A DNA stretch of 64,000 nt from a virus. Taxonomy: Duplodnaviria > Caudoviricetes. Below the pieces are notes generated by a model. It did no database searches. It was not told the DNA's origin and saw only the letters and a list, made by a program, of their open reading frames with translations. The DNA lies in IMG/VR virus record IMGVR_UViG_3300011444_000011, positions 30,424 to 94,423 of that record; one strand, given 5' to 3'. Below are positions 1 through 64,000 of the stretch, piece after piece (the stretch's first letter is position 1; every line of letters starts with the position of its first letter). A program made the translations under genes and the position numbers.

Positions 1-18
1 TGCGATATCGACGTTGAC

Positions 19-228
19 GTGCTTGAAATCGACCAGTCGCATCGGGAAGAGCCGGTGCAGTGGTACTGGATTGACGAAGCACTGGACATTTTACCTCTGA
101 TCCCAAACCTCAAACTCATCATCCCATTACTGGACATAAACGCACCCGACTGGAAACTAACGGAAACTCCGAGCGGTCTTGTGTACGAGTCCTGTAACTG
201 GGAGACGAGATGTATGACCTCAGTATGA
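19..228 (+). CDS. hypothetical protein (probably 5'-truncated by window edge)
   Basis: ORF whose stop overlaps next start (ATGA at 225-228). Confidence 0.55.
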   Translation: MLEIDQSHREEPVQWYWIDEALDILPLIPNLKLIIPLLDINAPDWKLTETPSGLVYESCNWETRCMTSV

Positions 229-665
229 AGTCATACTGCCGCGGGCATCTCGACTACCTTGTTGATATTGATATCAAGTCCTATGACGAAGTCTGGGAGC
301 CTAATCAACTTCACAAGGTCGGTCGCGATATCCGTGTCTGTGTGATGGACACGTCGGATGAGATAGTCGGCTTTTATCTGGTCAACGCTCAAGCTGGCCG
401 GTTGGGTCGCTTAATCAAGTTTGCTGTGAAACCGTCCTGGCGTCGTCAAGGCATCGGGACGTTCATGATGGAGAATCTGCTATTGCAATCGTGGGAGCTA
501 ACGACTTTGTCGTGTCTTGTGGACGAAGCCGAGCTTCCGGCCCAACTCTTCCTGAAGGAAAATTACTTCGGATGCCGCCGCCAGTTGAAAGGGCGAAATG
601 GAAACATCAACTACCTCTTCACCCGACCAACCTGCGCCCAGCGTGGTGAAACTCGGGCGAGCTAA
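225..665 (+). CDS. GNAT-family (RimI-like) N-acetyltransferase
   Basis: Motif A FAVKPSWRRQGIG and motif B VDEAELPAQLFLKENYF. Confidence 0.85.
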   Translation: MKSYCRGHLDYLVDIDIKSYDEVWEPNQLHKVGRDIRVCVMDTSDEIVGFYLVNAQAGRLGRLIKFAVKPSWRRQGIGTFMMENLLLQSWELTTLSCLVDEAELPAQLFLKENYFGCRRQLKGRNGNINYLFTRPTCAQRGETRAS

Positions 666-1050
666 TTTCGACCCAAGCAAGTATTCGTTGATTATCCTCA
701 AGCCGGATGCAATGCTAGGTGATTTGTGGGGAGCAATCATGCACCAACTGGCCATCTTCGGTCACAAGCCGATGTATGGCCGGACGTTGGTGATGACTGA
801 TACTGATATCAATTCACACTACGCGGAGCATGTGGGTAAGGATTTCTTTCCACGGCTCGCGGAGTTCATGAAATCTGGCCCGTCATGGGTCATGCTTTCG
901 TTTGGATCGTGGTCAGCAGCACGCGACCTGTGTGCGAACATTCGCAAAGAATACAATACTAAGAACCCTTCAAACCTAATCCATGCCAGCGACTCGCCCG
1001 AAGCGGTTTTCCGCGAAGCGAAATTCTGGTTCCCAGGAATCTTCTCATGA
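598..1050 (+). CDS. ndk: nucleoside diphosphate kinase
   Basis: IILKPDA, HYAEHVGKDFFPRLAEFMKSGP, catalytic NLIHASDS, EAKFWF. Confidence 0.95.
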   Translation: METSTTSSPDQPAPSVVKLGRANFDPSKYSLIILKPDAMLGDLWGAIMHQLAIFGHKPMYGRTLVMTDTDINSHYAEHVGKDFFPRLAEFMKSGPSWVMLSFGSWSAARDLCANIRKEYNTKNPSNLIHASDSPEAVFREAKFWFPGIFS

Positions 1051-1253
1051 CTGTCGAATGGATCGGCCCTCGCGGCTTCCGCCGCTGTACTTTGTCGAGA
1101 GACCTTGCCACTGCGAAACGAGAGTTCGCCGGCATGGCTCCCTACGTCGAGTACAGCGACGGTGGCAAGACGCTGGGATACACGTTGAACCAATCAACGC
1201 CGCAATCACTGGCACCAATGTTTGCGGTGCAACTGCGAAGGGAACGAATATGA
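1047..1253 (+). CDS. hypothetical protein
   Basis: ATGA-coupled on both sides. Confidence 0.6.
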   Translation: MTVEWIGPRGFRRCTLSRDLATAKREFAGMAPYVEYSDGGKTLGYTLNQSTPQSLAPMFAVQLRRERI

Positions 1254-1627
1254 TTGTGCAATCAAGTGACGGGTACTTCTACCAAAATCCCCGTTTCACG
1301 ACGACGATTGCCATTGTCGAGTTCACTGACGATGGATGTTTTCTGTTTCGCAAGGGTAATGTAAGCTGGAAAACCGCCGTATCCGTATTGAGGCCACTTG
1401 GCATCAAAGCCAAGTTAGTCTTTGGAGCGGTGGCTCCGGGTGCCCAGAAGATCATCAACGGCGATTTGATATCAACGACACAATTCACCATCCAACTTAC
1501 CGGCCCGATTCCGACTCCACACAATCATCAAGCCTGCATCCGGGAGCCTGTCTCCGACAACGAAGAAATCATCCGCTTCAAGGTCAAGAAACCGCGTCGC
1601 ACTGTTCCAAGTGATGGCTCACCATGA
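1250..1627 (+). CDS. hypothetical protein; weak similarity to tail protein 52157-52705 C-terminus
   Basis: ATGA coupling; segment AQKIINGDLISTTQFTIQL. Confidence 0.6.
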   Translation: MIVQSSDGYFYQNPRFTTTIAIVEFTDDGCFLFRKGNVSWKTAVSVLRPLGIKAKLVFGAVAPGAQKIINGDLISTTQFTIQLTGPIPTPHNHQACIREPVSDNEEIIRFKVKKPRRTVPSDGSP

Positions 1628-1932
1628 TTGAAGGCGAGACAACGTGGGGTGAGATTGATCTCAATTGGGGTGATATCATGCAACTGCTCCGGGAAAGGTT
1701 GCCGGTCCAAGATGAGATCGGACTTAACCGGGCAGGCGTCATGGTCAAGACACAACGCCCTATGATTGAGGATATCGTCTGTGCCCGTTCGGCCCGTGAT
1801 GATATCCTAATTGCTTATCTGGCTGCTGCCGGCATCATTGTCCGACTAAGCACTTACCGGGAACCAAGATCAATAGACACCGACGCCCACGACAGAATTG
1901 GATTCGGCCAGGGTGGCGAGGGACACAAATAA
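1624..1932 (+). CDS. hypothetical protein
   Basis: coupled ORF in + strand array. Confidence 0.6.
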   Translation: MIEGETTWGEIDLNWGDIMQLLRERLPVQDEIGLNRAGVMVKTQRPMIEDIVCARSARDDILIAYLAAAGIIVRLSTYREPRSIDTDAHDRIGFGQGGEGHK

Positions 1933-2327
1933 TGCAAATCGGCAAATTGACGCTGACGGATCGTCTCTACGAGAGTACGCCCGTCGCATTAACGAACTAT
2001 CATTCCGTGGAAGCTCTGCGGTATGAAGAGTTCCATACACGGTTGTTGCTGTTTGGACCGAAAGGTCGGGGATTCTGGTCTCCCTTCTGTGAGGTCCAAC
2101 TGATAAATCGCCTTTCGGATGGCCGCTTAATCGGCGTCTGCTCGGCGATGGAATTCAAAGCGGTGACGTTTCTGGAAATTATGAACGTCGTCGTGGCGGA
2201 CTATGACCGCCGAGAAATGGCTAAGGCTCTTGATTTCATGCCCTTTGAGATCAAGTCCGGTCATACTTACCGATTTCAATATCAATTCCTGTTAAGGGGA
2301 CGACAACATGATTTGCGCAGAATGTAG
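1932..2327 (+). CDS. hypothetical protein
   Basis: TAATG coupling. Confidence 0.6.
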   Translation: MQIGKLTLTDRLYESTPVALTNYHSVEALRYEEFHTRLLLFGPKGRGFWSPFCEVQLINRLSDGRLIGVCSAMEFKAVTFLEIMNVVVADYDRREMAKALDFMPFEIKSGHTYRFQYQFLLRGRQHDLRRM

Positions 2328-2946
2328 CGGAAAGGGAACTTATGCTCCCTTGTTTGGCCCGTTGGAAAAGTGCCGTGCTTGCGGCGGCACCGGGCAAGCT
2401 ATCCGCGGTGAAAAGGCGAACAGCGTCATTGTTGACGAAATCGCATCGCCCTTGTGCGGCATCGTGAATAACCGCGTTGAGCGGTATGTCTGGCTTGCCC
2501 AGCGTTGGGACGCCCAGAAACATAACCTGACGGCGGGTCGCTGGTATCTGCACGAACCCGGTCGCCAGCCCGATGCTGTAGACGACACGAAGTCGCCGCA
2601 CAGCAACAAGCTCACGTTCTCGTTGGATATCGACGACAGGGCTCTCAACACTTACCGCGAAGAGTTTCCGTCTCGTGGATTCAAAATCCACACCGAGGTT
2701 CGTGATATTGAATATCAACGGGTACTGGGTGAGTACGGATCAAACCCGTGCGTCGAACGTGGAGTCCTGTTCTCCGGCTTCAATGCAAACTGCGGTGCCG
2801 CCCGTGTCGAGTTCTTCGCAAGCGAAGATTCAATGGGCATTGCCTTCGTCAATGAGATGTCGAGTTATCGCGTCGTGACTCTGGCATCCGAGTTCAATAA
2901 CGGCGCGCAAATCTACTTACCTCGCATCGCACACGGTAGACCATGA
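2308..2946 (+). CDS. N-terminal Zn-finger protein with terminase/helicase Walker-B-like fragment
   Basis: CAECSGKG...CRACGGTG followed by AIRGEKANSVIVDEIA. Confidence 0.65.
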   Translation: MICAECSGKGTYAPLFGPLEKCRACGGTGQAIRGEKANSVIVDEIASPLCGIVNNRVERYVWLAQRWDAQKHNLTAGRWYLHEPGRQPDAVDDTKSPHSNKLTFSLDIDDRALNTYREEFPSRGFKIHTEVRDIEYQRVLGEYGSNPCVERGVLFSGFNANCGAARVEFFASEDSMGIAFVNEMSSYRVVTLASEFNNGAQIYLPRIAHGRP

Positions 2947-3140
2947 AGAACCGACCGAAAACCGTCACCTTCACTGATACTGAAATCAAAATCGTCGAAC
3001 GCCTGATCCGCAGCGGAACGAATAAGGGATTAGGCATTGCTGATCTGATTGGTGGCGAGTATTCCGATTACCTCGAAGGTATGAATGACTCGCAAAAGCT
3101 CCAGTTTCTCGTGAAGATCGAAAGAATCGGAATCCTATGA
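2943..3140 (+). CDS. hypothetical protein
   Basis: ATGA coupling. Confidence 0.6.
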   Translation: MKNRPKTVTFTDTEIKIVERLIRSGTNKGLGIADLIGGEYSDYLEGMNDSQKLQFLVKIERIGIL

Positions 3141-3646
3141 GTTGCGACAGGAACAAGAAGCATGATTTGTATGATTGGCTGTTTCTGCTTTGGTTCGCGG
3201 TGATTGCAGTATCATTCGCGTCCCTCGCGTGCAGTTTCTGGCATCCGCAAAGCCGACACGACACTTACACGGCGACCCATGAATACCACTACACCGGGCT
3301 CGAAGACACACCGTCTGAACCGTGCGAAGCGTGCAAGTGCAAGGCCGGCGAAGATTGTTGCAAATGCAAGGAACCTTGCCCGCCAGATTGTGACTGCAAT
3401 GGCTCTTGTGTCTGCGGCTGCCAGAAGGGTGGGGAATGCGGTTGTCCGCGGGCCAAAGATTTGAAAGAGCCTCAAAAAGAGCCTCACGTCACGGAAATCA
3501 TTATCGACCTTAGCAAACCGTTGAAAGAAGTTCCACCGGACCTGTGTCCGCCGGAAGAACCGGCACCTGAACTTCCTAAGAAACCTACGCCGAAAGTCAC
3601 TCCGAAGAAACCCGTTCCAAAACTCCCGGACTGTCCTTCACCATGA
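3137..3646 (+). CDS. membrane-anchored metallothionein-like Cys-rich / Pro-rich protein
   Basis: N-terminal hydrophobic helix, then CEACKC..CCKC..CPPDCDC..CVCGC..CGC, then P/K-rich tail. Confidence 0.7.
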   Translation: MSCDRNKKHDLYDWLFLLWFAVIAVSFASLACSFWHPQSRHDTYTATHEYHYTGLEDTPSEPCEACKCKAGEDCCKCKEPCPPDCDCNGSCVCGCQKGGECGCPRAKDLKEPQKEPHVTEIIIDLSKPLKEVPPDLCPPEEPAPELPKKPTPKVTPKKPVPKLPDCPSP

Positions 3647-3804
3647 TGCCATTCATCACGGTGGTCATGATGTTCCTGGCTGGGCCGTACTACTCATGGA
3701 GTACGGCCCAGTCATACGGTTATGGCTACCGTAGGCCGTTCAGCGTTATAACCGCCCTACCGTCGGCTGACTATTACCCGCCGACGGGCATTCAGGACTG
3801 TTGA
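3643..3804 (+). CDS. small hydrophobic hypothetical protein (53 aa, not in ORF track)
   Basis: MMPFITVVMMFLAG...IQDC* fills the gap with ATGA coupling. Confidence 0.45.
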   Translation: MMPFITVVMMFLAGPYYSWSTAQSYGYGYRRPFSVITALPSADYYPPTGIQDC

Positions 3805-3805
3805 C

Positions 3806-4003
3806 ATGAAAGACGTAATCAAATACGGATTGCCGATTCCGTTGATTGTGATATCAATTATCGTGTACTTTGTCTGGAATCCGCCCAAGTGCAAGTGCAA
3901 TACCTGCACAGATAAGGTTTGCACGATATGCACTTGCACCAAAGACAAAAACTGCGGCGACGCGAATTGCCGGGTAAAACGATCCCGAAGAGTTCAGAAA
4001 TAA
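3806..4003 (+). CDS. small membrane protein with Cys-rich (metallothionein-like) tail
   Basis: TM helix then CKCNTC..CTICTC..CGDANC. Confidence 0.65.
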   Translation: MKDVIKYGLPIPLIVISIIVYFVWNPPKCKCNTCTDKVCTICTCTKDKNCGDANCRVKRSRRVQK

Positions 4004-4049
4004 ATTGGCATGTCGTCGAACTTCTCTGCAAAGAAAGCAGCTTCTGGAA

Positions 4050-4631
4050 ATGCACGATGAACCTGGAACTCAACCGCCTGATCTTCAGCAAGATCATCCT
4101 GCGGACGGCACGGCAGAACGTCCTGCGTCATCAGCACCTTTGGGCCGACCCCGTCCACGATCCGTAGCCGAATGGATTGACCACGAGATACTCTACGGCA
4201 CCACTCCACCGACTTCAATTTTCAAAGAACTGCGAGACCCGCCAGTCATGGGACCGATCAGCCCGCTTCAACCAGCACGCAAGCTCCAACCAACATACCG
4301 CACCGGGCCGACATGCCGTGGATACATTCATGGTATGGCTGACGAGAAAGGTATCACGCATCCGGTAGCCGCGGTCTTCGAGCAGGCTGATGGCAGAATC
4401 ACAATCAACCCGCTCCCGCCACCGGAACCGCCGTACACGCAGCACAAACCGGAGATCACGTATCTGTGGGATGACCCGCGTAAGGGCCGCTGTTATCGTC
4501 TGAACTTCGGTAAGAAAGAAATCTTCCTGACCTGGACCGAGATTCATTATCTTCAGCAGATGTTGGAGACAGACCCATGTCCGAGCAAGCCGATGGAAAG
4601 GGCAGCAACCTCAGGGCGCGTGCAGACGTAA
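4050..4631 (+). CDS. hypothetical Pro-rich protein (start uncertain)
   Basis: long + strand ORF filling the array. Confidence 0.5.
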   Translation: MHDEPGTQPPDLQQDHPADGTAERPASSAPLGRPRPRSVAEWIDHEILYGTTPPTSIFKELRDPPVMGPISPLQPARKLQPTYRTGPTCRGYIHGMADEKGITHPVAAVFEQADGRITINPLPPPEPPYTQHKPEITYLWDDPRKGRCYRLNFGKKEIFLTWTEIHYLQQMLETDPCPSKPMERAATSGRVQT

Positions 4632-4719
4632 AGAAACGCCATCGTCGGAAAGAACGACGACGGGCCAAGAAAGACCCGGAAACGGCACCGAAGTATCGCA
4701 AATATGATGGATACCTGAC

Positions 4720-4941
4720 ATGAGAGTTGATACTAAAATCAAATACAGTTGGTTGTGTTTTCGGCGGCTAGTCGCCAGATTAGAGCGGTTGAAGAAAAAG
4801 AAGCGACGCACGCTTCGTCCATTCTGGCGATCAGGAAAAAGCTCGAACCGTGCCTATTGGGCACGGGAACGAAGACGAGTGGATGCCGCCCGACGAGAAG
4901 CCTCACGCAATCCTCTGTGTTGGAAAGACACCGCACAATGA
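4720..4941 (+). CDS. hypothetical basic protein
   Basis: ATGA-coupled to phosphoesterase. Confidence 0.45.
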   Translation: MRVDTKIKYSWLCFRRLVARLERLKKKKRRTLRPFWRSGKSSNRAYWARERRRVDAARREASRNPLCWKDTAQ

Positions 4942-5558
4942 AGTGGTTCATGGGAGACCCACACTTTGACCACGAACAGGTCATCAATATGTGCAACCGG
5001 CCCTTCAAGACGGTTGCGGAAATGAATGATTGCTTGATATCCGAGACAAACTCATTCGTCGATAGGAAAGACGAACTGTATATCGTCGGAGACTTCTGCT
5101 GGCACCGACCGGCCTATTTCCGTCAAGCCATCCGGTGCAAGAACGTCCATCTGATCTGGGGTAATCATGACCGGCCAAACTACGCCACATATTTCAAGAC
5201 TGCTCGCGACACTGCGATGGTTAAGTTTTGCAGCACGTCGAACGATCCTGATACTGGCAAGAGGATTCTGTGCCATCTTTCTCACTATCCTCACGCTTTT
5301 TGGCCTGCCAGCCATTATGGGAGCCTACACCTTTATGGACACTTGCACCGCCAGCGAGAGGCGTGGCTTGATATTGCTCTCGGTTCTGACCGTCGCAGTA
5401 TGGATTGCGGCGTTGATTATATCCATCATCTTACAGGGCGTTTCCGTCCGATCTCCGAATTCGAAGTCGCAGGAATGCTCCTGAAACGAAAGGGCCACGA
5501 CCACGTTGCCTTCTACAAGGCTTTCCAACAAGCAATAGGTGCTATCGGGAAGAACTAA
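4938..5558 (+). CDS. calcineurin-like metallophosphoesterase
   Basis: GDPHFDH, VGDF, GNHD, SHYP, HLYGHLH motifs. Confidence 0.9.
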   Translation: MKWFMGDPHFDHEQVINMCNRPFKTVAEMNDCLISETNSFVDRKDELYIVGDFCWHRPAYFRQAIRCKNVHLIWGNHDRPNYATYFKTARDTAMVKFCSTSNDPDTGKRILCHLSHYPHAFWPASHYGSLHLYGHLHRQREAWLDIALGSDRRSMDCGVDYIHHLTGRFRPISEFEVAGMLLKRKGHDHVAFYKAFQQAIGAIGKN

Positions 5559-5559
5559 A

Positions 5560-5694
5560 ATGACTGATACTGATATCAATATCCTTCCATTCCATATCCC
5601 ATCACCCCGTGACGACTGCGATCACAGCGAACAGGATGCCGACAGCTTCCACCACGTTTGTCTGATCTGCGGCGTAGAATGGTACGAGCTATGA
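5560..5694 (+). CDS. small hypothetical protein with CxH..CxxC (not in ORF track)
   Basis: MTDTDINILP...CDH...CLICGVEWYEL*, ATGA-coupled. Confidence 0.45.
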   Translation: MTDTDINILPFHIPSPRDDCDHSEQDADSFHHVCLICGVEWYEL

Positions 5695-5900
5695 GCAATT
5701 CAGCCACGCATTCCGAACACGTCAACGCCCCGCAGGTCAAGAAGACCGCTTCAACAACTTTCTCAATGCTTCAGATCGTCGAAGCACTGAACACCGTCTA
5801 CCCTGATTTGAAGATTGATTTCCAAACCGTTCGGGCTCGCCACAGCCACGAGCCGAACGTCCAAATCACAACCGTCGAACTGGAGTGGACCGAAAAATGA
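5691..5900 (+). CDS. hypothetical protein
   Basis: ATGA coupling. Confidence 0.55.
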   Translation: MSNSATHSEHVNAPQVKKTASTTFSMLQIVEALNTVYPDLKIDFQTVRARHSHEPNVQITTVELEWTEK

Positions 5901-6106
5901 GTAATTCGTATCGAACGGCCAGACAGGTGATTGAGCACCAGCGGAAGGTGGCACAGAACGTCTACAACAAGACGCTGGAAGAGTTGCGGGCAATGGAAGC
6001 GTTGCTTCAGCAGAATTGCCCACATGCTAATATGACTAATCATCCTGGATTCGCGGAATCTGACCCGTTCGACCAGTGCGACGATTGTGGATTCATCAAG
6101 ATATGA
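5897..6106 (+). CDS. hypothetical protein, coiled coil plus CxH..CxxC
   Basis: CPH...CDDCG. Confidence 0.6.
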   Translation: MSNSYRTARQVIEHQRKVAQNVYNKTLEELRAMEALLQQNCPHANMTNHPGFAESDPFDQCDDCGFIKI

Positions 6107-6288
6107 CGACCGACCTTGACGGCAAGCCTGTCTTGCTATTGAAGGAAGATGATGTGCGATCTCTGAAAGAGCAGCGGCCTTCCGCTGCGTTAATTGCTAG
6201 ACTGGATAAGTTTCTTGAAGGCTGCGCAACGCATGTTGCCAGTCCAGCTTTCGGAACCTTATCGAACCGAACTTCCCCGCCCGCCTAG
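6103..6288 (+). CDS. hypothetical protein
   Basis: ATGA coupling. Confidence 0.5.
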   Translation: MTTDLDGKPVLLLKEDDVRSLKEQRPSAALIARLDKFLEGCATHVASPAFGTLSNRTSPPA

Positions 6289-6312
6289 CACTGATACTGG
6301 AGACCGCCTACT

Positions 6313-6675
6313 ATGAAGACGTTGTACGGACACATGAAAGACCTGGACGGATGTGGCCTGACGAAAGCCAACGTCCGGGAGCCGAAGAAGTTCTGGCACG
6401 TTGATTTCGAGTGGCCCGATGCAATCTGGCGGGGCCACGTCACCGAGTCTCCGACGTTCAAGAATCTGTTCGAGGTTTGGAACTACGAACTGACCGAAGC
6501 CACAGTTCGGCTCGAAAAGTGTACGCAAGACATGGACAAGGCCGTCTGGCAACGTCGAATTGATGTTGCAAATCAATTGCTCAACAAGTTCAACGACTGG
6601 CGGAAGGATCGCAAATCGCTGCCAGTAATGATCGACGAGTTCTACATCGAAGTCACGGAAGACGTGCTACATTGA
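6313..6675 (+). CDS. hypothetical protein
   Basis: GGAG SD upstream, 120-aa ORF. Confidence 0.65.
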   Translation: MKTLYGHMKDLDGCGLTKANVREPKKFWHVDFEWPDAIWRGHVTESPTFKNLFEVWNYELTEATVRLEKCTQDMDKAVWQRRIDVANQLLNKFNDWRKDRKSLPVMIDEFYIEVTEDVLH

Positions 6676-6868
6676 TTCGGCTCAAGGGTGAACTGTCGCC
6701 GGTATCGCTGGCGACAAATTACGTTGATCTGATTGGCGCAAGCAGACGTGAGGGCCGTACAATCACCCGCCCTACTGATTGCCATTATAGCGTTCCTGTT
6801 AATCGCTGCCCGAAGTGCGGCAGACTAATGACCAAATTACCCTGTGCCATCTGCGAACTGGAGAACCC

Positions 6869-7285
6869 ATGAGTTTCGACCTGGATGCCCTGATGCTCAA
6901 GAAGCGGAAAGAATTTGAAGTCGGCCAAGTCAGATTCAGGGCGAAGGCAGAGAAGTTCATGTTGATGCACACTCGCATCAAGACGCTTGGCCTTAGCTGC
7001 GAAGTCCCCGCGATCTCGGAGTACAATATCGGTGGTGGGATGTGTCTCACCATCGAGCGGGAAGAGTTGCCGCTTATCAGGGAAGTCTTCGGCAAACTCG
7101 AAATCGGCGGCAAGGATGTCAAGAGCGGAGCGGATGGGACGATCTACGTCCACGTCCACTTGAAAGAGCTTCCGGGTTGCGGCGTCCAGTTCCGCTACGT
7201 GAAGACACTGTCAGCGGAACAGAAGTGTAAAATCAAAACCGTCCACAGCAGCTACGAAACCCTGGTCTGCGAACCGGGTTCCTGA
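6869..7285 (+). CDS. hypothetical protein
   Basis: GGAG SD, ATG at 6869. Confidence 0.65.
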   Translation: MSFDLDALMLKKRKEFEVGQVRFRAKAEKFMLMHTRIKTLGLSCEVPAISEYNIGGGMCLTIEREELPLIREVFGKLEIGGKDVKSGADGTIYVHVHLKELPGCGVQFRYVKTLSAEQKCKIKTVHSSYETLVCEPGS

Positions 7286-7293
7286 AAGGTACT

Positions 7294-7548
7294 ATGCACA
7301 ATGACTTACCGAATGCCGTTGCGAGATATGTGCGAGCGGTTGCCGCCAAAAAGCGGGCCGAAGAATCCGAGAAGCGGGCCAGTGGTGAGATAAGGTCCGC
7401 AGAGGGTGATATCCACCGCATCTGCGAAGAGATCGTAAAGATCGCGGATGACAAGGTGGCCTACATCGAGGGCGGTGATGAAACCGTCGTGGTAGTTAGC
7501 AAAACGATTTTGGAAATCTGCCCTCTGAAGAAAGGTTTCAAACCGTGA
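7294..7548 (+). CDS. hypothetical protein
   Basis: coupled ORF. Confidence 0.6.
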   Translation: MHNDLPNAVARYVRAVAAKKRAEESEKRASGEIRSAEGDIHRICEEIVKIADDKVAYIEGGDETVVVVSKTILEICPLKKGFKP

Positions 7549-7859
7549 TATTCGTTCAATTCACACTCGGCATTCTCTTACTCTGTGTCGCCTTCACCGT
7601 ATTCATGGTGGGTGTTATGGGGACTTTGTTCGTTATGGACAACATCGGAAATTGTGCCGATTCCGAGGAACTCGTTGATGAACTCGAAGACCTGCAACAT
7701 CGGTACAACGAGCTTGTCGAAACGATGCTGGCCGTCGAAGAGATTCTTGATCCCGAGACTCCGCCAACACGCGAGGAACTGGAAACGATTGCTGATCTGC
7801 GGGCCGGCAAGTGCAAAGTGATACTGGTATCAGGAGCAGCCGATGCAGTACCAGCCTGA
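7545..7859 (+). CDS. membrane protein with acidic coiled coil
   Basis: N-terminal TM helix; GTGA coupling. Confidence 0.6.
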   Translation: MIFVQFTLGILLLCVAFTVFMVGVMGTLFVMDNIGNCADSEELVDELEDLQHRYNELVETMLAVEEILDPETPPTREELETIADLRAGKCKVILVSGAADAVPA

Positions 7860-8439
7860 TTTCTTTGCCGCGTACAGAAAGTACCTTGATGATCCGGCCG
7901 TAAAGGCCACCCACGCGAGGATGTTCAAAATCTTCGACGATCACTTCGTATGCGGGTCGATGAACCGCGTCGTGGACCTGGGCTGCGGTACGTGCGAGTT
8001 CGCGCGTTACATGGATGAACAAGAGTGGATGAACAGCTACCACGGCTTTGATTTGGATATCAGCCGTGCTGATGTTGACAACATCGACAATGTCAGCATT
8101 ACCTTGAAGGAAGCTGATTTCACGACCGGCGATGTGATCGAGCCGCACGATATGTTCGTGAGCCTCTTCGCGTCCGAGATCATCCTACCGTGGGATGAAC
8201 ACGAGAAGTTGTACGACAAGTGGTTTGAGAAGGGCGCGTCGATTGGATTGGTGGCCGGCTTCCACTATCTGCATTGCCCGCACTTCCCGCAGGTTACTGA
8301 GAAAACTGGCTACACCGTCTACCAGACGACGCCCAGTTCTCCAATGCGCAGCGAACTACGGATGTGCCAGCAGGTGCCGCCGGGAATGTTCGTTGACCCG
8401 TTCGTTGAGGTCTGGAGAGTGATATGGCCGAGCAAATGA
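7843..8439 (+). CDS. class I SAM-dependent methyltransferase
   Basis: VVDLGCGT motif I, YHGFDLD motif II. Confidence 0.8.
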   Translation: MQYQPDFFAAYRKYLDDPAVKATHARMFKIFDDHFVCGSMNRVVDLGCGTCEFARYMDEQEWMNSYHGFDLDISRADVDNIDNVSITLKEADFTTGDVIEPHDMFVSLFASEIILPWDEHEKLYDKWFEKGASIGLVAGFHYLHCPHFPQVTEKTGYTVYQTTPSSPMRSELRMCQQVPPGMFVDPFVEVWRVIWPSK

Positions 8440-8885
8440 AACGACGCGGTTTCTTGGGCATGTTGGCGTCTTTGATACCAGTATCAAAGGTGCTTCTGAC
8501 CATTCCGAAACCCAAACCGAAAGGCCCGAGTCCCGACTTGTCGGGTGCCGCAGCCTGCCGCCGGACAGTGGCTGATCCGGTCGAGTTAGTTCACATTCCG
8601 GTGTCAGAGATCGACTTCCACGCCCATGACTCTTTCGTCCGGCATCCGGTTATGGAACACGTTCACCGACTGGCGGTGGATATGGAAGAACGCGGCATGT
8701 GTATGCCGATTTACGTCAGGAAGATGGCATCCGGCAAGTACGGAGTCATCAACGGAACGCACCGTGCGTGGGCTGCCCGTAGCTTAAAGTGGCCGACGGT
8801 TTTGGCCTACGTCACGCACACGACGGACGCGGAAGCACTGGCCCTATTTATTAACCTCAACTCACAACGGAGCGTGAAATGTTGA
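8436..8885 (+). CDS. ParB/Srx N-terminal-domain protein with twin-arginine-like leader
   Basis: MKRRGFLGMLASL leader; IPVSEID..LAVDMEERGMCMPIYV..YGVINGTHRAWAARSL. Confidence 0.8.
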   Translation: MKRRGFLGMLASLIPVSKVLLTIPKPKPKGPSPDLSGAAACRRTVADPVELVHIPVSEIDFHAHDSFVRHPVMEHVHRLAVDMEERGMCMPIYVRKMASGKYGVINGTHRAWAARSLKWPTVLAYVTHTTDAEALALFINLNSQRSVKC

Positions 8886-8987
8886 TGGCAGTAATCTCCC
8901 TGGGGACCGCGGGGATTGCTTTGCTTATTTTGGCAATTGTTACTTTGTTATTCCTAATTTGCGTTTGTCACGTTCAGGGAGTCCAAG

Positions 8988-9203
8988 ATGCGGAACGAGG
9001 ATATTCAGACAACTACCTCATCGACGACTTCACCCACGACGAGTTCGGAGATCAGTGAAGAACAGAGGCAAGATCAAATCTACCAGCTAGGCAACGTGAT
9101 GAACTTGAGCTTCTACGCAGTGAACCGGCTCAAACAACTCTCGCCTGATGCCCTGGCCGAACTCGTCTACGTCTTCAATATCAAACCACCCACCGGAGTC
9201 TAA
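8988..9203 (+). CDS. hypothetical protein
   Basis: GGGAG SD. Confidence 0.55.
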   Translation: MRNEDIQTTTSSTTSPTTSSEISEEQRQDQIYQLGNVMNLSFYAVNRLKQLSPDALAELVYVFNIKPPTGV

Positions 9204-9204
9204 C

Positions 9205-9381
9205 ATGCTGAAGGCTTTCAATTCGTTTCAACTCGTAACCGCTTTTGCCCTTGCTCCGTTCGGGATTCAGTGGCTCTCGAACGCGACGTTCAGCGGCGCG
9301 CCGGCCGCGTTCTGGGTTGGCATCGTTGCCTACGTCGTCAGCTTCATCGCCATGTGCGTTGCCGTCCACGACTCGGTATGA
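9205..9381 (+). CDS. small two-TM membrane protein
   Basis: two hydrophobic helices. Confidence 0.6.
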   Translation: MLKAFNSFQLVTAFALAPFGIQWLSNATFSGAPAAFWVGIVAYVVSFIAMCVAVHDSV

Positions 9382-9695
9382 TAACCCAGTTCCTGACGTT
9401 CCTGGGCCTCGTTGGAGTTCTTATTGTGGTAGTTCGTGTCATCCAAAGGGAACGCATGACTTACAACCGATGCGTCAACTGCCGGGGCATATACGACGGC
9501 GACCATTGCCCGTGTCTCGACCACAAGACGCTGACGCCGCAGATGATAGCGGAGCGTCTAGGTCGGGTGCTAGGTGACGCCTTGTCGCAAGGCATTGAGA
9601 TTCGGGTTCCTGCGGAAGCACTGCATGATTTGACTGATCCCGATTTGGTGTGGAGAATCACAAAGGGTATCCACTCCGTCAGGATGCGTCAGTAG
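9378..9695 (+). CDS. membrane protein with CxxC..CxC
   Basis: TM helix then CVNC..CPC; ATGA coupling. Confidence 0.6.
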   Translation: MITQFLTFLGLVGVLIVVVRVIQRERMTYNRCVNCRGIYDGDHCPCLDHKTLTPQMIAERLGRVLGDALSQGIEIRVPAEALHDLTDPDLVWRITKGIHSVRMRQ

Positions 9696-9740
9696 CGTTT
9701 ACTGTCCCGCAATTGCCTAGCCTTTGCGTGGACTTATGGA

Positions 9741-9846
9741 AGCTCTGTGCCTGAGCATGGCCAAAGGGTGATGGTAACAAGAGCGGGAAGGTGGACGTTA
9801 CCAGTCCTAGTCCTACCGCCCGCAGGTTCGAATCCTGTCAGAGATT
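9741..9846 (+). ncRNA. tRNA-like element (Tyr-like D arm) with aberrant, enlarged anticodon region
   Basis: acceptor AGCTCTG/CAGAGAT (6 of 7 pairs), D arm CCTGAGCATGGCCAAAGGG, T arm GCAGG-TTCGAAT-CCTGT; no CCA. Confidence 0.55.
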
Positions 9847-9859
9847 TCGAAGCGTGAAC

Positions 9860-9961
9860 GTGGTTCGATTCCACAAAAGCCCTGTGTTGTCGCGGGTAAT
9901 CGAAAGCCGCAGCGTGTATCGGCGAGGGTATCGTCCGAGGCTAGGTGGCCATCACAGGGTT
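9860..9961 (+). ncRNA. structured intergenic element: isolated T-arm plus multibranch hairpin
   Basis: GTGG-TTCGATT-CCAC at 9860-9874; GCCCTGTG/CACAGGGT closing stem with two internal helices. Confidence 0.35.
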
Positions 9962-9993
9962 CTTTGATATTAACATCAACTCACGGAGATAGC

Positions 9994-10284
9994 ATGAACA
10001 TCAACGAAACGAAACTCCAAAGAACTGTCAGAGGGATCGCCGGTGAAGTTCTCGCCGAACGCCAGTATCAGGAAGACAAGTGGGGCGACAAGTTTGACAA
10101 GAAGAACACGCCCAACGACTGGGTGTGCTACATCGCCAAGTACCTTGGCCAAGCAGTCACGTTGCCGTGGGACGCCGCGACATTCCGCAAGATGCTCGTC
10201 AAGACAGCAGCGTTGTGTTTCGCTGCAATTCAATGGTGTGACAAGACGAAAGGGAAGATGCCGAAACGGCATTACGACAAATGA
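9994..10284 (+). CDS. all-alpha NTP pyrophosphatase (MazG-like) family protein
   Basis: EVLAERQYQEDKWG..DWVCYI..LVKTAALCFAAI pattern. Confidence 0.55.
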   Translation: MNINETKLQRTVRGIAGEVLAERQYQEDKWGDKFDKKNTPNDWVCYIAKYLGQAVTLPWDAATFRKMLVKTAALCFAAIQWCDKTKGKMPKRHYDK

Positions 10285-10676
10285 TATCCAAAATCAGTCG
10301 CCGCGGAATTTTGAGCTTACTGCCAGCATTCCTGCTTCCGGCATCCTGGCTCCCGAAGAAACCCGAACTCGTCCTGGTCAAGAAGGTTCACGGTGACGGC
10401 GTCAAGCGATGGAAGCACCATCCGTGCCCGAAAACGTGGTGGGATGCCTTCACCTTCATCCATCATCACGACGGACAGATCAAGGTAGGTTTCGACGGTG
10501 TCTCCGGCATGGAGCTAATCGTCATCAACATCGGTGAGTACGTTTGCTCATACCAGCATCCGTGCAACGTCATCGAGCCGAAGCTCGACGCAACCGCTTA
10601 TTACAACGAATTCGTCGTTCCATGTGCCATCGCCCTGTGGCGAATCATTTACCAGAAGGAAGGCAACAATGCCTAA
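10281..10676 (+). CDS. twin-arginine-like leader plus coat-protein-like fragment
   Basis: ISRRGILSLLPAFLL leader; YYNEFVVPCAIALWR resembles coat LVDEYLRPAAIAMAR. Confidence 0.65.
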   Translation: MISKISRRGILSLLPAFLLPASWLPKKPELVLVKKVHGDGVKRWKHHPCPKTWWDAFTFIHHHDGQIKVGFDGVSGMELIVINIGEYVCSYQHPCNVIEPKLDATAYYNEFVVPCAIALWRIIYQKEGNNA

Positions 10677-10929
10677 AGCCACACGTCAAGAAGTGTATGC
10701 TGCACTTGATACTGAACGTCTTTATCAGGATCAGCTTCCGGCGACCAGAAGCGACGGTGCGCCGCGAACCGTCGCTGACTACATCACGATGCTCTCGCAC
10801 TATCAAGCCGAGGCTATCAGGGCGTGGACGACGAATCCGGGCGATGCCGAGGCTCTCGAAGTGATTCGCAAAATCGGTGGCATCGCGGTTCACTGTATGG
10901 AAGATCACGGAGCACCACCACGACGATGA
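10669..10929 (+). CDS. MazG-like family protein, paralog of 9994-10284
   Basis: EVYAALDTERLYQD..DYITML..IRKIGGIAVHCME. Confidence 0.55.
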   Translation: MPKATRQEVYAALDTERLYQDQLPATRSDGAPRTVADYITMLSHYQAEAIRAWTTNPGDAEALEVIRKIGGIAVHCMEDHGAPPRR

Positions 10930-11111
10930 TCCAGCTACGCTGGACCGACGAAGACGTTTGGAAGGATGCTCACTGGCTACGTTCGATTGAACAGGGCGAA
11001 GAGGAATGGCGGCAAACCTGTGCCCGCTATCGCCCTGGCAATCGACCGCCTGGCGTCGAATTCCGTGTTCGACCATACTTCACAATGGATGCTCAAGTGA
11101 GGATTGCATGA
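10926..11111 (+). CDS. hypothetical protein
   Basis: ATGA coupling. Confidence 0.5.
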   Translation: MIQLRWTDEDVWKDAHWLRSIEQGEEEWRQTCARYRPGNRPPGVEFRVRPYFTMDAQVRIA

Positions 11112-11251
11112 GACGACCTGACAACGTAGTCTGGAGTTGGCCCTGGCAGTGTTTCTGCATTGGATTCAGTGTCCAGGGCTACTGGTTCCAAGCGAAGTGC
11201 GTGACACTTTGTTTGGGGATTCTGACGTTACGCTGGCACGATAGGTAAAGC

Positions 11252-11719
11252 ATGAATCTGCCAAACAAGAAGAACCGTGACCGCATCCGGCAAATGGCTA
11301 TCGGAGAAGCAACGGAGGCGCAAATCGCAGCCGAAAGGGTAAAGCGGGACAAGGAAGCGAAAGAACTTGAGGAAATGCAGGCGAGGGCGAAGGCACGCTA
11401 TCTGCGGCTCGTGCAGAAGATTCCTGATGTGGTGATTAAGGCAATCGCGGACGGCAAGGTCGAAGTTGATATTATCGTCCCCGAAAACCCGCCAAATTAC
11501 ACGACCGAAGCGACAGCCGAAGATTGTGAAGTCGCACGGCTGGTCATGGAGTTCTTCGCCAATGAGAAAGACTACCGATTCCAATTCAAGCAAGTCCCGG
11601 CCGACTACAACACTTCCAGAGAGACAGCCGACGGCGGTTGCACCGACACAGAGCGGGTCCACAGGATGCTCCCCGGAATCATCATCGGTTGGTATAATAT
11701 CGCTGATCCGGCAGCGTAA
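11252..11719 (+). CDS. hypothetical protein
   Basis: 155-aa ORF with N-terminal coiled coil. Confidence 0.65.
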   Translation: MNLPNKKNRDRIRQMAIGEATEAQIAAERVKRDKEAKELEEMQARAKARYLRLVQKIPDVVIKAIADGKVEVDIIVPENPPNYTTEATAEDCEVARLVMEFFANEKDYRFQFKQVPADYNTSRETADGGCTDTERVHRMLPGIIIGWYNIADPAA

Positions 11720-11842
11720 TGCCTATCGGCTGGTCAAACGTGATCTTAATATCAATGCGGGGTTGATCGGACAGAATGGCCCGGTTCGGGCATCGGCGAT
11801 CGACGACGTTGAAACCCTTTTGCAGATACTGGAGTCCAGATA

Positions 11843-13759
11843 ATGGGATGCGATTATTGCAACAACACCGGAACAGTGATCCCGTTCGTCGGCGAAGCTC
11901 ACCCGTGCCCACGATGTACGGTTGTCATCAAGTCACCGCCGTTGAACGACCAGCCGAACTTCCAGGCCACGTTGAACGTGAAGTTCGGGCAGGTCTACGA
12001 TGATGCGGCCCACAAGATGGTGCCCGCTTCGACGGCAATCACCGCTGGCGAAGGCATCAAGCGGTTCATGGTGCTGAACAGCATCCTGTATTCCGGCATC
12101 AAACAGACGGTCATCGAGAAGCTGGCCCACCGGCCTATCGAACAGCAGTGGGTTCGCTTCCAGAGCTACTGCCGTTCGGTGCTCCGCGTCGAGATGCCTG
12201 ACGACTACATCAACAAGCCGGATGATGTGCAAGATTTGTTGAAGGCCCGCGTCACGGTTACTTTCGACCCGAGTGTCAAGGTGACTTTCGACCCCGAAGC
12301 CTTGAACGTCCCAGTCTTCCACAAGGATGATCCGCGACTTGCTGAACTGCTGAAGCCGATCGGCGAAAGAGGACGCTTCGAGATCAGCGAGGGGTCGATT
12401 ATCGGCGGTGGCGTCTATATCGCCAATCACGGATTGCCGCCGGGGAAGCTCGTCGCCGTGACGCCGATGCGGAATCCTCTCTTCCAGCATCAACAAGCTG
12501 CTGTCGATGAAATGATGGATCGCTACGATCGGGACGTTGCCCGCATTGATACCAGTCGCACCTACGCTGATACTGGTATCATTCCGGCCCGGTGGGCACA
12601 AGAGAGCGAAGACATACTTCAGGAAAACATGATCGCCGGCTGGCTCGTCAAGCAGCAAGGCAAGGAATGGCCAGAGTGTATGCAGATGCCCGACGGAAGG
12701 GTATTTCAGCGGGGAAAGGGGAAGTCGGAGTACAAGTATCAAGGTCAGCCGCTAACGGTTGCCGACTGCGATATGCTCCGCACGGCCATCGAAGTGATGA
12801 ACAAGGCTGACTGTGACGTGAACTATGAATCGACGCTCGACCCGTCGGAACTCTGGTTCATGGTCTTCCCGCATCTGCCCGGCCCCGCCAGCAGAACGGA
12901 GATCAAGGTTCTCAAGTGCGTGCGTGACGCCCGCGAGAAAAGCTACATCAGCGAAGGCGCGGCATACGATATTGCCAAGCTGCCGTTGATGCACCAAGAA
13001 GCCGCACTACGGCTTGTGGTTCCGGGCATCCAGACGTTTGTGAAGTACACCTGCGAACCGCAGAAAGATATTGCATTCGAGTTGTCGCTGCCACTTGGAG
13101 CGACGGTAATGTGGGAGCACAAGCCCGGCCACAAGTACAAGGTGCTCTGTGAAGTCAAGGATGCAATCGACAAGCGGCTTATAAGCCCCGTTGTAGCAGT
13201 ACGGATCGCCCGTCAGGTCTTCCGTAAGCAGAGGCAAATGCTGACGACGGCATTGGCCGAAGCCGACGGAATGTTGATGGGAACGGGTGCAACGAAGATG
13301 GGTAAGAGCTTGAAGATGGCTGTTGCCAGAGGCAAGCGAAATATGCCGACGATCGAGGACATCCTAAGCCTGATGTCTCTTGCCCAGCAGCGTATCAGCA
13401 CTGATATTCAAATCAAAGATGGTCAGGAAGAAGACCGTCACAAGGTTTGGTTACTGCTCCGGGAAATGCGTGTCAAGCTGCAACGTGTCAATGTGCAGAT
13501 GATGGGTGCGGTGCATCAAAGCGACCGGGTTCCGGCGATGCACAACCCCTCTGAATCGGTACTGAACCAGGAAGTGGTTCAGGGCTTCAACGATGCGTTG
13601 GCATACATGAACGAGAAACGGCCAACCGAGAAGCCGGCATCCGAGTTCATGGCGGGTTACATCCCGGCGTTGAAGCGTATCAACGATGGGCGTCCGCACC
13701 CTGAACATTTTAAGAAACAGGTCGAAGCTGACCCCGATCCCGGAGCCGACTCATGGTGA
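11843..13759 (+). CDS. large mosaic protein: Zn-finger, coat-protein-like, ParB-helical-like and P-loop-like fragments
   Basis: 638 aa; CDYC..CPRC; IIPARWAQESEDILQENMIAGWLV; two IS..A..IA....Q..L repeats; GATKMGKS. Confidence 0.75.
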   Translation: MGCDYCNNTGTVIPFVGEAHPCPRCTVVIKSPPLNDQPNFQATLNVKFGQVYDDAAHKMVPASTAITAGEGIKRFMVLNSILYSGIKQTVIEKLAHRPIEQQWVRFQSYCRSVLRVEMPDDYINKPDDVQDLLKARVTVTFDPSVKVTFDPEALNVPVFHKDDPRLAELLKPIGERGRFEISEGSIIGGGVYIANHGLPPGKLVAVTPMRNPLFQHQQAAVDEMMDRYDRDVARIDTSRTYADTGIIPARWAQESEDILQENMIAGWLVKQQGKEWPECMQMPDGRVFQRGKGKSEYKYQGQPLTVADCDMLRTAIEVMNKADCDVNYESTLDPSELWFMVFPHLPGPASRTEIKVLKCVRDAREKSYISEGAAYDIAKLPLMHQEAALRLVVPGIQTFVKYTCEPQKDIAFELSLPLGATVMWEHKPGHKYKVLCEVKDAIDKRLISPVVAVRIARQVFRKQRQMLTTALAEADGMLMGTGATKMGKSLKMAVARGKRNMPTIEDILSLMSLAQQRISTDIQIKDGQEEDRHKVWLLLREMRVKLQRVNVQMMGAVHQSDRVPAMHNPSESVLNQEVVQGFNDALAYMNEKRPTEKPASEFMAGYIPALKRINDGRPHPEHFKKQVEADPDPGADSW

Positions 13760-14082
13760 AAATCGACGGATACCCTCGGCCGAGTAACAACTACGAGGCC
13801 ATGAAGTTCCTGTTCGCGCATAAGGTGACTTTGGAAACAGGCCGTTGTGAGGCCGGTTTCCTGCATCTTATCATTCACTGTGGCGAAATGTTTGTTGATA
13901 CTAAAATCAGTGACGAAGACCGGACGATCGGGGAACTGTTCGACGCTTTCCTGTGTCCGGCCGCTTGTGCTCTGTACAAGTCCATCTACGAACTGTGCCC
14001 GCACGGTTCAGACCCCAAAGCATGTGAGGATTGCCGTGGAGTATCTGGTACAACTGAAGGGCGGTCAGAGAATCCGGGGTGA
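13753..14082 (+). CDS. hypothetical protein with C-terminal CxH..CxxC
   Basis: GGAG SD; CPHG..CEDC. Confidence 0.55.
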   Translation: MVKIDGYPRPSNNYEAMKFLFAHKVTLETGRCEAGFLHLIIHCGEMFVDTKISDEDRTIGELFDAFLCPAACALYKSIYELCPHGSDPKACEDCRGVSGTTEGRSENPG

Positions 14083-14232
14083 GATCATCGAGGTCCACCT
14101 TGATATCGGTGTCGAAAAGGTCAAGATTAAGGGCGAGCATATCAACATGATGTTCCGCCCCGATCTCGGCTGGTGCGATTTGACCTGCGGGTTCGTGCTT
14201 GGCATCATTGCCCACGCATTCGTGAGGTATCT

Positions 14233-14520
14233 ATGCGGCTGAAAATCTTCTTGCAGAAGATCGCACGCTGCAAGACCTGGCGCATGCAATGTGATGGCAC
14301 AATCAGAAACCGGGAATGCCAGTGCCCGGTCGAATATGTCGCGGGCGTCGATGCTGGCCAGAAGTTTGAGGATTTGTGCGTGCTCGTGGATCAACATAGG
14401 CTACCGCCTACCGTTGCTGTCATCCGTGCCGCCGACCATAAGCCCATCAGCGTCGATCACAGCTATCACAATCTGATTGAGTTACGGCGACTCTTGGGAA
14501 AGGCATGTGGTTTGCTATGA
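14233..14520 (+). CDS. hypothetical protein, paralog family A
   Basis: CP(V/I/L)E..(A/C)AD..NL..LR..L motif shared with 14517 and 20259. Confidence 0.65.
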   Translation: MRLKIFLQKIARCKTWRMQCDGTIRNRECQCPVEYVAGVDAGQKFEDLCVLVDQHRLPPTVAVIRAADHKPISVDHSYHNLIELRRLLGKACGLL

Positions 14521-14819
14521 GACTCCGAGAATTTCTGGCGAAGATGGGTGAACACAAGTGGATGCTCGTGGACTCATTTGGTGCCAAGCTGCGGACGAAG
14601 GGTGCAATGTGCTGCCCGATTGAGGCCGTAATCGGGTTGCCCTCTGGCTGCCCGAATTGCGTGTTGAAGGAAGCCGGCGTGCGGATGAAGATTCCGTACA
14701 TCGAGGCTCTGGTTCAATGTGCCGATATGCGTATCATCGGCTGTCAGTATCACGATTACTTCAATTTGCTGGCTTTGAGGCGACAGCTTCTAATAGCCGC
14801 TGGACTGGGCGATATATGA
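14517..14819 (+). CDS. hypothetical protein, paralog family A
   Basis: HKW..CPIEA..IPYIEALVQCAD..NLLALRRQLL. Confidence 0.65.
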   Translation: MRLREFLAKMGEHKWMLVDSFGAKLRTKGAMCCPIEAVIGLPSGCPNCVLKEAGVRMKIPYIEALVQCADMRIIGCQYHDYFNLLALRRQLLIAAGLGDI

Positions 14820-14853
14820 AATGGCTCGTGGTAATTTTTATTACGGTGTTGCT

Positions 14854-15246
14854 ATGATTTACGAACAGATCGTAGCCGACACGATGGACAAATCGCTGCT
14901 GTGGCGACAGTGCGAACTCAATGACCGATGGCTTGGGTCGCACCGCTTCTACAAGGTTGTCGTCCGAGAACACTTCTTCTCGGTAACGCTGCATGTCGTA
15001 ACGCGGAACAACCTCTGTTTTGATGTCAATATCAAACGACGGACGTGGATGAAGTTCTTCGACCGTGTCTGGACGCAAGGCCATCTGGACGAATACTCCG
15101 TCTTACAGGAAATGACCAACTATGCTGACTCCAAGCCCGCAGTGCATGACCTGGAGACATACGCCCGCCGCGCTGCACAGGCGGCGACTATTCCGGGATC
15201 AGAAGAATCAGGCACTCGCTGTCCTGATAGTGCTGTGCGACCATGA
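14854..15246 (+). CDS. hypothetical protein
   Basis: ORF in array. Confidence 0.55.
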   Translation: MIYEQIVADTMDKSLLWRQCELNDRWLGSHRFYKVVVREHFFSVTLHVVTRNNLCFDVNIKRRTWMKFFDRVWTQGHLDEYSVLQEMTNYADSKPAVHDLETYARRAAQAATIPGSEESGTRCPDSAVRP

Positions 15247-15697
15247 GGTTAGCCACAATCGAAGCTGCATCTACTGTGGCCTCGACGAAACAACGTACTG
15301 GCGGCTGCACAGGATGACGGTCGCCGGTCTTTACACGACCGAGAGAATGGTAACGGAGCTACTCCATGCGTGCCCATCAGCGTTACGGACATTGGAAGCG
15401 GGCATCCGTGCAGGCACGCTACTACCTAAAACGGAACAAGTACGCGGATCAAAGCAAGATCGTGACCGTCTACAATCGTTTCGGGCAAGAGCAGGGTGTC
15501 CGAGTTAAGGGCCGGCACGGCTGGCCCGTCGGTGATTTGATTTCTTCCTATCGACCGTAAAGGTGCAATATGTGGATTTACCGTTGGCTGGAGCACAGTG
15601 ACAAATCTTTGATCGAGAAAGTCGCTGGAGCGATGTACGCCTTTTTCTTCCTTGTGATCCTGGGTTTCCTGTTGTTCATGCTCCTGATGGTGCTGCT

Positions 15698-16072
15698 GTG
15701 ATAGTTCACAAGAATTGCCGAATCGCTTTCGGCTGCACACGGATTGTGATACTGGTATCAAAATGGGCAATCAAGATACCGTCGTTCTACTCCTGGCGGC
15801 TGTTCTTGCTGGGCTTGCTGGCCAACATGCAAGAGGCACAGTTCAGCAAGACGGGCTGGCCGGAGCTATGCCCAGTAAGTTGGTCGCTTTGGGGCGGCTG
15901 GCTCGTAATTATGAAACGGGCTGAAGTGCTATCCGAAACAGATTTCTGGATACACAAACTTCGACTCAAAATGATGGTCAATCAACCCGATTACGTTGTG
16001 CCTTGCGAAATGAAGCACGACAGTTTCGGCATCCTAGACGGCAAGTTTGTTGTCGTCGATTACGGGAATTGA
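15698..16072 (+). CDS. small protein-kinase-like fold protein
   Basis: GCTRIV..WAIKIP..N..EA..LCPV..VIMKRA..EMKHDSFG..VVVDYG. Confidence 0.6.
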   Translation: MIVHKNCRIAFGCTRIVILVSKWAIKIPSFYSWRLFLLGLLANMQEAQFSKTGWPELCPVSWSLWGGWLVIMKRAEVLSETDFWIHKLRLKMMVNQPDYVVPCEMKHDSFGILDGKFVVVDYGN

Positions 16073-16073
16073 T

Positions 16074-16367
16074 ATGAAACACGATCGAGCTATGATTCCG
16101 GCATCTAACGACAAGCTGCGAGAGTTCGCGGATATCGCCGAATTAGTGGCCCATGAACAGGCGTCCCACGACCAGAGCCCTTGCCCATCAATGAACGACA
16201 TGGTCAGGGATGCCTGGAATTCGTTGACCGAGAAACGGCAGATTGTCATACTCGTCGCCTTGCAGCGGATCGCCCTTGACGATTGCATCAAGTACGGAGC
16301 ATTGTTACGGGAAGCTGCAACCGTGATTACTGTTGGTCAAGTCCTAGAAGAATTGGCACGAAGATGA
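16074..16367 (+). CDS. hypothetical protein
   Basis: coupled ORF. Confidence 0.55.
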   Translation: MKHDRAMIPASNDKLREFADIAELVAHEQASHDQSPCPSMNDMVRDAWNSLTEKRQIVILVALQRIALDDCIKYGALLREAATVITVGQVLEELARR

Positions 16368-16651
16368 ACAGGATCACAAGAAGCGAGACTCCGTTGAGTT
16401 TCCTCGATCTGGCCAACGTCGATGAAATCCGTGCGATCATCCAGCCGGGCCTCTCGCGGGAACGGGCTTGCAGGACTATGGCCCTGGCTTGATTGAGTGG
16501 CTTGGCTACGGAGACGTGCAGAAACAGATCGACGAGGCTTGGATGCAGTTGTCGACGGAACGACAACACGAGATTCTGCTTGGTTGGCGGAATACCGTAA
16601 ATCAGCGAGTCGAGAGTTTTGATACTGCAATCAGAAAAATCGAGGACGGCC

Positions 16652-17284
16652 ATGAGAATAATCAGCGGGTTCCATGATTATTACGATCCACTTTGCAAGC
16701 ACGACGCTGACCGAGAGACGCTGTACATACGGAAAACCGAAGAGGCAGCACCGATCGAGTTTCCCCGCGTCTGGCTTGACAATACGTGCAGAATCCGACT
16801 GCTATGCTTCGCCGGGAAACTGATACCGCATGTCGAAATCAACATCATGCACCGCGGCGAGTGGAAGACAAAGGTGTGCTGGCAGCGGGCGAAAGCCAAG
16901 GATCATGTCGAAGAGTTCACGACGAAGGCCAATTTCAGGATGCTGAAACGCCGTGCCTACGGTATCTTGCGTGACCTGGATCGGTTCTTCGACTGGAAGC
17001 CAGAGAACGTCTACCCCAATACACCGATCTGGTTCGCAACCAGCGAGGCCACTACGACCGACGGATACCGGACATGGAAGAAGCGGACGTTACTGAATCC
17101 GCGGGTTATGGACGTGTATCCGGGGTTTGTGAAAATCCTGCCACCGGCACAGGCGTATCAGGAACTGGTGATGTGGCATGGAAGAATGGCGCGGCCCGAA
17201 CCTAACGTCCCGGAAATGAGCGACGCGGATAAGATCGCTGGCCACGGCTTCGATAAGTTCTCATTCAGAAAGCCTAAGCAATGA
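16652..17284 (+). CDS. phage hypothetical protein
   Basis: GAGG SD; MRIISGFHDYYD..AYQEL..DKIAGHGFDKFSFRK. Confidence 0.7.
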   Translation: MRIISGFHDYYDPLCKHDADRETLYIRKTEEAAPIEFPRVWLDNTCRIRLLCFAGKLIPHVEINIMHRGEWKTKVCWQRAKAKDHVEEFTTKANFRMLKRRAYGILRDLDRFFDWKPENVYPNTPIWFATSEATTTDGYRTWKKRTLLNPRVMDVYPGFVKILPPAQAYQELVMWHGRMARPEPNVPEMSDADKIAGHGFDKFSFRKPKQ

Positions 17285-17508
17285 ACAACCCGTTAGATAT
17301 TGATATACGCCGGGCCGTCTGTAACAGCCCGCACTGCTCTTACCCGCACGCCCAGAGACTCACGCAGTTGATGCTTGCCGAAGAACGACTGGCACGCCTG
17401 GAAGCGGGTGGCGTTAATAACTGGGAGTGGTATCACGAATCCCTGCATCCGACGGATAAGCCATCACTGGATGATTTTGAGGAGGCGCTGAATAATGTCC
17501 AACCCTGA
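17281..17508 (+). CDS. hypothetical protein
   Basis: LARLEAGGVNNWEWY; ATGA coupling. Confidence 0.6.
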   Translation: MNNPLDIDIRRAVCNSPHCSYPHAQRLTQLMLAEERLARLEAGGVNNWEWYHESLHPTDKPSLDDFEEALNNVQP

Positions 17509-17740
17509 AGCTGACAAGCGCGAGGTCTTCATCATCTGCGTCAATGACGCCATTCGGCAAGAGGCGTTTGAGAACATCGACGTGGCGATTGAGTTCGTCA
17601 TCAAGACCGTGCTTCCTAAGCTGGAAGACAACCTGCGGTCACGGACGACTCGCAAATTCACTTCCATCGGCACACGTCTCGATCCGTTCTGGTCAAATGA
17701 TATGTGCAGTGTTCGCATCAGAACCCTGGTACTGCAATGA
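17495..17740 (+). CDS. hypothetical protein
   Basis: GGAGG SD upstream. Confidence 0.55.
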   Translation: MSNPEADKREVFIICVNDAIRQEAFENIDVAIEFVIKTVLPKLEDNLRSRTTRKFTSIGTRLDPFWSNDMCSVRIRTLVLQ

Positions 17741-17840
17741 CACTCCTGAAACGCTTGATATTGAATATCAATGATCGCTGGTGGGTTCGGGTCTGCCAGT
17801 GGCACTACTCCAAGTTACCCGGTTCAGATAGGGCGTGGTG

Positions 17841-18140
17841 ATGGAAAGACTCATTGAAATCGTGATCGAAGACACAATCGCCGGCAGGCTTCGCTGGGAA
17901 TGCGGCGGTCACAGCGATACGTGGTCGGCCAGAGCTTCGACGTATACACTGTCCCAAGTAACCAAAGGTATCTGGAACTGGTACTTCGTCATGTACACGA
18001 ACTCCGGTGTCAGTCGCCTTAAAATCAGGCCGTGGCAGTGGAGAAAAATCCAAGCCGCCCTACCGCCCAAACTTCTGACACCGGAACAAGCAGCGGCGGC
18101 TATTGGATTCAATGACGCAGAGGTCGGATTGCATGAGTAG
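17841..18140 (+). CDS. hypothetical protein
   Basis: ORF ending just before tRNA-like element. Confidence 0.55.
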   Translation: MERLIEIVIEDTIAGRLRWECGGHSDTWSARASTYTLSQVTKGIWNWYFVMYTNSGVSRLKIRPWQWRKIQAALPPKLLTPEQAAAAIGFNDAEVGLHE

Positions 18141-18143
18141 CAC

Positions 18144-18272
18144 GGAAGTCATGGTGGAAATACTGGGCCGCAAGCCCTGTCGGTAGACACGCAGCCCTCT
18201 AACTCGCGGGCCGTTAGAAGGCTGTACCCTGTTGCAATGCGGGGTGTACGGGTTCGAGTCCCGTTGACTTCC
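18144..18272 (+). ncRNA. class II (Leu-like) tRNA-like RNA with D-loop hairpin insertion and 16-nt anticodon-loop insertion
   Basis: GGAAGTCA/TGACTTCC acceptor; TGGTGGAA..GGTAGACACG; CAGCC/GGCTG anticodon stem; 7-bp variable arm; ACGGG-TTCGAGT-CCCGT T arm. Confidence 0.75.
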
Positions 18273-18286
18273 TTTGAAAGACTAAA

Positions 18287-18583
18287 ATGAGCAATAATCT
18301 ACGGTTGATGTGCAACCCGCCGGATGTTGACGGATCGCGGTTGGCGAGTCTCTGTGTTCAAGAACTCCGTGTTCTTTTAGACTTGAGAGTGAAGGCGTAC
18401 CACCAGCATCTTGACGAGTATCGGAACGACAGTTGCGCGGAGAACAACTTCACTTTCATCAAACAAATCGTCGAGGTTTTGAACGCCATGCAGAATACTG
18501 ACACAGTCATGCGTGATGGCAGTATCAAACCCGGATGCAAGCTCACCCTTTTCCAGCCGCCTTATTACAAGGATAACCGATGA
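18287..18583 (+). CDS. hypothetical protein
   Basis: ORF in array. Confidence 0.6.
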   Translation: MSNNLRLMCNPPDVDGSRLASLCVQELRVLLDLRVKAYHQHLDEYRNDSCAENNFTFIKQIVEVLNAMQNTDTVMRDGSIKPGCKLTLFQPPYYKDNR

Positions 18584-18984
18584 GAGTGACCAAAGAGAAG
18601 ATCGCCTTGATGTGGGTATTCAAGGCCGCGACCGACCTGTACATGGAAGCCGTGTGCAGGTCGTCTGATGCCAGAATCAACCTGCTCCGGTTGCGGGACA
18701 CGACATCCGAGGTAGCGGTGAAAGCAATCGGGCGGTATCAGGAAGCGGAGCACCAGTTCAAACTGCCGGAAAAGCGGTACACCGCCGCTCGGAAGAAGGT
18801 ACAACGTGCGTTCCGGCCCGGCGTCTATCATCCATTTGGTGAGACGTGGTGTCTCGTCGTCAACCCGAACTTCGCCTCAATCAACCCTATCACAACTGTC
18901 GAGACGGGCGTTCTCGACAAACTCGTCAAGAAGCAGGAACCTTGGGATGCCTTGAGCCGTATGGCCGGAACTCCAATCGTTTGA
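18580..18984 (+). CDS. hypothetical protein
   Basis: ATGA coupling. Confidence 0.6.
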   Translation: MRVTKEKIALMWVFKAATDLYMEAVCRSSDARINLLRLRDTTSEVAVKAIGRYQEAEHQFKLPEKRYTAARKKVQRAFRPGVYHPFGETWCLVVNPNFASINPITTVETGVLDKLVKKQEPWDALSRMAGTPIV

Positions 18985-18999
18985 TATGAGGAATAGATC

Positions 19000-19284
19000 A
19001 TGGTAACACTGGAAGATATCGTCAGACGGCGAAAAGCCATTGCCCAGATGCACAAAGACGATCAGGCTCTAAGTCTGGTCGAGCTTTACCGTACCGTGCT
19101 ACTCCAGATTAGCCAGAGCGGCGAAGACCCTAAGAGTCTAGCGGCGGTGGCCCTGGGTGAGAGGACGACGCTTGAGCATACTAAGAGCGCAATCCAGTCG
19201 CTGGTAGCAGGAATGGCAAGTGGAACGATCAGCTTCGGCGAGGCTGTCGAGATACTCAAGGCTCTAATGCAGGAGTTACCATGA
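19000..19284 (+). CDS. hypothetical protein, tandem paralog of 19281-19490
   Basis: LVELYRTVLLQISQSGEDPKSLAAVALG vs LLEFYEAVLTEISDGTPDAKNLASAALG. Confidence 0.65.
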   Translation: MVTLEDIVRRRKAIAQMHKDDQALSLVELYRTVLLQISQSGEDPKSLAAVALGERTTLEHTKSAIQSLVAGMASGTISFGEAVEILKALMQELP

Positions 19285-19490
19285 CGCCAGACAGAGTAGC
19301 TGCCAGACGTAACGTAATCTATGCTCCGCATGGCGGCGTCGATGAACAGAAGCAGCAGTTGCTTGAGTTTTACGAGGCCGTGCTGACCGAAATCTCTGAT
19401 GGTACGCCCGATGCCAAGAATCTGGCATCCGCGGCGTTGGGCAAGTTACCAAAGTGGACCGTTTCTGATACTGGTATCAAACCATGCTAG
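19281..19490 (+). CDS. hypothetical protein, tandem paralog of 19000-19284
   Basis: shared motif as for 19000-19284; AGGAG SD. Confidence 0.65.
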   Translation: MTPDRVAARRNVIYAPHGGVDEQKQQLLEFYEAVLTEISDGTPDAKNLASAALGKLPKWTVSDTGIKPC

Positions 19491-19741
19491 TTCAATGCGA
19501 TGGGCACGCGGTCGGTCGCTGCCTTGAGAAGATAATTGCGGATAAGGATACTCTGCAAGCCATTCACGGCTGGGAGAAGATGGACAAGATCATCAAGAAG
19601 GCCCAGCGGATGCTGGACTTAGTGACTGACCATAAGCTGAAACGCTTCAATCTCCAGCACAGCATGGTACTGCTTGACACTGACGACTTTCATTTCCTCA
19701 AGACCCACGAGCCCAGCGATGGACCAATCACAAGAGTCTGA
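19484..19741 (+). CDS. hypothetical protein
   Basis: overlapping ORF in array. Confidence 0.55.
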   Translation: MLVQCDGHAVGRCLEKIIADKDTLQAIHGWEKMDKIIKKAQRMLDLVTDHKLKRFNLQHSMVLLDTDDFHFLKTHEPSDGPITRV

Positions 19742-20180
19742 ACCCGAATTCGTCATCGAACACTACACCGAACGGGACATGATCCAATCGCTGCTCACGT
19801 CACGAGTCGAGTATTTTGAGCGATGTCGGCGTGAGCCAAGACTGTCAGAGCTAAAAGCTCTCGACCCGTTGACCTGCACCGGGCAACAGGTCATGGATAT
19901 CAGTGATCCCAATGCCAAGTGGGACAACTGCTACAGTTGCGATTTGTGTGGCAACGACGTTCTCGAAGTTGTCCACTTCAGTCAGGTCCAGTACAACAGG
20001 ACAATGGAGATTTGCCGGGGTTGTTTGGAAATCGCGTTTAACTTACTGGAAATACGACCATTGGAGATTAAGTCGTGCCCAAAGCAAGCAGATTCGACGG
20101 GATTGATACTCAGACTCTCAAAGAGTCTGAAACGGTTCTTCGCGGGGAACTGGCTACGGCGGTTAGTGAAATGCGAGTAG
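19719..20180 (+). CDS. Zn-finger-containing hypothetical protein
   Basis: CDLCG..ICRGC. Confidence 0.55.
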   Translation: MDQSQESEPEFVIEHYTERDMIQSLLTSRVEYFERCRREPRLSELKALDPLTCTGQQVMDISDPNAKWDNCYSCDLCGNDVLEVVHFSQVQYNRTMEICRGCLEIAFNLLEIRPLEIKSCPKQADSTGLILRLSKSLKRFFAGNWLRRLVKCE

Positions 20181-20258
20181 CTACGAGTCGGTTAGCACAA
20201 GCCCGCGTTGCGTTACAAGAACTGACGGCCGAAATCAGGAGCAGACATGAAAAGGCGA

Positions 20259-20585
20259 ATGAAGCGAGGGTTGTCAGAACTGTTGCACCGGCTGCGGCGA
20301 ACAACGAGACGGCACAAGTGGACGCTGCTGCCGATGTTGGACAAGCCGGGATCGGGGCTCCCCAAGCTATACAGCCTACGGGATGATTGGGGACGGTGCC
20401 CGCTGGAAGCGACGACACCGCCGCGAGAAAAGTCATTTAGAGGATTGAGTCAGAGAGCCTTGTTCCTGGGTATCCCTTACGTCGAGGCCATCGTTGACGC
20501 AGCGGACGGCCGTTTCAGAAGCAAAGAGCATGATGTTACCAATTTACGGGCGTTGCGCGATGCAATGCTGGCTGCCATCGGTTAA
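20259..20585 (+). CDS. hypothetical protein, paralog family A
   Basis: HKW..CPLEA..IPYVEAIVDAAD..NLRALRDAML. Confidence 0.65.
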   Translation: MKRGLSELLHRLRRTTRRHKWTLLPMLDKPGSGLPKLYSLRDDWGRCPLEATTPPREKSFRGLSQRALFLGIPYVEAIVDAADGRFRSKEHDVTNLRALRDAMLAAIG

Positions 20586-20620
20586 TGCGGTATCGGTTAA
20601 TGCGGTATCGGTTAATGCGG
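20577..20620. repeat. 15-bp tandem repeat x3 (ATCGGTTAATGCGGT)
   Basis: read directly; first copy contains the TAA stop of the upstream gene. Confidence 0.9.
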
Positions 20621-20916
20621 GCTTGGTTGATACCAGTATCAATGATAAGGTCTGGCAACGGATGATTAGCGCCAAGCACAAATGGACGGTGTCTCATGTG
20701 CTCGTGGTGGCCAGATCAGTGAATCTGGAATCCGAGCATCCAGTTGGTGTCCCTGAATTGATCGCTGTAGCCAAACAGGTAATGGAAAGGTATCATAATG
20801 AGAGACCCCAATGAGCTACCGTCGGTTGCTGAACTCATAGCCTTCGGCCTCTTAGGGCTGGCGTGCATAGTCTTGTTCATCATGCTCACAAAGGCCATCA
20901 TCGAAAGGGCAGGATT

Positions 20917-21195
20917 ATGAAAATCTCACCATCTGATATCCGCACCAGAGATCATTTCTGGGATACGTTCGATAAGAACGAGATCGAATGCGCGGCCCGC
21001 AACATCGTCATCGCTTCCCAGAAGAAGGGTGATTGGTTCGATTTCACGGAAGATGATATTAACATCGGACCTTGGGGCAACTTCTTCGTGGTCAACGGGT
21101 ACTTGTCGCGAGTAGGCAAGACGAAATATCGCGTGCTCCCCGAGTTCGTGATGAAACTAAGCAAATATCTAAAGAAGGGAGTCATCAGTGTCTAA
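20917..21195 (+). CDS. hypothetical protein (possible winged helix)
   Basis: AGGA SD; NGYLSRVGKTKYRV. Confidence 0.6.
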   Translation: MKISPSDIRTRDHFWDTFDKNEIECAARNIVIASQKKGDWFDFTEDDINIGPWGNFFVVNGYLSRVGKTKYRVLPEFVMKLSKYLKKGVISV

Positions 21196-21919
21196 TACGA
21201 TTTGGCACGGCGATTGCGTCAAGTTTGTTCATCAGTTGAGGCCGGTCAAGTGCATCATCGCTGATCCGCCGGACAATCTCGATTTGGGGTATGACGGCTT
21301 TACAGACTTCAACCCCGATTACTACGGGTGGCTTGGTTCCCTGATCCGGGCATCCGTCGAGCGGTGCGACCATTTCTGGTTGAGCTATTATCACGCTCAC
21401 GACCTCGCAATATCGAGCATTGTCTACGATGTTGTACGCCGGAAGGGACTGGACTGGCACAAGTACCTTTGGCGGTTCACGTTCGGCCAGCATAAGGAAA
21501 CTGATTGTGGGAGCGGTTACAGAACAATCCTCAGATTATCGCAGCCTTCGCAGCCGCTTAATACATCAGCGGTTCGGGTGCCCAGCCTGCGACAGACGTT
21601 ATACAACGACCCACGAGCTAATCCGGCAGGAAGGGTTCCAGACGATGTCTGGGAGTTCCCGCGTGTTACCGGCAACAGCCATGAACGAAGAGCATGGCAT
21701 CCGACGCAGCATCCCGTAGCCGTGTACTCCCGGATACTGCGGCTGTCAACGGCACCGGGCGATAAGGTGGTGGACCTGTTCGCGGGCACGGGCACACTTT
21801 TCAGAGCGAACCACTCATACAAGCTCTCGGAACGACGGGAATGCTCGGCAGTTGATATCAGTATCAAATACTGCCAGGAGATCGCTAAGGAACATCAACT
21901 GGAGATCAAGACCATTTGA
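21188..21919 (+). CDS. N4/N6 DNA methyltransferase (beta-type), DPPD variant
   Basis: IWHGDC, IIADPPDN, DDVWEFP, HPTQHP, VVDLFAGTGT. Confidence 0.88.
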   Translation: MSNTIWHGDCVKFVHQLRPVKCIIADPPDNLDLGYDGFTDFNPDYYGWLGSLIRASVERCDHFWLSYYHAHDLAISSIVYDVVRRKGLDWHKYLWRFTFGQHKETDCGSGYRTILRLSQPSQPLNTSAVRVPSLRQTLYNDPRANPAGRVPDDVWEFPRVTGNSHERRAWHPTQHPVAVYSRILRLSTAPGDKVVDLFAGTGTLFRANHSYKLSERRECSAVDISIKYCQEIAKEHQLEIKTI

Positions 21920-22350
21920 AAGGGTCACATGAACGATATCGAAACGGAAGCCGGAACGGAGCAACCCAAGCTACCGAAGATGAACAGCATTTCCAGTGGC
22001 GACGGGATTACCTGCTGTACGAAGTCGGCATCGTGGTGCATGAGAAGAAGACCGGCAAAGAAGTCGGAAGGGTCGAGCACCGGGAAGGCAAGTATGAAGT
22101 CTCTGGCGACCTCAGCCGGTACGTCCCGCAGTATGCCATCAACATGCTTCGTGATTACGGTCTGATTGTGCATCGGGAATCGCTGTATCAGTTCGTCGGG
22201 CTGTTCCAGCGTTTCGAGAATTCAAATTGCACGGTCATTGATATCAGGAAGACCGACAATTCGTCTTATACCATCAGGTTTCACGGCTACGCCGAGTTCA
22301 TCAAGAAGAACCCGGAATTCAAAGATTCAGTTACGAGAGTGAGAGAATAA
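21916..22350 (+). CDS. hypothetical protein
   Basis: coupled ORF. Confidence 0.55.
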   Translation: MKGSHERYRNGSRNGATQATEDEQHFQWRRDYLLYEVGIVVHEKKTGKEVGRVEHREGKYEVSGDLSRYVPQYAINMLRDYGLIVHRESLYQFVGLFQRFENSNCTVIDIRKTDNSSYTIRFHGYAEFIKKNPEFKDSVTRVRE

Positions 22351-22859
22351 TGGAAGCAATAGGACGACGTGATTTCTTCAAGATGAGTGCTTGCGCCGGA
22401 GCGATCCTAATACCGGGCCTACATCTGTTGGCAGCCGAGCACCACATTCCCTACCAACTGGGAGTGTGGAATAAGGAAGAGTGTATCCGGGTTCCGGTTC
22501 GTGCTCTTGCCAATGATTGGGGACACGTTGTTGCCCTCGCTGATATTGCCATCAGAGACGCCAAGACGTGGGTAGGGGCGTGCCTGCTTCGGAACGACGA
22601 TTCGATTCTCGCAGCAGCACCGTTCAGCAGCACGGTTGCCGTCATAAATGGCGACACCATCAAACTGTCCTACGCGATCAACTGGCCAGAATGTGCTGAC
22701 AGGCGGGAATGGAACAGGATTGTAGGTGGTCTGTCCAAGTCCCGCCGGTTGCAACGAGGATTCGAGCCATCAGTTGTCAGCGGCACCGGCCCTCACCTGG
22801 AGCTTTCAGACTACGACAACATGGCTTTGAGGGCACCCAGATTACCTACACGGCAATAG
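22350..22859 (+). CDS. twin-arginine-like leader plus tail-protein-like domain
   Basis: IGRRDFFKMSACAGA leader; FSSTVAVINGDTIKLSY vs FATTVAVINGDSVKVTY in 52157-52705. Confidence 0.7.
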   Translation: MEAIGRRDFFKMSACAGAILIPGLHLLAAEHHIPYQLGVWNKEECIRVPVRALANDWGHVVALADIAIRDAKTWVGACLLRNDDSILAAAPFSSTVAVINGDTIKLSYAINWPECADRREWNRIVGGLSKSRRLQRGFEPSVVSGTGPHLELSDYDNMALRAPRLPTRQ

Positions 22860-22900
22860 TGGTCTACCTACACTAAAGATGCGCTTGACCACCCCAAACA

Positions 22901-22957
22901 GCGCTTAGGTCCGAATAGCGATTAGGTCCGAATAGCGCTTAGGTCCGAATAGCGCTT
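22901..22957. repeat. 17-bp tandem repeat x3.3 (GCGCTTAGGTCCGAATA)
   Basis: read directly; one mismatch in copy 2. Confidence 0.9.
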
Positions 22958-22967
22958 GGCAAGTTTC

Positions 22968-23511
22968 TGATATCAATTCCTGCTGACACTTTTGTGACAA
23001 CTTTGTGAGCCTATTACCGCCCCAACCAAGCGTCGCCACTTTGAGGCGAAGGCTCGGCCGGAAAGCAGTAAGCGATCGTCAGGCAAGAGGCTGGCAGCCC
23101 TTGCAATGCCTCTAGCGTCGGGACTCCGTCGAACTTACCGGAGGCTTCCGAAGGGGTGAAAGTGGTAAGTCGTTTCAGGATAAGGGGTTAGGGACTCCGC
23201 GCGACTGGAATACCAAAAACTGATTCGCCCATGCTCCCTTATGGAATACTCTCTCTTTATTCTCTTTTACTTTTCCTATACCTTTAATTTAGAGAGTAAG
23301 TAGATAGAAAAGAGTCAAACCGTTGCCTGATAAGGGGTTAAGTGCTTACCCATTTGTTCGCTGGTCAGTCAGAAACAGTCTGCCGGCGATGCAAGTCGTT
23401 ATCGTGAAACGGGTTCCAGTCGGTCGGGGTGTCAGCAAAAGGGTAAGCGGTTCGGGCCTCGCGGCTTGCTGACATAATTTGTCACAAAAGTGTCAGCAAG
23501 AATTGATATCA
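22968..23511. repeat. 33-bp inverted repeat pair (22968-23000 / 23479-23511) enclosing non-coding DNA
   Basis: TGATATCAATTCCTGCTGACACTTTTGTGACAA vs reverse complement, 32 of 33 identical. Confidence 0.9.
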
Positions 23512-24051
23512 ACATCAAAGCCCTAGTCTTAGCGCTATTCAATTGTTAAAGGGAAGTTTCATGAATGGAAATTCATATACCCACATTTCAAGGGGCTTGT
23601 GTGCCCGCGTTATATATTGATTTCTCCAGTGCCCTGCGGGTGGAAAAGGGCGGGTTGTAACGATTATAACGATTGTAATGGTTTTGGCGGTCCTGCCGGT
23701 TGTGCTTAATTTGCGGATCATCCGGCTTATTACGAATTTGCCGGTCGCTCCGATTGTGCCGTGATTCCGCAAATCAACGCCCTGCTGCCATTATGGCACG
23801 CCAGCCGCAAACCGTTGCCAGATAACGAGTTAAACGCATAAGTCAATTCTTATGCGACATAACTCGTTGCCTGACCACGGTTTGCGGCGTTTTCGTTTCA
23901 CCTTATATATGCAATCGTGGTCCGGTTATAACGATTGTAACGTGTAAAGAAAATGAAACACTGTACACAACAAAATGATTCAAATTGTGAACACTCCGGC
24001 CCGACCTGCCCGCGTGCCATTCGCTGCAAGTGCTTACGCTGTAACGAGTTA
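23166..24051. repeat. six copies of a 25-bp quasi-palindrome YAANNNNTT-N7-AANNNNTTR
   Basis: copies at 23166, 23316, 23392, 23808, 23860 (inverted), 24027; those at 23392 and 23860 each have one mismatch. Confidence 0.65.
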
Positions 24052-24129
24052 TGGCAATTCCGAAATTTCTTGCCAGTTTCGGCACGCCGTTCGCTCTTTA
24101 CTCGTTTCGGAATTGTTCTCAATTCGGCC

Positions 24130-24157
24130 TTGACTTGCCGGAACCGTGAGATACAAT
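24130..24157 (+). promoter_or_regulatory. sigma70-type promoter upstream of ParB-like gene
   Basis: TTGACT-16 bp-TACAAT. Confidence 0.65.
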
Positions 24158-24256
24158 TTACCAGACGGCCAAACGTCGGCCCGTCAATTCGGCCAATTTG
24201 ATTTGATACTGTCGAATTTGCTGATTTTCAATATCAAGTATCGGGAGAAACGAGTT

Positions 24257-25423
24257 ATGTCAAAGGTCGATATCGACGCCCCGTTGATGCCTGACGTTGA
24301 CCTGTCCACCGCGGCGGGACAAGCGCAGGCCGTTACGTTTTACCATGATGCCGTTCAAGGGTTGAACGCATCGGGTAAGAATCAGCGCCTTCCGGTCGCT
24401 GATTTGACAATCAATCCCGACAATCCCCGCGAGGAATACGACGTTGACGGAATGATCGCATCTTTCCGCCACCGTGGTTTCGTCATCGGTGCGCCGATTA
24501 CGATTTCCAAGCGCGCCGACGGCGTCAACATGGTTTTGCGTGGCAATCGTCGCGTGTCTGCCGCGCAGAAGTTCGCCACGGTTGACCCGGAAGGGTTCAA
24601 GAAAGTCTTTCCCGATGGAAAGATTCCCTGTCTGGTCTTGACCGATCTTTCCCGCGCCGAAGAAACGACGGTCTTGATTGACCACGGGAAAGAGCAAGAC
24701 CGACGGAAACTGTCGGCCCGCGAGGAACTCCGCGCCATTCGCCAGTTGATGAAAGCTGGCATTAAGGGGCGCGATGCAATCGCCCGCGCTCTTGACCTGA
24801 TTACGGTATCAAAAGACGATAAAGGGGTTGAAACGGAGAAAGTTCGTTCGTCTTACGTTCAACCGCGCCTCAATTTGCTTGCCTTGCCGGAAGCCGTGCA
24901 AGTCAAGTACATCGGCGAATCGTCGATGTTCGGCGGGAAAAATGCTGTTCTGAAACAGCAGACAATCGCGCCGCTGTACACTGCCCTGTCAAACGACAGG
25001 AAGGCCGGAAACATCGGTCAAGACGGTTTCGGGCCGGAACTCCGCGCCGCGTGGGATACCCTCTTGGCAACGCCCACAACGCCCGCCAGTGATGCGCCCG
25101 TCAAGTATATCGCTGATAGCAAGTGCAAAGCGCTCTTGCAGGAATGCGACAGCGCCGCCCTGACGAATGCCCTGACCTATTTCGGCGGTTACAGCAAAAC
25201 GCTGAAACTGTCGGAAATCGACAGCGCCTGTCAGGCCGCGGAGCAAGCGCAAGTCATGCTGGCGCACATTGCCGATTTTGTCGGCCCTGACGAATTTGCC
25301 AGCCTGTGCGAAAAGGCCGATTCTGCGGCCCGTGCCAAAGCTGACGCCTTGAAGGCTTCTGCCGGTCCTGCCGACGGAACCGAAAAGGTCGAATCGACCG
25401 AAAAGGTCGAAGTCAACGCCTAG
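24257..25423 (+). CDS. ParB-like protein (ParB/CTPase N-domain plus HTH region)
   Basis: LPVADLTINPDNPR..GFVIGAPITI..VLRGNRRVSAA; SAREELRAIRQLMKAG..AIARAL..SYVQPRLNLLALPEAVQ. Confidence 0.85.
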   Translation: MSKVDIDAPLMPDVDLSTAAGQAQAVTFYHDAVQGLNASGKNQRLPVADLTINPDNPREEYDVDGMIASFRHRGFVIGAPITISKRADGVNMVLRGNRRVSAAQKFATVDPEGFKKVFPDGKIPCLVLTDLSRAEETTVLIDHGKEQDRRKLSAREELRAIRQLMKAGIKGRDAIARALDLITVSKDDKGVETEKVRSSYVQPRLNLLALPEAVQVKYIGESSMFGGKNAVLKQQTIAPLYTALSNDRKAGNIGQDGFGPELRAAWDTLLATPTTPASDAPVKYIADSKCKALLQECDSAALTNALTYFGGYSKTLKLSEIDSACQAAEQAQVMLAHIADFVGPDEFASLCEKADSAARAKADALKASAGPADGTEKVESTEKVEVNA

Positions 25424-25432
25424 TCCGGTCGT

Positions 25433-25470
25433 GCCGATCGGGCAGGTTATTCCTGCCCGACCGGCCTTTC
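25433..25470 (+). terminator. intrinsic terminator after ParB-like gene
   Basis: GCCGATCGGGCAGG/CCTGCCCGACCGGC stem followed by CTTTC. Confidence 0.7.
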
Positions 25471-25597
25471 TATTATTGCCGATTGTATCGACAATAATAG
25501 AAGGGAGCTTTGCTCCGTCGGTGCTGGTTGTGCCGGGCGTATGGACTGGGCAACCAGTGCCGATTTTTCCAATTTGATTTGATATCGGAGTTCTGCT

Positions 25598-25855
25598 ATG
25601 ATTAACGGAAGTTGCGAGCGTACCAATAACGTCAAGGGCGCATTCTTTAACTGTCGTGACAACGGCGTCAAGGCGAACGCTTTTGACGATAAGAGCGAAT
25701 CGCTCGCCTGCGCCGTCGCTGCCGTCCTGCCTGATTCTGATACTGGTATCAAATTCGCCGAATTGTGCAACGAATTGGAATCGGGCGATTTTACGCCGGA
25801 TATGCAAATTGAGGCAATCATCGAATTTGCCTACCTGACCGCCAATGAGGAATAG
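25598..25855 (+). CDS. hypothetical early protein
   Basis: GGAG SD. Confidence 0.6.
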   Translation: MINGSCERTNNVKGAFFNCRDNGVKANAFDDKSESLACAVAAVLPDSDTGIKFAELCNELESGDFTPDMQIEAIIEFAYLTANEE

Positions 25856-25862
25856 TCCGGCC

Positions 25863-26201
25863 ATGACGATCATCGTGACTACAACAGGCGTAGAGATTGT
25901 AACGCCTGACGGGTTTGTCCCGCTCGATCTGGTTAGAGCGGCCTTGACGCTTATGATGATGAAGCCGTCAAGGCCGCTTATCCCGGCTATACAGATTGAA
26001 CAGCTTGCAGAGGCTATGCGGCTCAAAGGGGTCGAACGGGTTGAACCGATTGTAGTATCAAAACGGCCTACGTCGATTGCACGACGTAGGCCGGTGTTTT
26101 CGTTTGTGACGGATAAGAGGGACAATACCGTTTGTGCCGGTTGTGGCGGTTGTATCCCGCCGGGCCGTGCGGGAAGGAAATGCCGATCGTGCCGAAATTG
26201 A
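25863..26201 (+). CDS. hypothetical protein with C-terminal CxxC..CxxC
   Basis: CAGCG..CRSC. Confidence 0.5.
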   Translation: MTIIVTTTGVEIVTPDGFVPLDLVRAALTLMMMKPSRPLIPAIQIEQLAEAMRLKGVERVEPIVVSKRPTSIARRRPVFSFVTDKRDNTVCAGCGGCIPPGRAGRKCRSCRN

Positions 26202-26416
26202 CGTTTGCAAAGCTCGAAGTAGGTATGCTGTTTGTAGCGATCAAAGTGATTCCCTGTGATGTGCGGGGTGAGCGGATTGCAGACAATGCGCGGCTTTGGC
26301 GGAAAGTAACGGATACGCGGGCTGTGCAGGCTATGTGCTTTGAACCGCTTATATGGGATAAGCTGGACGTGACGTTTGATCCGTCTTATCGCATTATAGC
26401 GATACTCCCCGGTTGA
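26180..26416 (+). CDS. hypothetical early protein
   Basis: AAGGA SD. Confidence 0.5.
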   Translation: MPIVPKLTFAKLEVGMLFVAIKVIPCDVRGERIADNARLWRKVTDTRAVQAMCFEPLIWDKLDVTFDPSYRIIAILPG

Positions 26417-26441
26417 TACCAATATCAGAAAGGAAATGATT

Positions 26442-26714
26442 ATGCCGTTTGTAGTGAGTGGAACGCATGGGACGGTTGCGGAACGTTATGAGGGATTTTC
26501 TCCATATAGGAACGGCGACGTTTCGATCATCATTGCCACCTTTGACGGTGATGCCGATATGTATGGCGTTGACGCTGGCGCGGATACGATGGAAGTTGTC
26601 AAGAGTGTCTGTCGTATGTATCAGGTCGGTTATGGCCGTTTGCCCGAAAAGATCATGGCTTACGATTATAACGGTTATCCGGCCCTCGACCTGAATCCGT
26701 CGGATTTTGCTTGA
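26442..26714 (+). CDS. hypothetical early protein
   Basis: AAGGA SD. Confidence 0.6.
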   Translation: MPFVVSGTHGTVAERYEGFSPYRNGDVSIIIATFDGDADMYGVDAGADTMEVVKSVCRMYQVGYGRLPEKIMAYDYNGYPALDLNPSDFA

Positions 26715-26805
26715 CTTTGCCCGAAAGCGCTGCAATAGTTGATTGTAGCGCTTAGGGGCGCTTAACAGCGCTTGACCTGATACCAGTATCAACAGGGAGC
26801 TAGTC
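26701..26805 (+). promoter_or_regulatory. degenerate copy of repeated early promoter/leader
   Basis: CGGATTTTGC-TTGACT..GCGCTG..TTGATTGT and TCAACAGGGAGCTA leader. Confidence 0.5.
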
Positions 26806-26807
26806 GA

Positions 26808-27068
26808 ATGGCAAGATACAACGGCCCGCGATTCGGTCTTGACAGAAAAGCGCCGCCCTGTCGCTGCCCTGATTGTTCGGCAAAACTAGCACAACCGATA
26901 TACGACTACCTACCAACGTACAGTCGTTACGATCGGAACAATCATCAACGCTGGCATATCCGTTGCGACTGTGGTGTTCTGCTTTTGTGGAGTTTTCCGG
27001 CTGAATGGATTAGAAGGCATTTGTTCCCATTGTGGGATTTACCGAAGAAACGGGTTGTAGTCTCTTGA
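26808..27068 (+). CDS. Zn-ribbon hypothetical protein
   Basis: CPDC..CDCG. Confidence 0.55.
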   Translation: MARYNGPRFGLDRKAPPCRCPDCSAKLAQPIYDYLPTYSRYDRNNHQRWHIRCDCGVLLLWSFPAEWIRRHLFPLWDLPKKRVVVS

Positions 27069-27083
27069 ACAAAGGAAACGATT

Positions 27084-27518
27084 ATGCGTTGGAACATGAT
27101 TCTGCCGATTTTACTGTCAATGGTCGTCGGCCATTTATTCACTCCGGTCGTCAGGGGTGATGAAATCGTCAAGGCCGGCGAAATCGCCAAAGTTGATACC
27201 AATATCAACACGGGCGCAACCGTCACAACGTACAAAAGCGGGCACAAAATAACGATTACGCCCGGCCCTGCCGGTTGTGCCGACGATTCCGATTGTGAGG
27301 TTTTGTTCGGAGTTAAGATTCCTAACGCCCCTGTCAATTCTGTCGGTGCTTACGAAACGTCGCAAAATGCCATTCTTGCCAAGAGTATGGCCTACAACGC
27401 TTCTGTCAGGAAACATCAGGAAGCCATGGCGCGTATTCGTGCGGCGTCTAGCGGTAGTAACGGGCGTAACGGCAATGGCACGCGGACCCGGCTCAATCTG
27501 AATTATCGGCTCAATTGA
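27084..27518 (+). CDS. putative secreted protein
   Basis: signal-peptide-like MRWNMILPILLSMVVGHLFTPVVRG. Confidence 0.6.
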   Translation: MRWNMILPILLSMVVGHLFTPVVRGDEIVKAGEIAKVDTNINTGATVTTYKSGHKITITPGPAGCADDSDCEVLFGVKIPNAPVNSVGAYETSQNAILAKSMAYNASVRKHQEAMARIRAASSGSNGRNGNGTRTRLNLNYRLN

Positions 27519-27633
27519 TATCATCGTCAGAGATGATGGGACCGTTTCAACCGGCATAAGCGATTGTATCGCCTATGCCGGTTGTTCGGCGTTTGACGAT
27601 AATATCAATTCTCTGGCCTTCTGACAATCTTGC

Positions 27634-27718
27634 CGGAATTATTTTGACTTTGTTCGATTGCGTTGTATGATTGATTGTCGGCGGAAACAATCAACGAACA
27701 ATCAACAGGGAGCTATCG
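27634..27718 (+). promoter_or_regulatory. repeated early promoter and leader
   Basis: TTGACT(27644)-16-TATGAT(27666); hairpin TTGATTGT/ACAATCAA; CAATCAACAGGGAGCTATC. Confidence 0.8.
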
Positions 27719-27721
27719 ACT

Positions 27722-27964
27722 ATGACACGCAATCAATGCAATGTGTACCTTGCCGGAATCCTGACGACATTGGCCGATATGGGCGCGAATGTTCCCAAGT
27801 CGCCGATATACCTTGCAATGGGAATGAACATCGACGATTATCTAACGATTGAACGGGTTATGACGGGTGCAGAGCTTGTGACGGCCACGACGGAAACGCT
27901 AACTTTGACGGATAAAGGGATGGACATGGTCAGGAAGATCAGAGCGGTTATACCGGGTGTATGA
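27722..27964 (+). CDS. winged-helix-like hypothetical protein
   Basis: ELVTATTETLTLTDKG pattern; follows conserved leader. Confidence 0.6.
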   Translation: MTRNQCNVYLAGILTTLADMGANVPKSPIYLAMGMNIDDYLTIERVMTGAELVTATTETLTLTDKGMDMVRKIRAVIPGV

Positions 27965-28048
27965 CCTGGGCCGACTTTAACGGTCGAAGCGGTGGAACCG
28001 CTTCTTCCGTTAGTGCCGATTCTGATACCAATATCAAAGGAACCGATT

Positions 28049-28237
28049 ATGTGGAAACACGGGGATAGAGCGAATGCACTGGTTACGCTGGCCTTCCGCC
28101 CTGTGCCGGTTGTGATGGAAGTGACGGTTCAATCGGTTGATACTGAAATGCAGAAAGTGCTGGTTGCAACGGATAATGGGATTTGGCAGTGGTTGCCGAA
28201 TACGCTGGTTACTCCGGTTGAAAGGGTCGTGTCGTAA
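28049..28237 (+). CDS. small beta-barrel-like hypothetical protein
   Basis: AAGGA SD; WKHGDRA..VTVQSVD..VLVA. Confidence 0.55.
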   Translation: MWKHGDRANALVTLAFRPVPVVMEVTVQSVDTEMQKVLVATDNGIWQWLPNTLVTPVERVVS

Positions 28238-28419
28238 TGGACGTTAATACCGCAATTTCCGAAATGAACGATTGTGTCGATCGTAAGGATTACGACGAAG
28301 CTGCCGAATTTGCTCGTAATATCAAACGATGGGTTTGTATGGGTGGATTCGTTCCTGCCGGTTATTCCAAGAAGTCGCTGCGTGCCGAATGTAACAAAGT
28401 CATCGACCTTGCCGGTTAG
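28237..28419 (+). CDS. hypothetical early protein
   Basis: TAATG coupling; WVCMGGFVP. Confidence 0.6.
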   Translation: MDVNTAISEMNDCVDRKDYDEAAEFARNIKRWVCMGGFVPAGYSKKSLRAECNKVIDLAG

Positions 28420-28440
28420 GCCGGCTAGAGGGATTGTATC

Positions 28441-28608
28441 ATGGGTGTCAGACATTACGCAAAGGGGCTTTCTGACGGTCTTAACGGTCGTGCCTATTAT
28501 GCACATCGCAACGGTCGTCGCTACGATTCCGAAAACGCCCGCCGATCGTATGATAACGGTCGCAACGAAGGCGCACGGTTGGCGCGGCTGGAACGGGAGA
28601 AACGATAA
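28441..28608 (+). CDS. small basic protein (55 aa, not in ORF track)
   Basis: MGVRHYAKGLSDGLNGRAYY..RRSYDNGRNEG..*, TAATG-coupled to next gene. Confidence 0.55.
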   Translation: MGVRHYAKGLSDGLNGRAYYAHRNGRRYDSENARRSYDNGRNEGARLARLEREKR

Positions 28609-28793
28609 TGCTGACTGTTCGGCTTGAAACGCTTCTGCCGGTTAAGCTGGCAAATCCGATTGTAGTGAATGTGCCTGAAAATGACTGGCTGTTGCTTTGT
28701 GCCGTTGGTATCGGATATTACGACGATAACGATAAGGCTCGTTGTATCGACATTGTCAGTTATGCACAATCTAAGGCCGTTTGCGGGATTTGA
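28608..28793 (+). CDS. hypothetical early protein
   Basis: TAATG coupling. Confidence 0.5.
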   Translation: MLTVRLETLLPVKLANPIVVNVPENDWLLLCAVGIGYYDDNDKARCIDIVSYAQSKAVCGI

Positions 28794-28794
28794 T

Positions 28795-28868
28795 CGGATT
28801 TTGTTTGACTTGTCCCGTTTGCGTTGTATGATTGATTGTCAGCCGAAACAATCAACAGGGAGCTATCG
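28795..28868 (+). promoter_or_regulatory. repeated early promoter and leader
   Basis: TTGACT(28805)-16-TATGAT(28827); same hairpin and CAATCAACAGGGAGCTATC. Confidence 0.8.
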
Positions 28869-28870
28869 CC

Positions 28871-29164
28871 ATGAATACCGTTAAAATCGACCGTAACATT
28901 CGCAACGCCGTTGCCGGTTGTAGCAGTGGTCCCATTTATTACGGTGGTAAGGGTCTTGCGTGGCACGCCGTTAATAACGTCTTGAACGGTTTTAACCTAC
29001 AGTTGGAACCTGCCGATTGTAGCGGCGATGAGGGTCATACGCTTCTTGAGGTTTGTCCTCAAAGTGAGGATGGTATCAATCTTGACGATTCTGTCGGTTG
29101 TGTCAGTTTTTCCTGGTATCGGATGCCTAGCGGTCGTTACGAATTGACCGTCTATATGCCCTAA
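28871..29164 (+). CDS. hypothetical early protein
   Basis: follows leader; FSWYRMPSGRYELTVY. Confidence 0.7.
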   Translation: MNTVKIDRNIRNAVAGCSSGPIYYGGKGLAWHAVNNVLNGFNLQLEPADCSGDEGHTLLEVCPQSEDGINLDDSVGCVSFSWYRMPSGRYELTVYMP

Positions 29165-29212
29165 GACGGTCGTGCGGGTTGTAACGGCGTCAAATAAATC
29201 CCGAAAACTTTT

Positions 29213-29292
29213 CGGAATTTATTTGACTTTGTTTCCCTGCGCTGTATATTTGAGTGTAACAAATGACACGCAACAATCAACAGGGAGCTATC
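29213..29292 (+). promoter_or_regulatory. repeated early promoter and leader
   Basis: TTGACT(29223)-16-TATATT(29245); CAATCAACAGGGAGCTATC. Confidence 0.75.
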
Positions 29293-29538
29293 ATGGAATA
29301 CGGCATTCTTTATCTGGTCGCTGCCGCATTTAGTTTCTATACCCTCTTGACGAACAACGTGCGATAATGTCGAAAACACCGATTAACACGAAAGAGACGT
29401 TTGAACTGTCTGTAGCGGAAATAACGGCCCTGCTGGCTGAACCGTTTAAGACGGTTGAACTCAATGTGACGGAAATGCTGGATATGCTGGTCGCCCTGAC
29501 CGCGTCCGATTCTGACGAATAATCCTGAAAGGCCGATC

Positions 29539-29739
29539 ATGCCGATCATAGCGAAAGTGACGTTGAGGAAGCGTCGTAACGATTGTGGCGAATATGTCGT
29601 TCGTGCCTTTGATGCCAGTGGCAAGCGATTGCCCGAATGTTACTATTATACCGACAATTGGGATGATGCCGTTGAAACGGCCCGTGCCATGAATAACGTC
29701 ATTAACGCCAATGTCGAATTGCCCGATTACGCCATATAG
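29539..29739 (+). CDS. hypothetical early protein
   Basis: GEYVVRAF..YYTDNWDDAVETA. Confidence 0.65.
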   Translation: MPIIAKVTLRKRRNDCGEYVVRAFDASGKRLPECYYYTDNWDDAVETARAMNNVINANVELPDYAI

Positions 29740-29760
29740 TCCACTTGTGAGGATTGTTCT

Positions 29761-30135
29761 GTGCTTACGCTTAATGAGCTAATTGATACTGGTATCGAAT
29801 TCTCTAACCTTGACACCTGTAGCGATAAGGGCAAGTATGAGGGTTGTCCTACCTTTGCCGTTGCTGCTGCATTGTCCAACGGTGAGGATGATATCGTCTG
29901 TTCCGCTCGTGTCTTCTATATCGAACGTGCCGACATTGACGAGTATCCCGATCTTGCCGATTGTGCAGTCTTGCTCGTTTGGGACGGTGATGACGGTAGT
30001 GCTCGCTGGTTGACCTTTGATACTCGTATCGGATATGATGCCTGGGTGGCCAGTACCGATAATGATGAGTGTGATGCCTGTGATGATGGTGCTGCCAGTG
30101 ATGACAATACCGATAATATGGGATATCCTGAATAG
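29761..30135 (+). CDS. acidic hypothetical protein
   Basis: GAGGA SD; GKYEG motif; D-rich tail. Confidence 0.6.
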   Translation: MLTLNELIDTGIEFSNLDTCSDKGKYEGCPTFAVAAALSNGEDDIVCSARVFYIERADIDEYPDLADCAVLLVWDGDDGSARWLTFDTRIGYDAWVASTDNDECDACDDGAASDDNTDNMGYPE

Positions 30136-30246
30136 TAGTTTTATCCTGCATTTGCCGAATGGCTTAGGGATGCCATTTTTGAGGATATAGTAGTTTACAA
30201 ATCCTGTAACGGATGCAACACTCAAGATACCTGTACCGATTGCACT

Positions 30247-30549
30247 ATGAACACCGATAATTCTGACAATTCCACCAATGATGCCAGTATCATCTATACC
30301 AAAGGTGTCGGATGCAACACTCAAGACACCTGTACTGTCTGTACCAATGATACCAGTAGTGCTGGTTGCATGAATCCTGCATCCGATATCAGTTGTACCG
30401 ATTGCATGGATCGGGCATCCGGTATCAGTTGTACCAGTTGTACTATTAATATCAATTGTAACGATGCTATCATCTGTGCTACTTGTATCGGTTCTCCAGA
30501 TTATGCGGATCGTAGTACCTGGGTGGGTCAAATCGGTCGTGCAAAGTGA
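30247..30549 (+). CDS. Cys/Thr/Asp-rich repetitive ORF (may be degenerate)
   Basis: repeated CxxC; 27-bp direct repeat 30210-30236 / 30309-30335. Confidence 0.35.
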   Translation: MNTDNSDNSTNDASIIYTKGVGCNTQDTCTVCTNDTSSAGCMNPASDISCTDCMDRASGISCTSCTININCNDAIICATCIGSPDYADRSTWVGQIGRAK

Positions 30550-30639
30550 AAGGATTTTCCTGTTAGTGCTGGTGCTCCATAGACTGAGAAATATCCAAAA
30601 TTATCAAAGTGACATTTGGAGGCCCGATCCGTGGAAGCT

Positions 30640-30895
30640 AAGATACTGATATCAATATCGCTGACACTTTGATACTGATATCAACTCGCACTTTTGATAT
30701 TGATATCAAACCAGGGTGGGGTTAAATTGATATTAGCATCTGGCATCCGCTGACACTATTGTGACAAAATAATCTTTCGCCGAATTCCAGAATTTTGGGA
30801 CTATTCTCTGTGCAGACGGTGCTCAACACTACCATTCGGAACCTAACGATGCTGACGGTTTTTGTCATAAAAGTGTCAGCGGATGTTAATATCAA
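30640..30895. repeat. cluster of TGATA-N4-TATCA palindromes plus 26-bp inverted pair (30744-30769 / 30860-30885)
   Basis: palindromes at 30640, 30669, 30694, 30727, 30880; CATCCGCTGACACTATTGTGACAAAA 24 of 26 identical to its inverted partner. Confidence 0.85.
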
Positions 30896-30916
30896 TCAGA
30901 GTTCTGGGGATGCGAC

Positions 30917-31558
30917 ATGGAAAATACATGGGAACGGGTCAAAGAGCCCGACGATCCACGTCGCTGCCAAGCGGTCGTAGCACACGGGCAGTGTCTGAAC
31001 GTGAGTTGCGAGAATTCTGAATACTGTTTGGCCCACGGCGGGCGTCATGGTGCGACGAAGGCCAAAGCCGAAGCCAATCGAATGTACAGTCTTGGCAAAT
31101 GGCGTCAGGCCGTAAGCAAGTTCCAAGACCACGACCAGTTAAAGTCATTGCGGGAAGAAATCGGCTTATTGAGAGTCATGATCGACGAACGCATGAATCT
31201 GTGCAACGATGCACAAGAACTCATGATGTACTCCGGCCCGTTGTCGGATATGATTATGAAGGTCGAGAAGCTGGTCACTTCCTGCAATAAGATCGAGACC
31301 CACCTTGCCGGTGTGCTCGATAAGACACAAGCTCTGCAACTGGGACAAGAGATGGTCGAGATTATCGGCCGGCATCTTGATACCGTTGCGGACAAAGATT
31401 TGTTGATTTCCAAAATCAGTTCTGCAATTGAGGACAACCCGGATGTGCTCGACGCGATCGCCGATGCACTAGCGGACTGCAAGAGCAAAGAAGACGTGTT
31501 GGAGGGAATCTCAAATGATATCATTGCAACGGTGGAAAGACTTGGCAAAACCGGGTAG
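30917..31558 (+). CDS. putative terminase small subunit
   Basis: RCQA..C..CLAHGG Zn motif, MYS, LKSLREEIGLLR; first gene of morphogenesis block. Confidence 0.6.
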   Translation: MENTWERVKEPDDPRRCQAVVAHGQCLNVSCENSEYCLAHGGRHGATKAKAEANRMYSLGKWRQAVSKFQDHDQLKSLREEIGLLRVMIDERMNLCNDAQELMMYSGPLSDMIMKVEKLVTSCNKIETHLAGVLDKTQALQLGQEMVEIIGRHLDTVADKDLLISKISSAIEDNPDVLDAIADALADCKSKEDVLEGISNDIIATVERLGKTG

Positions 31559-32105
31559 CATCGTGGGGTTCAGCGGAGCAGACCTGCCTTCCGATATCAT
31601 CAACGTGATGACGGGAGCGTGGCCTCGGTGGGGTCTGAGTCATGTCGGCATGTTGGCCGAGCGTGACAATGACCTGCTTCTGTTTGAATCGACCACCTTC
31701 AACCATAACCCTTGTGTCATCCAGAAGAAGATGTTCTCTGGTACGCAAGCCCAGCACCCGCTGGATAAGATTCAAACCTACAATGGCCGTGTCTGGATTT
31801 ATCAGCCACGGATCAATCTGCGGGAGTGGGAGAAAAGGAATCTCTCACACTACCTGATGAACACCATCGGGATCAAGTACGATATGATCGGAGCATTACG
31901 GTCGGGTGGTCACTTGTTCAACTGGATGGAGTCCAAGTTGCACGGTGAGAACCTGGCTCGCATCTTCTGTTCGGAGTGGTGTGTCGCAGCGTACAACAGT
32001 ATTGAACGCTTCGATACCGACGACGACAGCCGATGGAACCCAAACAAGTTCATTCGGGAGTGCAAGGTCAGGGCCATTCATCTCAAGCCGGTGAGGGTCA
32101 AATGA
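31515..32105 (+). CDS. permuted papain-like (YiiX/YebB NlpC/P60) amidase/peptidase
   Basis: PGSIVGF, SHVGM (His), IGIKYD, FCSEWC (Cys). Confidence 0.8.
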   Translation: MISLQRWKDLAKPGSIVGFSGADLPSDIINVMTGAWPRWGLSHVGMLAERDNDLLLFESTTFNHNPCVIQKKMFSGTQAQHPLDKIQTYNGRVWIYQPRINLREWEKRNLSHYLMNTIGIKYDMIGALRSGGHLFNWMESKLHGENLARIFCSEWCVAAYNSIERFDTDDDSRWNPNKFIRECKVRAIHLKPVRVK

Positions 32106-32635
32106 GACTTTTGTTCTTAACTTTGATATTGGTATCAACGACTCTGGTTTCCGCTGGTGAACCACGAATCGTCCTGCCGCCGAACATCCGACAGAACAAC
32201 TGGGTTGGTAGCGAAGGCGAAGGGTCATGTGTCCATGCGACCATGACAATGCTTCTTCGATACCAACGCCAGTACCGGCTTGCGGACTACTGGCGGGCCA
32301 ATTACCAGAACGGTGAGACGTTTCCCGGCTTGACGACGAAGTTGGAAAAACACGGAGTCAAGTGGGCTGGAACTTACAACGAGAATAATGTCAAGTTCCT
32401 TGAGTGGGCCATGCGTACCCGTCGCGGGTGCATGGTCACAACGCAAGGCGGCGTCCACATGATTTTGCTCGTCCATCTCGACAGTAGAGTGGCCGGGATA
32501 ATTGACAACAATGATCCAGACAAAGTAATCTGGAAAACAAGAACGCAGTTCCTTGACGAGTGGTATGCCTCCAATAGCTGGGCACTTACGCCTGTCTACA
32601 CACCACCGCCACCTTCTCTGAGGAGAGCGAAATGA
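32102..32635 (+). CDS. secreted C39-like cysteine peptidase
   Basis: signal peptide; GSCVHAT, HMILLV, IIDNN catalytic-triad pattern. Confidence 0.7.
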   Translation: MRLLFLTLILVSTTLVSAGEPRIVLPPNIRQNNWVGSEGEGSCVHATMTMLLRYQRQYRLADYWRANYQNGETFPGLTTKLEKHGVKWAGTYNENNVKFLEWAMRTRRGCMVTTQGGVHMILLVHLDSRVAGIIDNNDPDKVIWKTRTQFLDEWYASNSWALTPVYTPPPPSLRRAK

Positions 32636-33303
32636 ACAAGGCAATGATCTATGGAGTGTTGATGTTTTGTGTCGGGCTTTCGGCCGGGACGTACCACGAG
32701 TATCTGGAACTGAACCAGAAGTTCAACGACATGCCCGTCGTCGAAGCATCGGTTGAGCAGAGGATCGTCAACCTGCCTGAAGACGGAAAGCTGTACTACA
32801 CGTCTCTTTTTCTGCCGGCCAATTGGCAAGCTGATCCCAAGTCGAGAGTACTGCGGGCGTGGTTTGATACCAACGTCACTCTCTCCAGCTTGCGTAGTCA
32901 GACTCACTTCAACGTGGTCACGACTGCTGATGCCCAGTGGAAAACGAAGTATGCACCGACGGTCGGACAAGTACCTTGCTTGGCACTCACTGATGCAGCC
33001 GGCGATGTGGTCTTCAAAGCGTGCTCTGGTAACATCCCGAACGATGCAAAGGTGCTGGCTTCCGCCGTTTCGACTGCTGTCAGTCGTCGATGCCCGAATC
33101 GTCGATGCCCGACGCCCGAGCCGGTTAAGCCCGAACCGGAGCCTGTCCAGCCGGATACGGCACCTATCCTTGATACGAAAGTTCCTGATCTCACCCCGCC
33201 TGCGGAAGAGTTTCCTCTGTGGCTCGGCCTAGTTCTGGGACTCGTCGGCATCGGTGGTGCTGTGCTGCCTGATGTCGTGAAGAAGTACAAGGCCGTGGGC
33301 TGA
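32632..33303 (+). CDS. membrane-anchored protein, possible redox-inactive thioredoxin-like fold
   Basis: N-terminal hydrophobic segment, VPCLALTD, Pro-rich linker, C-terminal TM. Confidence 0.6.
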   Translation: MNKAMIYGVLMFCVGLSAGTYHEYLELNQKFNDMPVVEASVEQRIVNLPEDGKLYYTSLFLPANWQADPKSRVLRAWFDTNVTLSSLRSQTHFNVVTTADAQWKTKYAPTVGQVPCLALTDAAGDVVFKACSGNIPNDAKVLASAVSTAVSRRCPNRRCPTPEPVKPEPEPVQPDTAPILDTKVPDLTPPAEEFPLWLGLVLGLVGIGGAVLPDVVKKYKAVG

Positions 33304-33402
33304 CATTTGATATTGATATCAACTGGAACGCCGGTGGTTCTTGACCGGGTGTAAATGGCTGTGAAACGCCTGCCAGTTTCCTTCTAACTTCGAGGAGTTA
33401 CA

Positions 33403-33897
33403 ATGAAAGAGTTTCTTGCAAACCCCATCGTGCATGGGGTGATCGTCTTGGGTCTGGCGTATCTGGTTTCCAAGCTGTTGTTCAAAGCGGACAAACGGAT
33501 CGAAGGTCGTCGGCGTAAAGCCATTGACCTGTCCGCCGCTTTGAAAGCGAACGGCATGTCCTGGGTTCCCGACCTGCTGATCGACTACGCGGTCGGCGAC
33601 TACGAGTCTGTGGGTATCAAGCTCGGCCATGCCGCAGTTGATATCGCAAAAGACCCGACGCTGAAAGCAGAGTTCGATACTGTGTTCAGTAAGCTCCTGG
33701 CATCCAAGTTCCAAGACCCGGACGCCAAAGCGGAGTTGGAGAAGATGCTCGAAAATCTTGGGCACACGATCGCACCGATCCCGCCCGAGCCTTCGACGCC
33801 TGATCTGCTCGATCAAATCAACACGGCTGTTCAGAACGCCGTTGCCAAAGCGGTGGCTGCGAAGCTGCCCGCTGCTGACCCGGCTGCGAAAGTCTGA
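33403..33897 (+). CDS. membrane-anchored hypothetical protein
   Basis: GAGGAG SD; N-terminal TM. Confidence 0.7.
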   Translation: MKEFLANPIVHGVIVLGLAYLVSKLLFKADKRIEGRRRKAIDLSAALKANGMSWVPDLLIDYAVGDYESVGIKLGHAAVDIAKDPTLKAEFDTVFSKLLASKFQDPDAKAELEKMLENLGHTIAPIPPEPSTPDLLDQINTAVQNAVAKAVAAKLPAADPAAKV

Positions 33898-34256
33898 TGT
33901 TGAAATCAATTGTGGCCCTTGTCGTGCTGGCGGTTTGCAGTAATGTGCAAGCCGCCAGCCGAACACTCTATGCCTTCCAAGCCAAAGAGTGTGGCGCGTG
34001 CAAGGAAATGGAGCCAGTGCTCAAGAAACTGGAACGCAAGGGCTACAATGTGGTCCGCATAGATGTTGAGACAACCAAGGGCCGTGCCTTGGCGAAACGC
34101 TACAAGGTTACTCATGTCCCGACTTTCATCACGGTGGACAAGCAGGGCAGAGAACAAGGGAGAGAGGTTGGAGTGGTCAGTGAGGGCGTATTGATTGCTC
34201 TGCTGAAGATCGCTAAGTTCATAGTGATCGGCCTCTTCCGACTCTTCATCATGTGA
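33897..34256 (+). CDS. secreted/membrane thioredoxin-family protein
   Basis: signal peptide; CGAC; HVPTF cis-Pro loop; C-terminal hydrophobic helix. Confidence 0.85.
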   Translation: MLKSIVALVVLAVCSNVQAASRTLYAFQAKECGACKEMEPVLKKLERKGYNVVRIDVETTKGRALAKRYKVTHVPTFITVDKQGREQGREVGVVSEGVLIALLKIAKFIVIGLFRLFIM

Positions 34257-34259
34257 CCT

Positions 34260-34433
34260 ATGGCAAAGAAGAACTTCATCGCCGGAGCGATCAAACGCCC
34301 CGGTGCTCTCACCGCAAAGGCCAAGGCTGCTGGCAAGTCGATTGCCGAGCTTTGTGCCTCACCTGGAATTACGCCGCAGACGAAGAAGCAGTGTGCATTT
34401 GCGAAGCTGCTTAACAAGCTGCGGCCCAATTGA
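34260..34433 (+). CDS. small basic protein (57 aa, not in ORF track)
   Basis: MAKKNFIAGAIKRPGALTAKAKAAG..LRPN*. Confidence 0.65.
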   Translation: MAKKNFIAGAIKRPGALTAKAKAAGKSIAELCASPGITPQTKKQCAFAKLLNKLRPN

Positions 34434-34523
34434 GTCACTACCGTCTACTCGCAACGCGAGTGGCCTCGGAGGGCCGCGGTTGGGTGTTGTAGCCCAGCCG
34501 CGGTTTGGAACAAGGAAACTGAT

Positions 34524-34718
34524 ATGGATAACGCGACGGAAAACGATGCGAACCACCCGATGAACGAACGACAGGCAGAGATACTTCCGAACTACGGCGA
34601 AACCGGCCAGACGTTCGTGCAAGCTCCGCCATACTTCGTCGGGCAGGCGACACCTGCACCAAAGTGGGATACGGTACTCGGCAGCGATAAGCCGATGGCA
34701 CCGCCACGGGGAGGTTGA
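34524..34718 (+). CDS. hypothetical protein
   Basis: AAGGA SD. Confidence 0.55.
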   Translation: MDNATENDANHPMNERQAEILPNYGETGQTFVQAPPYFVGQATPAPKWDTVLGSDKPMAPPRGG

Positions 34719-34719
34719 T

Positions 34720-34866
34720 ATGGCTGCTAAGAGTCCGAAGTGTCCACTTGATCGTAGAATCAAACCAATCGGCAAGGCTTCAACGAAACCGCCGAAACGG
34801 GATATGTCTCCGATCTGTACCGCCTTTCACGACCGTCACAACGGTTCAGGCAAGGGAGTAACGTAA
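34720..34866 (+). CDS. small basic protein (48 aa, not in ORF track)
   Basis: GGAGG SD; MAAKSPKCPLDRRIK..GKGVT*. Confidence 0.55.
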   Translation: MAAKSPKCPLDRRIKPIGKASTKPPKRDMSPICTAFHDRHNGSGKGVT

Positions 34867-35024
34867 TGGCCAGTCGTCCGAAGAGTCTCGTGCCTGCATC
34901 CAGTAATGGCGGCGGGCGTGGTGGTGTCAAGCCTGTCGGTGGCCGCGGTGGCCGAAAGCAGGCAATGCCCAAAGGTGGGAAGCGAGTCAGTGCGAAACGC
35001 ATGGGTCGCCCGATGGGTTACTAA
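34866..35024 (+). CDS. small RGG-rich basic protein (52 aa, not in ORF track)
   Basis: TAATG coupling; GGGRGGVKPVGGRGGRK..MGY*. Confidence 0.6.
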   Translation: MASRPKSLVPASSNGGGRGGVKPVGGRGGRKQAMPKGGKRVSAKRMGRPMGY

Positions 35025-35078
35025 GTTGATATCCGAAATCAAACGGCTGCACTTGCGGCCGTTTGTTCCCGTGTATCA
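35025..35078 (+). promoter_or_regulatory. conserved hairpin module, copy 1 (candidate late promoter)
   Basis: GTTGATATCCGAAATC + 10-bp stem/4-nt loop + GTTCCCGTGTATCA. Confidence 0.6.
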
Positions 35079-35093
35079 TAACAGGAGAACAAC

Positions 35094-35492
35094 ATGAGTG
35101 TAATGCTCGCGGTCAAACATTACTGTTACCATGCTCCGGTCATGGCTGTCGCCAACGCCTGTCACTCGATGGGCTTGACGAAGCGGTCATCGAAGTGGCC
35201 GACAGCCCGGAAGAATCACTTGAAGATTCAGCCGGCGTGTGCGGCCTGCGGCAGTACCTACTGCGTGCAGGTGCATCACAAAGAGCCGTTCCATCTTCAC
35301 CCTGAACTGGAACTGATGGAGTCGAACTTCATCACGCTTTGCGAGTGTAGCCCAGGCGACCATCACCTGAATCTGGGCCACCTTGGAAATTGGAAGAGCT
35401 TCAACCCACACGTTGAAGCGGATGCCGCTCTATTCCTGAAACGAGTTACCGATCATGGGGTTCAACAGCCAACTACAGGCCAATCTGCGTAA
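35094..35492 (+). CDS. HNH endonuclease (packaging-associated)
   Basis: CAACG, VHHKEP, NFITLC, HH..GH; directly upstream of TerL. Confidence 0.85.
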   Translation: MSVMLAVKHYCYHAPVMAVANACHSMGLTKRSSKWPTARKNHLKIQPACAACGSTYCVQVHHKEPFHLHPELELMESNFITLCECSPGDHHLNLGHLGNWKSFNPHVEADAALFLKRVTDHGVQQPTTGQSA

Positions 35493-37122
35493 CTCAATTG
35501 CCGCAGGTCTGAAGAAGCGGACGTTGACGAAATGCAGCAAGTGGTCATGCGAATCTGTCGTGATGGGTCAGCCCTTTCCTGGCCCGTTCGGATTCAAATA
35601 TCACCCGTGGCTGCGGGACATGATGGATGCGAATGAGCCCGAAATCATCGGCCAAAAAGCCGCACAGATGGGCTTCACTGTCGCGGCTATGAACCGTAGC
35701 TTTTTTAACATTGATGTCAAACGGCAGTCGGTACTGTACCTGCTGCCGACGAAAACACCCGACGCGACTGACTTCAGCGCCAACAGGTTCGACCCAAGCC
35801 TAGAGCTAAGTCCCTACCTGTCGAAGCTCTTCAGTGATGTCAAGAACGTGGCCACTAAGCGTGCTGGTTCAGCTACACTGTACATTCGCGGTGCGAACAG
35901 TCGCTCGGGTCTAAAATCAATTCCGGTTGCCAATATCATCTTTGATGAATTGGATGAAATGCCGAAGGATAATATCCCTCTGGCGATGGAACGAACGTCA
36001 GGTCAGCAAGAGTCACAGGTTTGGAAAATCAGTACCGCGACCGCTCCGAACTTCGGTATCAATATCGAATTCATGGGATCGAGTCAAGAACACTTTCATT
36101 TTCCTTGTCCTGGCTGCGGACGGCAGATTGAACTAGATCGCAAGAACCTAATCATCGTTGGCGAGCAACTGGACGATCCTCGATTGATCGAGTCGTACAT
36201 TGAATGCCACGAATGTCACAAGGTTCTGTCGAAGGGTGCCGATGCTTTGTGCAAGGCAGAATTCCTTCAGTTTGGTAAGTGGGTCCGTCATGGCTCGCCT
36301 ACCGCCACCAAACGCGGCTTCTACATCAATCAACTGTACAGTCCCGCTAAGGCGGGTCGTCCCGTTGAACTGGCTGCGGCTTGGCTCCGATCGCTATTCG
36401 ACAAAGCGTCCGAACAAGAGTTCTACAATTCGAAGCTGGGTCTGCCGCACCTTGTTGAAGGTGCCCAGATCAATGATGCTAATATCAATAACTGTCTTCG
36501 ATCGCATAGAATGTCTGACCCGATTCAACCGGGTCTGATAACTATGGGTGTTGACGTGGGCAAATGGCTCCATGTCGAGATCGCCTCATGGCAGATCAAG
36601 AAGATGGGAAATGATGTTAATATCATGTCAGAGCCGGTCATCATCTACTCCGGCAAAGTGCCGAACTTTGAAGACCTCGACACTCTGATGAAACAGTATC
36701 AAGTCATACAGTGCGTCATCGACGCGAACCCTGAAGGTCGTAAGGCCACCGAGTTCGCTCGACGGTTCCACGGTCACGTCAAGCTGTGTTACTACGGCAA
36801 AGACAAGGCCGCTCGAACCATTGGCAAGCTGAATGAAAACTCCGAATCGAGAATCACGGTTGACCGGACAAGCTGGCTCGACCTTGCTCTCGGACGTTTC
36901 ATGAACGGAACGATTCATCTGCCGCAGGATATCAGTCAAGAGTTCAAAGACCATTTGAAGGCTCCGGCCCGACAGTGGAAACTGGACCGCGACGGAAATC
37001 CTGTCGGGACTTATATCAATCTGGGTGCGGACCACTTTGCTCATGCAAGGTGCTACAACGAAATCGCATTACCCATCGCGGCGTCGGTGGCGACTAACTC
37101 TGACATCGCGTCTTTCCTTTGA
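35455..37122 (+). CDS. terL: terminase large subunit, lambda GpA-like
   Basis: KAAQMGFT Walker A variant, IIFDELDEM Walker B, IST, CPGC..CHEC, TMGVDVG, CVIDANP, DHFAHA. Confidence 0.92.
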   Translation: MGFNSQLQANLRNSIAAGLKKRTLTKCSKWSCESVVMGQPFPGPFGFKYHPWLRDMMDANEPEIIGQKAAQMGFTVAAMNRSFFNIDVKRQSVLYLLPTKTPDATDFSANRFDPSLELSPYLSKLFSDVKNVATKRAGSATLYIRGANSRSGLKSIPVANIIFDELDEMPKDNIPLAMERTSGQQESQVWKISTATAPNFGINIEFMGSSQEHFHFPCPGCGRQIELDRKNLIIVGEQLDDPRLIESYIECHECHKVLSKGADALCKAEFLQFGKWVRHGSPTATKRGFYINQLYSPAKAGRPVELAAAWLRSLFDKASEQEFYNSKLGLPHLVEGAQINDANINNCLRSHRMSDPIQPGLITMGVDVGKWLHVEIASWQIKKMGNDVNIMSEPVIIYSGKVPNFEDLDTLMKQYQVIQCVIDANPEGRKATEFARRFHGHVKLCYYGKDKAARTIGKLNENSESRITVDRTSWLDLALGRFMNGTIHLPQDISQEFKDHLKAPARQWKLDRDGNPVGTYINLGADHFAHARCYNEIALPIAASVATNSDIASFL

Positions 37123-37129
37123 GGTTATC

Positions 37130-39007
37130 ATGGGTGTAGTTCAAGATGCTTCCGGCCTGACAGTTGGTACGACTTCAATGTCTGCCAACGATGCACCGCG
37201 GATCATTGATTTCCGACATCCGGCCTATAGCCGGATGGGGTTGTTCTGGCAGAAGTGGCGGTTCGTGTACGCGGGCGGCGATGACTTCTCCGAAGAGTTC
37301 TTGGAGAAGTACAGCACCCGTGAAGATACGCACGACTTCAATACTCGACGCCGGCTCACGCCGTCGCCGTCGTTTGCCAAAGCCGCCGTCAACGATATCA
37401 AGAATTCGATCTTTCAGCGAATGATTGATATTACGCGCACTGGTGGGTCGAAAGAATACCAGACAGCGATCACTGGTGCTGACAACGGAGTTGACAATCA
37501 CGGGGCGTCGATGAATTCGTTCATCGGCCGTTACGTCTTGCCTGAACTTCTGACGATGGCGAAGGTTGGCATCTATGTGGACATGCCCGATGACGTTGGT
37601 GACACGCTGCTGACAAGTGCAGGCAAACGCCCGTACCTGTATATGTACCGTGCCGAGCAACTTCTGTCGTGGACGTACCGCACGGACAAAGCTGACGAAT
37701 TCGCCAGCATCCTGGTTGTTGACTACGTCGATGATACTGAAACGATTTCCAATCTTCCGATTGGCGTTTGGAGTCGGTATCGTCATATCTGGATTGATGA
37801 CATCGACAAGAAGGTGCATGTCCAGTATTACAATGAAGACAGCGATTACATCGACCGCGAGGGTCGTCCTGGCTACGGCGAGTACATCCTCAACATCGAC
37901 TTCATTCCCTTCGTCGTGATGGAAATGAATGACAGCTTGCTTTCTGATGTTGCAAATCATCAGATCGCTTTGCTGAACCTCGAATCTTCGGACGTGATGT
38001 ATGCCCTGAAAGCCAACATCGGCTTCTATGTTGAGGAACAGGACAGCACGATCGTCAGCGACTATCTGAAGAAGAACAATGCTTCTGCCGATGGCACCGC
38101 TGCCAATGCTGGTTCCGGGACCAAAGAGATTGAAGTCGGGTCGATGGTAGGACGAGCATACGGTAAGGGAATGCACCCGCCGTCGTTCATTCATCCGTCG
38201 GCTGAACCGCTGAATGCCTCAATGGCAAAACAGCAGCAACTGAAAAATGATATTCGCCAACTGGTGAATCTCGCTGTTGCTAATATCAAACCCAAGATGG
38301 CAAGTGCCGAAAGCAAGGCAATTGATGAACATGGATTGGAAGCAGGTCTCGCCTACATCGGGCTTGAACTTGAACACGGCGAACGGAAACTCGCACGATA
38401 CTGGGCCTTGTACGAAAACGACAAGACCAACGTCGCTACCATCAAGTACCCGGCGAAGTACGCCCTTCAATCAGACGCAGATCGTCGGGCTGCTGTCGAA
38501 AATCTTGAGAAAATTCGTGATAGTGTTTTCAGTCCTACATTCCGAAAAGCCATTTCCAAACAGATCGCCCGCTTGCTTCTCGACGGCCAAGTCGATAACG
38601 ACACGCTGGAAAAGATCGGTAAAGAAATCGACGACGGAATAGCGATTGTTGCTGATCCGCAACTCACGCTCAATGCGTGTGAGCAAGGCATCTGTAGTTT
38701 GGAAGTCGCTGAAAAAATCTTTGGGTATCCGAAGGGAACTGCCGATCAGGCCGTCATCGACCATGTCGAACGGTTGGCTCGCATTGCCAAGGCTCAAGGG
38801 TTGTCTCAAGTGCAAACTGGTCGTCGTGGCGACATGGTCACGGTCGATCCGAACAATCCAAATTCCGGCGACAATGCCGGTGCTCGTGGCGTGAATGATT
38901 TGTCTGGAACACCCGGCGGCGGCAAAGCAGAGAAAGCCGCAGTGGCCGATCAAACAATGAATGGAAGTCCTACGGACCCGACTCGTGGGCCGGGGAAAGG
39001 AAAGTAA
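37130..39007 (+). CDS. portal protein
   Basis: position after TerL; RHPAY..W..YAGG..FL.KYS.RE...F..R pattern. Confidence 0.8.
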   Translation: MGVVQDASGLTVGTTSMSANDAPRIIDFRHPAYSRMGLFWQKWRFVYAGGDDFSEEFLEKYSTREDTHDFNTRRRLTPSPSFAKAAVNDIKNSIFQRMIDITRTGGSKEYQTAITGADNGVDNHGASMNSFIGRYVLPELLTMAKVGIYVDMPDDVGDTLLTSAGKRPYLYMYRAEQLLSWTYRTDKADEFASILVVDYVDDTETISNLPIGVWSRYRHIWIDDIDKKVHVQYYNEDSDYIDREGRPGYGEYILNIDFIPFVVMEMNDSLLSDVANHQIALLNLESSDVMYALKANIGFYVEEQDSTIVSDYLKKNNASADGTAANAGSGTKEIEVGSMVGRAYGKGMHPPSFIHPSAEPLNASMAKQQQLKNDIRQLVNLAVANIKPKMASAESKAIDEHGLEAGLAYIGLELEHGERKLARYWALYENDKTNVATIKYPAKYALQSDADRRAAVENLEKIRDSVFSPTFRKAISKQIARLLLDGQVDNDTLEKIGKEIDDGIAIVADPQLTLNACEQGICSLEVAEKIFGYPKGTADQAVIDHVERLARIAKAQGLSQVQTGRRGDMVTVDPNNPNSGDNAGARGVNDLSGTPGGGKAEKAAVADQTMNGSPTDPTRGPGKGK

Positions 39008-39008
39008 G

Positions 39009-39569
39009 ATGTCGAAAAATACTGCTCAGTACCCCGCAGCCCAGTGGGATGGTTCCTCGCCGAGTCGTGCAGCGGATAACGGTATCGACCGTCATCCTGA
39101 TTTTGAAGACTGGGACCAGATGGTTGCCGAGATGCAGGCCGTTCAGGCCGAGATCGACAAAGGCAAGTATCTCACTGCCGTTCCCAATCCGACCGGCGGT
39201 GCGGTTGCTCCGGGTAAGGCCGTCTATCTGTTGGCAAACGGCACGGGCATCGCCCTGGCTGATGCCAACGGCACGGCTCCGGCCCGCAACGTCTGCGGCC
39301 TCGTTGCGTCCGGTGCGACCGCGATTGCGGTTGCTGCCAATATCATTCAGGATGGTGATCTCACTTTGACGACTGCCCAGTGGGACACCGTCACTGGCGA
39401 CTCGGGCGGACTGGTTCCGTTCACCGAGTATTACCTGTCGGGATCGGCCGGTGCGGTTACGAAGACGGTGCCCGCCACGACCGGCGACACCGACATCGTC
39501 GTGGGTGTTGCGAAGACCGCGACGACCATGAACGTCCGTGTCCGACACATCCTGTCGAGCCACGCCTAA
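39009..39569 (+). CDS. capsid decoration/cement-like protein
   Basis: GKAVYL..ALADA..CGLV..GLVPFTEYYLS..VG pattern. Confidence 0.6.
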   Translation: MSKNTAQYPAAQWDGSSPSRAADNGIDRHPDFEDWDQMVAEMQAVQAEIDKGKYLTAVPNPTGGAVAPGKAVYLLANGTGIALADANGTAPARNVCGLVASGATAIAVAANIIQDGDLTLTTAQWDTVTGDSGGLVPFTEYYLSGSAGAVTKTVPATTGDTDIVVGVAKTATTMNVRVRHILSSHA

Positions 39570-39583
39570 TCTGATTGATGTGC

Positions 39584-39619
39584 AACCCGGTTGATATTGA
39601 TATCAGTATCAACCGGGTT
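39584..39619. terminator. hairpin built around overlapping TGATA-N4-TATCA palindromes
   Basis: AACCCGGTTGATATTGA/TCAGTATCAACCGGGTT. Confidence 0.6.
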
Positions 39620-39680
39620 ACGGGGTGGGCCGAACCTTTGGAAGTTTTCGGTGTTTCTTCTTTACAGGAGTTGAGTTACG

Positions 39681-39914
39681 ATGGTGACGAAAGAACTGGT
39701 TGATGCGGTGGTTGGTGCAGCGAATGACGCGATTGCTTCGGCTCAAGCCGTCGGAAACGCGGAGACTGCCAAGGAAGGTTCTGACGCGGCTCTGGCTGTC
39801 GCACAGGCCGACAATTCGCAGAAGGGGTCTGACCTGTCTGCTTCGGAATCGGACCTGACGGCCAAGAAGGCTGCTCTGGATTCGGCGGTGGCTGCTCTGA
39901 CAGCTTCCTTTTGA
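39681..39914 (+). CDS. Ala-rich coiled-coil protein
   Basis: AGGAG SD. Confidence 0.65.
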   Translation: MVTKELVDAVVGAANDAIASAQAVGNAETAKEGSDAALAVAQADNSQKGSDLSASESDLTAKKAALDSAVAALTASF

Positions 39915-39994
39915 CAACCCGCTCTCTCTGCTGTGGGCCATCTATAAATGGCCCAGGCAGATGTGGTTGTACCTGCGATTGAGATATCGCAGAC

Positions 39995-40048
39995 GTTGAT
40001 ATCCGAAATCATGGAGCCTCGAAAGAGGCTCCATGTTCCCGTGTATCA
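39995..40048 (+). promoter_or_regulatory. conserved hairpin module, copy 2 (candidate late promoter)
   Basis: identical flanks to 35025-35078, different 10-bp stem with GAAA loop. Confidence 0.6.
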
Positions 40049-40060
40049 AAGGGCTGTACA

Positions 40061-40495
40061 ATGGCTAACTATCCAGAGTGGGATGGGAGTTCATCAGGAA
40101 GACTAGACCCGACAACCTACCGTTCCCCATCTGGGACTGACTGGCTTAGGGTTATTACGGAGTTGAACAATACCCGTACAATGTGCAGTAACCTGCTCCT
40201 ACAGCTTACTGATATTCAGAATCAATTTCAAGCCTTGAGAAGTAGAATACTGGCTGTAGAAGTGGAAGGTGCTTCACCACTTCAACTGGCCCAATCAGTA
40301 ACTTATCTCAAGCAACTAATACACAGTGCTTCATCCACTTTGATATTGACATCAAAAGTCACGATCAATAAGGATGTGCAACTGATTGTGTCGTCGGTGA
40401 TGGCTCTGGTTTCAGTAGCCCGCAATCTGTTGTGGTCAAAACATTTGAGTTCAGCAATGGCCTTCAAGTCCACCGCGACGGTGGTCAAGAACTAG
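40061..40495 (+). CDS. virion protein sharing N-terminal motif with 39009-39569
   Basis: YPEWDGSS..R..P...DW....E. Confidence 0.6.
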   Translation: MANYPEWDGSSSGRLDPTTYRSPSGTDWLRVITELNNTRTMCSNLLLQLTDIQNQFQALRSRILAVEVEGASPLQLAQSVTYLKQLIHSASSTLILTSKVTINKDVQLIVSSVMALVSVARNLLWSKHLSSAMAFKSTATVVKN

Positions 40496-40502
40496 GTGCA
40501 AC

Positions 40503-40955
40503 ATGGGACAGTACGCAACGCTCGAAGAGGCTAACGCCTATTTTGCTACCCGATTGCACTCTGGCCTCTGGGGTGCAACGAACCCGACGGACAGGAATAA
40601 TTCTCTGATTGTGGCGACTCGAATCATCGACCGTCTCAACTTCGTTGGTGATAAGACAGACGTGATAACTCCGCAAGAGTTGGAGTTTCCGCGTGGTGGT
40701 GATGTGAACGTGCCATCTGATATTAAAAACGCTTCATACGAAATTGCCTTCGCTTTGCTCGATGGCGTCGATCCTGAAATGGAGACTGATAATCTCGCTA
40801 TTGTGTCCGAAGGGTATTCCAGCGTGCGGGCAACCTACGACCGTAACGCTGCTCTTCCTCATCTTGCCGCGGGTGTACCTTCCATGACCGCGTGGCGATA
40901 CCTGTTACCGTATCTCCGGGATGACAAGAGTTTCAACATGAGTAGGGTTTCATAA
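40503..40955 (+). CDS. head-tail adaptor (DnaT-like / gp15-type)
   Basis: YATLEEANAYF, ATRIIDRL.F.G.K, QELEFPR, VPSDIKNASYEIA, LLPYL. Confidence 0.75.
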   Translation: MGQYATLEEANAYFATRLHSGLWGATNPTDRNNSLIVATRIIDRLNFVGDKTDVITPQELEFPRGGDVNVPSDIKNASYEIAFALLDGVDPEMETDNLAIVSEGYSSVRATYDRNAALPHLAAGVPSMTAWRYLLPYLRDDKSFNMSRVS

Positions 40956-40965
40956 GGAACCTCCG

Positions 40966-41802
40966 ATGAAGATTCAGTCGTTGCGATTTCTGAAATCAAT
41001 TCCGATGGTGGCTGTGTACGAGGGTGACGATGCGGCTGCGGCTGCTGCGGCGAAAGCTGCTGCTGACAAAGCTGTGGCCGATAAGGCTGCTGCTGACGCT
41101 GCGGCTGCTGCCGACGCGGACAGGGTCACGACCCAAGACCAGTTGAACACCGCTCTGAAGCGTGAGAAAGAAAAGTTTCGCACCGAACGTCAGGCTCTGA
41201 TTACGCAACTCGAAGCGATTCAGAACGACGCCAAGACGACCGGCGAAACGAAAGCGGCATTGGAGACCCAACTCGAAGAGTTGCGTCGCCAGAATATGTC
41301 GGCCGAGGAACGCTCTCGGCTTGAGAAAGCGAAGCTGGAAAAAGATTGGTCCGGCAAGCTGGCTGAAAAGGATGCCGAGGCTTCCCAGTGGAAGCAGCGT
41401 CACAACGAACTCCAAACTGGCTACAGCATCAGTACGGCGGCTGCGGTCCACGCAGTCGTACCGACTGGCGTCCCCTTCCTCGAATCCTACTTGAAGCCCC
41501 GCTCCAAGTTGGTCGAAGTGGTGGATGTCGGCGGGAAAGGCACGGGCAAGTTCGAGGCGAAAGTCACCTTGACAGTTGCTGACAAAGAGGGGAAACCCGT
41601 CGAAGTCGAGTACAGCGTCGGCGACGCTGTCAAGCAAATGAAAGATATGCCCGAGCAATTCGGATTTTTATTCGCGTCCAGTGCGGCCGCTGGGCTCGGA
41701 GCAGGTACAGGTACACCGGGGAAACAGCCGAACATCGCCAAAATGTCCCCGGCACAGTACATGGAAGCCCGAAAGAAGAACCCTGCTTCTGTCGGTCTTT
41801 AA
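40966..41802 (+). CDS. capsid scaffolding protein
   Basis: Ala-rich N-terminus, long coiled coil, C-terminal MSPAQYMEARK; upstream of coat. Confidence 0.75.
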   Translation: MKIQSLRFLKSIPMVAVYEGDDAAAAAAAKAAADKAVADKAAADAAAAADADRVTTQDQLNTALKREKEKFRTERQALITQLEAIQNDAKTTGETKAALETQLEELRRQNMSAEERSRLEKAKLEKDWSGKLAEKDAEASQWKQRHNELQTGYSISTAAAVHAVVPTGVPFLESYLKPRSKLVEVVDVGGKGTGKFEAKVTLTVADKEGKPVEVEYSVGDAVKQMKDMPEQFGFLFASSAAAGLGAGTGTPGKQPNIAKMSPAQYMEARKKNPASVGL

Positions 41803-41875
41803 TCCTGAAATGAAAACATGGGGTGGTGAAACTGATATCCAAAATCAAACGGCCTAATCGGCCAGAGGACACCAG

Positions 41876-43249
41876 ATGAATACTTTGAAGAACAAGCCGT
41901 TCTATGCCGTGTACGACAACTCGATCGACGCCTTCATCCCCGAACAGTGGGCGATGGAAGGTGTCGCGATCCTGTTGGAGAACATGGTTGCCGCCAACCT
42001 CGTTCACCGCGACTTCGAGCCGCTCTTTGCGCGCTACGGGGACGTGGTCAACACCCGCAAGCCGGGTGAGTTCAAGGCGAAGCGGAAAACCGATGCCGAC
42101 GACGTTTCCGTGCAGGATGCGACCGCGACGAACATCGCCGTGCCGCTCGACCAGCACGTTCACGTCAGCTTTCTCATCCGCGACGGTGAGGAAAGCAAGT
42201 CGTTCAAGTCGCTGGTTGACGAATACTTGCGGCCCGCCGCGATTGCGATGGCCCGTATGACCGACCAGATCGTTCTGGGTCAGGTCTATCAGTTCCTCGA
42301 AAACCAGGCCGGTGCGTTGGGTGGACTGTCCAGCAGCAACGGCATCGACTACATCACGGGCACCCGCGATGTGATGAACAAGAACAAGGCGTTCATGGAT
42401 GGGCGATCGTTGATTCTGGCACCCGACACGGAAACGAAGATGCTCCAGAATCAGACCTTCGTCATCGCCCAGGATGTGGGTGACGGTGGCCAGACCATGC
42501 GTGAAGGGTATCTCGGCCGGAAGTTCGGTTTCGATACCTACATGGCCCAGAACACGTCGAGCGTGTCCGGTGACGGTTCGCTCGGTTCGGGTACGATCAA
42601 CGGTGGTAACTTCCTCAAGGGAAGCACCACGTTGACTGTCACCGGGTTCGGTTCTGGCGAAGTGGTCGCCGGCCAGTGGATCAGCATTCTCGGTAACGTC
42701 TACCACGTTACCGCGACCGACAACGCGACCGCGACCAGCTTGACGCTGGAGTACGGTCTGGTTGCCGACGTGCTGACGAACTCGGCCATCAAGGTCTACG
42801 ACGCGGACGTGGAAGTCACGACCCGTGCCGCAGGGTACGCGAAGGAAATCACCTACACCACCGCTCCCCCGAGTGTTGGCCAGTTGGTGACTTTCGGAAC
42901 CGCCCTCGACCGCTACTCGGTCGTCGAAGTTGACAGCGTTGCCAAGACGATCCTGTTGGATCGCCCGCTGGCCGCGCAGGTCACGAACGGAACGTCGATC
43001 AATTACGGCCCGGCCGGTGGGGACTTCAACCTCGCCTTCCACCGCAATTGCATGACCCTGGTCATCCGTCCGCTCAACCTGCCCCGTGCAGGAACCGGCG
43101 CGCTGGCTGCGGTTCAGAACTTCGGTGGCGCAACCATGCGGACCACGATCACCTATGATGGCACCAAGCAGGGCCATCTGGTGACGATGGACTTCCTGGC
43201 CGGCATCAAGGTGCTCGACACCGATCTGGCTGCGGTGCTGTTGGCCTAA
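41876..43249 (+). CDS. major capsid protein, P22 coat (gp5)-like, with two inserted beta domains
   Basis: IL.ENMV..NLVHRDF..GD.VN.RKP, EYLRPAAIAMA, NLAFHRNC.TLV.RPL..P, MDFLAG. Confidence 0.9.
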   Translation: MNTLKNKPFYAVYDNSIDAFIPEQWAMEGVAILLENMVAANLVHRDFEPLFARYGDVVNTRKPGEFKAKRKTDADDVSVQDATATNIAVPLDQHVHVSFLIRDGEESKSFKSLVDEYLRPAAIAMARMTDQIVLGQVYQFLENQAGALGGLSSSNGIDYITGTRDVMNKNKAFMDGRSLILAPDTETKMLQNQTFVIAQDVGDGGQTMREGYLGRKFGFDTYMAQNTSSVSGDGSLGSGTINGGNFLKGSTTLTVTGFGSGEVVAGQWISILGNVYHVTATDNATATSLTLEYGLVADVLTNSAIKVYDADVEVTTRAAGYAKEITYTTAPPSVGQLVTFGTALDRYSVVEVDSVAKTILLDRPLAAQVTNGTSINYGPAGGDFNLAFHRNCMTLVIRPLNLPRAGTGALAAVQNFGGATMRTTITYDGTKQGHLVTMDFLAGIKVLDTDLAAVLLA

Positions 43250-43273
43250 TTGCCGACTTGATATTGTAATCAA

Positions 43274-43305
43274 ATCAACCCGGCAGGATTTCCTGCCGGG
43301 TTGAT
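43274..43305. terminator. hairpin after capsid gene flanked by palindrome variants
   Basis: ATCAACCCGGCAGGA/TCCTGCCGGGTTGAT. Confidence 0.6.
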
Positions 43306-43328
43306 ATTCAGTATCAGGAGCAATCATC

Positions 43329-43568
43329 ATGGCAGGAACAGTACCCGAAACGGTCGCCAGAGTTGAAGAGAAGGTTGACGGCGTGGTAAGAAATCTGGGG
43401 CGACTTTGCTTGCTCATCGAAGGTGATGGCGGCTTAGATCATCCTGGCTTGAAAGTCACAGTTGATCGTCTCGTCCAAACTGAAAAACGCCGACAATGGA
43501 TGTCGCGTGCTGTTATAACAGGTGTCATCGGACTACTTGCCGAACGCTTATGGGGATTACTCCGATGA
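43329..43568 (+). CDS. small protein with coiled coil and C-terminal TM (holin-like?)
   Basis: AGGAG SD; C-terminal AVITGVIGLLAERLWGLL. Confidence 0.6.
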   Translation: MAGTVPETVARVEEKVDGVVRNLGRLCLLIEGDGGLDHPGLKVTVDRLVQTEKRRQWMSRAVITGVIGLLAERLWGLLR

Positions 43569-44116
43569 ACCAGTTACGATTTATCTCGAACGTCCTGTAC
43601 CGGATGAAGCGACGGTACGGCCTACCGGCAACGCTAATCACAATCTTGAGTGAAGACGTTGATCTTGGGACTGGCGTCAAGACTCAAGTGCGGGACAGTT
43701 TGCAGATAAGTCGCGTCATTATTCTCCCGTCAACTATTAAGCGGGAATTTTTCTACGACTTAGCCTGGATCACTGGGAACAAAGACTTCACTTACGGCGG
43801 CGATACGCTTACCGGCTCCCGTAAGTTTGTCATAGATCGGAATGACCTCGGAACTTGGATCGTCAAAGTTGGTGACGCTCTGATCTACGACGGCAACCGA
43901 TACGAAGTTCAAGAGGTTGACGAGTTTGAATCCAGACTCGGCTACCTTATTACCGCAAGAGAAAGCACAAGTGTGCCCGTCAATAACATCGTTGAGGTTC
44001 AACTCTACGATGAAGTGTTCATGAAAGACACCGCAACTGTTGCGGTTGGTCGTACACCGATTTTGATATCAGTATCAAACGATCTTGGTTTGACTGACGA
44101 GGCGGTGAACTCATGA
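43565..44116 (+). CDS. head-closure/neck protein
   Basis: position; VGDALIYDGNRYEVQEV motif. Confidence 0.65.
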   Translation: MNQLRFISNVLYRMKRRYGLPATLITILSEDVDLGTGVKTQVRDSLQISRVIILPSTIKREFFYDLAWITGNKDFTYGGDTLTGSRKFVIDRNDLGTWIVKVGDALIYDGNRYEVQEVDEFESRLGYLITARESTSVPVNNIVEVQLYDEVFMKDTATVAVGRTPILISVSNDLGLTDEAVNS

Positions 44117-44658
44117 TTAACCCTAATTGGTCGCGGTGGATATGGGCAAGCTGCACGAAGTTCTTCGACAGCAATAGAGGCCCGTACTTCATGTTCATCG
44201 AAGGTTTGACACGGACGGTTGATGGAAAGGAAGTGTTCATTGAATTCAGGATGGATGGGCCAAATATCCGAGAACCAAGTAGAAACTACTTCGTCTTTGA
44301 TATTACCATCAATATCTGCATTCAAGTCGCCGAGAACGCTTACAACGCCCACGACTTCATGCGGGCATACGGATGGGTACAGTCGATGTTTCGAGGCTGC
44401 ATCCCTGTGCATAAAGAAGGCAATGGTCCTCAAGACGATCCCAACTTCCTGCTCGGGACACTCATTCTCAAGAATTCTCGTGAGATTGATTTGCTCAAAG
44501 GGTTACAGTTGGGCCAGATTGATCCGGTCATGAAACTGATGCAAGGCACAGTTGAGGCCCGGTATCGAATGGAATTCTCGGGATCACAAGATACTTACTC
44601 GGTGTCATTAGCTGATGACGTGGTGCTTGGAGACAGTTCAGAAGGCACGGTCAATTGA
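44113..44658 (+). CDS. tail-completion/terminator-like protein
   Basis: position directly before tail tubes. Confidence 0.55.
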   Translation: MINPNWSRWIWASCTKFFDSNRGPYFMFIEGLTRTVDGKEVFIEFRMDGPNIREPSRNYFVFDITINICIQVAENAYNAHDFMRAYGWVQSMFRGCIPVHKEGNGPQDDPNFLLGTLILKNSREIDLLKGLQLGQIDPVMKLMQGTVEARYRMEFSGSQDTYSVSLADDVVLGDSSEGTVN

Positions 44659-44682
44659 TACTCAAATTCAGGGAGCTTTGCT

Positions 44683-45723
44683 ATGGCGCAAATCGAATTG
44701 CGACATGCCACGTTGAGGCTCGTTGACGGCTACTCCAACACCGCTTTAGTGAATGGATCGCCTGTCAATGGGGACTCTGTGGTGAACATCGACAGTGTTG
44801 GGACGCCCACCAAAATCAATCTGGGCACTCGCTTCACTGTCGTTGGGAACAGTAGCCGGCCACATTACGTGACCGCACAGAATGCAAACGAAGTCCAGCA
44901 AGTGCCGATCATCGGTGCTTCGACTGGTCACTTCAAGCTGACGTTCAAGGGCACAGTTGCCAACGTCGTGACGCAGCAGACGGGTTCGATTGATGTTGCG
45001 ACCGTTGCGGCCAATATCATTCAGACTGCGTTGGAAGCGCTTGTCGGAATTGATCCTGGTGATGTGACAGTTACGCTCGTGTCTGGCACGACGTTCAACA
45101 TCGAGTACAAAGGTCAGTACGCGAACACCGATATGACCTTGATTACGTTCCAGAACATCGACCTGGATGCTGGCGGTGCGACGCCGACGCAAGTGTACCA
45201 AGGTGGTTTCACTCACCAGATCACTTTCACGCCGACGTTCACGACGGCTGACGGTGTGCCGGCCGATGATGCCGCAATCACTTTCTCCGGCAACACTCTC
45301 GAAATCAACATCGGGACTGGTAATCTGACCTACAACGAGCAGCGTCAGATGACCTACACGCTCGATCGGGGCGTGCTCGATACGGTTCGTGAGGGCGACG
45401 ATGTGCCGATGGACGTGGTACTGGACTTTATCTGGGAGTTCATCAACGCCACCGCTGGCGACTTGACTCCTTCGATCGAGGATGCGTTCAAACAGAGGGG
45501 AAATGCAGTGAACTGGGTCTCCTCTTCGAGCGATCAGTGCGAGCCCTATGCGATTGATATTGAAATCGAACACGTCCCTCCGTGTAACAACGAAGAGATC
45601 GAACGATTGCTGTTTCCTGATTTCCGATGGGAGAGTCTCAACCATAACTTGCGTGACGCGACTGTCGCCGTGACTGGCAAATGTAATGCCAAGCAGGCGA
45701 TCGTCAGCCGTTCCGCTGTCTAA
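44683..45723 (+). CDS. tail tube protein 1 (with inserted domains)
   Basis: paralog of 45741-46460, shared MAQIELRHAT.RLVDGYSN and C-terminal core. Confidence 0.7.
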   Translation: MAQIELRHATLRLVDGYSNTALVNGSPVNGDSVVNIDSVGTPTKINLGTRFTVVGNSSRPHYVTAQNANEVQQVPIIGASTGHFKLTFKGTVANVVTQQTGSIDVATVAANIIQTALEALVGIDPGDVTVTLVSGTTFNIEYKGQYANTDMTLITFQNIDLDAGGATPTQVYQGGFTHQITFTPTFTTADGVPADDAAITFSGNTLEINIGTGNLTYNEQRQMTYTLDRGVLDTVREGDDVPMDVVLDFIWEFINATAGDLTPSIEDAFKQRGNAVNWVSSSSDQCEPYAIDIEIEHVPPCNNEEIERLLFPDFRWESLNHNLRDATVAVTGKCNAKQAIVSRSAV

Positions 45724-45740
45724 GCCTCTGGGAGTTTGAA

Positions 45741-46460
45741 ATGGCTCAAATCGAATTACGTCATGCAACCATTCGGCTCGTCGATGGCTACAGCAACTCG
45801 GCTGCGGTCAACAACGGTGCCGGATACGCGGTGGGTGCCACCACGATGCTGATTGATACGCTGGGCGTCAGCGAAGCGCTGCCGCTTTTGTCGTCTTTCA
45901 ATCTGGCTGGCCACGGTGTCACCTACATCATCACGGCTCGGAGCGGTGGACCGCCCACGACCAGCATCACGTTCACGCCGGGGCTGGAAGCCGCCGTGCT
46001 GGACGACGATGTCATTACCATTGGTGGCCGGACCTTGGAAGTCAAGATCGGGACCGGGAACGTCACCTACAATGAGCAACGTCAGATGACGTATACGCTC
46101 AACCGTGGCGTGCTCGACACCGTCAAGGAAGGCGACGACGTTCCGATGGATGTGGTTCTCGACTTCATCTGGGAATTCCTCACCGCCGTCAGTGGCAGCG
46201 GGACGCCCACGATCGAAGACGTGTTCAAGAAACGCGGCGAAGCCTCGGCCTGGATTTCCAGTTCGAGCGATCTGTGCGAACCGTTCGCAGTTGATATTCA
46301 AATCCAACACGTACCGCCTTGCGGCGGAGAGGAAGTCGAAACGCTCTTGTTCCCCGACTTCCGTTACGAGTCGCTGAACCACAACTTGCGTGACGCCACC
46401 GTGGCCGTCACCGGGAAGTGCAACGCGAAACAGGCAATCGTGAGCCGCGCTGCGGTCTAA
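45741..46460 (+). CDS. tail tube protein 2
   Basis: precedes tail chaperone and tape measure; followed by terminator. Confidence 0.75.
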   Translation: MAQIELRHATIRLVDGYSNSAAVNNGAGYAVGATTMLIDTLGVSEALPLLSSFNLAGHGVTYIITARSGGPPTTSITFTPGLEAAVLDDDVITIGGRTLEVKIGTGNVTYNEQRQMTYTLNRGVLDTVKEGDDVPMDVVLDFIWEFLTAVSGSGTPTIEDVFKKRGEASAWISSSSDLCEPFAVDIQIQHVPPCGGEEVETLLFPDFRYESLNHNLRDATVAVTGKCNAKQAIVSRAAV

Positions 46461-46476
46461 TGTTTGATCCGTCATC

Positions 46477-46520
46477 GGTGGGTTGGTATTGATATCAATA
46501 TCAACCCACCATTTTCTCTT
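46477..46520 (+). terminator. intrinsic terminator containing palindrome copies
   Basis: GGTGGGTTGGTATTGA/TCAATATCAACCCACC then ATTTTCTCTT. Confidence 0.7.
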
Positions 46521-46536
46521 CCCTCCCGAGGACACT

Positions 46537-47013
46537 ATGAAGATTGCAGGTAAAAAGATCGAAGGTCGTAACGTCGAGTTGATTGTTCTTCCCCGTCCGT
46601 TGGGCACGAACATCGCTTTCAAGGCCGAAGCTGTCCTGTCGATGGACCGCTTCAACAAGCTCGTCACCGAACCGCAGCCGCCGCAGCGAATCGTCGCGGG
46701 TGGTGCGAAGGTCGCCAACGTAAATGACGCTGGTTACAAAACCCAGATTCTGGACTTCCAAGCGAAGCGACTCGCTTTCTTGGTTCTGGAATCGCTGAAG
46801 GCGACCGAACAGTTGGAATGGGAAACGGTCAAGGAAGATGACCCCAACACTTGGACGAATTGGGAAAAGGAACTGGCTGATTCCGGTTTCAGTGCCATCG
46901 AGATCGGCCGTATTCGGACGGGTGTGTTCAGTGCGAACTGCCTCAACGAAGCGTTGATCGAGGCGGCGCGTGATTCTTTTCTACAAGGGATGGCGGAGTC
47001 GCCAAAACAATAA
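46537..47013 (+). CDS. tail assembly chaperone (G-like)
   Basis: between tail tube and tape measure; GAGGA SD. Confidence 0.7.
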   Translation: MKIAGKKIEGRNVELIVLPRPLGTNIAFKAEAVLSMDRFNKLVTEPQPPQRIVAGGAKVANVNDAGYKTQILDFQAKRLAFLVLESLKATEQLEWETVKEDDPNTWTNWEKELADSGFSAIEIGRIRTGVFSANCLNEALIEAARDSFLQGMAESPKQ

Positions 47014-47216
47014 GTTGGCCTGCGTACAGGACGGCGGATTACCTAGTCTGGAGCGCTTGCTGCCGAGTAGGTGTCCGCCCGCCCGACATCCCGGAATCGT
47101 GGGACCAAATGACCGAATGGCAACGTGCCCGTGTTATTGCTTTCCACCAAACAGCCGATTATGAACAGCAGAAAGATCAGGCTGCGTTGGCAAAGGCAAT
47201 GATTGGAGCAGGATAA
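46974..47216 (+). CDS. putative -1 frameshift extension (GT-like) of tail chaperone
   Basis: -1 frame open 46974-47216 (WPAYRTADYLVWSACCRVGVRPP..), no early ATG, TAATG-coupled to next gene. Confidence 0.55.
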   Translation, partial: FFSTRDGGVAKTISWPAYRTADYLVWSACCRVGVRPPDIPESWDQMTEWQRARVIAFHQTADYEQQKDQAALAKAMIGAG

Positions 47217-47761
47217 TGCCTATGTTCGGTTCTTATATCTCGATTACGTTTGACGCCGCTCGTGCCACACGTTATGTACAAGGTCGTCTTAGAGATATCT
47301 TGATACAAGGCATGATGGCTTGGGTTGAAGAAGCAAAATCCCGCATACCTGTGTGGAGTGGGGCGTCTCGTGCCTCACTCACACAGATTGCTGGTTTCAT
47401 TGGAGTGCCTGTCTTCGGACCTGGAAAGGGTACGGGCAGCGCTCATAGCAATGAAATCGTGGCAACACGAGCTAAGACCGGCCCGGCAGATGGGCAGGCA
47501 TCCGAAACATTTACTCCACCTGAAATCAACGGCGGCAAGATTTTCATGCGGTGGACGAGCAATCTGGGGCATTTGAATGTGAATGAACGTGTCAATGTGA
47601 ACGACATTCATCATCACTTCAACCTGATTCAGCCGGGGCCATATGAGTTGCGAAAACATTGCAACGATGCGGCCAAACAAATCATGGTTAGTGAGTTGAA
47701 CCGATTTCAATATCGAATTCGGTCATTTATCAATTTTCGTCGGTTCAAGCTAGGGGGATGA
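47216..47761 (+). CDS. neck/tail-completion protein (HK97 gp10-like)
   Basis: AKSRIPVWSGASRAS motif. Confidence 0.5.
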   Translation: MPMFGSYISITFDAARATRYVQGRLRDILIQGMMAWVEEAKSRIPVWSGASRASLTQIAGFIGVPVFGPGKGTGSAHSNEIVATRAKTGPADGQASETFTPPEINGGKIFMRWTSNLGHLNVNERVNVNDIHHHFNLIQPGPYELRKHCNDAAKQIMVSELNRFQYRIRSFINFRRFKLGG

Positions 47762-47762
47762 C

Positions 47763-50700
47763 ATGGCTGACGAAATTGTATCACAACTAGCACTGGATGC
47801 GTCTAAGGTGCTGACGGCGTTTGCTGAACTGCAAGCGGCGATGAATCAGCAATCGCAGACGATCCAGAATCTTGCTCAAGGGATAAAGACGTTCAACTCG
47901 GCCGAAGCTGGCATGGCTCCGGCGATTGACAGTGCCAACAAAGCCTTGTCGGCCCAAGCACAGATCGCAAAAGATACTGCAAATCAATTGCGGGCTGTAT
48001 TCACCGGCCGAATCGACAGCACGGCGACGGTCACTGAAATCAAGAAAGTCAACGACGCTTTCGCCGCTCTTGAGCGCACGCTCACGAGTACGAAAGCCTC
48101 TCCGACGCAAGTCCAGAACATTTTGGGTAACTTGAAGGGTGCTTTCACCGGCCAAGATGCTCAAATTCAGTCCGCTTTGATTGCGGCGAAGACCGCTGCC
48201 GACAATTTGGGCAGTTCAAACGCCGCTTCGACGTTGAAAATCAATCAGGCCGCAATTAAGGGGAAAGCTGATGCGTTGGCCCAAGCCGAAGCCCAAGCCC
48301 TCTCCAAAGCGTCGGAAAGTTCGTCCATTGCGTCCGCGGCCCAACTAAGCAGCCGGTTCAATACTTCTGGGGCTGATTCTGGTGCGTTGAACAGATTTCA
48401 AGCATCAGTTCAGAATTTCCAGCAGGTTGCACAGAAGTCTGGGCTGTCTGGCAGCCAACTTTCGGGCGTGATTAACAACTTGGGACAGACTTTTAGCGGT
48501 GCGCAAGGCCGTGTGGCTCAAGCAGCGCTTCAGGTTCAGAAGTTCGGCGGGGCGTTGCAGGGCGTACAGACCACAGCCAGTGGTTTCGGTGCGAATCTTC
48601 AATCGCTCGTCAAAGTCTTCACGTTCCAGCAAGCGTTACAGGGTTTGGGAGCGCTTCAGAACGCTTTCAGCAGTTCAATCGGAAACGCGATCACTTTCGA
48701 GCGTGCGATTGCTCAAGTTTCGACAATCAGCGGCGAAGGTGACAAAAATATCGACACTTTGGCCGTGAAGGTGAACCTTCTGGCTAATGAATTCGGTAAA
48801 AATAACGTCGAAACGGCCACTGGTCTGTACCATGCCTTCTCGAATCAGGTCGGAGATAGCGCTCAAACGGTGCAATTCTTCTCCGAAGCGTTGAAGTTCA
48901 GCAAGGCGGCGGTTACTGACGTGAGTAGCTCGGTTGACGCCTTGTCAGCCGTGCAGAATGCTTACGGCCAGTCTTCGTCATCTGCAAGCCATAATGCGGA
49001 CGTTTTGTTCCGCACGATTGACTTAGGTCGCGTTAGCGCTAAGGAACTCGGTGATAGTTTCGGTCGAATCTTGCCAATTGCAGCCCAGTTGGGCGTCAGT
49101 TTGGAAGAAGTTTCGGCTGCAATCAGCACCGCGACGGTCCAGGGCGTTAAATTCCAAGATGCACAAACTCAAATCCTGAACTTGCTGGTTGCCGCGTTGA
49201 AGCCAACGGGCGACCTGAAAAAGCAGATGGATTCGTTGGGTTTCGCATCGACGAATGCAGGAATCGCGGCTGAAGGATTCATCGGATTCTTCTCAAAAAT
49301 CGCCGAAGGATCAAAGACTTCTGAAGAATTGGCGAAATTGTTTCCCAATATCAGAGGTTTGCGGGGCGAATTGAGCCTTTTTGGAGACTCCGGTAAGCGT
49401 CTGACAGACTTCTTGCAGCAGACGACCGACTCGGCCGGTGCCGCACAGAAGGCATTCGATACGATTCAGTTCAGCAACGCCGAGAAGGTCTCGAACGAGT
49501 TGAACCGTATTCAAAATCAAATTACCCAGGGCTTCGGACGCGACGTAGTGGCTGTTTTGGCTACCGTCAACGATGCTTTTGGTGGTGTGGCCGACAAAGT
49601 TGTGTTCTTGGGAGAGGCTTTGGCACTCGCTTTTGGCAGTGCTGTCTTCCTCGGTGCAGCTAATCAGCTACTTTCGATATTGGTATCAGTTGGTGGTGCA
49701 TTCGGCGTCGCAACTACTGCGGCAACTGGGTTTGGTGTTGGTCTTTTGGCTGTTGGCGCTATCGCCGTCGCTGCCTACAAGCTGCTCCAACCGCCAGATT
49801 TCGCTTCTAAGTTCGACGAAAATGTCGCAAAAATGCAGATTTCGGCTGCGAAACTCGCAACTGATACTGCAAATCAAGTTCGGGATGCAAACAAGGGTGT
49901 ACAGGATTCTCTGAATACACAAGTGCAATCGCTGCTGCAAGTCTCGCAGCAGAAGCAAGCCGCTTTGAATAATGCTTTCTCGCAAGCCGCAAGTATTGAG
50001 GCTGCGACGACTTCAAACTTCAAGACGGAAGTGAACCAACGGCTTCGGGCTTATACGCAATTTCTATCCGCAATCGAAGATTTGCAGAACAAGGCTGCAA
50101 CTCACGCGGTCGAAGTTGCCACCAAGCAGGCCCAGTTCACGCAGAGCATTCAGGACACTCGCTTCCAGAACAAATTCGATAATGCAACGGCCAGCCAGCA
50201 AACGACTCTGCTCAACCAGCAAATCAACAAGCTGTTGACGAAGTCGAGTGTTTCACAAGCCGCCGGCAACACGACGTTCGCCGAACAAGAAATCGAAAAA
50301 GCCAAGGAATTGGCCCTGCAATTCGAGAAAATCACCGGCAACCGCACTTTGACTTCCAAAGTCGAACAGGCGTATACCGCGTTTCTCGCCGCGCAGACCG
50401 ATCAATTGAACAAGCAGGTAGCCGTTGCGAAAGAATTGCAATCGACTAATACTGCCAACGTCGAAGAAGCCCGAACCCAACTCGAACTCGCTTTGAATTT
50501 GGATGGACAGCTTCAGAAGATCGGAAAAGAGAAAGGATTCAATTCGCCAGAAGCCCTCGCCGTCATTACGCAGATTCAAGCAGCACTGACGAAAGCCGAT
50601 GCTGCACAAGGCAAATTGAATGCCGGTCTTGGTAATGTCGGCAAGAATGCAAGTAGTTCTCAAATCCAAACTGCAATTGACGCCCTCAAGAAAGTGACCA

Positions 50701-52154
50701 ACGGGCCTCCGCTCAACGTCACGTTCACGACGGGACTTGATAAATTTCGTGCTGAAGTTCAGAAACAGTTGGATGCACAGCCATTCGCAGCTTCATTGAA
50801 GTTGACGATTGATTCCGCCAACACTCAAGCACTTCAGAACGAAATCGCTAAATTGGCTAAGACGGCCAACGCGGGCCTGGAGAAGCAAACTGCTGTCCCA
50901 GGTGCAATTGATGCTTTTGATACCAGTATCAAAGCGATCAATGAAGGCATCACCCAGTTCAAGAATCAACTGAATGATGCGGCTGGCAAGGCCAAGCTGT
51001 CCGAACTAATAAATCCTCTACCGATCTTCGGTGGGACGTTCGGCGGTAACGTCAACAACCTCAAGGCAATCGACGAGGAACAGAAGAAAGCGGTTGCCAA
51101 CCTTGACGCGACTCAAGCGAAGATCAAGGATGTTTTCACTGATCCTACTAGCTTCAATGAGTTTGGACGGCTGACGGCTGACGCCTTCAAGAAGATTGAG
51201 GTTCAACTTCAACCGTTCAAGAATCTGATTGAGAAAGCCGCTGCGCCAGATGCTTCGGCAACTGACAAAGCCTTCGGTCAAATCTCGCAACGCATCGTTG
51301 ATGCGACGAAGCAGGCTTCGATACTCAAGCAGACCTTCTCTGATATATCGGCAGGAATCGAGGCCGGTGGAGAGGCTCAAAAGAAATTGAACGATCTTAG
51401 TACGCCTGACAAGCAGACTAAGATACAAACACCAAATGATGTGATTGACAAGATCACACCCGATAAGAATGCTCTCCAGTCGAAAGAACAACTGCGTGAT
51501 ATCGAGAAGGAATTGCAAAACGCAATCGACACCACTGGGAAAGATGCCCAGGCCAGTGCTGATTCGCAAATCCAATCCACTCAAAATGTCACGTCTTCAG
51601 TTGAAGTTTTGAACGGAGCAATTGTTAGTACCGAATTCCCTGTTGCTCAATTGACCGAGAGATTTGGCTTACTCGGACAAGACGCTCTTGTCGCTTCCGA
51701 AGATACTGTCTCTGGTCTTAATTTGATTGGTATTACCGCTATCGAACAGATCGGCGGGGTTGCTGCTCTTACAGAAGCCCTGTTCAGAATGGCCGAAGCA
51801 TCTGCTGCGGCAAGTGGTGGCGGTGGTGGTGGCGGGGGTGAGTTCGCTTCTCGTGGTGCATTCATACAACACTTTGCTCAAGGTGGCTTGGCTCGCGGTA
51901 GAGATACCATCCCTGCCATGCTGTCGCCCGGTGAAGTTGTTGTAGCGCCTGGCCCGAGTCGCAAGTTCTTCTCCCAATTGATGGCGATGAACGCGGGAGT
52001 TCAACCATCATTTCGTTCTAATGGTGGTACAGTCGGGGATACGTTCGGTGATATTAACGTCAATATCCACTCGAACGGTCCAAGTGACATCAACGCCCGA
52101 GCTATCGCACAGGGCATTCAGCGCGAATTGCGCAGAGGCAGCATCAGGAGATAA
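47763..52154 (+). CDS. tape measure protein
   Basis: 1463 aa, Ala/Gln/Ser-rich helical, TP901-like core, TM region, C-terminal FAQGG..DTIPAMLSPGEVVV. Confidence 0.92.
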   Translation: MADEIVSQLALDASKVLTAFAELQAAMNQQSQTIQNLAQGIKTFNSAEAGMAPAIDSANKALSAQAQIAKDTANQLRAVFTGRIDSTATVTEIKKVNDAFAALERTLTSTKASPTQVQNILGNLKGAFTGQDAQIQSALIAAKTAADNLGSSNAASTLKINQAAIKGKADALAQAEAQALSKASESSSIASAAQLSSRFNTSGADSGALNRFQASVQNFQQVAQKSGLSGSQLSGVINNLGQTFSGAQGRVAQAALQVQKFGGALQGVQTTASGFGANLQSLVKVFTFQQALQGLGALQNAFSSSIGNAITFERAIAQVSTISGEGDKNIDTLAVKVNLLANEFGKNNVETATGLYHAFSNQVGDSAQTVQFFSEALKFSKAAVTDVSSSVDALSAVQNAYGQSSSSASHNADVLFRTIDLGRVSAKELGDSFGRILPIAAQLGVSLEEVSAAISTATVQGVKFQDAQTQILNLLVAALKPTGDLKKQMDSLGFASTNAGIAAEGFIGFFSKIAEGSKTSEELAKLFPNIRGLRGELSLFGDSGKRLTDFLQQTTDSAGAAQKAFDTIQFSNAEKVSNELNRIQNQITQGFGRDVVAVLATVNDAFGGVADKVVFLGEALALAFGSAVFLGAANQLLSILVSVGGAFGVATTAATGFGVGLLAVGAIAVAAYKLLQPPDFASKFDENVAKMQISAAKLATDTANQVRDANKGVQDSLNTQVQSLLQVSQQKQAALNNAFSQAASIEAATTSNFKTEVNQRLRAYTQFLSAIEDLQNKAATHAVEVATKQAQFTQSIQDTRFQNKFDNATASQQTTLLNQQINKLLTKSSVSQAAGNTTFAEQEIEKAKELALQFEKITGNRTLTSKVEQAYTAFLAAQTDQLNKQVAVAKELQSTNTANVEEARTQLELALNLDGQLQKIGKEKGFNSPEALAVITQIQAALTKADAAQGKLNAGLGNVGKNASSSQIQTAIDALKKVTNGPPLNVTFTTGLDKFRAEVQKQLDAQPFAASLKLTIDSANTQALQNEIAKLAKTANAGLEKQTAVPGAIDAFDTSIKAINEGITQFKNQLNDAAGKAKLSELINPLPIFGGTFGGNVNNLKAIDEEQKKAVANLDATQAKIKDVFTDPTSFNEFGRLTADAFKKIEVQLQPFKNLIEKAAAPDASATDKAFGQISQRIVDATKQASILKQTFSDISAGIEAGGEAQKKLNDLSTPDKQTKIQTPNDVIDKITPDKNALQSKEQLRDIEKELQNAIDTTGKDAQASADSQIQSTQNVTSSVEVLNGAIVSTEFPVAQLTERFGLLGQDALVASEDTVSGLNLIGITAIEQIGGVAALTEALFRMAEASAAASGGGGGGGGEFASRGAFIQHFAQGGLARGRDTIPAMLSPGEVVVAPGPSRKFFSQLMAMNAGVQPSFRSNGGTVGDTFGDINVNIHSNGPSDINARAIAQGIQRELRRGSIRR

Positions 52155-52156
52155 CG

Positions 52157-52705
52157 ATGAAGATTTTCAGAAAAGTCGGAGAATGGTTCGCCAATTTCCT
52201 CGCCAAGCGTGGCATTTGTGCCAGCCCGTTCTTGCTGAAAGGCAAGTGGGTCATGGAAGTCATGCGTGCCGGCGTGGTCATTGCAACAATGGCGTTCCCG
52301 AACGGCATCACGGATGTGGGCTTGAACCACATCCTTGAAACCGAGTTCCACAGTGGAACCCCGGTCACGACTTGGTACATCGGTATCGTTGACAACGCCA
52401 GCTTCTCGGCGTTCGCCAACGGTGACACGATGGCCAGCCATGCCGGCTGGATCGAGAGCACCGCTTATTCGGAATCTGTGCGGCAGACGTGGGGTGCTGG
52501 TACGGCCTCGGCCCGATCCATCACCAATGCGTCGGCTGCGACGTTCAGTATCAACGGGTCGGCAACGCTGAAAGGCATTTTCGTCACGTCGAACAGCACG
52601 AAGTCCGGTACGACCGGAACGCTGTGGAGCACCGCCGCCTTCGCTACGACGGTTGCGGTCATCAACGGTGACTCGGTGAAAGTCACTTACACCGTCTCTG
52701 GATGA
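52157..52705 (+). CDS. tail/baseplate-associated protein
   Basis: after TMP; NGITDVGLNHIL, WYIGI, VAVINGDSVKVTY. Confidence 0.65.
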   Translation: MKIFRKVGEWFANFLAKRGICASPFLLKGKWVMEVMRAGVVIATMAFPNGITDVGLNHILETEFHSGTPVTTWYIGIVDNASFSAFANGDTMASHAGWIESTAYSESVRQTWGAGTASARSITNASAATFSINGSATLKGIFVTSNSTKSGTTGTLWSTAAFATTVAVINGDSVKVTYTVSG

Positions 52706-52734
52706 TCGAAGTCCTGGTTGATATCAGTATCAAA

Positions 52735-52767
52735 AGCCGGGCAGGTTCGCCCTGCCCGGCTATTTTC
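52735..52767 (+). terminator. intrinsic terminator immediately after palindrome
   Basis: AGCCGGGCAGG/CCTGCCCGGCT + ATTTTC. Confidence 0.7.
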
Positions 52768-52783
52768 AATTGAGGGAAAAGAC

Positions 52784-53323
52784 ATGGGATATCCTACACA
52801 ACCACACATTGACGACGTAAAGACAAAGGCAGAAGCGGCTTCAACGGCTGCGGCTGCGGTCAAGGCAGCATGGAACGCACTTGTCACTGCCAATGAGACA
52901 CTGGCACAAGCAACCGCTGATGCGTTGACAGCGGACATTGAATTGAAGGCTGCGGCTTTCTATTCTGTTACATCATCGAACGTAGCCGATATGACTAATG
53001 CTCAATCGGAAATTGATGCCGAGCGGCATAACGTACCGAATAGTGGTCTTTTTGGTGACAACTCTGGACCATTGCCATACGTTCCCAATGTCACTGCTGC
53101 CTCGCTTGCAGATATTGAAGTTGAGTATTTCAATCTTGTGGCAAGCCGAATGGATCGCTTAACAACTCTCTTAGCCGCCAAGACTGCCGCCGATACGGCC
53201 GTTACCGCTGCCACGAGCGATCAAGCAACCAAAGATTCCGATTGGGTGACTGCAATCGGTGTGCATGATTCGGCAACAGGTGATCTGGCCACTGCAATGG
53301 CTACACTTCGATCCGACATTTGA
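52784..53323 (+). CDS. Ala/Thr-rich helical virion protein
   Basis: GAGGG SD. Confidence 0.6.
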   Translation: MGYPTQPHIDDVKTKAEAASTAAAAVKAAWNALVTANETLAQATADALTADIELKAAAFYSVTSSNVADMTNAQSEIDAERHNVPNSGLFGDNSGPLPYVPNVTAASLADIEVEYFNLVASRMDRLTTLLAAKTAADTAVTAATSDQATKDSDWVTAIGVHDSATGDLATAMATLRSDI

Positions 53324-53334
53324 TATCAGTATCA

Positions 53335-53367
53335 AACCGGGCAGGTTCGCCTGCCCGGTTCTTTCTT
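53335..53367 (+). terminator. intrinsic terminator immediately after palindrome
   Basis: AACCGGGCAGG-TTCG-CCTGCCCGGTT + CTTTC. Confidence 0.7.
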
Positions 53368-53378
53368 ACAGGTGCAAC

Positions 53379-54413
53379 ATGGCTTTGAAATGGATCGACG
53401 GGTTTGAAAGCTATGGTGTTACTAATGGTAATTCGGCGGTTGGGGTGGCAAGCAAATACACGAGTAGCGGCGGCACACTTACAATAAGGGCAGGACGGTT
53501 GGGTGGTCATGCACTAAGTCTTAGCGGTAGTCAAACGCTTTCGACTCCTGTGTTCGCGGCAAATGATACTTGGATCGTTGGTTTCGCATTTTTCTATGTT
53601 CATGTCGCGGCTACCGAACAGCAGATTATGCTGTTCAAAGATGGAGCAACGAACCAATGTTCCTTATACTTACTTCCAACCGGAGAATTGAAATTCTACC
53701 GAAGCGATCAGGGTAGCAACCTTGGCATTTCAAGTGGTGCCAGAATCAGATCAGGGGTGTGGAACTACATTGAAGTTAAAGTCAAAATAAGCACCACAAC
53801 CGGCACAGTTGATATTCATGTGAACGGTGTCAGTGTTCTATCCCTGACTAGCAAGAACACCGATCAAGGTGCAAGTAGTCAGGCTACCAAGATCGCTTTA
53901 GGAGCGAGTTCTGCTGGGTCAGACCAATTCACCTTCGATGACTACTACGTCTGTGATAAGTCTGGCTCGAACAACACGACGTTCCTCGGCCCGCAGAAAG
54001 TTACGACAATCTTCCCGACTGGTGACAACGGTACGAATCAGTACGCTGCTACCGGGGCAGGAACTACGCACGCAGACCGTGTGAAAGAGAATCCTTACGA
54101 CAGCAGCACGACGTATGTGTCTGACTCGACAAGCGGCGATACAGAAGAATGGGACTACGCAAACACAGGTTCTGAAGTCACCAGTATCAAAGGCGTGCAG
54201 ATGAATACGGTCTTTGAGACTGATAGCGCTTCTGCTTTCAGTATCAAAAACCATGTGAATAGCGGCGGGACAAGTTCGGATGATGCCGGAACTGCCGGTG
54301 TCAATGGGACATATAACACGTCTCCGCGTCTGGTTGAGACTGATCCGAACACATCGGCACTGTGGACTAAAACGAATCTGGACGCTTCTCTCTTTGGGGT
54401 GAAAACGGTGTAA
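53379..54413 (+). CDS. lectin/LamG-like beta-sandwich tail protein 1 (candidate receptor binding)
   Basis: MAL.WI.GFES.G; WNYIEVKV..G..DI.VNG..VL; FDD.YV.D. Confidence 0.65.
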   Translation: MALKWIDGFESYGVTNGNSAVGVASKYTSSGGTLTIRAGRLGGHALSLSGSQTLSTPVFAANDTWIVGFAFFYVHVAATEQQIMLFKDGATNQCSLYLLPTGELKFYRSDQGSNLGISSGARIRSGVWNYIEVKVKISTTTGTVDIHVNGVSVLSLTSKNTDQGASSQATKIALGASSAGSDQFTFDDYYVCDKSGSNNTTFLGPQKVTTIFPTGDNGTNQYAATGAGTTHADRVKENPYDSSTTYVSDSTSGDTEEWDYANTGSEVTSIKGVQMNTVFETDSASAFSIKNHVNSGGTSSDDAGTAGVNGTYNTSPRLVETDPNTSALWTKTNLDASLFGVKTV

Positions 54414-54414
54414 T

Positions 54415-55458
54415 ATGGCACTCCTATGGATCGAAGGGTTTGAGTCTTTTGGTGTAACCAACGGGAATGCTCCCGTTGGTCTGAAACAAAAATATGACAA
54501 TGCTACTGATGATTCGAGCATCGGCTCTGTTCAAGCAGGTCGAACATCTGGTCATTCTCTTAGGATGATCGGGGGTGGAACTATACTCGGTAAGACGATT
54601 TCCACCGGAACTTCCACGCTAATTGTTGGATTTGGGTTTTACATTGACGCTTTCAGCAGCAATGCTAACGGTCAAATCTTTCAATTCTGGGATGGAGCTT
54701 CGGAGCAAGGGGCGCTTGAGTTACAAACGAGTGGCCTTTGGAAATACTATCGAAGGAACAATAGTACAACCGCATTAGGCACATCAAGTGGTATTGCCAT
54801 CACAACTGCAACGTGGTTCTATGTTGAATTGAAAGTGACGTTTCACAGTTCGGCTGGAACTGTTGATATTTGGGTAAACGGAACCAGTGTGCTTAGTCTG
54901 ACTGGTCAGAACACCAGTAATAGCGGTAATGCTCAAGCCACTACTGTCGTGTGGGAAGGCAGTCTTGGTGGTTCAGACCATACAACTTTTGACGATATCT
55001 ATGTTCTTGATACGACCGGCTCACTTAACAACGCAGTGTTGGGTGCCCAGGTCGTGAAGATGATTGTACCTGCATCAGATGCAGGTACAAACGCTTATAC
55101 GCCCGACAGCGGGACAAATCACTGGGATCGACTGACCGAGAATCCACAAGATACAACGACCTATCTTTCTGATGACACCACGGGCCACCGTGAACTCTTC
55201 GGGATGGGTTCGCTGGCCATCGGATCGGTACTTGGCCTTCAAGTCAACCTTGTGGCAGCGGTTACTGACAATACGGTGTACAGTATCAAACACTCGTCGC
55301 ATACGTCGGGCGGTACTGATACCGACCAAGCGGCTGTGACGACTGGTGATGCAAACTACCAGACGGTCAGCAACGTGATGCAGACGAACCCACAGACAAG
55401 TGCCCAGTGGGCGGTTTCAGAAGTCAACGCGGCTCAATTCGGTTTCAAGACAGGGTAA
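54415..55458 (+). CDS. lectin/LamG-like beta-sandwich tail protein 2 (paralog)
   Basis: collinear with 53379-54413. Confidence 0.65.
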   Translation: MALLWIEGFESFGVTNGNAPVGLKQKYDNATDDSSIGSVQAGRTSGHSLRMIGGGTILGKTISTGTSTLIVGFGFYIDAFSSNANGQIFQFWDGASEQGALELQTSGLWKYYRRNNSTTALGTSSGIAITTATWFYVELKVTFHSSAGTVDIWVNGTSVLSLTGQNTSNSGNAQATTVVWEGSLGGSDHTTFDDIYVLDTTGSLNNAVLGAQVVKMIVPASDAGTNAYTPDSGTNHWDRLTENPQDTTTYLSDDTTGHRELFGMGSLAIGSVLGLQVNLVAAVTDNTVYSIKHSSHTSGGTDTDQAAVTTGDANYQTVSNVMQTNPQTSAQWAVSEVNAAQFGFKTG

Positions 55459-55462
55459 CATC

Positions 55463-56842
55463 ATGGCTCTAAGAGTAACGCAGCAGAGTGTTGATGTTCT
55501 TAGCGAAGCCACAGGCGGTAAGATTTGCGTTACCCAGTTCTACATCGAAGTGCTGGGTGCGGCTGCCACGGCTGTCTCTGCTTCAAACACTCTCGCTCTT
55601 ACTGATACTGCAACTCCGGCCACGGACCATCCGCGGTCATTGACTGACACGTTGACACTGACTGACACACTGACAAATGCGGATGACTTGTCCGCATCGA
55701 ACGGTCTATTGTTCCTAGACAGTGTGTCAGTTCTAGTCGATCATGTTCGAGCGGTTTCTGATGCGCTCGGCATTTCCGACTCGGTTGCCAAGTTCAATGT
55801 CCATACGTTGTCGGTCAGTCAGTCGTTAGGAATCACCGATGTTGCTGTGGAAGCCGATGTCCACACTTTCAGTTTGTCTCATGTATTGGGCCTGATTGAT
55901 ACTGCAATCGGTGATGACGGTTTGTCGCCTTCAATCAATGATGCGCTTGACTTTGCCCAGAGTTTGACTTGCAATATCAAATCGTTGGATATTCTCGACA
56001 CGCTCTCGCTTGTCAGTGCTGCTCCGCAACCGCCTCTGTCTGTCAGTAGCGTACTGGCCTTTACGCATGTTGCTACCTCGGGAACGAAAACTGAATCGGT
56101 CAGTAGCGTACTGGCCTTTAGCGATCAAGCGGTTGACAAGACTCGGCAAATCGTTGCTCATACGTTAGCATTCAGTCAGCAGGTCGTTCACAACGTCCAT
56201 CAATTGAGCGTTGCCAATGCCGTCCTCTTTCAGCAGACTGCCGCCACGGTAAAGAGCACGAACGTCGCCAGCTTCATGAGTTTGACCGATCAGGTCAAGC
56301 GGGCGCTTACGCTGCCGAGAACCGTTTCATCGGCTATCGAGTTTGTCCAGTCGGTTGAACTGTTCATCGACCGGAACGGCGTGCTGTGTAACTACTCACC
56401 ATTCATCGGCACAGGCCCGCATACGTTTACGGCTACGCCGCCTACTATCACGCCCAGCACACTAACTCTGTTCTGGCCGATCGTCACACCAACACTGACG
56501 GTTGTTCTCCGCAACCCTGACTTCGGCAACAAGATTTCGTTCAACGCGAATCGAATCAACCGAAAGAGCCGTGGCGGAACTAAGCAGATTTTCAGAAAGG
56601 CCACTTGGCCTAAGTTCCGCACGTTGAACATGGACGTTTCCATGCTTGACCAGGACCAAATCGACGACTTCATAACCTTCCTGAACACGACCATCGGGTT
56701 GCAGGTCGGCTTGAAAGACCAAGACGGGTTCATGTGGAAGGGAGTTGTCATGACTCCTGAAACGCCAATCACTCAAATTGGTGGGACTGTTTCATGCCCC
56801 AATTATGCTACGTCATTCCAGTTTGAAGGGGAATTGATATGA
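55463..56842 (+). CDS. tail protein with repetitive S/T/V-rich shaft and distal-tail-like C domain
   Basis: repeats like SVS..L.(L/F)(T/S)D; C-terminal domain resembles 56839-57225. Confidence 0.65.
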   Translation: MALRVTQQSVDVLSEATGGKICVTQFYIEVLGAAATAVSASNTLALTDTATPATDHPRSLTDTLTLTDTLTNADDLSASNGLLFLDSVSVLVDHVRAVSDALGISDSVAKFNVHTLSVSQSLGITDVAVEADVHTFSLSHVLGLIDTAIGDDGLSPSINDALDFAQSLTCNIKSLDILDTLSLVSAAPQPPLSVSSVLAFTHVATSGTKTESVSSVLAFSDQAVDKTRQIVAHTLAFSQQVVHNVHQLSVANAVLFQQTAATVKSTNVASFMSLTDQVKRALTLPRTVSSAIEFVQSVELFIDRNGVLCNYSPFIGTGPHTFTATPPTITPSTLTLFWPIVTPTLTVVLRNPDFGNKISFNANRINRKSRGGTKQIFRKATWPKFRTLNMDVSMLDQDQIDDFITFLNTTIGLQVGLKDQDGFMWKGVVMTPETPITQIGGTVSCPNYATSFQFEGELI

Positions 56843-57225
56843 GTATCAAATTGGAAGCACCGTGGCCGTCGCCATCAGTTGTTACGATTCTGCCTAATCC
56901 GCAATTCTCTGACGTGCAAGATACTGACCAAACAGTAAGCCGCCAGCGTTCGATGAACAACAAGGTGTACACCTACGCGAAAGTTGGCGGCACGTCTAAG
57001 TTGACGTACACGTTCACACTCACACGGATGAAAAGCCTTGAGCTTCAAGCATTCGTTGAGACTATGATTGACCAGCAAGTCAGGCTAACCAATCATAAGA
57101 ACGAAATCTGGTTAGTGTTCATTGATAACAACCCATTTGAAATCAGTCAGGCTCGCAGGGCCGCTGGCCCATCCGGCCGCGAGTTTGACAGCGTTAGCAT
57201 TAGCTTCGAGGGAGTAAAGCCATGA
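56839..57225 (+). CDS. distal-tail-like protein
   Basis: LPNPQFSD..RQRSMNN..LTYTF..FEG; position before tail tip. Confidence 0.55.
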   Translation: MSIKLEAPWPSPSVVTILPNPQFSDVQDTDQTVSRQRSMNNKVYTYAKVGGTSKLTYTFTLTRMKSLELQAFVETMIDQQVRLTNHKNEIWLVFIDNNPFEISQARRAAGPSGREFDSVSISFEGVKP

Positions 57226-60200
57226 GAACCCTATCGTCCAATGCACTGACCCAGATCAACACGGCTATGGGCACGAAGCCCATGATCTTGTTGGAAATCG
57301 GATGGGTCGATTTGACACCAGTATCAAAATACGCCGACAAGACTGTCGGAGCGTATCTTGGGAAAATCCTGTCCATCGGCACGATCGACGAAATCATCAA
57401 GATCGCTGGCGGCTCGAACTCTGGACAGGTCAGTGTCACGTTGGACGACATTGACGGCACGTTGAAGGATATCATCGACAACCATGATATCCACAAGCGG
57501 CCCGTCTGGATTTACCAATACTTCGAAGGCATGAGCACGAACGATAAGTTTCTGCTCATGAGGGGTGAAATCAGCAGCCCAATCACCTGGGATGAAGGTG
57601 CCCGCTCGCTTGCATTCGACGTGCTCACGAAGATCGAATCCACCGAGATCGGTTTCAGCATTGAAGAAGGCCAATTCCCACTCTTGCCAATCGACTTGGT
57701 TGGCAAGGCGTGGCCGTTGGCGTTTGGGTCGGTAGTCAATGTTCCGGCTCTGAAGATCACCAGCCCGCGTGAAGGAATCCTGGCCGACGGCTTCGGCATC
57801 CACGACTACACTCTCCGTCGCCGCATTCAGCTTGCGAACAACATCTGTTGCCCGGCTAATTCGATCATCGGTTATGACACCAATTTCGGACTACAACCGG
57901 GCAAGGCTACTGCCAACACGAACCCTAACACCGGGTTGCCGTCTAATCAGGCGAGTGGTTTCAGCACTACACCGAACTTCATCACGACACCTGATCCTGG
58001 CTTCAGTTACGCAAATCCGTTCGGATATCAAATCATCGACGGCACCGGCCAGATTGGCGGCGGTGGTGGAGTTGTCAACGGAACTAGCGCTGGAACCGGG
58101 ACCGGCGTGTCATCGGTTCCGGTCTATGGTCCCGATCCTGCCTGCATCAAGAACCGTTGCGAAACGATTGAGCAGTTGAATTATGAATTGACGCAACAGC
58201 AGAAATTCGAGTTCACTTCGTTTCGTGTTTTCAACGGCCAACAGTTCGAGCAGGGTAAGCGGATCACCTTGTCTATCGGAGGCGCTTACGTTGTCGGGTC
58301 ATTCTCCGGCGACGTGTTCACCGTTCAGCAATACATCCACAAAGATGCTGTTGACAAAGACTTGGCGAAAGGCAACAACTACACTGACCGGCCGACGCAA
58401 GCCGAAATTGATTTTATACTCAATCAGGTGCCGGGTCGTACCCAAATCTTGACGAGCTTCGGTAGCGAAAATCCGGCTGATGCCGTCGCCGCCTACCATG
58501 CCTCGCAAGATGCTGGCCCGGCATCCATTTTGAGTAGCTGCACGACTCCGGCTGGAACCTTCGTCAGCCTGACTGACTGCGAATCTCAAAGTCTGGATTC
58601 TTTGAATCTGTATCCATCCGCGAGCTTCCAGTGGGTCAACGCTGGTTCGAAGGTGACATACGCATACGATGAAGAAGTCGTATACATCGCCAACATTCTA
58701 CCCTCGACTGTCCGTTGCGTGACGGCCTATCGAACCCTGGATGACGGTCGCCGCGTCTTATTGGTCGTGCCACCGGATTATTATACGGTTCGCACTACCG
58801 ACTACACGGCGTATCACGTCGTCGAGATCGTGATGAATCGTGCCTTGAGTCTTCAAGCGACTGGCTGGGAAGACCAAATCTATGTGACCCTTGATTCGTC
58901 TGTCGGCCCGAACACCGTTGATATCATTCAATGGTTGATTCAGACCTACACGACTTTTGATATTGATAGCACTTCGTTCGCTGCGGTTCGGGCGAAAGTT
59001 GACAATTACCCGTCACACTTTGCGTTGCTTGATCGCAAGAACATCATGGCGGCGCTTGATGAAATCTCAATGCAGGCTCGCTGTGCGATGTTCCTGCGAG
59101 ATAACAAGTTCTACATCAAGTATCTGTCCGCATCGCCGACAACGGTTGACACGATCACCGAAGATCACATCAACCAGAACTCGCTACGGATAACCAACAG
59201 CACGACCGAAGAGTTGGTCACGAAGATGGTGGTGACGTGGAACGACGATCTGGCAATTTCGCCGAAGACGTTGATCGTCCGAAACAACATCAACAAGTAT
59301 GGAACGATCGAACAGACGTTCGACTTCTACATCTACAATATGTACTCGCTCGTTGAGAAGAGCGCTTTGTTCTGGTTGATACGAAAATCAAATACGTGGC
59401 GTCGAATGTCGTTCAAGACTCCGCTGGTCAAACTGGCGCTTGAGTCTTATGACGACGTGTTGTTCACTGTTCCCGATTTGTCAAGCTCCAACTTCAAGGG
59501 GCAAGTCGAAGGGGCGGTCTTCAATGCTGACGATAACTCGATTAGCTTTGATGTCTGGACTCCGATTCTGGCTGGCACACGGGTTGAATACCCGTGGGCT
59601 TATCCGGGAACGGTAAATGCCAGCCAACTTTGGCCACCTGATATTGTTGCTCAAGGGCCGGGCTTCAGCGTAGTCGCTCCAGTCGGCCATCCGTTGAGCA
59701 GCACGACGTTTCCGAATAATGTGCCCGATGACGCCACGGCTCCGAACTTTCAAGTGACGAACTGTGGCGGTCCACCGACACCTAATACCAATTTCTGTTG
59801 TTCATCCACGGCAACGGTACAACCGTCGGAGTTCTGTCAAACCCAGCATCCCCGCAGGATTGACGACGCCAACGATGTGAAGCCCTCGCCGCGTACTGAT
59901 ATCAATTGCCCAGGTGCTGTCAACCTGGGCAAAGACCCGGTCTTCGCTCAACTGCCACCGAAGTTTGCAAGGTTGCAGAAGCAAGTCAACCAAAGTCAAT
60001 CGCAAGCCGCAAGCGCTAAGGCAGCCGCCTTGAACGCTGGCGGTGGCGCGGGCGGCGGTGGTGGTCTTGGAAATCAGGATGACAGTCAGCAGAAAAGCCG
60101 AACTGATCCTTTGGACAAAGTGCCCAGGGTGCCGAAAAACAATGCAACAGGCGACGGTAAGGGCGCTGGTGGCCCGACGCCGAAACCAACCTGTACGACA

Positions 60201-60821
60201 CTGATTACGATTTGCTGGTTCCCGATTGTCCACGGACCTGACGGACCCTTCAGCGATATCTGTTTCCCCGGTGGTAACACGCGATGTGAAACACATACGT
60301 TCGGTGGGTGCGTTGGTTCTACCCGACGAGATATCACTTCACCCGAAGCTCTGGCTGCGGCCACCGCTAAGGGTGAAGCTCGTCAAGCTGCATTCGATGC
60401 CTTGAATGCTGCTGCCGCTGCTCCAGGTGATGCTGGTCTTCAAGCTGCCGCTGATGCTGCTGTCGCTGCCTCGACAGAGGCTGACGCCGCATACGATGCT
60501 GCCATCCAGAAGCAGGGTGCTGCCCAAGACATGCTTGACCATCTGCGTTCTATGAGTCCGCTTAGTGGCCCCGGAGCCACGAACTTTGAACTGTGTCCGA
60601 GCAGCGATGAAACTGGTATCTGCTGCAACGGCACCGTGCAAACAACCGAATGCGACCCGACCGGCTGTTCGCCGGGAGCAAGCGACGGTAAGTGGATGAG
60701 CGTCGATAAGACTGGGTCTGACGGGAAACCGGCAGAATTCAGCAGTATCCTGTTCGACGGTCAAGGTGGTGATCGTGGTGCAGATGGCCAGAGTGATTCC
60801 GAAATGGGTTTCAGTATCTAA
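57222..60821 (+). CDS. tail tip/hub (central fiber) protein
   Basis: 1199 aa; VGKAWPLAFGSV motif; Cys-rich and low-complexity C-terminus. Confidence 0.7.
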   Translation: MRTLSSNALTQINTAMGTKPMILLEIGWVDLTPVSKYADKTVGAYLGKILSIGTIDEIIKIAGGSNSGQVSVTLDDIDGTLKDIIDNHDIHKRPVWIYQYFEGMSTNDKFLLMRGEISSPITWDEGARSLAFDVLTKIESTEIGFSIEEGQFPLLPIDLVGKAWPLAFGSVVNVPALKITSPREGILADGFGIHDYTLRRRIQLANNICCPANSIIGYDTNFGLQPGKATANTNPNTGLPSNQASGFSTTPNFITTPDPGFSYANPFGYQIIDGTGQIGGGGGVVNGTSAGTGTGVSSVPVYGPDPACIKNRCETIEQLNYELTQQQKFEFTSFRVFNGQQFEQGKRITLSIGGAYVVGSFSGDVFTVQQYIHKDAVDKDLAKGNNYTDRPTQAEIDFILNQVPGRTQILTSFGSENPADAVAAYHASQDAGPASILSSCTTPAGTFVSLTDCESQSLDSLNLYPSASFQWVNAGSKVTYAYDEEVVYIANILPSTVRCVTAYRTLDDGRRVLLVVPPDYYTVRTTDYTAYHVVEIVMNRALSLQATGWEDQIYVTLDSSVGPNTVDIIQWLIQTYTTFDIDSTSFAAVRAKVDNYPSHFALLDRKNIMAALDEISMQARCAMFLRDNKFYIKYLSASPTTVDTITEDHINQNSLRITNSTTEELVTKMVVTWNDDLAISPKTLIVRNNINKYGTIEQTFDFYIYNMYSLVEKSALFWLIRKSNTWRRMSFKTPLVKLALESYDDVLFTVPDLSSSNFKGQVEGAVFNADDNSISFDVWTPILAGTRVEYPWAYPGTVNASQLWPPDIVAQGPGFSVVAPVGHPLSSTTFPNNVPDDATAPNFQVTNCGGPPTPNTNFCCSSTATVQPSEFCQTQHPRRIDDANDVKPSPRTDINCPGAVNLGKDPVFAQLPPKFARLQKQVNQSQSQAASAKAAALNAGGGAGGGGGLGNQDDSQQKSRTDPLDKVPRVPKNNATGDGKGAGGPTPKPTCTTLITICWFPIVHGPDGPFSDICFPGGNTRCETHTFGGCVGSTRRDITSPEALAAATAKGEARQAAFDALNAAAAAPGDAGLQAAADAAVAASTEADAAYDAAIQKQGAAQDMLDHLRSMSPLSGPGATNFELCPSSDETGICCNGTVQTTECDPTGCSPGASDGKWMSVDKTGSDGKPAEFSSILFDGQGGDRGADGQSDSEMGFSI

Positions 60822-60829
60822 AAGGCATA

Positions 60830-60861
60830 GGCCCGGTTTGATACCAATATCAAACCGGGCC
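60830..60861. terminator. hairpin centred on palindrome
   Basis: GGCCCGGTTTGATA-CCAA-TATCAAACCGGGCC. Confidence 0.6.
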
Positions 60862-60876
60862 GCTTTCGGGGAAATC

Positions 60877-61158
60877 ATGGGACGTTATCCAGTTGTCCAA
60901 GTGGTGTGGCATGATGCTTTCAGCAAGGATGCGTGGAAGTCTGTGGAAGATTTAAGAGCACTAGATGCTGGACACGCTACGATCGACACGGTCGGTTATC
61001 TTATCCGCCGAGACAAGAAGTGCATCATAGTCTCGCATTCTATATCGCGCGAAGATGAAGCACACGAAGACGAGGCGTGCTGTTCAATCTGTATCCCGCT
61101 TGGGATGGTAGTATCAATGAAAGTTCTGGTGAAAGCATGTGCCCGCTCGAAGCATTAA
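60877..61158 (+). CDS. hypothetical protein
   Basis: VVWHDA..W..TVGYLI..IP.GMV pattern common in phages. Confidence 0.65.
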   Translation: MGRYPVVQVVWHDAFSKDAWKSVEDLRALDAGHATIDTVGYLIRRDKKCIIVSHSISREDEAHEDEACCSICIPLGMVVSMKVLVKACARSKH

Positions 61159-61535
61159 GACGTGGAATCGACACGCCAGAAATCCGTGAGGCAGCAGCCC
61201 AGATGCGGAAGAATCAGCAACAGATGTTCGAGATGGCCGAGAAGCATAATAAGAGCTTCGGTCGCGCACGGATGTTGCCTAATGGGTGCGTAGAGTACGC
61301 GAAGAAGGGGCACGAACCGCCGCCCGATCTGGACGGTTATCAACGTGATCCCGGAAATGCGTGGAAGTTCCTGCCGTTGTGGCCTAAGTGCAAGAAGCGT
61401 ATCCAGACGCAGAGCATGAAGCAGTGTGGTGCTCTAGCCATACTGACTGTCTGTGCGAACGGAGACTGCCCGCTCAAGCAACAGCAAGTGACATTCGCCC
61501 AGTGCAGTTCATGTGAGCACAAGGTCGTGGAATAA
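61137..61535 (+). CDS. Cys-rich hypothetical protein
   Basis: C..C..C..CP..CSSC. Confidence 0.6.
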   Translation: MCPLEALRRGIDTPEIREAAAQMRKNQQQMFEMAEKHNKSFGRARMLPNGCVEYAKKGHEPPPDLDGYQRDPGNAWKFLPLWPKCKKRIQTQSMKQCGALAILTVCANGDCPLKQQQVTFAQCSSCEHKVVE

Positions 61536-61539
61536 AACA

Positions 61540-61571
61540 AGCCCGGTTTGATGGCAATATCAAACCGGGCT
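61540..61571. terminator. likely bidirectional terminator between convergent blocks, centred on palindrome variant
   Basis: AGCCCGGTTTGAT/ATCAAACCGGGCT. Confidence 0.65.
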
Positions 61572-61576
61572 CTCGA

Positions 61577-62263
61577 TTAGTATTTGTTAATATCCAGAGG
61601 CTCGATCATTTTGGTCCCTGGCACGAGTGGCGTGTATGCAGTACACATACGTCTGTAGACCTCGGCTGTGGCGATGCAGTCTTGGAGAGCATCGTGAGCT
61701 TTGAGGTTGGTCACACTATATAGGCTGCCAAGATAAGGTAGGCCAACCTTAGGATGTGGAACCCGTTCGATGTGTTGATCCGCCCGATCATTCATATAGA
61801 GGGCACTTGCTTGGGTGTCTCGGTAATGGAAATGGAAGTAGTAATCGAACGATTGCCGACCCATCCATTCGATGATGAAATCGCGATCAAATAACCAGTT
61901 CGACGCCAGCGGCGAAATCTTCTTCTTCTCCGGCAAGCCAAGGCGCTCGAACCACTCGATGAACATATCGACGCCCTTCCAGGGATCGACAGCCCGCAAC
62001 TGGAGTTCGGTCAGGTTAGCCTTGCCGACTCGCAGCGCTTTGTAGTCCACTGTCTCCGGGCGCTTAAGCTTCATATCGAGATAGAAAGGCATCACGCCTT
62101 TCAGCGGTTTGATATTAGAATCAAGTGGCAGTACAGCAATCTGCCAGATGTCGTGAACGAGCGGGTCAACCCCGGTCGTCTCTACGTCAACCGCGCACAG
62201 CAAGTTTCCGTTGAGATGGATCATTGATGAGTGCGGGCTGCGTCCCTGGCCGAATCGGCTCAT
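61577..62263 (-). CDS. DEDDh 3'-5' exonuclease (DnaQ-like)
   Basis: AVDVETTG, N..FD..F, YRDT, AHDALQD. Confidence 0.88.
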   Translation of the reverse strand: MSRFGQGRSPHSSMIHLNGNLLCAVDVETTGVDPLVHDIWQIAVLPLDSNIKPLKGVMPFYLDMKLKRPETVDYKALRVGKANLTELQLRAVDPWKGVDMFIEWFERLGLPEKKKISPLASNWLFDRDFIIEWMGRQSFDYYFHFHYRDTQASALYMNDRADQHIERVPHPKVGLPYLGSLYSVTNLKAHDALQDCIATAEVYRRMCTAYTPLVPGTKMIEPLDINKY

Positions 62264-62820
62264 GTACGCACCTGACCTGACAGCACACGCATCTGACTGT
62301 GCAGGTCAGCGATCGTTCCTTCGTTCTCGATGATCCCGTCCCATCCGTCGTCAGGCACTTCCTGCAACGCATTGTCGGCGATCGTATCGAGCACGACGGC
62401 TCGACTGTTCTTGACCTTGTACACCTTGCCGCCTAGATCACGAATCGCATCAACTTCATTTTGATATCGAACATCAGAAACGATCACAACCTTGACGTTG
62501 GTCTGGCCTCGGAGAGCCGCTTGCACCCAGGTCAATGGGTACACGTCACGGAGTTTGTTTCCGACTTCAACCCAAATCTGAACCGGCGTCTTGTTCAGCG
62601 CAGGCAGAACAATCTGCCGATCGGCCGGACAATTCTCGTAATGGATGGCCCGCTTCAAGCCTGCCCACCCGTAAAGGTCGAAGCAGACTTCTTTGAGTTT
62701 GCTGGCGAAACTGACGTGGACCGTACTGATACCCAACATCCGAAGCTCCGTATTAAGGAACTTAGCACAGGTATCTTTTCCGACGCGACTGCGATGGCCG
62801 AAGCCTACAACTGGTATCAT
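62260..62820 (-). CDS. deoxynucleoside monophosphate kinase
   Basis: GFGHRSRVGKDT P-loop, SFASKLK, VIVSDVRYQNE, IIENEGT. Confidence 0.88.
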   Translation of the reverse strand: MIPVVGFGHRSRVGKDTCAKFLNTELRMLGISTVHVSFASKLKEVCFDLYGWAGLKRAIHYENCPADRQIVLPALNKTPVQIWVEVGNKLRDVYPLTWVQAALRGQTNVKVVIVSDVRYQNEVDAIRDLGGKVYKVKNSRAVVLDTIADNALQEVPDDGWDGIIENEGTIADLHSQMRVLSGQVRT

Positions 62821-64000
62821 GTTTCTTCACCTTCCACGTAAAGTGTTTGGTCCTGTACGACGTATCTCGGGGCGAGCAACTCGTCAGGCGTTGGCGGTGT
62901 ATACGAAATGTTGGCCACGAAAAACTGGCCCGCGAACTTCATCAAGCGTCCGCGAGGGTGCCTGATTGGGAGTTCTTTCCCGAAGCGAATCTTCGACCAA
63001 TAGCTTACGCGGTTCGAGTCAACTTGTTCGATGAACTTGTCGTAGATATCAGTGAACTTGATTGCTTGACCTGGAGCGTAGTGGCAATGTTCGATAATGT
63101 AGCGTTCGAGTTCGGATTGGTTTTGTTCTTGGGCCTGTCGTTTGTCTTCGGTATCAATTACCGGAACGAACAGACGGCCGTTTGATTGTGGTATCTCGTA
63201 CTTCAGAATCATCGCCAGAAAGTCCGGTGCTTCCTTACGCAGTTTCTCTAGCAATTCATCCCGCGGGATGGTCTGCTCATGCAACTGCACATAGCACATT
63301 GTGATTCTGGTATCACCTGGAAAGATCGGGCAGTATTCAAACTCATTGCCCGTCTGAATCCAGTGGGTGCTGTTCGGACTGTTGTAAGGCGTCTTGCCCT
63401 TCCGATGGATGGACAACATCAGCGATGTCACCCAATCCTTTATCCGGTTGTATGCCAACGATTTGTTCGCCCTCAAATCCGTTTCCTCGATGACGCAGAG
63501 GACGGCGTTTTCGAGTTCCGCGTTGAACCCCGCTTGACTGATAAGTGCGGCGTCCGCGCGTGCGTACCCCGTTGTCATCAGCAAACGCAGCGACTCGTGC
63601 AGAATCGACTTTCCGCTGCCCTGCGGCCCATAGAGGAATAAGTAGGGTAACGGCTGAAGCGGGTATTGAATGAGCGAGGCAATCCAGCATCGTAGGTACT
63701 CGCCACCAGTGGTGATGAAATTTTCCTGACACCACTTGTTCATTTTGATTGCAATATCAAGTCCTGATCCGCAGTGGTTCAAGACCTTCATCCAAGTGTC
63801 GTATTTCAGATTGTCAATATCAGACGAGGGGACGTAGGCCAACTGTGCGGCATTTCGATTCCACGTTCGATCGCCCGGATACTCCGGTGCGAACGGCCGG
63901 TTCACGAGTGTCCACTTCTTCATCACGCTTGAGCCGACGACTAGACCTATGTCTTTCGGATCAACACCTTGGGCCGTTAGGACAACCCTGACGTGCTCCA
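62817..64000 (-). CDS. SF3/D5-like primase-helicase, C-terminal part (frame stays open to window edge)
   Basis: YLFLYGPQGSGKS Walker A, CVIEE Walker B, IKDWVT..KGK, DTRI. Confidence 0.85.
   Translation of the reverse strand, partial: EHVRVVLTAQGVDPKDIGLVVGSSVMKKWTLVNRPFAPEYPGDRTWNRNAAQLAYVPSSDIDNLKYDTWMKVLNHCGSGLDIAIKMNKWCQENFITTGGEYLRCWIASLIQYPLQPLPYLFLYGPQGSGKSILHESLRLLMTTGYARADAALISQAGFNAELENAVLCVIEETDLRANKSLAYNRIKDWVTSLMLSIHRKGKTPYNSPNSTHWIQTGNEFEYCPIFPGDTRITMCYVQLHEQTIPRDELLEKLRKEAPDFLAMILKYEIPQSNGRLFVPVIDTEDKRQAQEQNQSELERYIIEHCHYAPGQAIKFTDIYDKFIEQVDSNRVSYWSKIRFGKELPIRHPRGRLMKFAGQFFVANISYTPPTPDELLAPRYVVQDQTLYVEGEET

Follow-up and report, generated by a model that had tools for sequence, protein, structure and literature searches.

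The Noc protein of Bacillus subtilis, a duplication-derived orphan paralog of ParB that needs no ParA, reads dozens of palindromes of 14-16 bp (NBS) scattered over the chromosome, with a specificity set by a few residues of its helix-turn-helix (HTH); by anchoring the chromosome to the membrane, it times cell division. On the IncP-1 plasmid RK2, KorB, a member of the ParB family with both an HTH and CTP motifs, has 12 binding sites (OB) according to one published account (PMC11790492). The OB sites are short palindromes scattered over a mobile genome, at promoters and far away from them, and KorB is autoregulated and may act over a long range by sliding. Cluster O mycobacteriophages, which have a lytic-looking genome, carry more than 30 dyad-symmetric 17-bp repeats throughout it, many of them intergenic and about a third within genes, and encode a ParB-like domain protein and neither ParA nor integrase; the reader and function of these repeats were left open (PMC4351075). 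The stoperators of Cluster A mycobacteriophages are dozens of repressor-type sites in short intergenic gaps; lacking symmetry, they point along the direction of transcription, and the immunity repressor of these temperate phages reads them (PMC4351075). Chromosomal and plasmid partition systems combine a 16-bp palindrome, parS, with ParB, a ParB_N plus HTH protein carrying GxRR and ENxxR motifs.

The sequence of the uncultured phage analysed here (a window of 64,000 nucleotides, bases 30424-94423 of a 97%-complete virus contig of 94,423 bp) shows, or may show, features of each of these systems and departs from each in some respects. Compared with KorB, for which that account gives 12 sites, the phage has 40-75; about half of its copies are within genes, it has no ParA/IncC partner, no KorA homologue was identified, and it is a phage rather than a plasmid, in which no integrase was found and whose site binding and CTPase activity are putative. 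Unlike Noc, its candidate reader has no evident N-terminal membrane helix or comparable role, and the site density per kilobase is far higher. The Cluster O repeats are unrelated to the studied phage in lineage and sequence, and their reader is unassigned, whereas here co-variation points to one ParB paralog. In contrast to parS systems, the phage has no ParA, its sites per kilobase are an order of magnitude more numerous and its half-site is unrelated in sequence to that of parS. The sites were not classed as stoperators, as their arms are symmetric except at the centre, the centre is found in either orientation on a single coding strand, and no lysogeny genes, including a tyrosine integrase, were found in the phage genome.

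The initial annotation had listed 27 exact copies of the motif and described a genome-wide signal above chance. All 27 were recovered at their coordinates as exact matches to TGATAYYRRTATCA (each starting one base after the 16-mer start originally given), the whole 94,423-bp record contained 40, and 100 dinucleotide shuffles contained none. Eleven of the 12 near copies claimed were recovered at up to two mismatches, the exception being 13895. The refined consensus was the 16-mer TTGATAY-TG/CA-RTATCAA, with 25 exact, 23 one-mismatch and 27 two-mismatch sites in the whole record (75 sites). The centre dinucleotide was TG or CA in 40/40 copies and never TA or CG; the 16-mer is therefore a near-palindrome and not a perfect one. 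The two centre orientations (TG:CA, 16:24) were not significantly clustered along the genome (P = 0.14), and C and G were about equally frequent at the central base of the palindrome of the related genome G001. Since the copies are numerous, dispersed and frequently intergenic, they might be regarded as selfish or recombinogenic mini-palindromes, such as REP/MITE-like elements or homing or recombination hotspots. We consider this barely plausible and did not assign the sites to the REP/MITE-like class, because the unit comprises only 16 bp, its flanks are not conserved and lack target-site duplications, the in-gene copies are kept in frame via codon choice, and in IMG/VR and the genome collection the motif was single-copy in every contig among the matches listed.

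Table 1. Copies of the dispersed motif and associated features, in window coordinates
Feature	Position	Strand	Context
Exact site	262..277	.	within gene 210-665
Exact 14-mer core	797..812	.	within gene
Exact core, intergenic	5564..5579	.	stop codon 5 nt before
Exact core	7818..7833	.	start 7843 lies 9 nt downstream
ParB_N-only protein, 153 aa	8424..8885	+	Pfam, PHROGs
Exact 16-mer	8472..8487	.	5' part of ParB_N-only gene 8424-8885
Exact core	12567..12582	.	within 638-aa gene 11843-13759
One-mismatch copy	15020..15035	.	
Exact core, intergenic	15746..15761	.	abuts following start
Exact core	19465..19480	.	start 19484 lies 3 nt downstream
Exact 16-mer, intergenic	20627..20642	.	directly after 15-nt tandem repeat
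Exact 16-mer	21852..21867	.	3' part of N6/N4 DNA methyltransferase gene 21188-21919
One-mismatch copy	23503..23518	.	large non-coding region 22859-24257
Motif A TGATTTGATA, 10-mer	24199..24208	+	upstream of gene 24257; ~40 nt downstream of promoter-like 24130-24157
Divergent ParB N-domain protein, poorly conserved among relatives	24257..25423	+	Pfam, PHROGs
Motif A TGATTTGATA copy	25575..25584	+	closely upstream of gene 25598
Exact core	25737..25752	.	within gene 25598-25855
Exact core	26413..26428	.	5' of RBS; ATG 26442 lies 13 nt downstream
Exact core in leader	26777..26792	.	38 nt past promoter-like 26711-26739; 15 nt before ATG 26808
Exact 16-mer	27193..27208	.	within gene 27084-27518
Exact core	28022..28037	.	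start 28049 lies 11 nt downstream
One-mismatch copy	29783..29798	.	
Three-site cluster (30640 degenerate; 30669 and 30694 exact)	30640..30709	.	gap upstream of conserved gene 30917-31558
Exact 16-mer	32123..32138	.	
Exact 16-mer, intergenic	33307..33322	.	stop codon 3 nt before
Two copies overlapping with 6-bp shift	39591..39612	.	gap 39569-39681, within longer AACCCGG...CCGGGTT palindrome
One-mismatch copy	40340..40355	.	
Exact 16-mer	44063..44078	.	within structural-module gene
Overlapping pair	46483..46504	.	tip of terminator-like hairpin GGTGGG...CCCACC, then T run
Exact 16-mer	50917..50932	.	within tape-measure gene 47763-52154
Exact 16-mer	52718..52733	.	12 nt past stop at 52705
Exact 16-mer	53320..53335	.	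spans gene end
One-mismatch copy	56834..56849	.	spans gene junction
One-mismatch copy	57312..57327	.	
Exact 16-mer	60838..60853	.	GC-rich hairpin tip, 13-bp stem, past tail-fibre gene; RNA -21 kcal/mol
Two-mismatch copy	61548..61563	.	tip of hairpin like that at 60838, between convergent genes

The sites are selected at the DNA level, as had been proposed from their occurrence within genes, and are biased towards intergenic DNA and the vicinity of ribosome-binding sites (RBS). There were 21 in-gene copies, whereas 500 codon-preserving shuffles averaged 1.3 and never exceeded 6; the in-gene copies occupied two reading frames, a TGA arising in the third, and a comparable excess was found in the relatives G001 and G002. 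Nineteen of the 40 copies (48%) touched intergenic DNA, which constitutes 12% of the genome, and 22% were followed by a start within the next 30 nt, compared with 6% of random positions (45% in G001 and 28% in G002). The intergenic copies, about half of the total, were frequently located directly 5' of the RBS. This location would also suit a motif acting in RNA, through hairpins that serve polycistronic transcripts as terminators, processing sites, stabilisers or translational gates, and approximately eight copies cap long GC-rich hairpins (-21 to -26 kcal/mol), in some cases with a T run behind. Moreover, in each of G000, G001 and G002 one structural gene is followed by an orthologous terminator-like hairpin (46483-46504 in the window) that contains the lineage's own palindrome. 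An RNA function nevertheless appears very unlikely, given that the bare 16-mer folds with only -1.9 kcal/mol, about 65 of the 75 copies have no flanking stem, the arms are invariant instead of co-varying, half of the copies are within genes, and the coding strand carries both centre orientations although the phage genome is transcribed nearly all one way. The sites were not classed as intrinsic terminators or RNA hairpins either; GC-rich extensions are present in only about 8 of the 75.

The gene at 24257-25423 had been named as a full-length ParB with an HTH and as the reader of the sites. Neither statement could be upheld: the Pfam ParB_N match (E = 0.033) was under the cut-off, Pfam detected no HTH, matches to the PHROGs ParB-like family were limited to residues 42-172, and the gene was absent from most relatives showing the same phenomenon. 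The idea of a ParB-family reader itself survived as the best candidate, with more suitable genes outside the window. The phage also encodes an N6/N4 methyltransferase (21188-21919), along with two ParB_N proteins that lack a DNA-binding domain; phage ParBs of this DBD-less type activate T-dioxygenases (PMC13229309). The phage genome avoids palindromic hexamers to an extreme degree, which indicates strong restriction pressure. The motif could accordingly be the target of sequence-directed DNA modification or anti-restriction, with the methyltransferase, or else an enzyme that a ParB_N-only protein activates, acting there. We regard this as improbable, since the genome encodes no Tet/JBP dioxygenase, most palindrome-bearing relatives have neither the methyltransferase nor the ParB_N-only genes, and 16 bp far exceeds the length of an ordinary methyltransferase site. 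A presence/absence screen revealed no accessory gene tracking the palindromes; its sole candidate (window 61077-61535) was present in 9/9 genomes searched with jackhmmer. Nor did the methyltransferase, the two ParB_N-only genes or a weak-HTH gene at genome positions 18241-18756 track them.

Two true ParB genes, each with ParB_N and HTH_ParB, were identified outside the window, parB1 at genome positions 2073-3053 and parB2 at 8600-9460, the latter 21.8 kb upstream of the window. The nearest solved relatives of both products were Spo0J/ParB, Noc and KorB. ParB2 (Pfam ParB_N, E = 5.6e-10; HTH_ParB, E = 2.6e-13; ParB, Spo0J and Noc as best solved relatives, E = 1e-16 to 1e-19) appears to be a member of the ParB/Noc/KorB family, having a central HTH_ParB and a ParB_N in which the nucleotide-binding motifs GxRR and ENxxR are both intact, and its residues G83, R85, R86, E118, N119 and R122 were invariant across nine orthologues. 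The initial annotation had seen no ParA in the window, and this holds over the whole 97%-complete genome, where no AAA_31 (ParA-type) match was obtained at E <= 1; the system thus lacks the cognate ParA of a ParABS partition system. One site lies closely upstream of each of the two parB genes. In 9/22 cases the start of parB1 or parB2 had a site no more than 80 bp away, compared to a uniform expectation of 1.2; allowing for a threefold intergenic bias raised the expectation to 3.6 (P = 0.004), and with a fivefold bias the significance was gone (P = 0.11).

Most of 18 related uncultured phages have a dispersed palindrome of their own, of the GAT(T/A)-N4/5-(A/T)ATC kind. Its half-site tracks a change in the recognition helix of ParB2, located at the arginine that canonical ParB requires to recognise parS. 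This arginine, in the helix motif SRGW, corresponds in the alignment to the R of GKSR of Caulobacter ParB, and B. subtilis ParB cannot bind parS specifically without its HTH arginine R149 (PMC5731820). Twelve genomes have SRGW, eight with a GATT-type palindrome, two with a few-copy TGACA-type and two with none. The arginine was lost in six (G000, SGGW; G001, SFGW; G002, SVTW; G008, SGSW; G013, STAW; G014, STTW), at no fewer than four separate places in the ParB2 tree; the co-variation draws on 18 related genomes with 4-6 independent changes. Five of the six have other half-sites (GATA twice, AGTTA, GGTA and CTTAA), the exception being G001, which retains a GATT-type arm. The ParB1 helix showed no such co-variation with the half-site in the 18 genomes.

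The best candidate reader is a ParB-family protein, most likely ParB2, and we rate the chances as about even that the sites are KorB/Noc-like loading or operator sites for this orphan paralog. Another reader of real DNA docking sites, be it a small phage regulator that escaped annotation, a temporal regulator or stoperator-like repressor, or a factor supplied by the host, with ParB merely one of the regulated genes, is possible but rather doubtful. Most of the approximately 175 genes lack a family assignment, and most small genes lack an annotation, which leaves room for an unrecognised fast-evolving DNA-binding protein, and the Cluster O precedent of an unassigned reader despite an encoded ParB-like protein points in the same direction. 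Co-occurrence of motif and ParB in relatives, proposed earlier as a check, was observed in most of them but failed in G004 and G005; both encode the two paralogs with intact helices and have no dispersed palindrome, so the presence of ParB is not sufficient. These two genomes instead contain about 11-12 copies of a related 9-mer flanking promoters, and a wider sister group that shares the two-ParB module likewise lacks palindromes. Against another reader, the palindrome-bearing clade shares only about 40 genes, the two ParBs were the only recognisable sequence-specific (HTH) DNA binders among those checked, and the screen of accessory genes was negative. A host factor, furthermore, would leave the lineage-by-lineage motif differences unexplained, and no bacterial or archaeal genome among the matches listed had more than one copy.

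If ParB2 is the reader, the motif would serve in double-stranded DNA as the place where a phage-encoded protein docks as a symmetric dimer, which, by analogy with KorB on OB and Noc on NBS, would recognise both TTGATA arms. The dimers may close as CTP clamps, by the same analogy, and would occupy, or spread from, the 40-75 sites. As about half of the sites lie in short leaders closely 5' of the RBS, those of both parB genes included, the likeliest output would be genome-wide transcriptional control with autoregulation. Coating of the whole genome, put forward initially together with segregation or shielding, could be an extension of this role. For a symmetric dimer, a centre that is invariably TG/CA is unusual, and the avoidance of palindromic hexamers in the genome accounts for it only in part.

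Two degenerate copies had also been reported upstream of gene 24257-25423. The one at about 24222 comprises a right half-site, its left half being degenerate; the other proved to be a different motif, the 10-mer TGATTTGATA, the 3' half of which is identical to the palindrome half-site.

The initial annotation had counted 27 copies of a dispersed palindrome in the window, and the 14-mer TGATAYYRRTATCA was indeed found 27 times, each copy where it had been reported; 100 dinucleotide shuffles yielded 0 matches. The palindrome proved genome-wide, with 40 copies of the 14-mer across the 94,423-bp virus record (97% complete, without end repeats), of which the window covers bases 30424-94423. Alignment of the copies gave the 16-bp site TTGATAY-TG/CA-RTATCAA, the centre of which was always TG or CA (40 of 40 copies), never TA or CG. 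When mismatches were allowed, 75 sites were recovered (25 exact, 23 with one mismatch and 27 with two), including 11 of the 12 near copies noted initially; the remaining one was not recovered. An ENA metagenome contig (L081, 51 kb, sample ERZ27267737) matched the window at 100% identity along the 21,668 bases retrieved (window 25455-47122), so that the sequence and its motif copies were reproduced in this further assembly. The exact 16-mer was also sought in IMG/VR and in a genome set with one representative of each prokaryote species; the matches listed were single-copy contigs only, and no close relative or host signal was seen among them.

The palindrome is a real feature that is strongly selected at the DNA level. 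Almost all genes of the phage lie on the plus strand, with a short replication module on the minus strand running across the contig ends. The in-gene copies occupied two reading frames, those without TGA, and their excess withstood codon-preserving shuffles (n = 500), with 21 copies observed where the shuffles averaged 1.3 and never exceeded 6. Intergenic DNA, which makes up 12% of the genome, was overlapped by 19 of the 40 copies. A start codon followed within 30 nt for 22% of the copies versus 6% at random, and these start-proximal copies typically stood directly 5' of the ribosome-binding site. Neither even spacing of the sites (CV of 0.85 versus 0.97 for random placement, P = 0.1-0.3) nor blocks of TG/CA orientation along the genome (P = 0.14) were upheld. 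RNA hairpins were also rejected as the explanation, since the bare 16-mer folded with only -1.9 kcal/mol. About eight copies formed the tips of long GC-rich, terminator-looking hairpins (-21 to -26 kcal/mol). One such terminator-like hairpin, with the palindrome at its tip, lies 3' of a structural gene (window 46483-46504); the hairpin after the same gene bears its own lineage's palindrome in the related uncultured phages G001 (near 33273, L211) and G002 (near 10939, L225), on 10-13 bp of extra stem. Short tandem arrays were also noted in non-coding DNA of the window (three units of about 15 nt at ~20570-20620 and three of about 17 nt at ~22900-22960), one of which adjoins the palindrome at 20627.

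The phage is novel, since 20 kb searched at the nucleotide level against 50,697 phage records gave no match and the best cultured TerL matches were about 27% identical. A TerL search of IMG/VR returned 80 loci (37-53% identity), none of which carried the palindrome of this phage, and many of which bore a dispersed palindrome of their own. Eighteen genomes were assembled and scanned. The first k-mer peaks in many relatives were local tandem arrays and not dispersed repeats, and the k-mer method was exchanged for a dispersed-palindrome scan; many relatives carry larger short-period arrays (6-22 bp) flanking their TerL loci. The scan found 45 copies of the GATA-N4-TATC type in the phage under study (G000), 40 exact copies of TGATTTA-S-TAAATCA in G001 (63 by the core TGATT-N5-AATCA), 55-58 copies of AGTTA-N-TAACT in G002 and 24 of TGGTA-N4-TACCA in G008. 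Variants of GATT-N4/5-AATC occurred 11-30 times in G006, G007, G010, G011, G016 and G017. Lower counts were obtained for G014 (GATA-N4-TATC, 5-7 copies), G013 (CTTAA-N5-TTAAG, 6), G018 and G019 (GATT-type, 4-5) and G012 and G015 (TGACA-type, 3-4), and no dispersed palindrome was found in G004 and G005. In-gene palindromes of G001 and G002 likewise exceeded codon-preserving shuffles, and the palindromes of both phages were enriched in intergenic DNA and close to ribosome-binding sites. A helicase-anchored search mostly returned a more distant sister group without palindromes.

The initial annotation had assigned the palindrome to a full-length ParB with an HTH, encoded in the window at 24257. 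This assignment was not supported: the gene carries an LRGNRR box, its only Pfam match was ParB_N (E = 0.033) with no HTH, ParB-like PHROGs families covered residues 42-172 only, and homologues in relatives were weak and sporadic. Two paralogs with both domains, ParB1 and ParB2, are encoded upstream of the window, and their nearest solved relatives were Spo0J/ParB, Noc and KorB. One palindrome ends 24 nt upstream of the parB1 start, with a terminator-like site after the stop, and another ends 17 nt upstream of the parB2 start. ParB2 retains GHRR and ENxxR, both invariant across nine orthologues; the ParB1 pocket is degenerate (DGLQR, TNLCR). The absence of ParA, noted initially for the window, extended to the whole genome, where a Tet/JBP dioxygenase and a tyrosine integrase were also looked for and not found. 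The conserved parB1 neighbour resembled uncharacterised viral families only (Pam3_Gp34-like).

Coordinates of features in the window and in the whole virus record (genome)
Feature	Window	Genome	Strand	Remark
ParB1		2073-3053		ParB_N + HTH_ParB
ParB2		8600-9460		ParB_N + HTH_ParB
Conserved parB1 neighbour		3158-3892
Gene with LRGNRR box	24257-25423
TGATTTGATA copies	24199-24208, 25575-25584, 58026-58035	1606, 2005, 17173, 17215, 17466
TTGACT-N16-TAYRAT promoter-like sites	24130, 27644, 28805, 29223		+
TTGACC-N18-TATGAT promoter-like site	30010		+
N6/N4 DNA methyltransferase gene	21188-21919			Pfam E = 4e-20
Cys-rich protein (152 aa)	61077-61535
dNMP kinase, nucleoside 2-deoxyribosyltransferase-like protein, NUDIX hydrolase	62260-62820	15502-15972, 30151-30651

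Both ParB paralogs were present in 18 of 18 genomes. Their co-occurrence with a dispersed palindrome held in most of these and broke down in G004 and G005, which have both ParBs and no dispersed palindrome. The wider sister group carries the same two-ParB module and no palindromes, so that the presence of ParB is not enough to predict dispersed sites. Across the 18 genomes, the sequence of the ParB2 recognition helix nevertheless tracked the half-site. SRGW was found in the helix of 12 genomes, eight with GATT-type palindromes, two with only a few TGACA-type copies and two with none. The helix Arg was lost in six genomes (SGGW, SFGW, SVTW, SGSW, STAW, STTW), which occupy at least four separate places on the ParB2 tree, and arms other than GATT occur in five of them (GATA twice, AGTTA, GGTA and CTTAA). 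In the alignment with Caulobacter ParB, this Arg falls on the R of GKSR; it is probably the same residue as R149 in the HTH of B. subtilis ParB, which is essential to specific parS binding (PMC5731820). The ParB1 helix showed no pattern with the half-site among the genomes compared. Of 22 parB starts, 9 had a palindrome no more than 80 bp away, where uniformly placed sites would give 1.2; allowing for a threefold intergenic bias raised the expectation to 3.6 (P = 0.004), and a fivefold bias gave P = 0.11.

The presence/absence comparison found no accessory genes tracking the palindromes. Its only candidate, the Cys-rich protein, was discarded after jackhmmer had found homologues in nine of nine genomes, and the methyltransferase, the ParB_N-only genes and a weak-HTH gene were rejected as readers on account of a distribution that does not track the motif. 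We regard it as highly probable that the palindromes are docking sites of some dimeric DNA-binding protein, and give about even chances to the prediction that this protein is the orphan ParB2. Their role may be regulation or coating.

A second motif, GATTTGATT, was enriched in relatives, with about 11-12 copies in each of G004 and G005, where chance predicts below 1.4 (0.2 in G005). Several copies pair up in inverted orientation, about 80-100 bp apart, on either side of sigma70-like promoters (TTGAC..., then TGgTATACT), including those upstream of parB1 and parB2. The counterpart in G001, G006 and G010 also often forms inverted pairs flanking such promoters. The variant of the phage under study, TGATTTGATA, occurred in 8 copies versus 0.12 expected; these flank the primase-parB1 divergent region, lie within a 1.1-kb non-coding region (genome 16760-17921) and stand upstream of the window genes at 24257 and 25598. 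Its 3' half equals the palindrome arm, with A where relatives have T, which suggests that the two motifs may share a reader or co-evolve. Strong promoter-like sites on the plus strand cluster in window 22800-31000; the count of promoter-like sites was 22 versus 10 in shuffles, and the palindrome follows only some of them. ARAGORN detected no tRNA or tmRNA gene in window 1-64000.

Among known systems, KorB-OB on RK2 (PMC11790492) and Noc-NBS come closest: in each, a ParB-family protein acts from many dispersed palindromes. Stoperators differ in being asymmetric and oriented. The network is most likely a new form of the KorB/Noc kind. Reports of dispersed palindromes in other phages name no reader for them, as in Cluster O mycobacteriophages, where a 17-bp palindrome in more than 30 copies is unexplained (PMC4351075). 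Phages very often encode orphan ParB folds, for which DNA targets and roles are largely unknown, and a recent survey names no targets (PMC12704722). Our literature searches brought up no phage ParB described as having genome-wide sites. A two-paralog circuit peculiar to the clade, silencing or shielding the genome, is an unlikely proposal. In it, dozens of lineage-specific palindromes would serve as loading sites for ParB2, which as a CTP clamp would come to cover the entire viral chromosome. The second, conserved motif (T)GATTTGAT(T/A) flanking sigma70-type promoters would be read by ParB1, with its degenerate CTP pocket, or by another factor, and its reader would stop or lock the clamps at promoters. 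Duplicated ParBs would provide KorB/KorA-like long-range silencing or genome shielding in a lytic phage under heavy restriction pressure. The clade offers a natural specificity series, with at least eight half-sites paired with different ParB2 recognition helices. Confirmation would extend to virulent-type phages the KorB/Noc principle, in which one replicon has many loading sites, and would supply a recognition code for a large set of phage proteins that lack annotation.

Palindromic hexamers were extremely depleted: 30 of 64 were absent from the genome, versus 26 of 4,032 non-palindromic ones, and 42 of 64 occurred at most twice. A perfect 16-bp palindrome would need the centre ACCGGT (0 observed versus 27 expected), ATCGAT (0 versus 39), ACTAGT (0 versus 4) or ATTAAT (1 versus 8). 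The TG/CA centre rule thus arises in part because restriction-site avoidance removes perfect-palindrome centres. Such avoidance leaves the lack of mixed centres unexplained: ACCGAT, for example, is missing from the sites, yet it is not avoided genome-wide. AGATCT, CACGTG, CAGCTG and CCCGGG were each absent, and GATATC, part of the 16-mer motif, was the most frequent palindromic hexamer (98 occurrences). In relatives, the number of absent palindromic hexamers ranged from 1 of 64 (G005) to 20 of 64 (G006). The phage encodes an N6/N4 DNA methyltransferase, homologues of which were found in G005 and G019 only; C5 and D12-class (MethyltransfD12) methyltransferases were looked for and not found. Genes for a dNMP kinase, a nucleoside 2-deoxyribosyltransferase-like protein and a NUDIX hydrolase hint that nucleotide metabolism may be altered or a non-canonical base used.

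Follow-up and report, generated by a model that had tools for sequence, protein, structure and literature searches.

We analyzed a 64,000-nt window of the genome of an uncultured 94-kb sediment phage (full record, 94,423 bp), which is probably a lytic phage of the siphovirus type. The window contains, on the plus strand, all three ORFs singled out by the initial annotation, here P0001, P0002 and P0003 (Table 1). Each of their starts is coupled to the preceding gene by an ATGA or TAATG overlap; P0001 can be read from 8436 or from 8424, the latter start likewise being provided with a GGAGAG ribosome-binding site. The three genes are situated among early genes, 20-40 kb from the virion module, with a methyltransferase and small membrane proteins as their neighbors, a cluster of the latter lying between P0001 and P0002. 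P0003 is the final gene of a long early operon. In three syntenic phages the genes of its family keep the same location, and in two related phages the family member is immediately preceded by a counterpart of the 144-aa ORF that is coupled to P0003 here.

Table 1. Features of the locus and the tail-module gene compared with it (positions in the window)
Feature	Coordinates	Strand	Description
P0001	8424..8885	+	153 aa; twin-arginine leader, Lys/Pro linker, lone ParB N-domain
Small, strongly hydrophobic membrane-protein ORFs	8879..9695	+	8879-9058, 9148-9381 and about 9378-9695
P0002	10281..10676	+	131 aa; twin-arginine leader and mature domain of ~105 aa without known family
144-aa ORF	21916..22350	+	no assigned function; TAATG-coupled to P0003
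P0003	22350..22859	+	169 aa; Tat-type leader, beta-sandwich, helical tail of ~50 aa
P0005	52157..52705	+	tail-module protein of the widespread family phrog_8123; gene directly 3' of the tape measure gene

A conserved twin-arginine leader on unrelated proteins

In a genome-wide scan (94,423 bp), P0001-P0003 were the only proteins with a clean N-terminal RRx-hydrophobic leader followed by a hydrophobic uncharged stretch, the remaining matches to the strict motif being non-hydrophobic or located in shadow frames. The leader of P0001 (KRRGFLG...SLIPVS) comprises residues 5-22 (nt 8436-8489), and that of P0002 (SRRGILS...) residues 1-25 (nt 10281-10355). The leader of P0003 (residues 1-29; nt 22350-22436), in which GRRDFFK is followed by 18 uncharged residues, has a canonical Tat look; in the AF2 model of this protein residues 1-30 are disordered and a confidently modeled domain follows. 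Among 11 leaders that we collected the arginine pair is preserved in every one, at positions 3-7, the full polar-RR-x-hydrophobic-hydrophobic motif in 9-10, and F or L at the second position after the pair in nearly all, despite low overall identity. The N-terminal RRxF is invariant in all five full-length homologues of P0003, which are otherwise just 25-40% identical. Furthermore, a leader type of the form RR-x(5-10)-[ST]LIP is common to the ParB minis and the P0002 family, whose cargo is unrelated (five N-terminal occurrences, where shuffles predict 0.6); it is carried by two ParB minis of one related phage and by the intact P0002 homologue. To this extent the earlier proposal is supported: the leader is a real feature, conserved in every homologue found and reused on unrelated cargo. 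The families are very rare, with 7 clusters among 1.84 billion representatives, which counts against the reading proposed below.

The uncharged h-regions of the collected leaders are 12-23 residues long, with a high content of Gly, Ala, Ser and Pro. Over 19 residues the hydropathy of the RR leaders reaches 0.72-1.81, as against 3.13 and 2.47 for small transmembrane proteins of the same phage, and is too low for membrane anchors. Most members have a greater net charge ahead of the h-region than behind it; in P0001 and in L003:13128-13556, a ParB mini of a related phage, the positive charge after the h-region equals or exceeds that before it, which renders their topology ambiguous. Only some members show a canonical AxA cleavage site.

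These leaders resemble bacterial Tat signals (TIGR01409/PF10518; TorA, SufI and the uncleaved Rieske-type anchors) in placing the polar-RR-x-hydrophobic-hydrophobic motif near the N-terminus, ahead of a short, weakly hydrophobic h-region that is often followed by basic residues and then leads into a folded domain. Unlike the bacterial signals, they are borne by early proteins of a phage whose cargo is of the virion or ParB type, and none passes the cut-offs of the curated HMMs. P0003 attains the best Tat HMM score among the leaders (TIGR01409, 15.3 bits against a cut-off of 16.7) and P0008 scores 11.9 bits against 22.7 with PF10518; P0001, P0002 and the others have no TAT_signal HMM match. Because these cut-offs are not reached, we regard the leaders as Tat-type by motif and not as verified members of the families. 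The language-model neighbors of P0002 and P0003 include Tat-signal clusters, with scores of 0.79-0.83 that serve as leads only, and the phage encodes neither TatA nor TatC.

We consider it likely that these sequences function as export leaders. An alternative that we regard as rather unlikely is that the arginine pair is incidental and the leaders are Sec-type signal peptides of the ordinary kind, or signal anchors that stay uncleaved; the proteins would still be targeted to the envelope, though not via Tat. The sub-threshold HMM scores, the lack of a clear AxA site in several members and the 20-residue stretch of P0001, which with a hydropathy of 1.81 could span the membrane, are consistent with this alternative. 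Against it stand the arginine pair in all 11 leaders, the near-uniform F or L at +2 in otherwise poorly conserved sequences, and h-regions of small residues and proline far less hydrophobic than the phage's own transmembrane segments. Basic residues after the h-region, typical of Sec avoidance, also speak against it. Export via Tat specifically is a prediction to which we give about an even chance.

The cargo domains

Residues 54-149 of P0001 (nt 8583-8870) align with the N-domains of Noc/Spo0J. PF02195 matches residues 73-141 with 33.4 bits, above the Pfam gathering cut-off of 26.3, and comparison with the PHROG ParB-like families yields E-values down to 3e-14, which upholds the earlier recognition of a lone ParB N-domain in this gene. 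The protein ends at residue 153, just past box III, and has no HTH domain. Its nucleotide motifs read G-T-H-R in place of GERR and N-S-Q-R in place of ENLQR, and the box III glutamate is lost. P0001 does not show the architecture of a full ParB partition protein and CTPase clamp, scoring 30 bits with TIGR00180 against a cut-off of 58.45. Its closest relatives are other leader-bearing minis and not the full-length ParBs of the same phage, whose genome holds further full-length ParB-type genes; the ParB minis of the related phage are L003:12758-13201 and L003:13128-13556. Domains of the ParB fold without the DNA-binding HTH have been described apart from chromosome partitioning in the CdiA toxin domain ToxB (bioRxiv 10.64898/2026.05.05.722872), and outside the cytoplasm in a secreted Pseudomonas lipoprotein with a ParB-like nuclease domain (PMC5082522). 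P0001 differs from these repurposed ParB/Srx domains in being a minimal phage domain of 100 residues with the altered GxHR and the missing box III glutamate.

The beta-sandwich of P0003 spans residues ~35-111 and precedes the helical tail. Over residues 51-111 (nt 22500-22682) it shows homology with the C-terminal half of tail-module protein P0005, where the common region comprises residues 106-181 (nt 52472-52699). This relationship, suggested in the initial annotation, proved stronger than claimed: BLASTP gives an E-value of 5e-7 over 54 residues, the Smith-Waterman score of 74 compares with 28.4 +/- 4.4 for shuffles (none of 2000 reaches it), and at the family level profile-profile comparison with hhalign gives a probability of 94.8% (E 5e-8, 60 columns). 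Structural models of both proteins match the same phage tail chains (8jou_a, 9euf_b, 9c39_K, 9h4p_BD, 9f4a_AY and 9d93_Ra), with Z-scores for 8jou_a of 9.3 for P0005 and 4.1 for P0003, the structural scores of P0003 being weak on their own (5.7 or less). With the P0005/phrog_8123 family P0003 shares the C-terminal half, and with P0005 the matches to tail chains, among them the GP4 fibre-tail adaptor of its phage (PDB 8jou, chain a); it differs from P0005 in the absence of the N-terminal half, the addition of the leader and the helical C-terminal extension, and its location in the early region. A PHROG scan of P0003 returned no match, though the C-terminal half of the phrog_8123 family aligns; we treat it as carrying a homologous domain and not as a member of that family.

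P0005 of the same phage ranks only 16th in its family as a match to P0003, and this, along with the proximity of P0001 to other minis, contradicts the earlier view that the cargo consists of pieces of this phage's own core proteins. The ParB and tail-like domains are instead old, diverged families.

Of the three cargo assignments originally made, those to ParB and tail proteins hold; that of a coat fragment in P0002 does not. The supposed similarity of P0002 residues 105-122 to residues 111-128 of the P22-type coat protein (PF11651) is a chance match: hhalign assigns it a probability of 0.4%, the pair is absent from the BLASTP matches (best E 17), and its Smith-Waterman score of 39 (shuffles, 28.3 +/- 4.1) is reached by 45 of 2000 shuffles for a pair picked from the whole proteome. 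Moreover, the intact homologue (L015:1042-1437) does not retain this segment. What is invariant in that homologue are the two cysteines of the mature domain. In one related phage the P0002 homologue is frameshifted and therefore dispensable there.

Predicted topology and function

We propose that P0001-P0003 are accessory proteins targeted to the envelope and bearing a conserved export leader of the twin-arginine type, an interpretation that we hold to be about evenly poised between right and wrong. As early or middle proteins, they would have their leaders read by the host Tat translocase as twin-arginine signal peptides, and the folded cargo would cross the cytoplasmic membrane to its periplasmic face, there to be released or held by an uncleaved leader; on this account the cargo is probably exported by Tat or tethered on the outward face. 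The cargo of P0001 is a minimal N-domain of the ParB/Srx fold, that of P0002 a domain with two cysteines, and that of P0003 a beta-sandwich anciently paralogous to the C-terminal half of P0005. Tat would be preferred over Sec because virion-type and nucleotide-binding domains fold fast in the cytoplasm. That phage-tail-type domains can be Tat cargo is shown by WceF of Pantoea stewartii, in which a Tat signal precedes a phage tailspike fold (PMC7949094) and which is the nearest published case of a Tat-tagged phage-type domain that we found. WceF is, however, a bacterial 736-aa beta-helix enzyme that modifies glycans and belongs to an exopolysaccharide locus, and the 169-aa phage-encoded beta-sandwich of P0003 has no sequence relation to it. 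The secreted lipoprotein with a ParB-like nuclease domain and the membrane-bound nuclease SNIPE, described below, are further published precedents for the proposed reading.

The likeliest task of such proteins would be interference at the envelope with incoming phages, i.e. superinfection exclusion, or an action at the phage's own receptor or injection site, with P0003 as a look-alike of a tail-tip component. Several phages encode envelope proteins for superinfection exclusion (T5 Llp, Cor, TP-J34 Ltp, HK97 gp15, T4 Imm and Sp, lambda Lom), whose targets are the receptor or the entry of DNA mediated by the tape measure. Like these, P0001-P0003 are small, phage-encoded and located outside the virion module, with a predicted N-terminal signal or anchor that would direct them to the envelope; unlike the RR leaders, the known exclusion proteins use Sec or lipoprotein signals or transmembrane helices, and none among them is known as a tail-protein paralogue. 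Beyond ParB, P0001-P0003 match no known exclusion, anti-defence or defence family in PHROG or PADLOC, libraries that cover few such proteins. Exclusion at the DNA-injection step is plausible, and we put forward an exclusion role only tentatively. A more specific version appears unlikely to us: a portable twin-arginine leader would place virion-derived and DNA-handling domains, exported in folded form, in the envelope of the infected host, where the tail look-alike could meet the tape measure, tail tip or receptor of later relatives and the ParB mini could act on entering DNA, so as to block superinfection at injection.

For the ParB mini only, the leader could instead be a reverse anchor, with the N-terminus outside and the ParB N-domain on the cytoplasmic face, tethering ParB-coated phage DNA, as p16.7 of phi29 tethers phage DNA to the membrane, or acting on DNA as it enters. 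The charge balance across the h-region, at +4 after against +3 before in P0001 and +3 against +2 in L003:13128-13556, is compatible with such an orientation, as are the additional full-length ParB-type genes of the phage. There is also a membrane-held nuclease able to act at the entry site: SNIPE, which is membrane-bound, acts where DNA is conducted across the inner membrane by the tape measure, and some of its homologues localize through mimicry of phage proteins (PMC13190303). SNIPE is nonetheless a host defence protein whose GIY-YIG nuclease faces the cytoplasm; it possesses a true transmembrane helix and has no homology to P0001-P0003. The other mini, L003:12758-13201, has a charge of 0 after an h-region of only 13 residues, which at a hydropathy of 0.75 is too polar, as well as too short, to anchor the protein stably; the same leader type is found on the unrelated P0002 family; and the domain of P0001 has neither the HTH nor the box III glutamate. 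We accordingly judge the reverse orientation quite improbable.

The immune-decoy mechanism first suggested, wherein tagged mimics of core phage proteins would titrate or relocalize sensors such as CapRel and Avs, is very improbable. One of the cargo domains does have true homology to a virion protein and a membrane tether could in principle sequester a sensor, but the coat mimic does not exist and the tail-like domain is not especially near the phage's own tail protein. No immune sensor is known to recognize ParB N-domains or the P0005 tail family. Further, the charge balance, together with h-regions that are short and of low hydrophobicity, predicts a cargo located outside the cytoplasmic membrane, whereas CapRel and Avs act in the cytoplasm. 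Of the two alternatives entertained earlier, exclusion of superinfecting relatives seems to us to fit better. It is just as improbable that the likeness to export signals is a coincidence and that these are soluble cytoplasmic proteins or virion components, given leader conservation in all homologues and across unrelated cargo families, its enrichment over shuffles, and the distance of these early genes from the virion module.

The analysis thus disposes of the capsid fragment as a false lead and finds the decoy idea at odds with the predicted topology. The usual view of Tat cargo is one of cofactor-containing bacterial enzymes, and our literature searches located no description of phage-encoded Tat substrates derived from virion-type domains. 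If the leaders work, a tail-protein paralogue, a minimal ParB fold and a two-cysteine domain would form a small, testable set of proteins placed early in the host envelope, which would bear both on the exclusion of competitors at the DNA-entry step and on the choice of folded-protein export for such cargo.

Leader peptides and their conservation

The three ORFs for which the initial annotation had claimed an RR leader, P0001, P0002 and P0003, are all present in the phage genome. P0001 has two candidate starts, one at 8424 that is preceded by GGAGAG and one at 8436 that overlaps the upstream stop codon (ATGA), and the starts of P0002 and P0003 fall within ATGA and TAATG overlaps, respectively; therefore, all three leaders are inside the translated gene. 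When all six frames were scanned genome-wide for an RR-x-hydrophobic motif close to a start codon and with a hydrophobic stretch behind it, these proteins were the only clean cases, as the remaining matches had charged or polar "h-regions" or were shadow frames. Across the three leaders and those of their homologs (11 in total), RR invariably occupies positions 3-7, the polar-RR-x-hydrophobic-hydrophobic motif is fitted by 9-10, and the uncharged h-regions span 12-23 residues, with an abundance of Gly, Ala, Ser and Pro. Their best 19-residue hydropathy ranges from 0.72 to 1.81, with 10 of the 11 below the classical threshold of 1.6; for comparison, two genuine small membrane proteins whose genes lie between those of P0001 and P0002 reach 3.13 and 2.47. 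Net charge favors an N-in, C-out orientation in most leader proteins, and is ambiguous as to topology for P0001 and one of its relatives from the related phage contig L003. None of the leaders reaches the cut-off of a curated Tat HMM: that of P0003 scores 15.3 bits against 16.7 and that of P0008, another leader protein, 11.9 bits against 22.7, and the others have no match. Among the language-model neighbors of P0002 and P0003 are Tat-signal clusters, with scores that are leads only by the tool's own grading.

RR is retained in the leader of every homolog found for the three families. In the P0003 family it is followed by x-F at the N-terminus in all five full-length relatives (25-40% identity). 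P0001 is most closely related to two ParB minis encoded in tandem on L003, and the similarity to them begins at the leader itself; the two genes overlap by 74 bases and each have an RR...SLIP leader, and only the second is annotated by gene callers. An intact homolog of P0002 on the related contig L015 (46% identity, E 2e-40) has the RR leader, which is also recognizable in a frameshifted homolog from a third related phage (94 kb). The split of this homolog is identical in L006 and L010, contigs from two different samples; the gene either has decayed or is frameshift-dependent.

One leader type, RR-x(5-10)-[ST]LIP, is common to the P0002 family and the ParB minis; it occurs N-terminally five times among 342,000 six-frame residues (0.6 expected from shuffles, maximum 3). 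The P0003 family, unlike these, has the more canonical RR-[DE]-F-F. Hence, the suggestion of a common leader used as a modular tag holds to the extent that one leader type is found on both ParB minis and P0002-family proteins, but does not extend to the P0003 family. AxA sites are clear in some leader proteins only, so some leaders may persist as outward tethers, by analogy to Rieske proteins. Based on motif and conservation, we consider the leaders to be of the Tat type and their bearers to be putative Tat substrates.

Coordinates of the phage features and of homologs on contigs of related phages
Feature	Position	Remarks
P0001	8424 or 8436-8885	153 aa; RR leader, lone ParB N-domain
Three small ORFs	8879-9695	strongly hydrophobic segments
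P0002	10281-10676	131 aa; RR leader, two-cysteine domain
638-aa protein	11843-13759 (+)	early gene
144-aa gene	21916-22350	coupled to P0003
P0003	22350-22859	169 aa; RR leader, tail-like beta-sandwich
Non-coding stretch	22860-24145	
17-bp unit	22901-22957	~3 copies
Large terminase	35455-37122	GpA-type
Coat protein	41876-43249	P22-type; PF11651
Tape measure protein	47763-52154	1463 aa
P0005	52157-52705	the phage's own tail protein
Tandem ParB minis	L003:12758-13201 and 13128-13556	
Intact P0002 homolog	L015:1042-1437	RR leader
Broken P0002 homolog	L006:6118-6606 and L010:15850-16340	RR leader, middle and C-terminal part in three frames

The cargo domains

The assignment of a lone ParB N-domain to P0001 proved correct: Pfam ParB_N matches residues 73-141 with 33.4 bits, above its cut-off of 26.3, and residues 54-149 can be aligned with the CTPase domain at the N-terminus of Noc and Spo0J. 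Box II reads G-T-H-R where GERR is expected, box III reads N-S-Q-R, so that the glutamate is lost, and the protein ends four residues past box III and so lacks the HTH domain. The genome has further ParB-type genes, two at the level of Pfam ParB_N and a fourth at the PHROG level, from which P0001 is distant (at best 34% over 61 residues).

The relationship of P0003 to the tail protein P0005 is supported more strongly than could initially be seen. BLASTP aligns the two over 54 residues (E 5e-7), with an alignment score reached by none of 2000 shuffles, and the family profiles match with a probability of 94.8% (E 5e-8), pairing P0003 residues 51-111 with P0005 residues 106-181; three other members individually match the same region. 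The P0005 family (phrog_8123) is large and well conserved (1838 matches, mostly >55% identity), and among 1.84 billion representatives, searched exhaustively with phmmer, P0003 has only six relatives. In an exhaustive structural search the AlphaFold models of P0003 (pLDDT 73, residues 1-30 disordered) and P0005 (pLDDT 80) retrieve the same solved phage tail chains, namely the GP4 fiber-tail adaptor (8jou_a; Z 4.1 for P0003 and 9.3 for P0005), the phi812 baseplate (9euf_b), the Sf14 neck (9c39_K), the HFTV1 tail (9h4p_BD), the KP1 baseplate (9f4a_AY) and the Bxb1 tail tip (9d93_Ra). Taken alone, the Z scores of the P0003 model are weak (<=5.7), and therefore the fold argument is made from the shared list of chains together with the profile match; Foldseek against PDB and BFVD gave P0003 weak rows only (E >=2e-3). 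The phage's own P0005 ranks 16th of the 110 family matches to P0003; thus, we reject a recent origin of P0003 by copying of the tail gene within this genome and regard it as an old paralog of the tail family. Word-indexed protein searches with P0001 and with P0003 returned the query alone, and no further relatives emerged from IMG/VR peptide patterns for P0001-P0003 and two sub-alignments, from alignment-based searches of genome and metagenome contigs, or, for P0003, from tblastn against GenBank phages.

In contrast to these two, the piece of coat protein alleged to lie within P0002 is not supported. BLASTP does not find the pair (best E 17), and the optimal local alignment score of 39, for a pair picked from the whole proteome, was reached by 45 of 2000 shuffles (28.3 +/- 4.1). 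Furthermore, a profile of P0002 and its intact homolog matches the coat with a probability of 0.4%, and the segment is not kept in that homolog. Thus, the leaders and two of the three cargo assignments stand, but the coat cargo does not. Separately, BLASTP finds two matches of the 638-aa early protein within the first ~100 residues of the coat (E 2e-4, 13/26 identical, coat residues 20-45; E 0.002, coat residues 6-99), and its homologs in related phages have a precomputed match to PF26675/DUF8224; on sequence grounds it is a more credible candidate than P0002 for a coat piece in an early gene.

Genomic setting

The phage, whose 94,423-bp IMG/VR record (bases 30424-94423 in the window) has a completeness estimate of 97%, originates from the metagenome of a freshwater sediment. 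Blastn with the terminase-portal region detected no DNA-level similarity to GenBank phages, the genes scanned included no integrase, and the phage encodes neither tatA nor tatC. Its early genes are small and run in one long series on the + strand. All three leader proteins are encoded 20-40 kb away from the virion module, with P0001 and P0002 alongside several small membrane proteins. One of the three small ORFs between them has a CxxC...CxC cluster behind its TM segment, and together with P0001 and P0002 these ORFs constitute an early "envelope" cluster.

P0003 stands at the end of a long operon, preceded by a DNA methyltransferase and the conserved 144-aa gene and followed by a 1.3-kb non-coding stretch and a 425-aa ParB-like gene, an order repeated in two related phages. 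L015 and L006 have the 144-aa gene (44% and 29% identity, respectively) immediately ahead of their P0003-family gene; L003 and L017 do not. A complex prediction for the P0003 mature domain with the 144-aa protein, as a Tat hitch-hiker, scored 0.02. L006 and L015 have a gap of similar size behind the P0003-family gene, and in public contigs the non-coding stretch shows indel differences of 17 and 22 bases. Comparison of public runs with 21188-23300 yielded two short contigs from a sediment metatranscriptome (21648-22138, at least 99% identity), whose coverage is limited to the methyltransferase and 144-aa genes and which, with no contig over P0003, have no bearing on its expression. As an RNA library can contain DNA, they hint only weakly at expression of the operon in the environment.

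A possible role at the cell envelope

The leader proteins had been interpreted as decoys for CapRel- or Avs-type immune sensors. This is very improbable: a decoy would require cytoplasmic cargo, whereas the predicted topology is outside, the coat mimic is spurious, and neither of the other two closely copies a protein of the phage itself. What survives of that interpretation is the modular export leader.

We propose instead that the cargo would be synthesized early and fold in the cytoplasm, whereupon the host Tat system would carry it into the periplasm or onto the outside of the cytoplasmic membrane. Since export would occur in the folded state, the use of Tat would make sense for a nucleotide-binding fold or a beta-sandwich of the tail type; a Tat signal on a tailspike fold is found in the bacterial protein WceF (PMC7949094). 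P0001-P0003 matched no known exclusion or defense family in PHROG or PADLOC, libraries in which such proteins are sparsely represented; the PADLOC scan gave zero matches. Known exclusion proteins target the receptor or tape-measure-mediated entry. SNIPE, a recently described host nuclease, acts at the site of tape-measure-mediated entry (PMC13190303). P0003 would be a look-alike of the tail protein encoded beside the tape measure, and our best guess at the function of the leader proteins is envelope-level interference with later-arriving phages. Phage envelope-targeted accessory proteins are a known kind, to which, judging from their sequences, these proteins would add an unusual cargo combined with a Tat-type leader.
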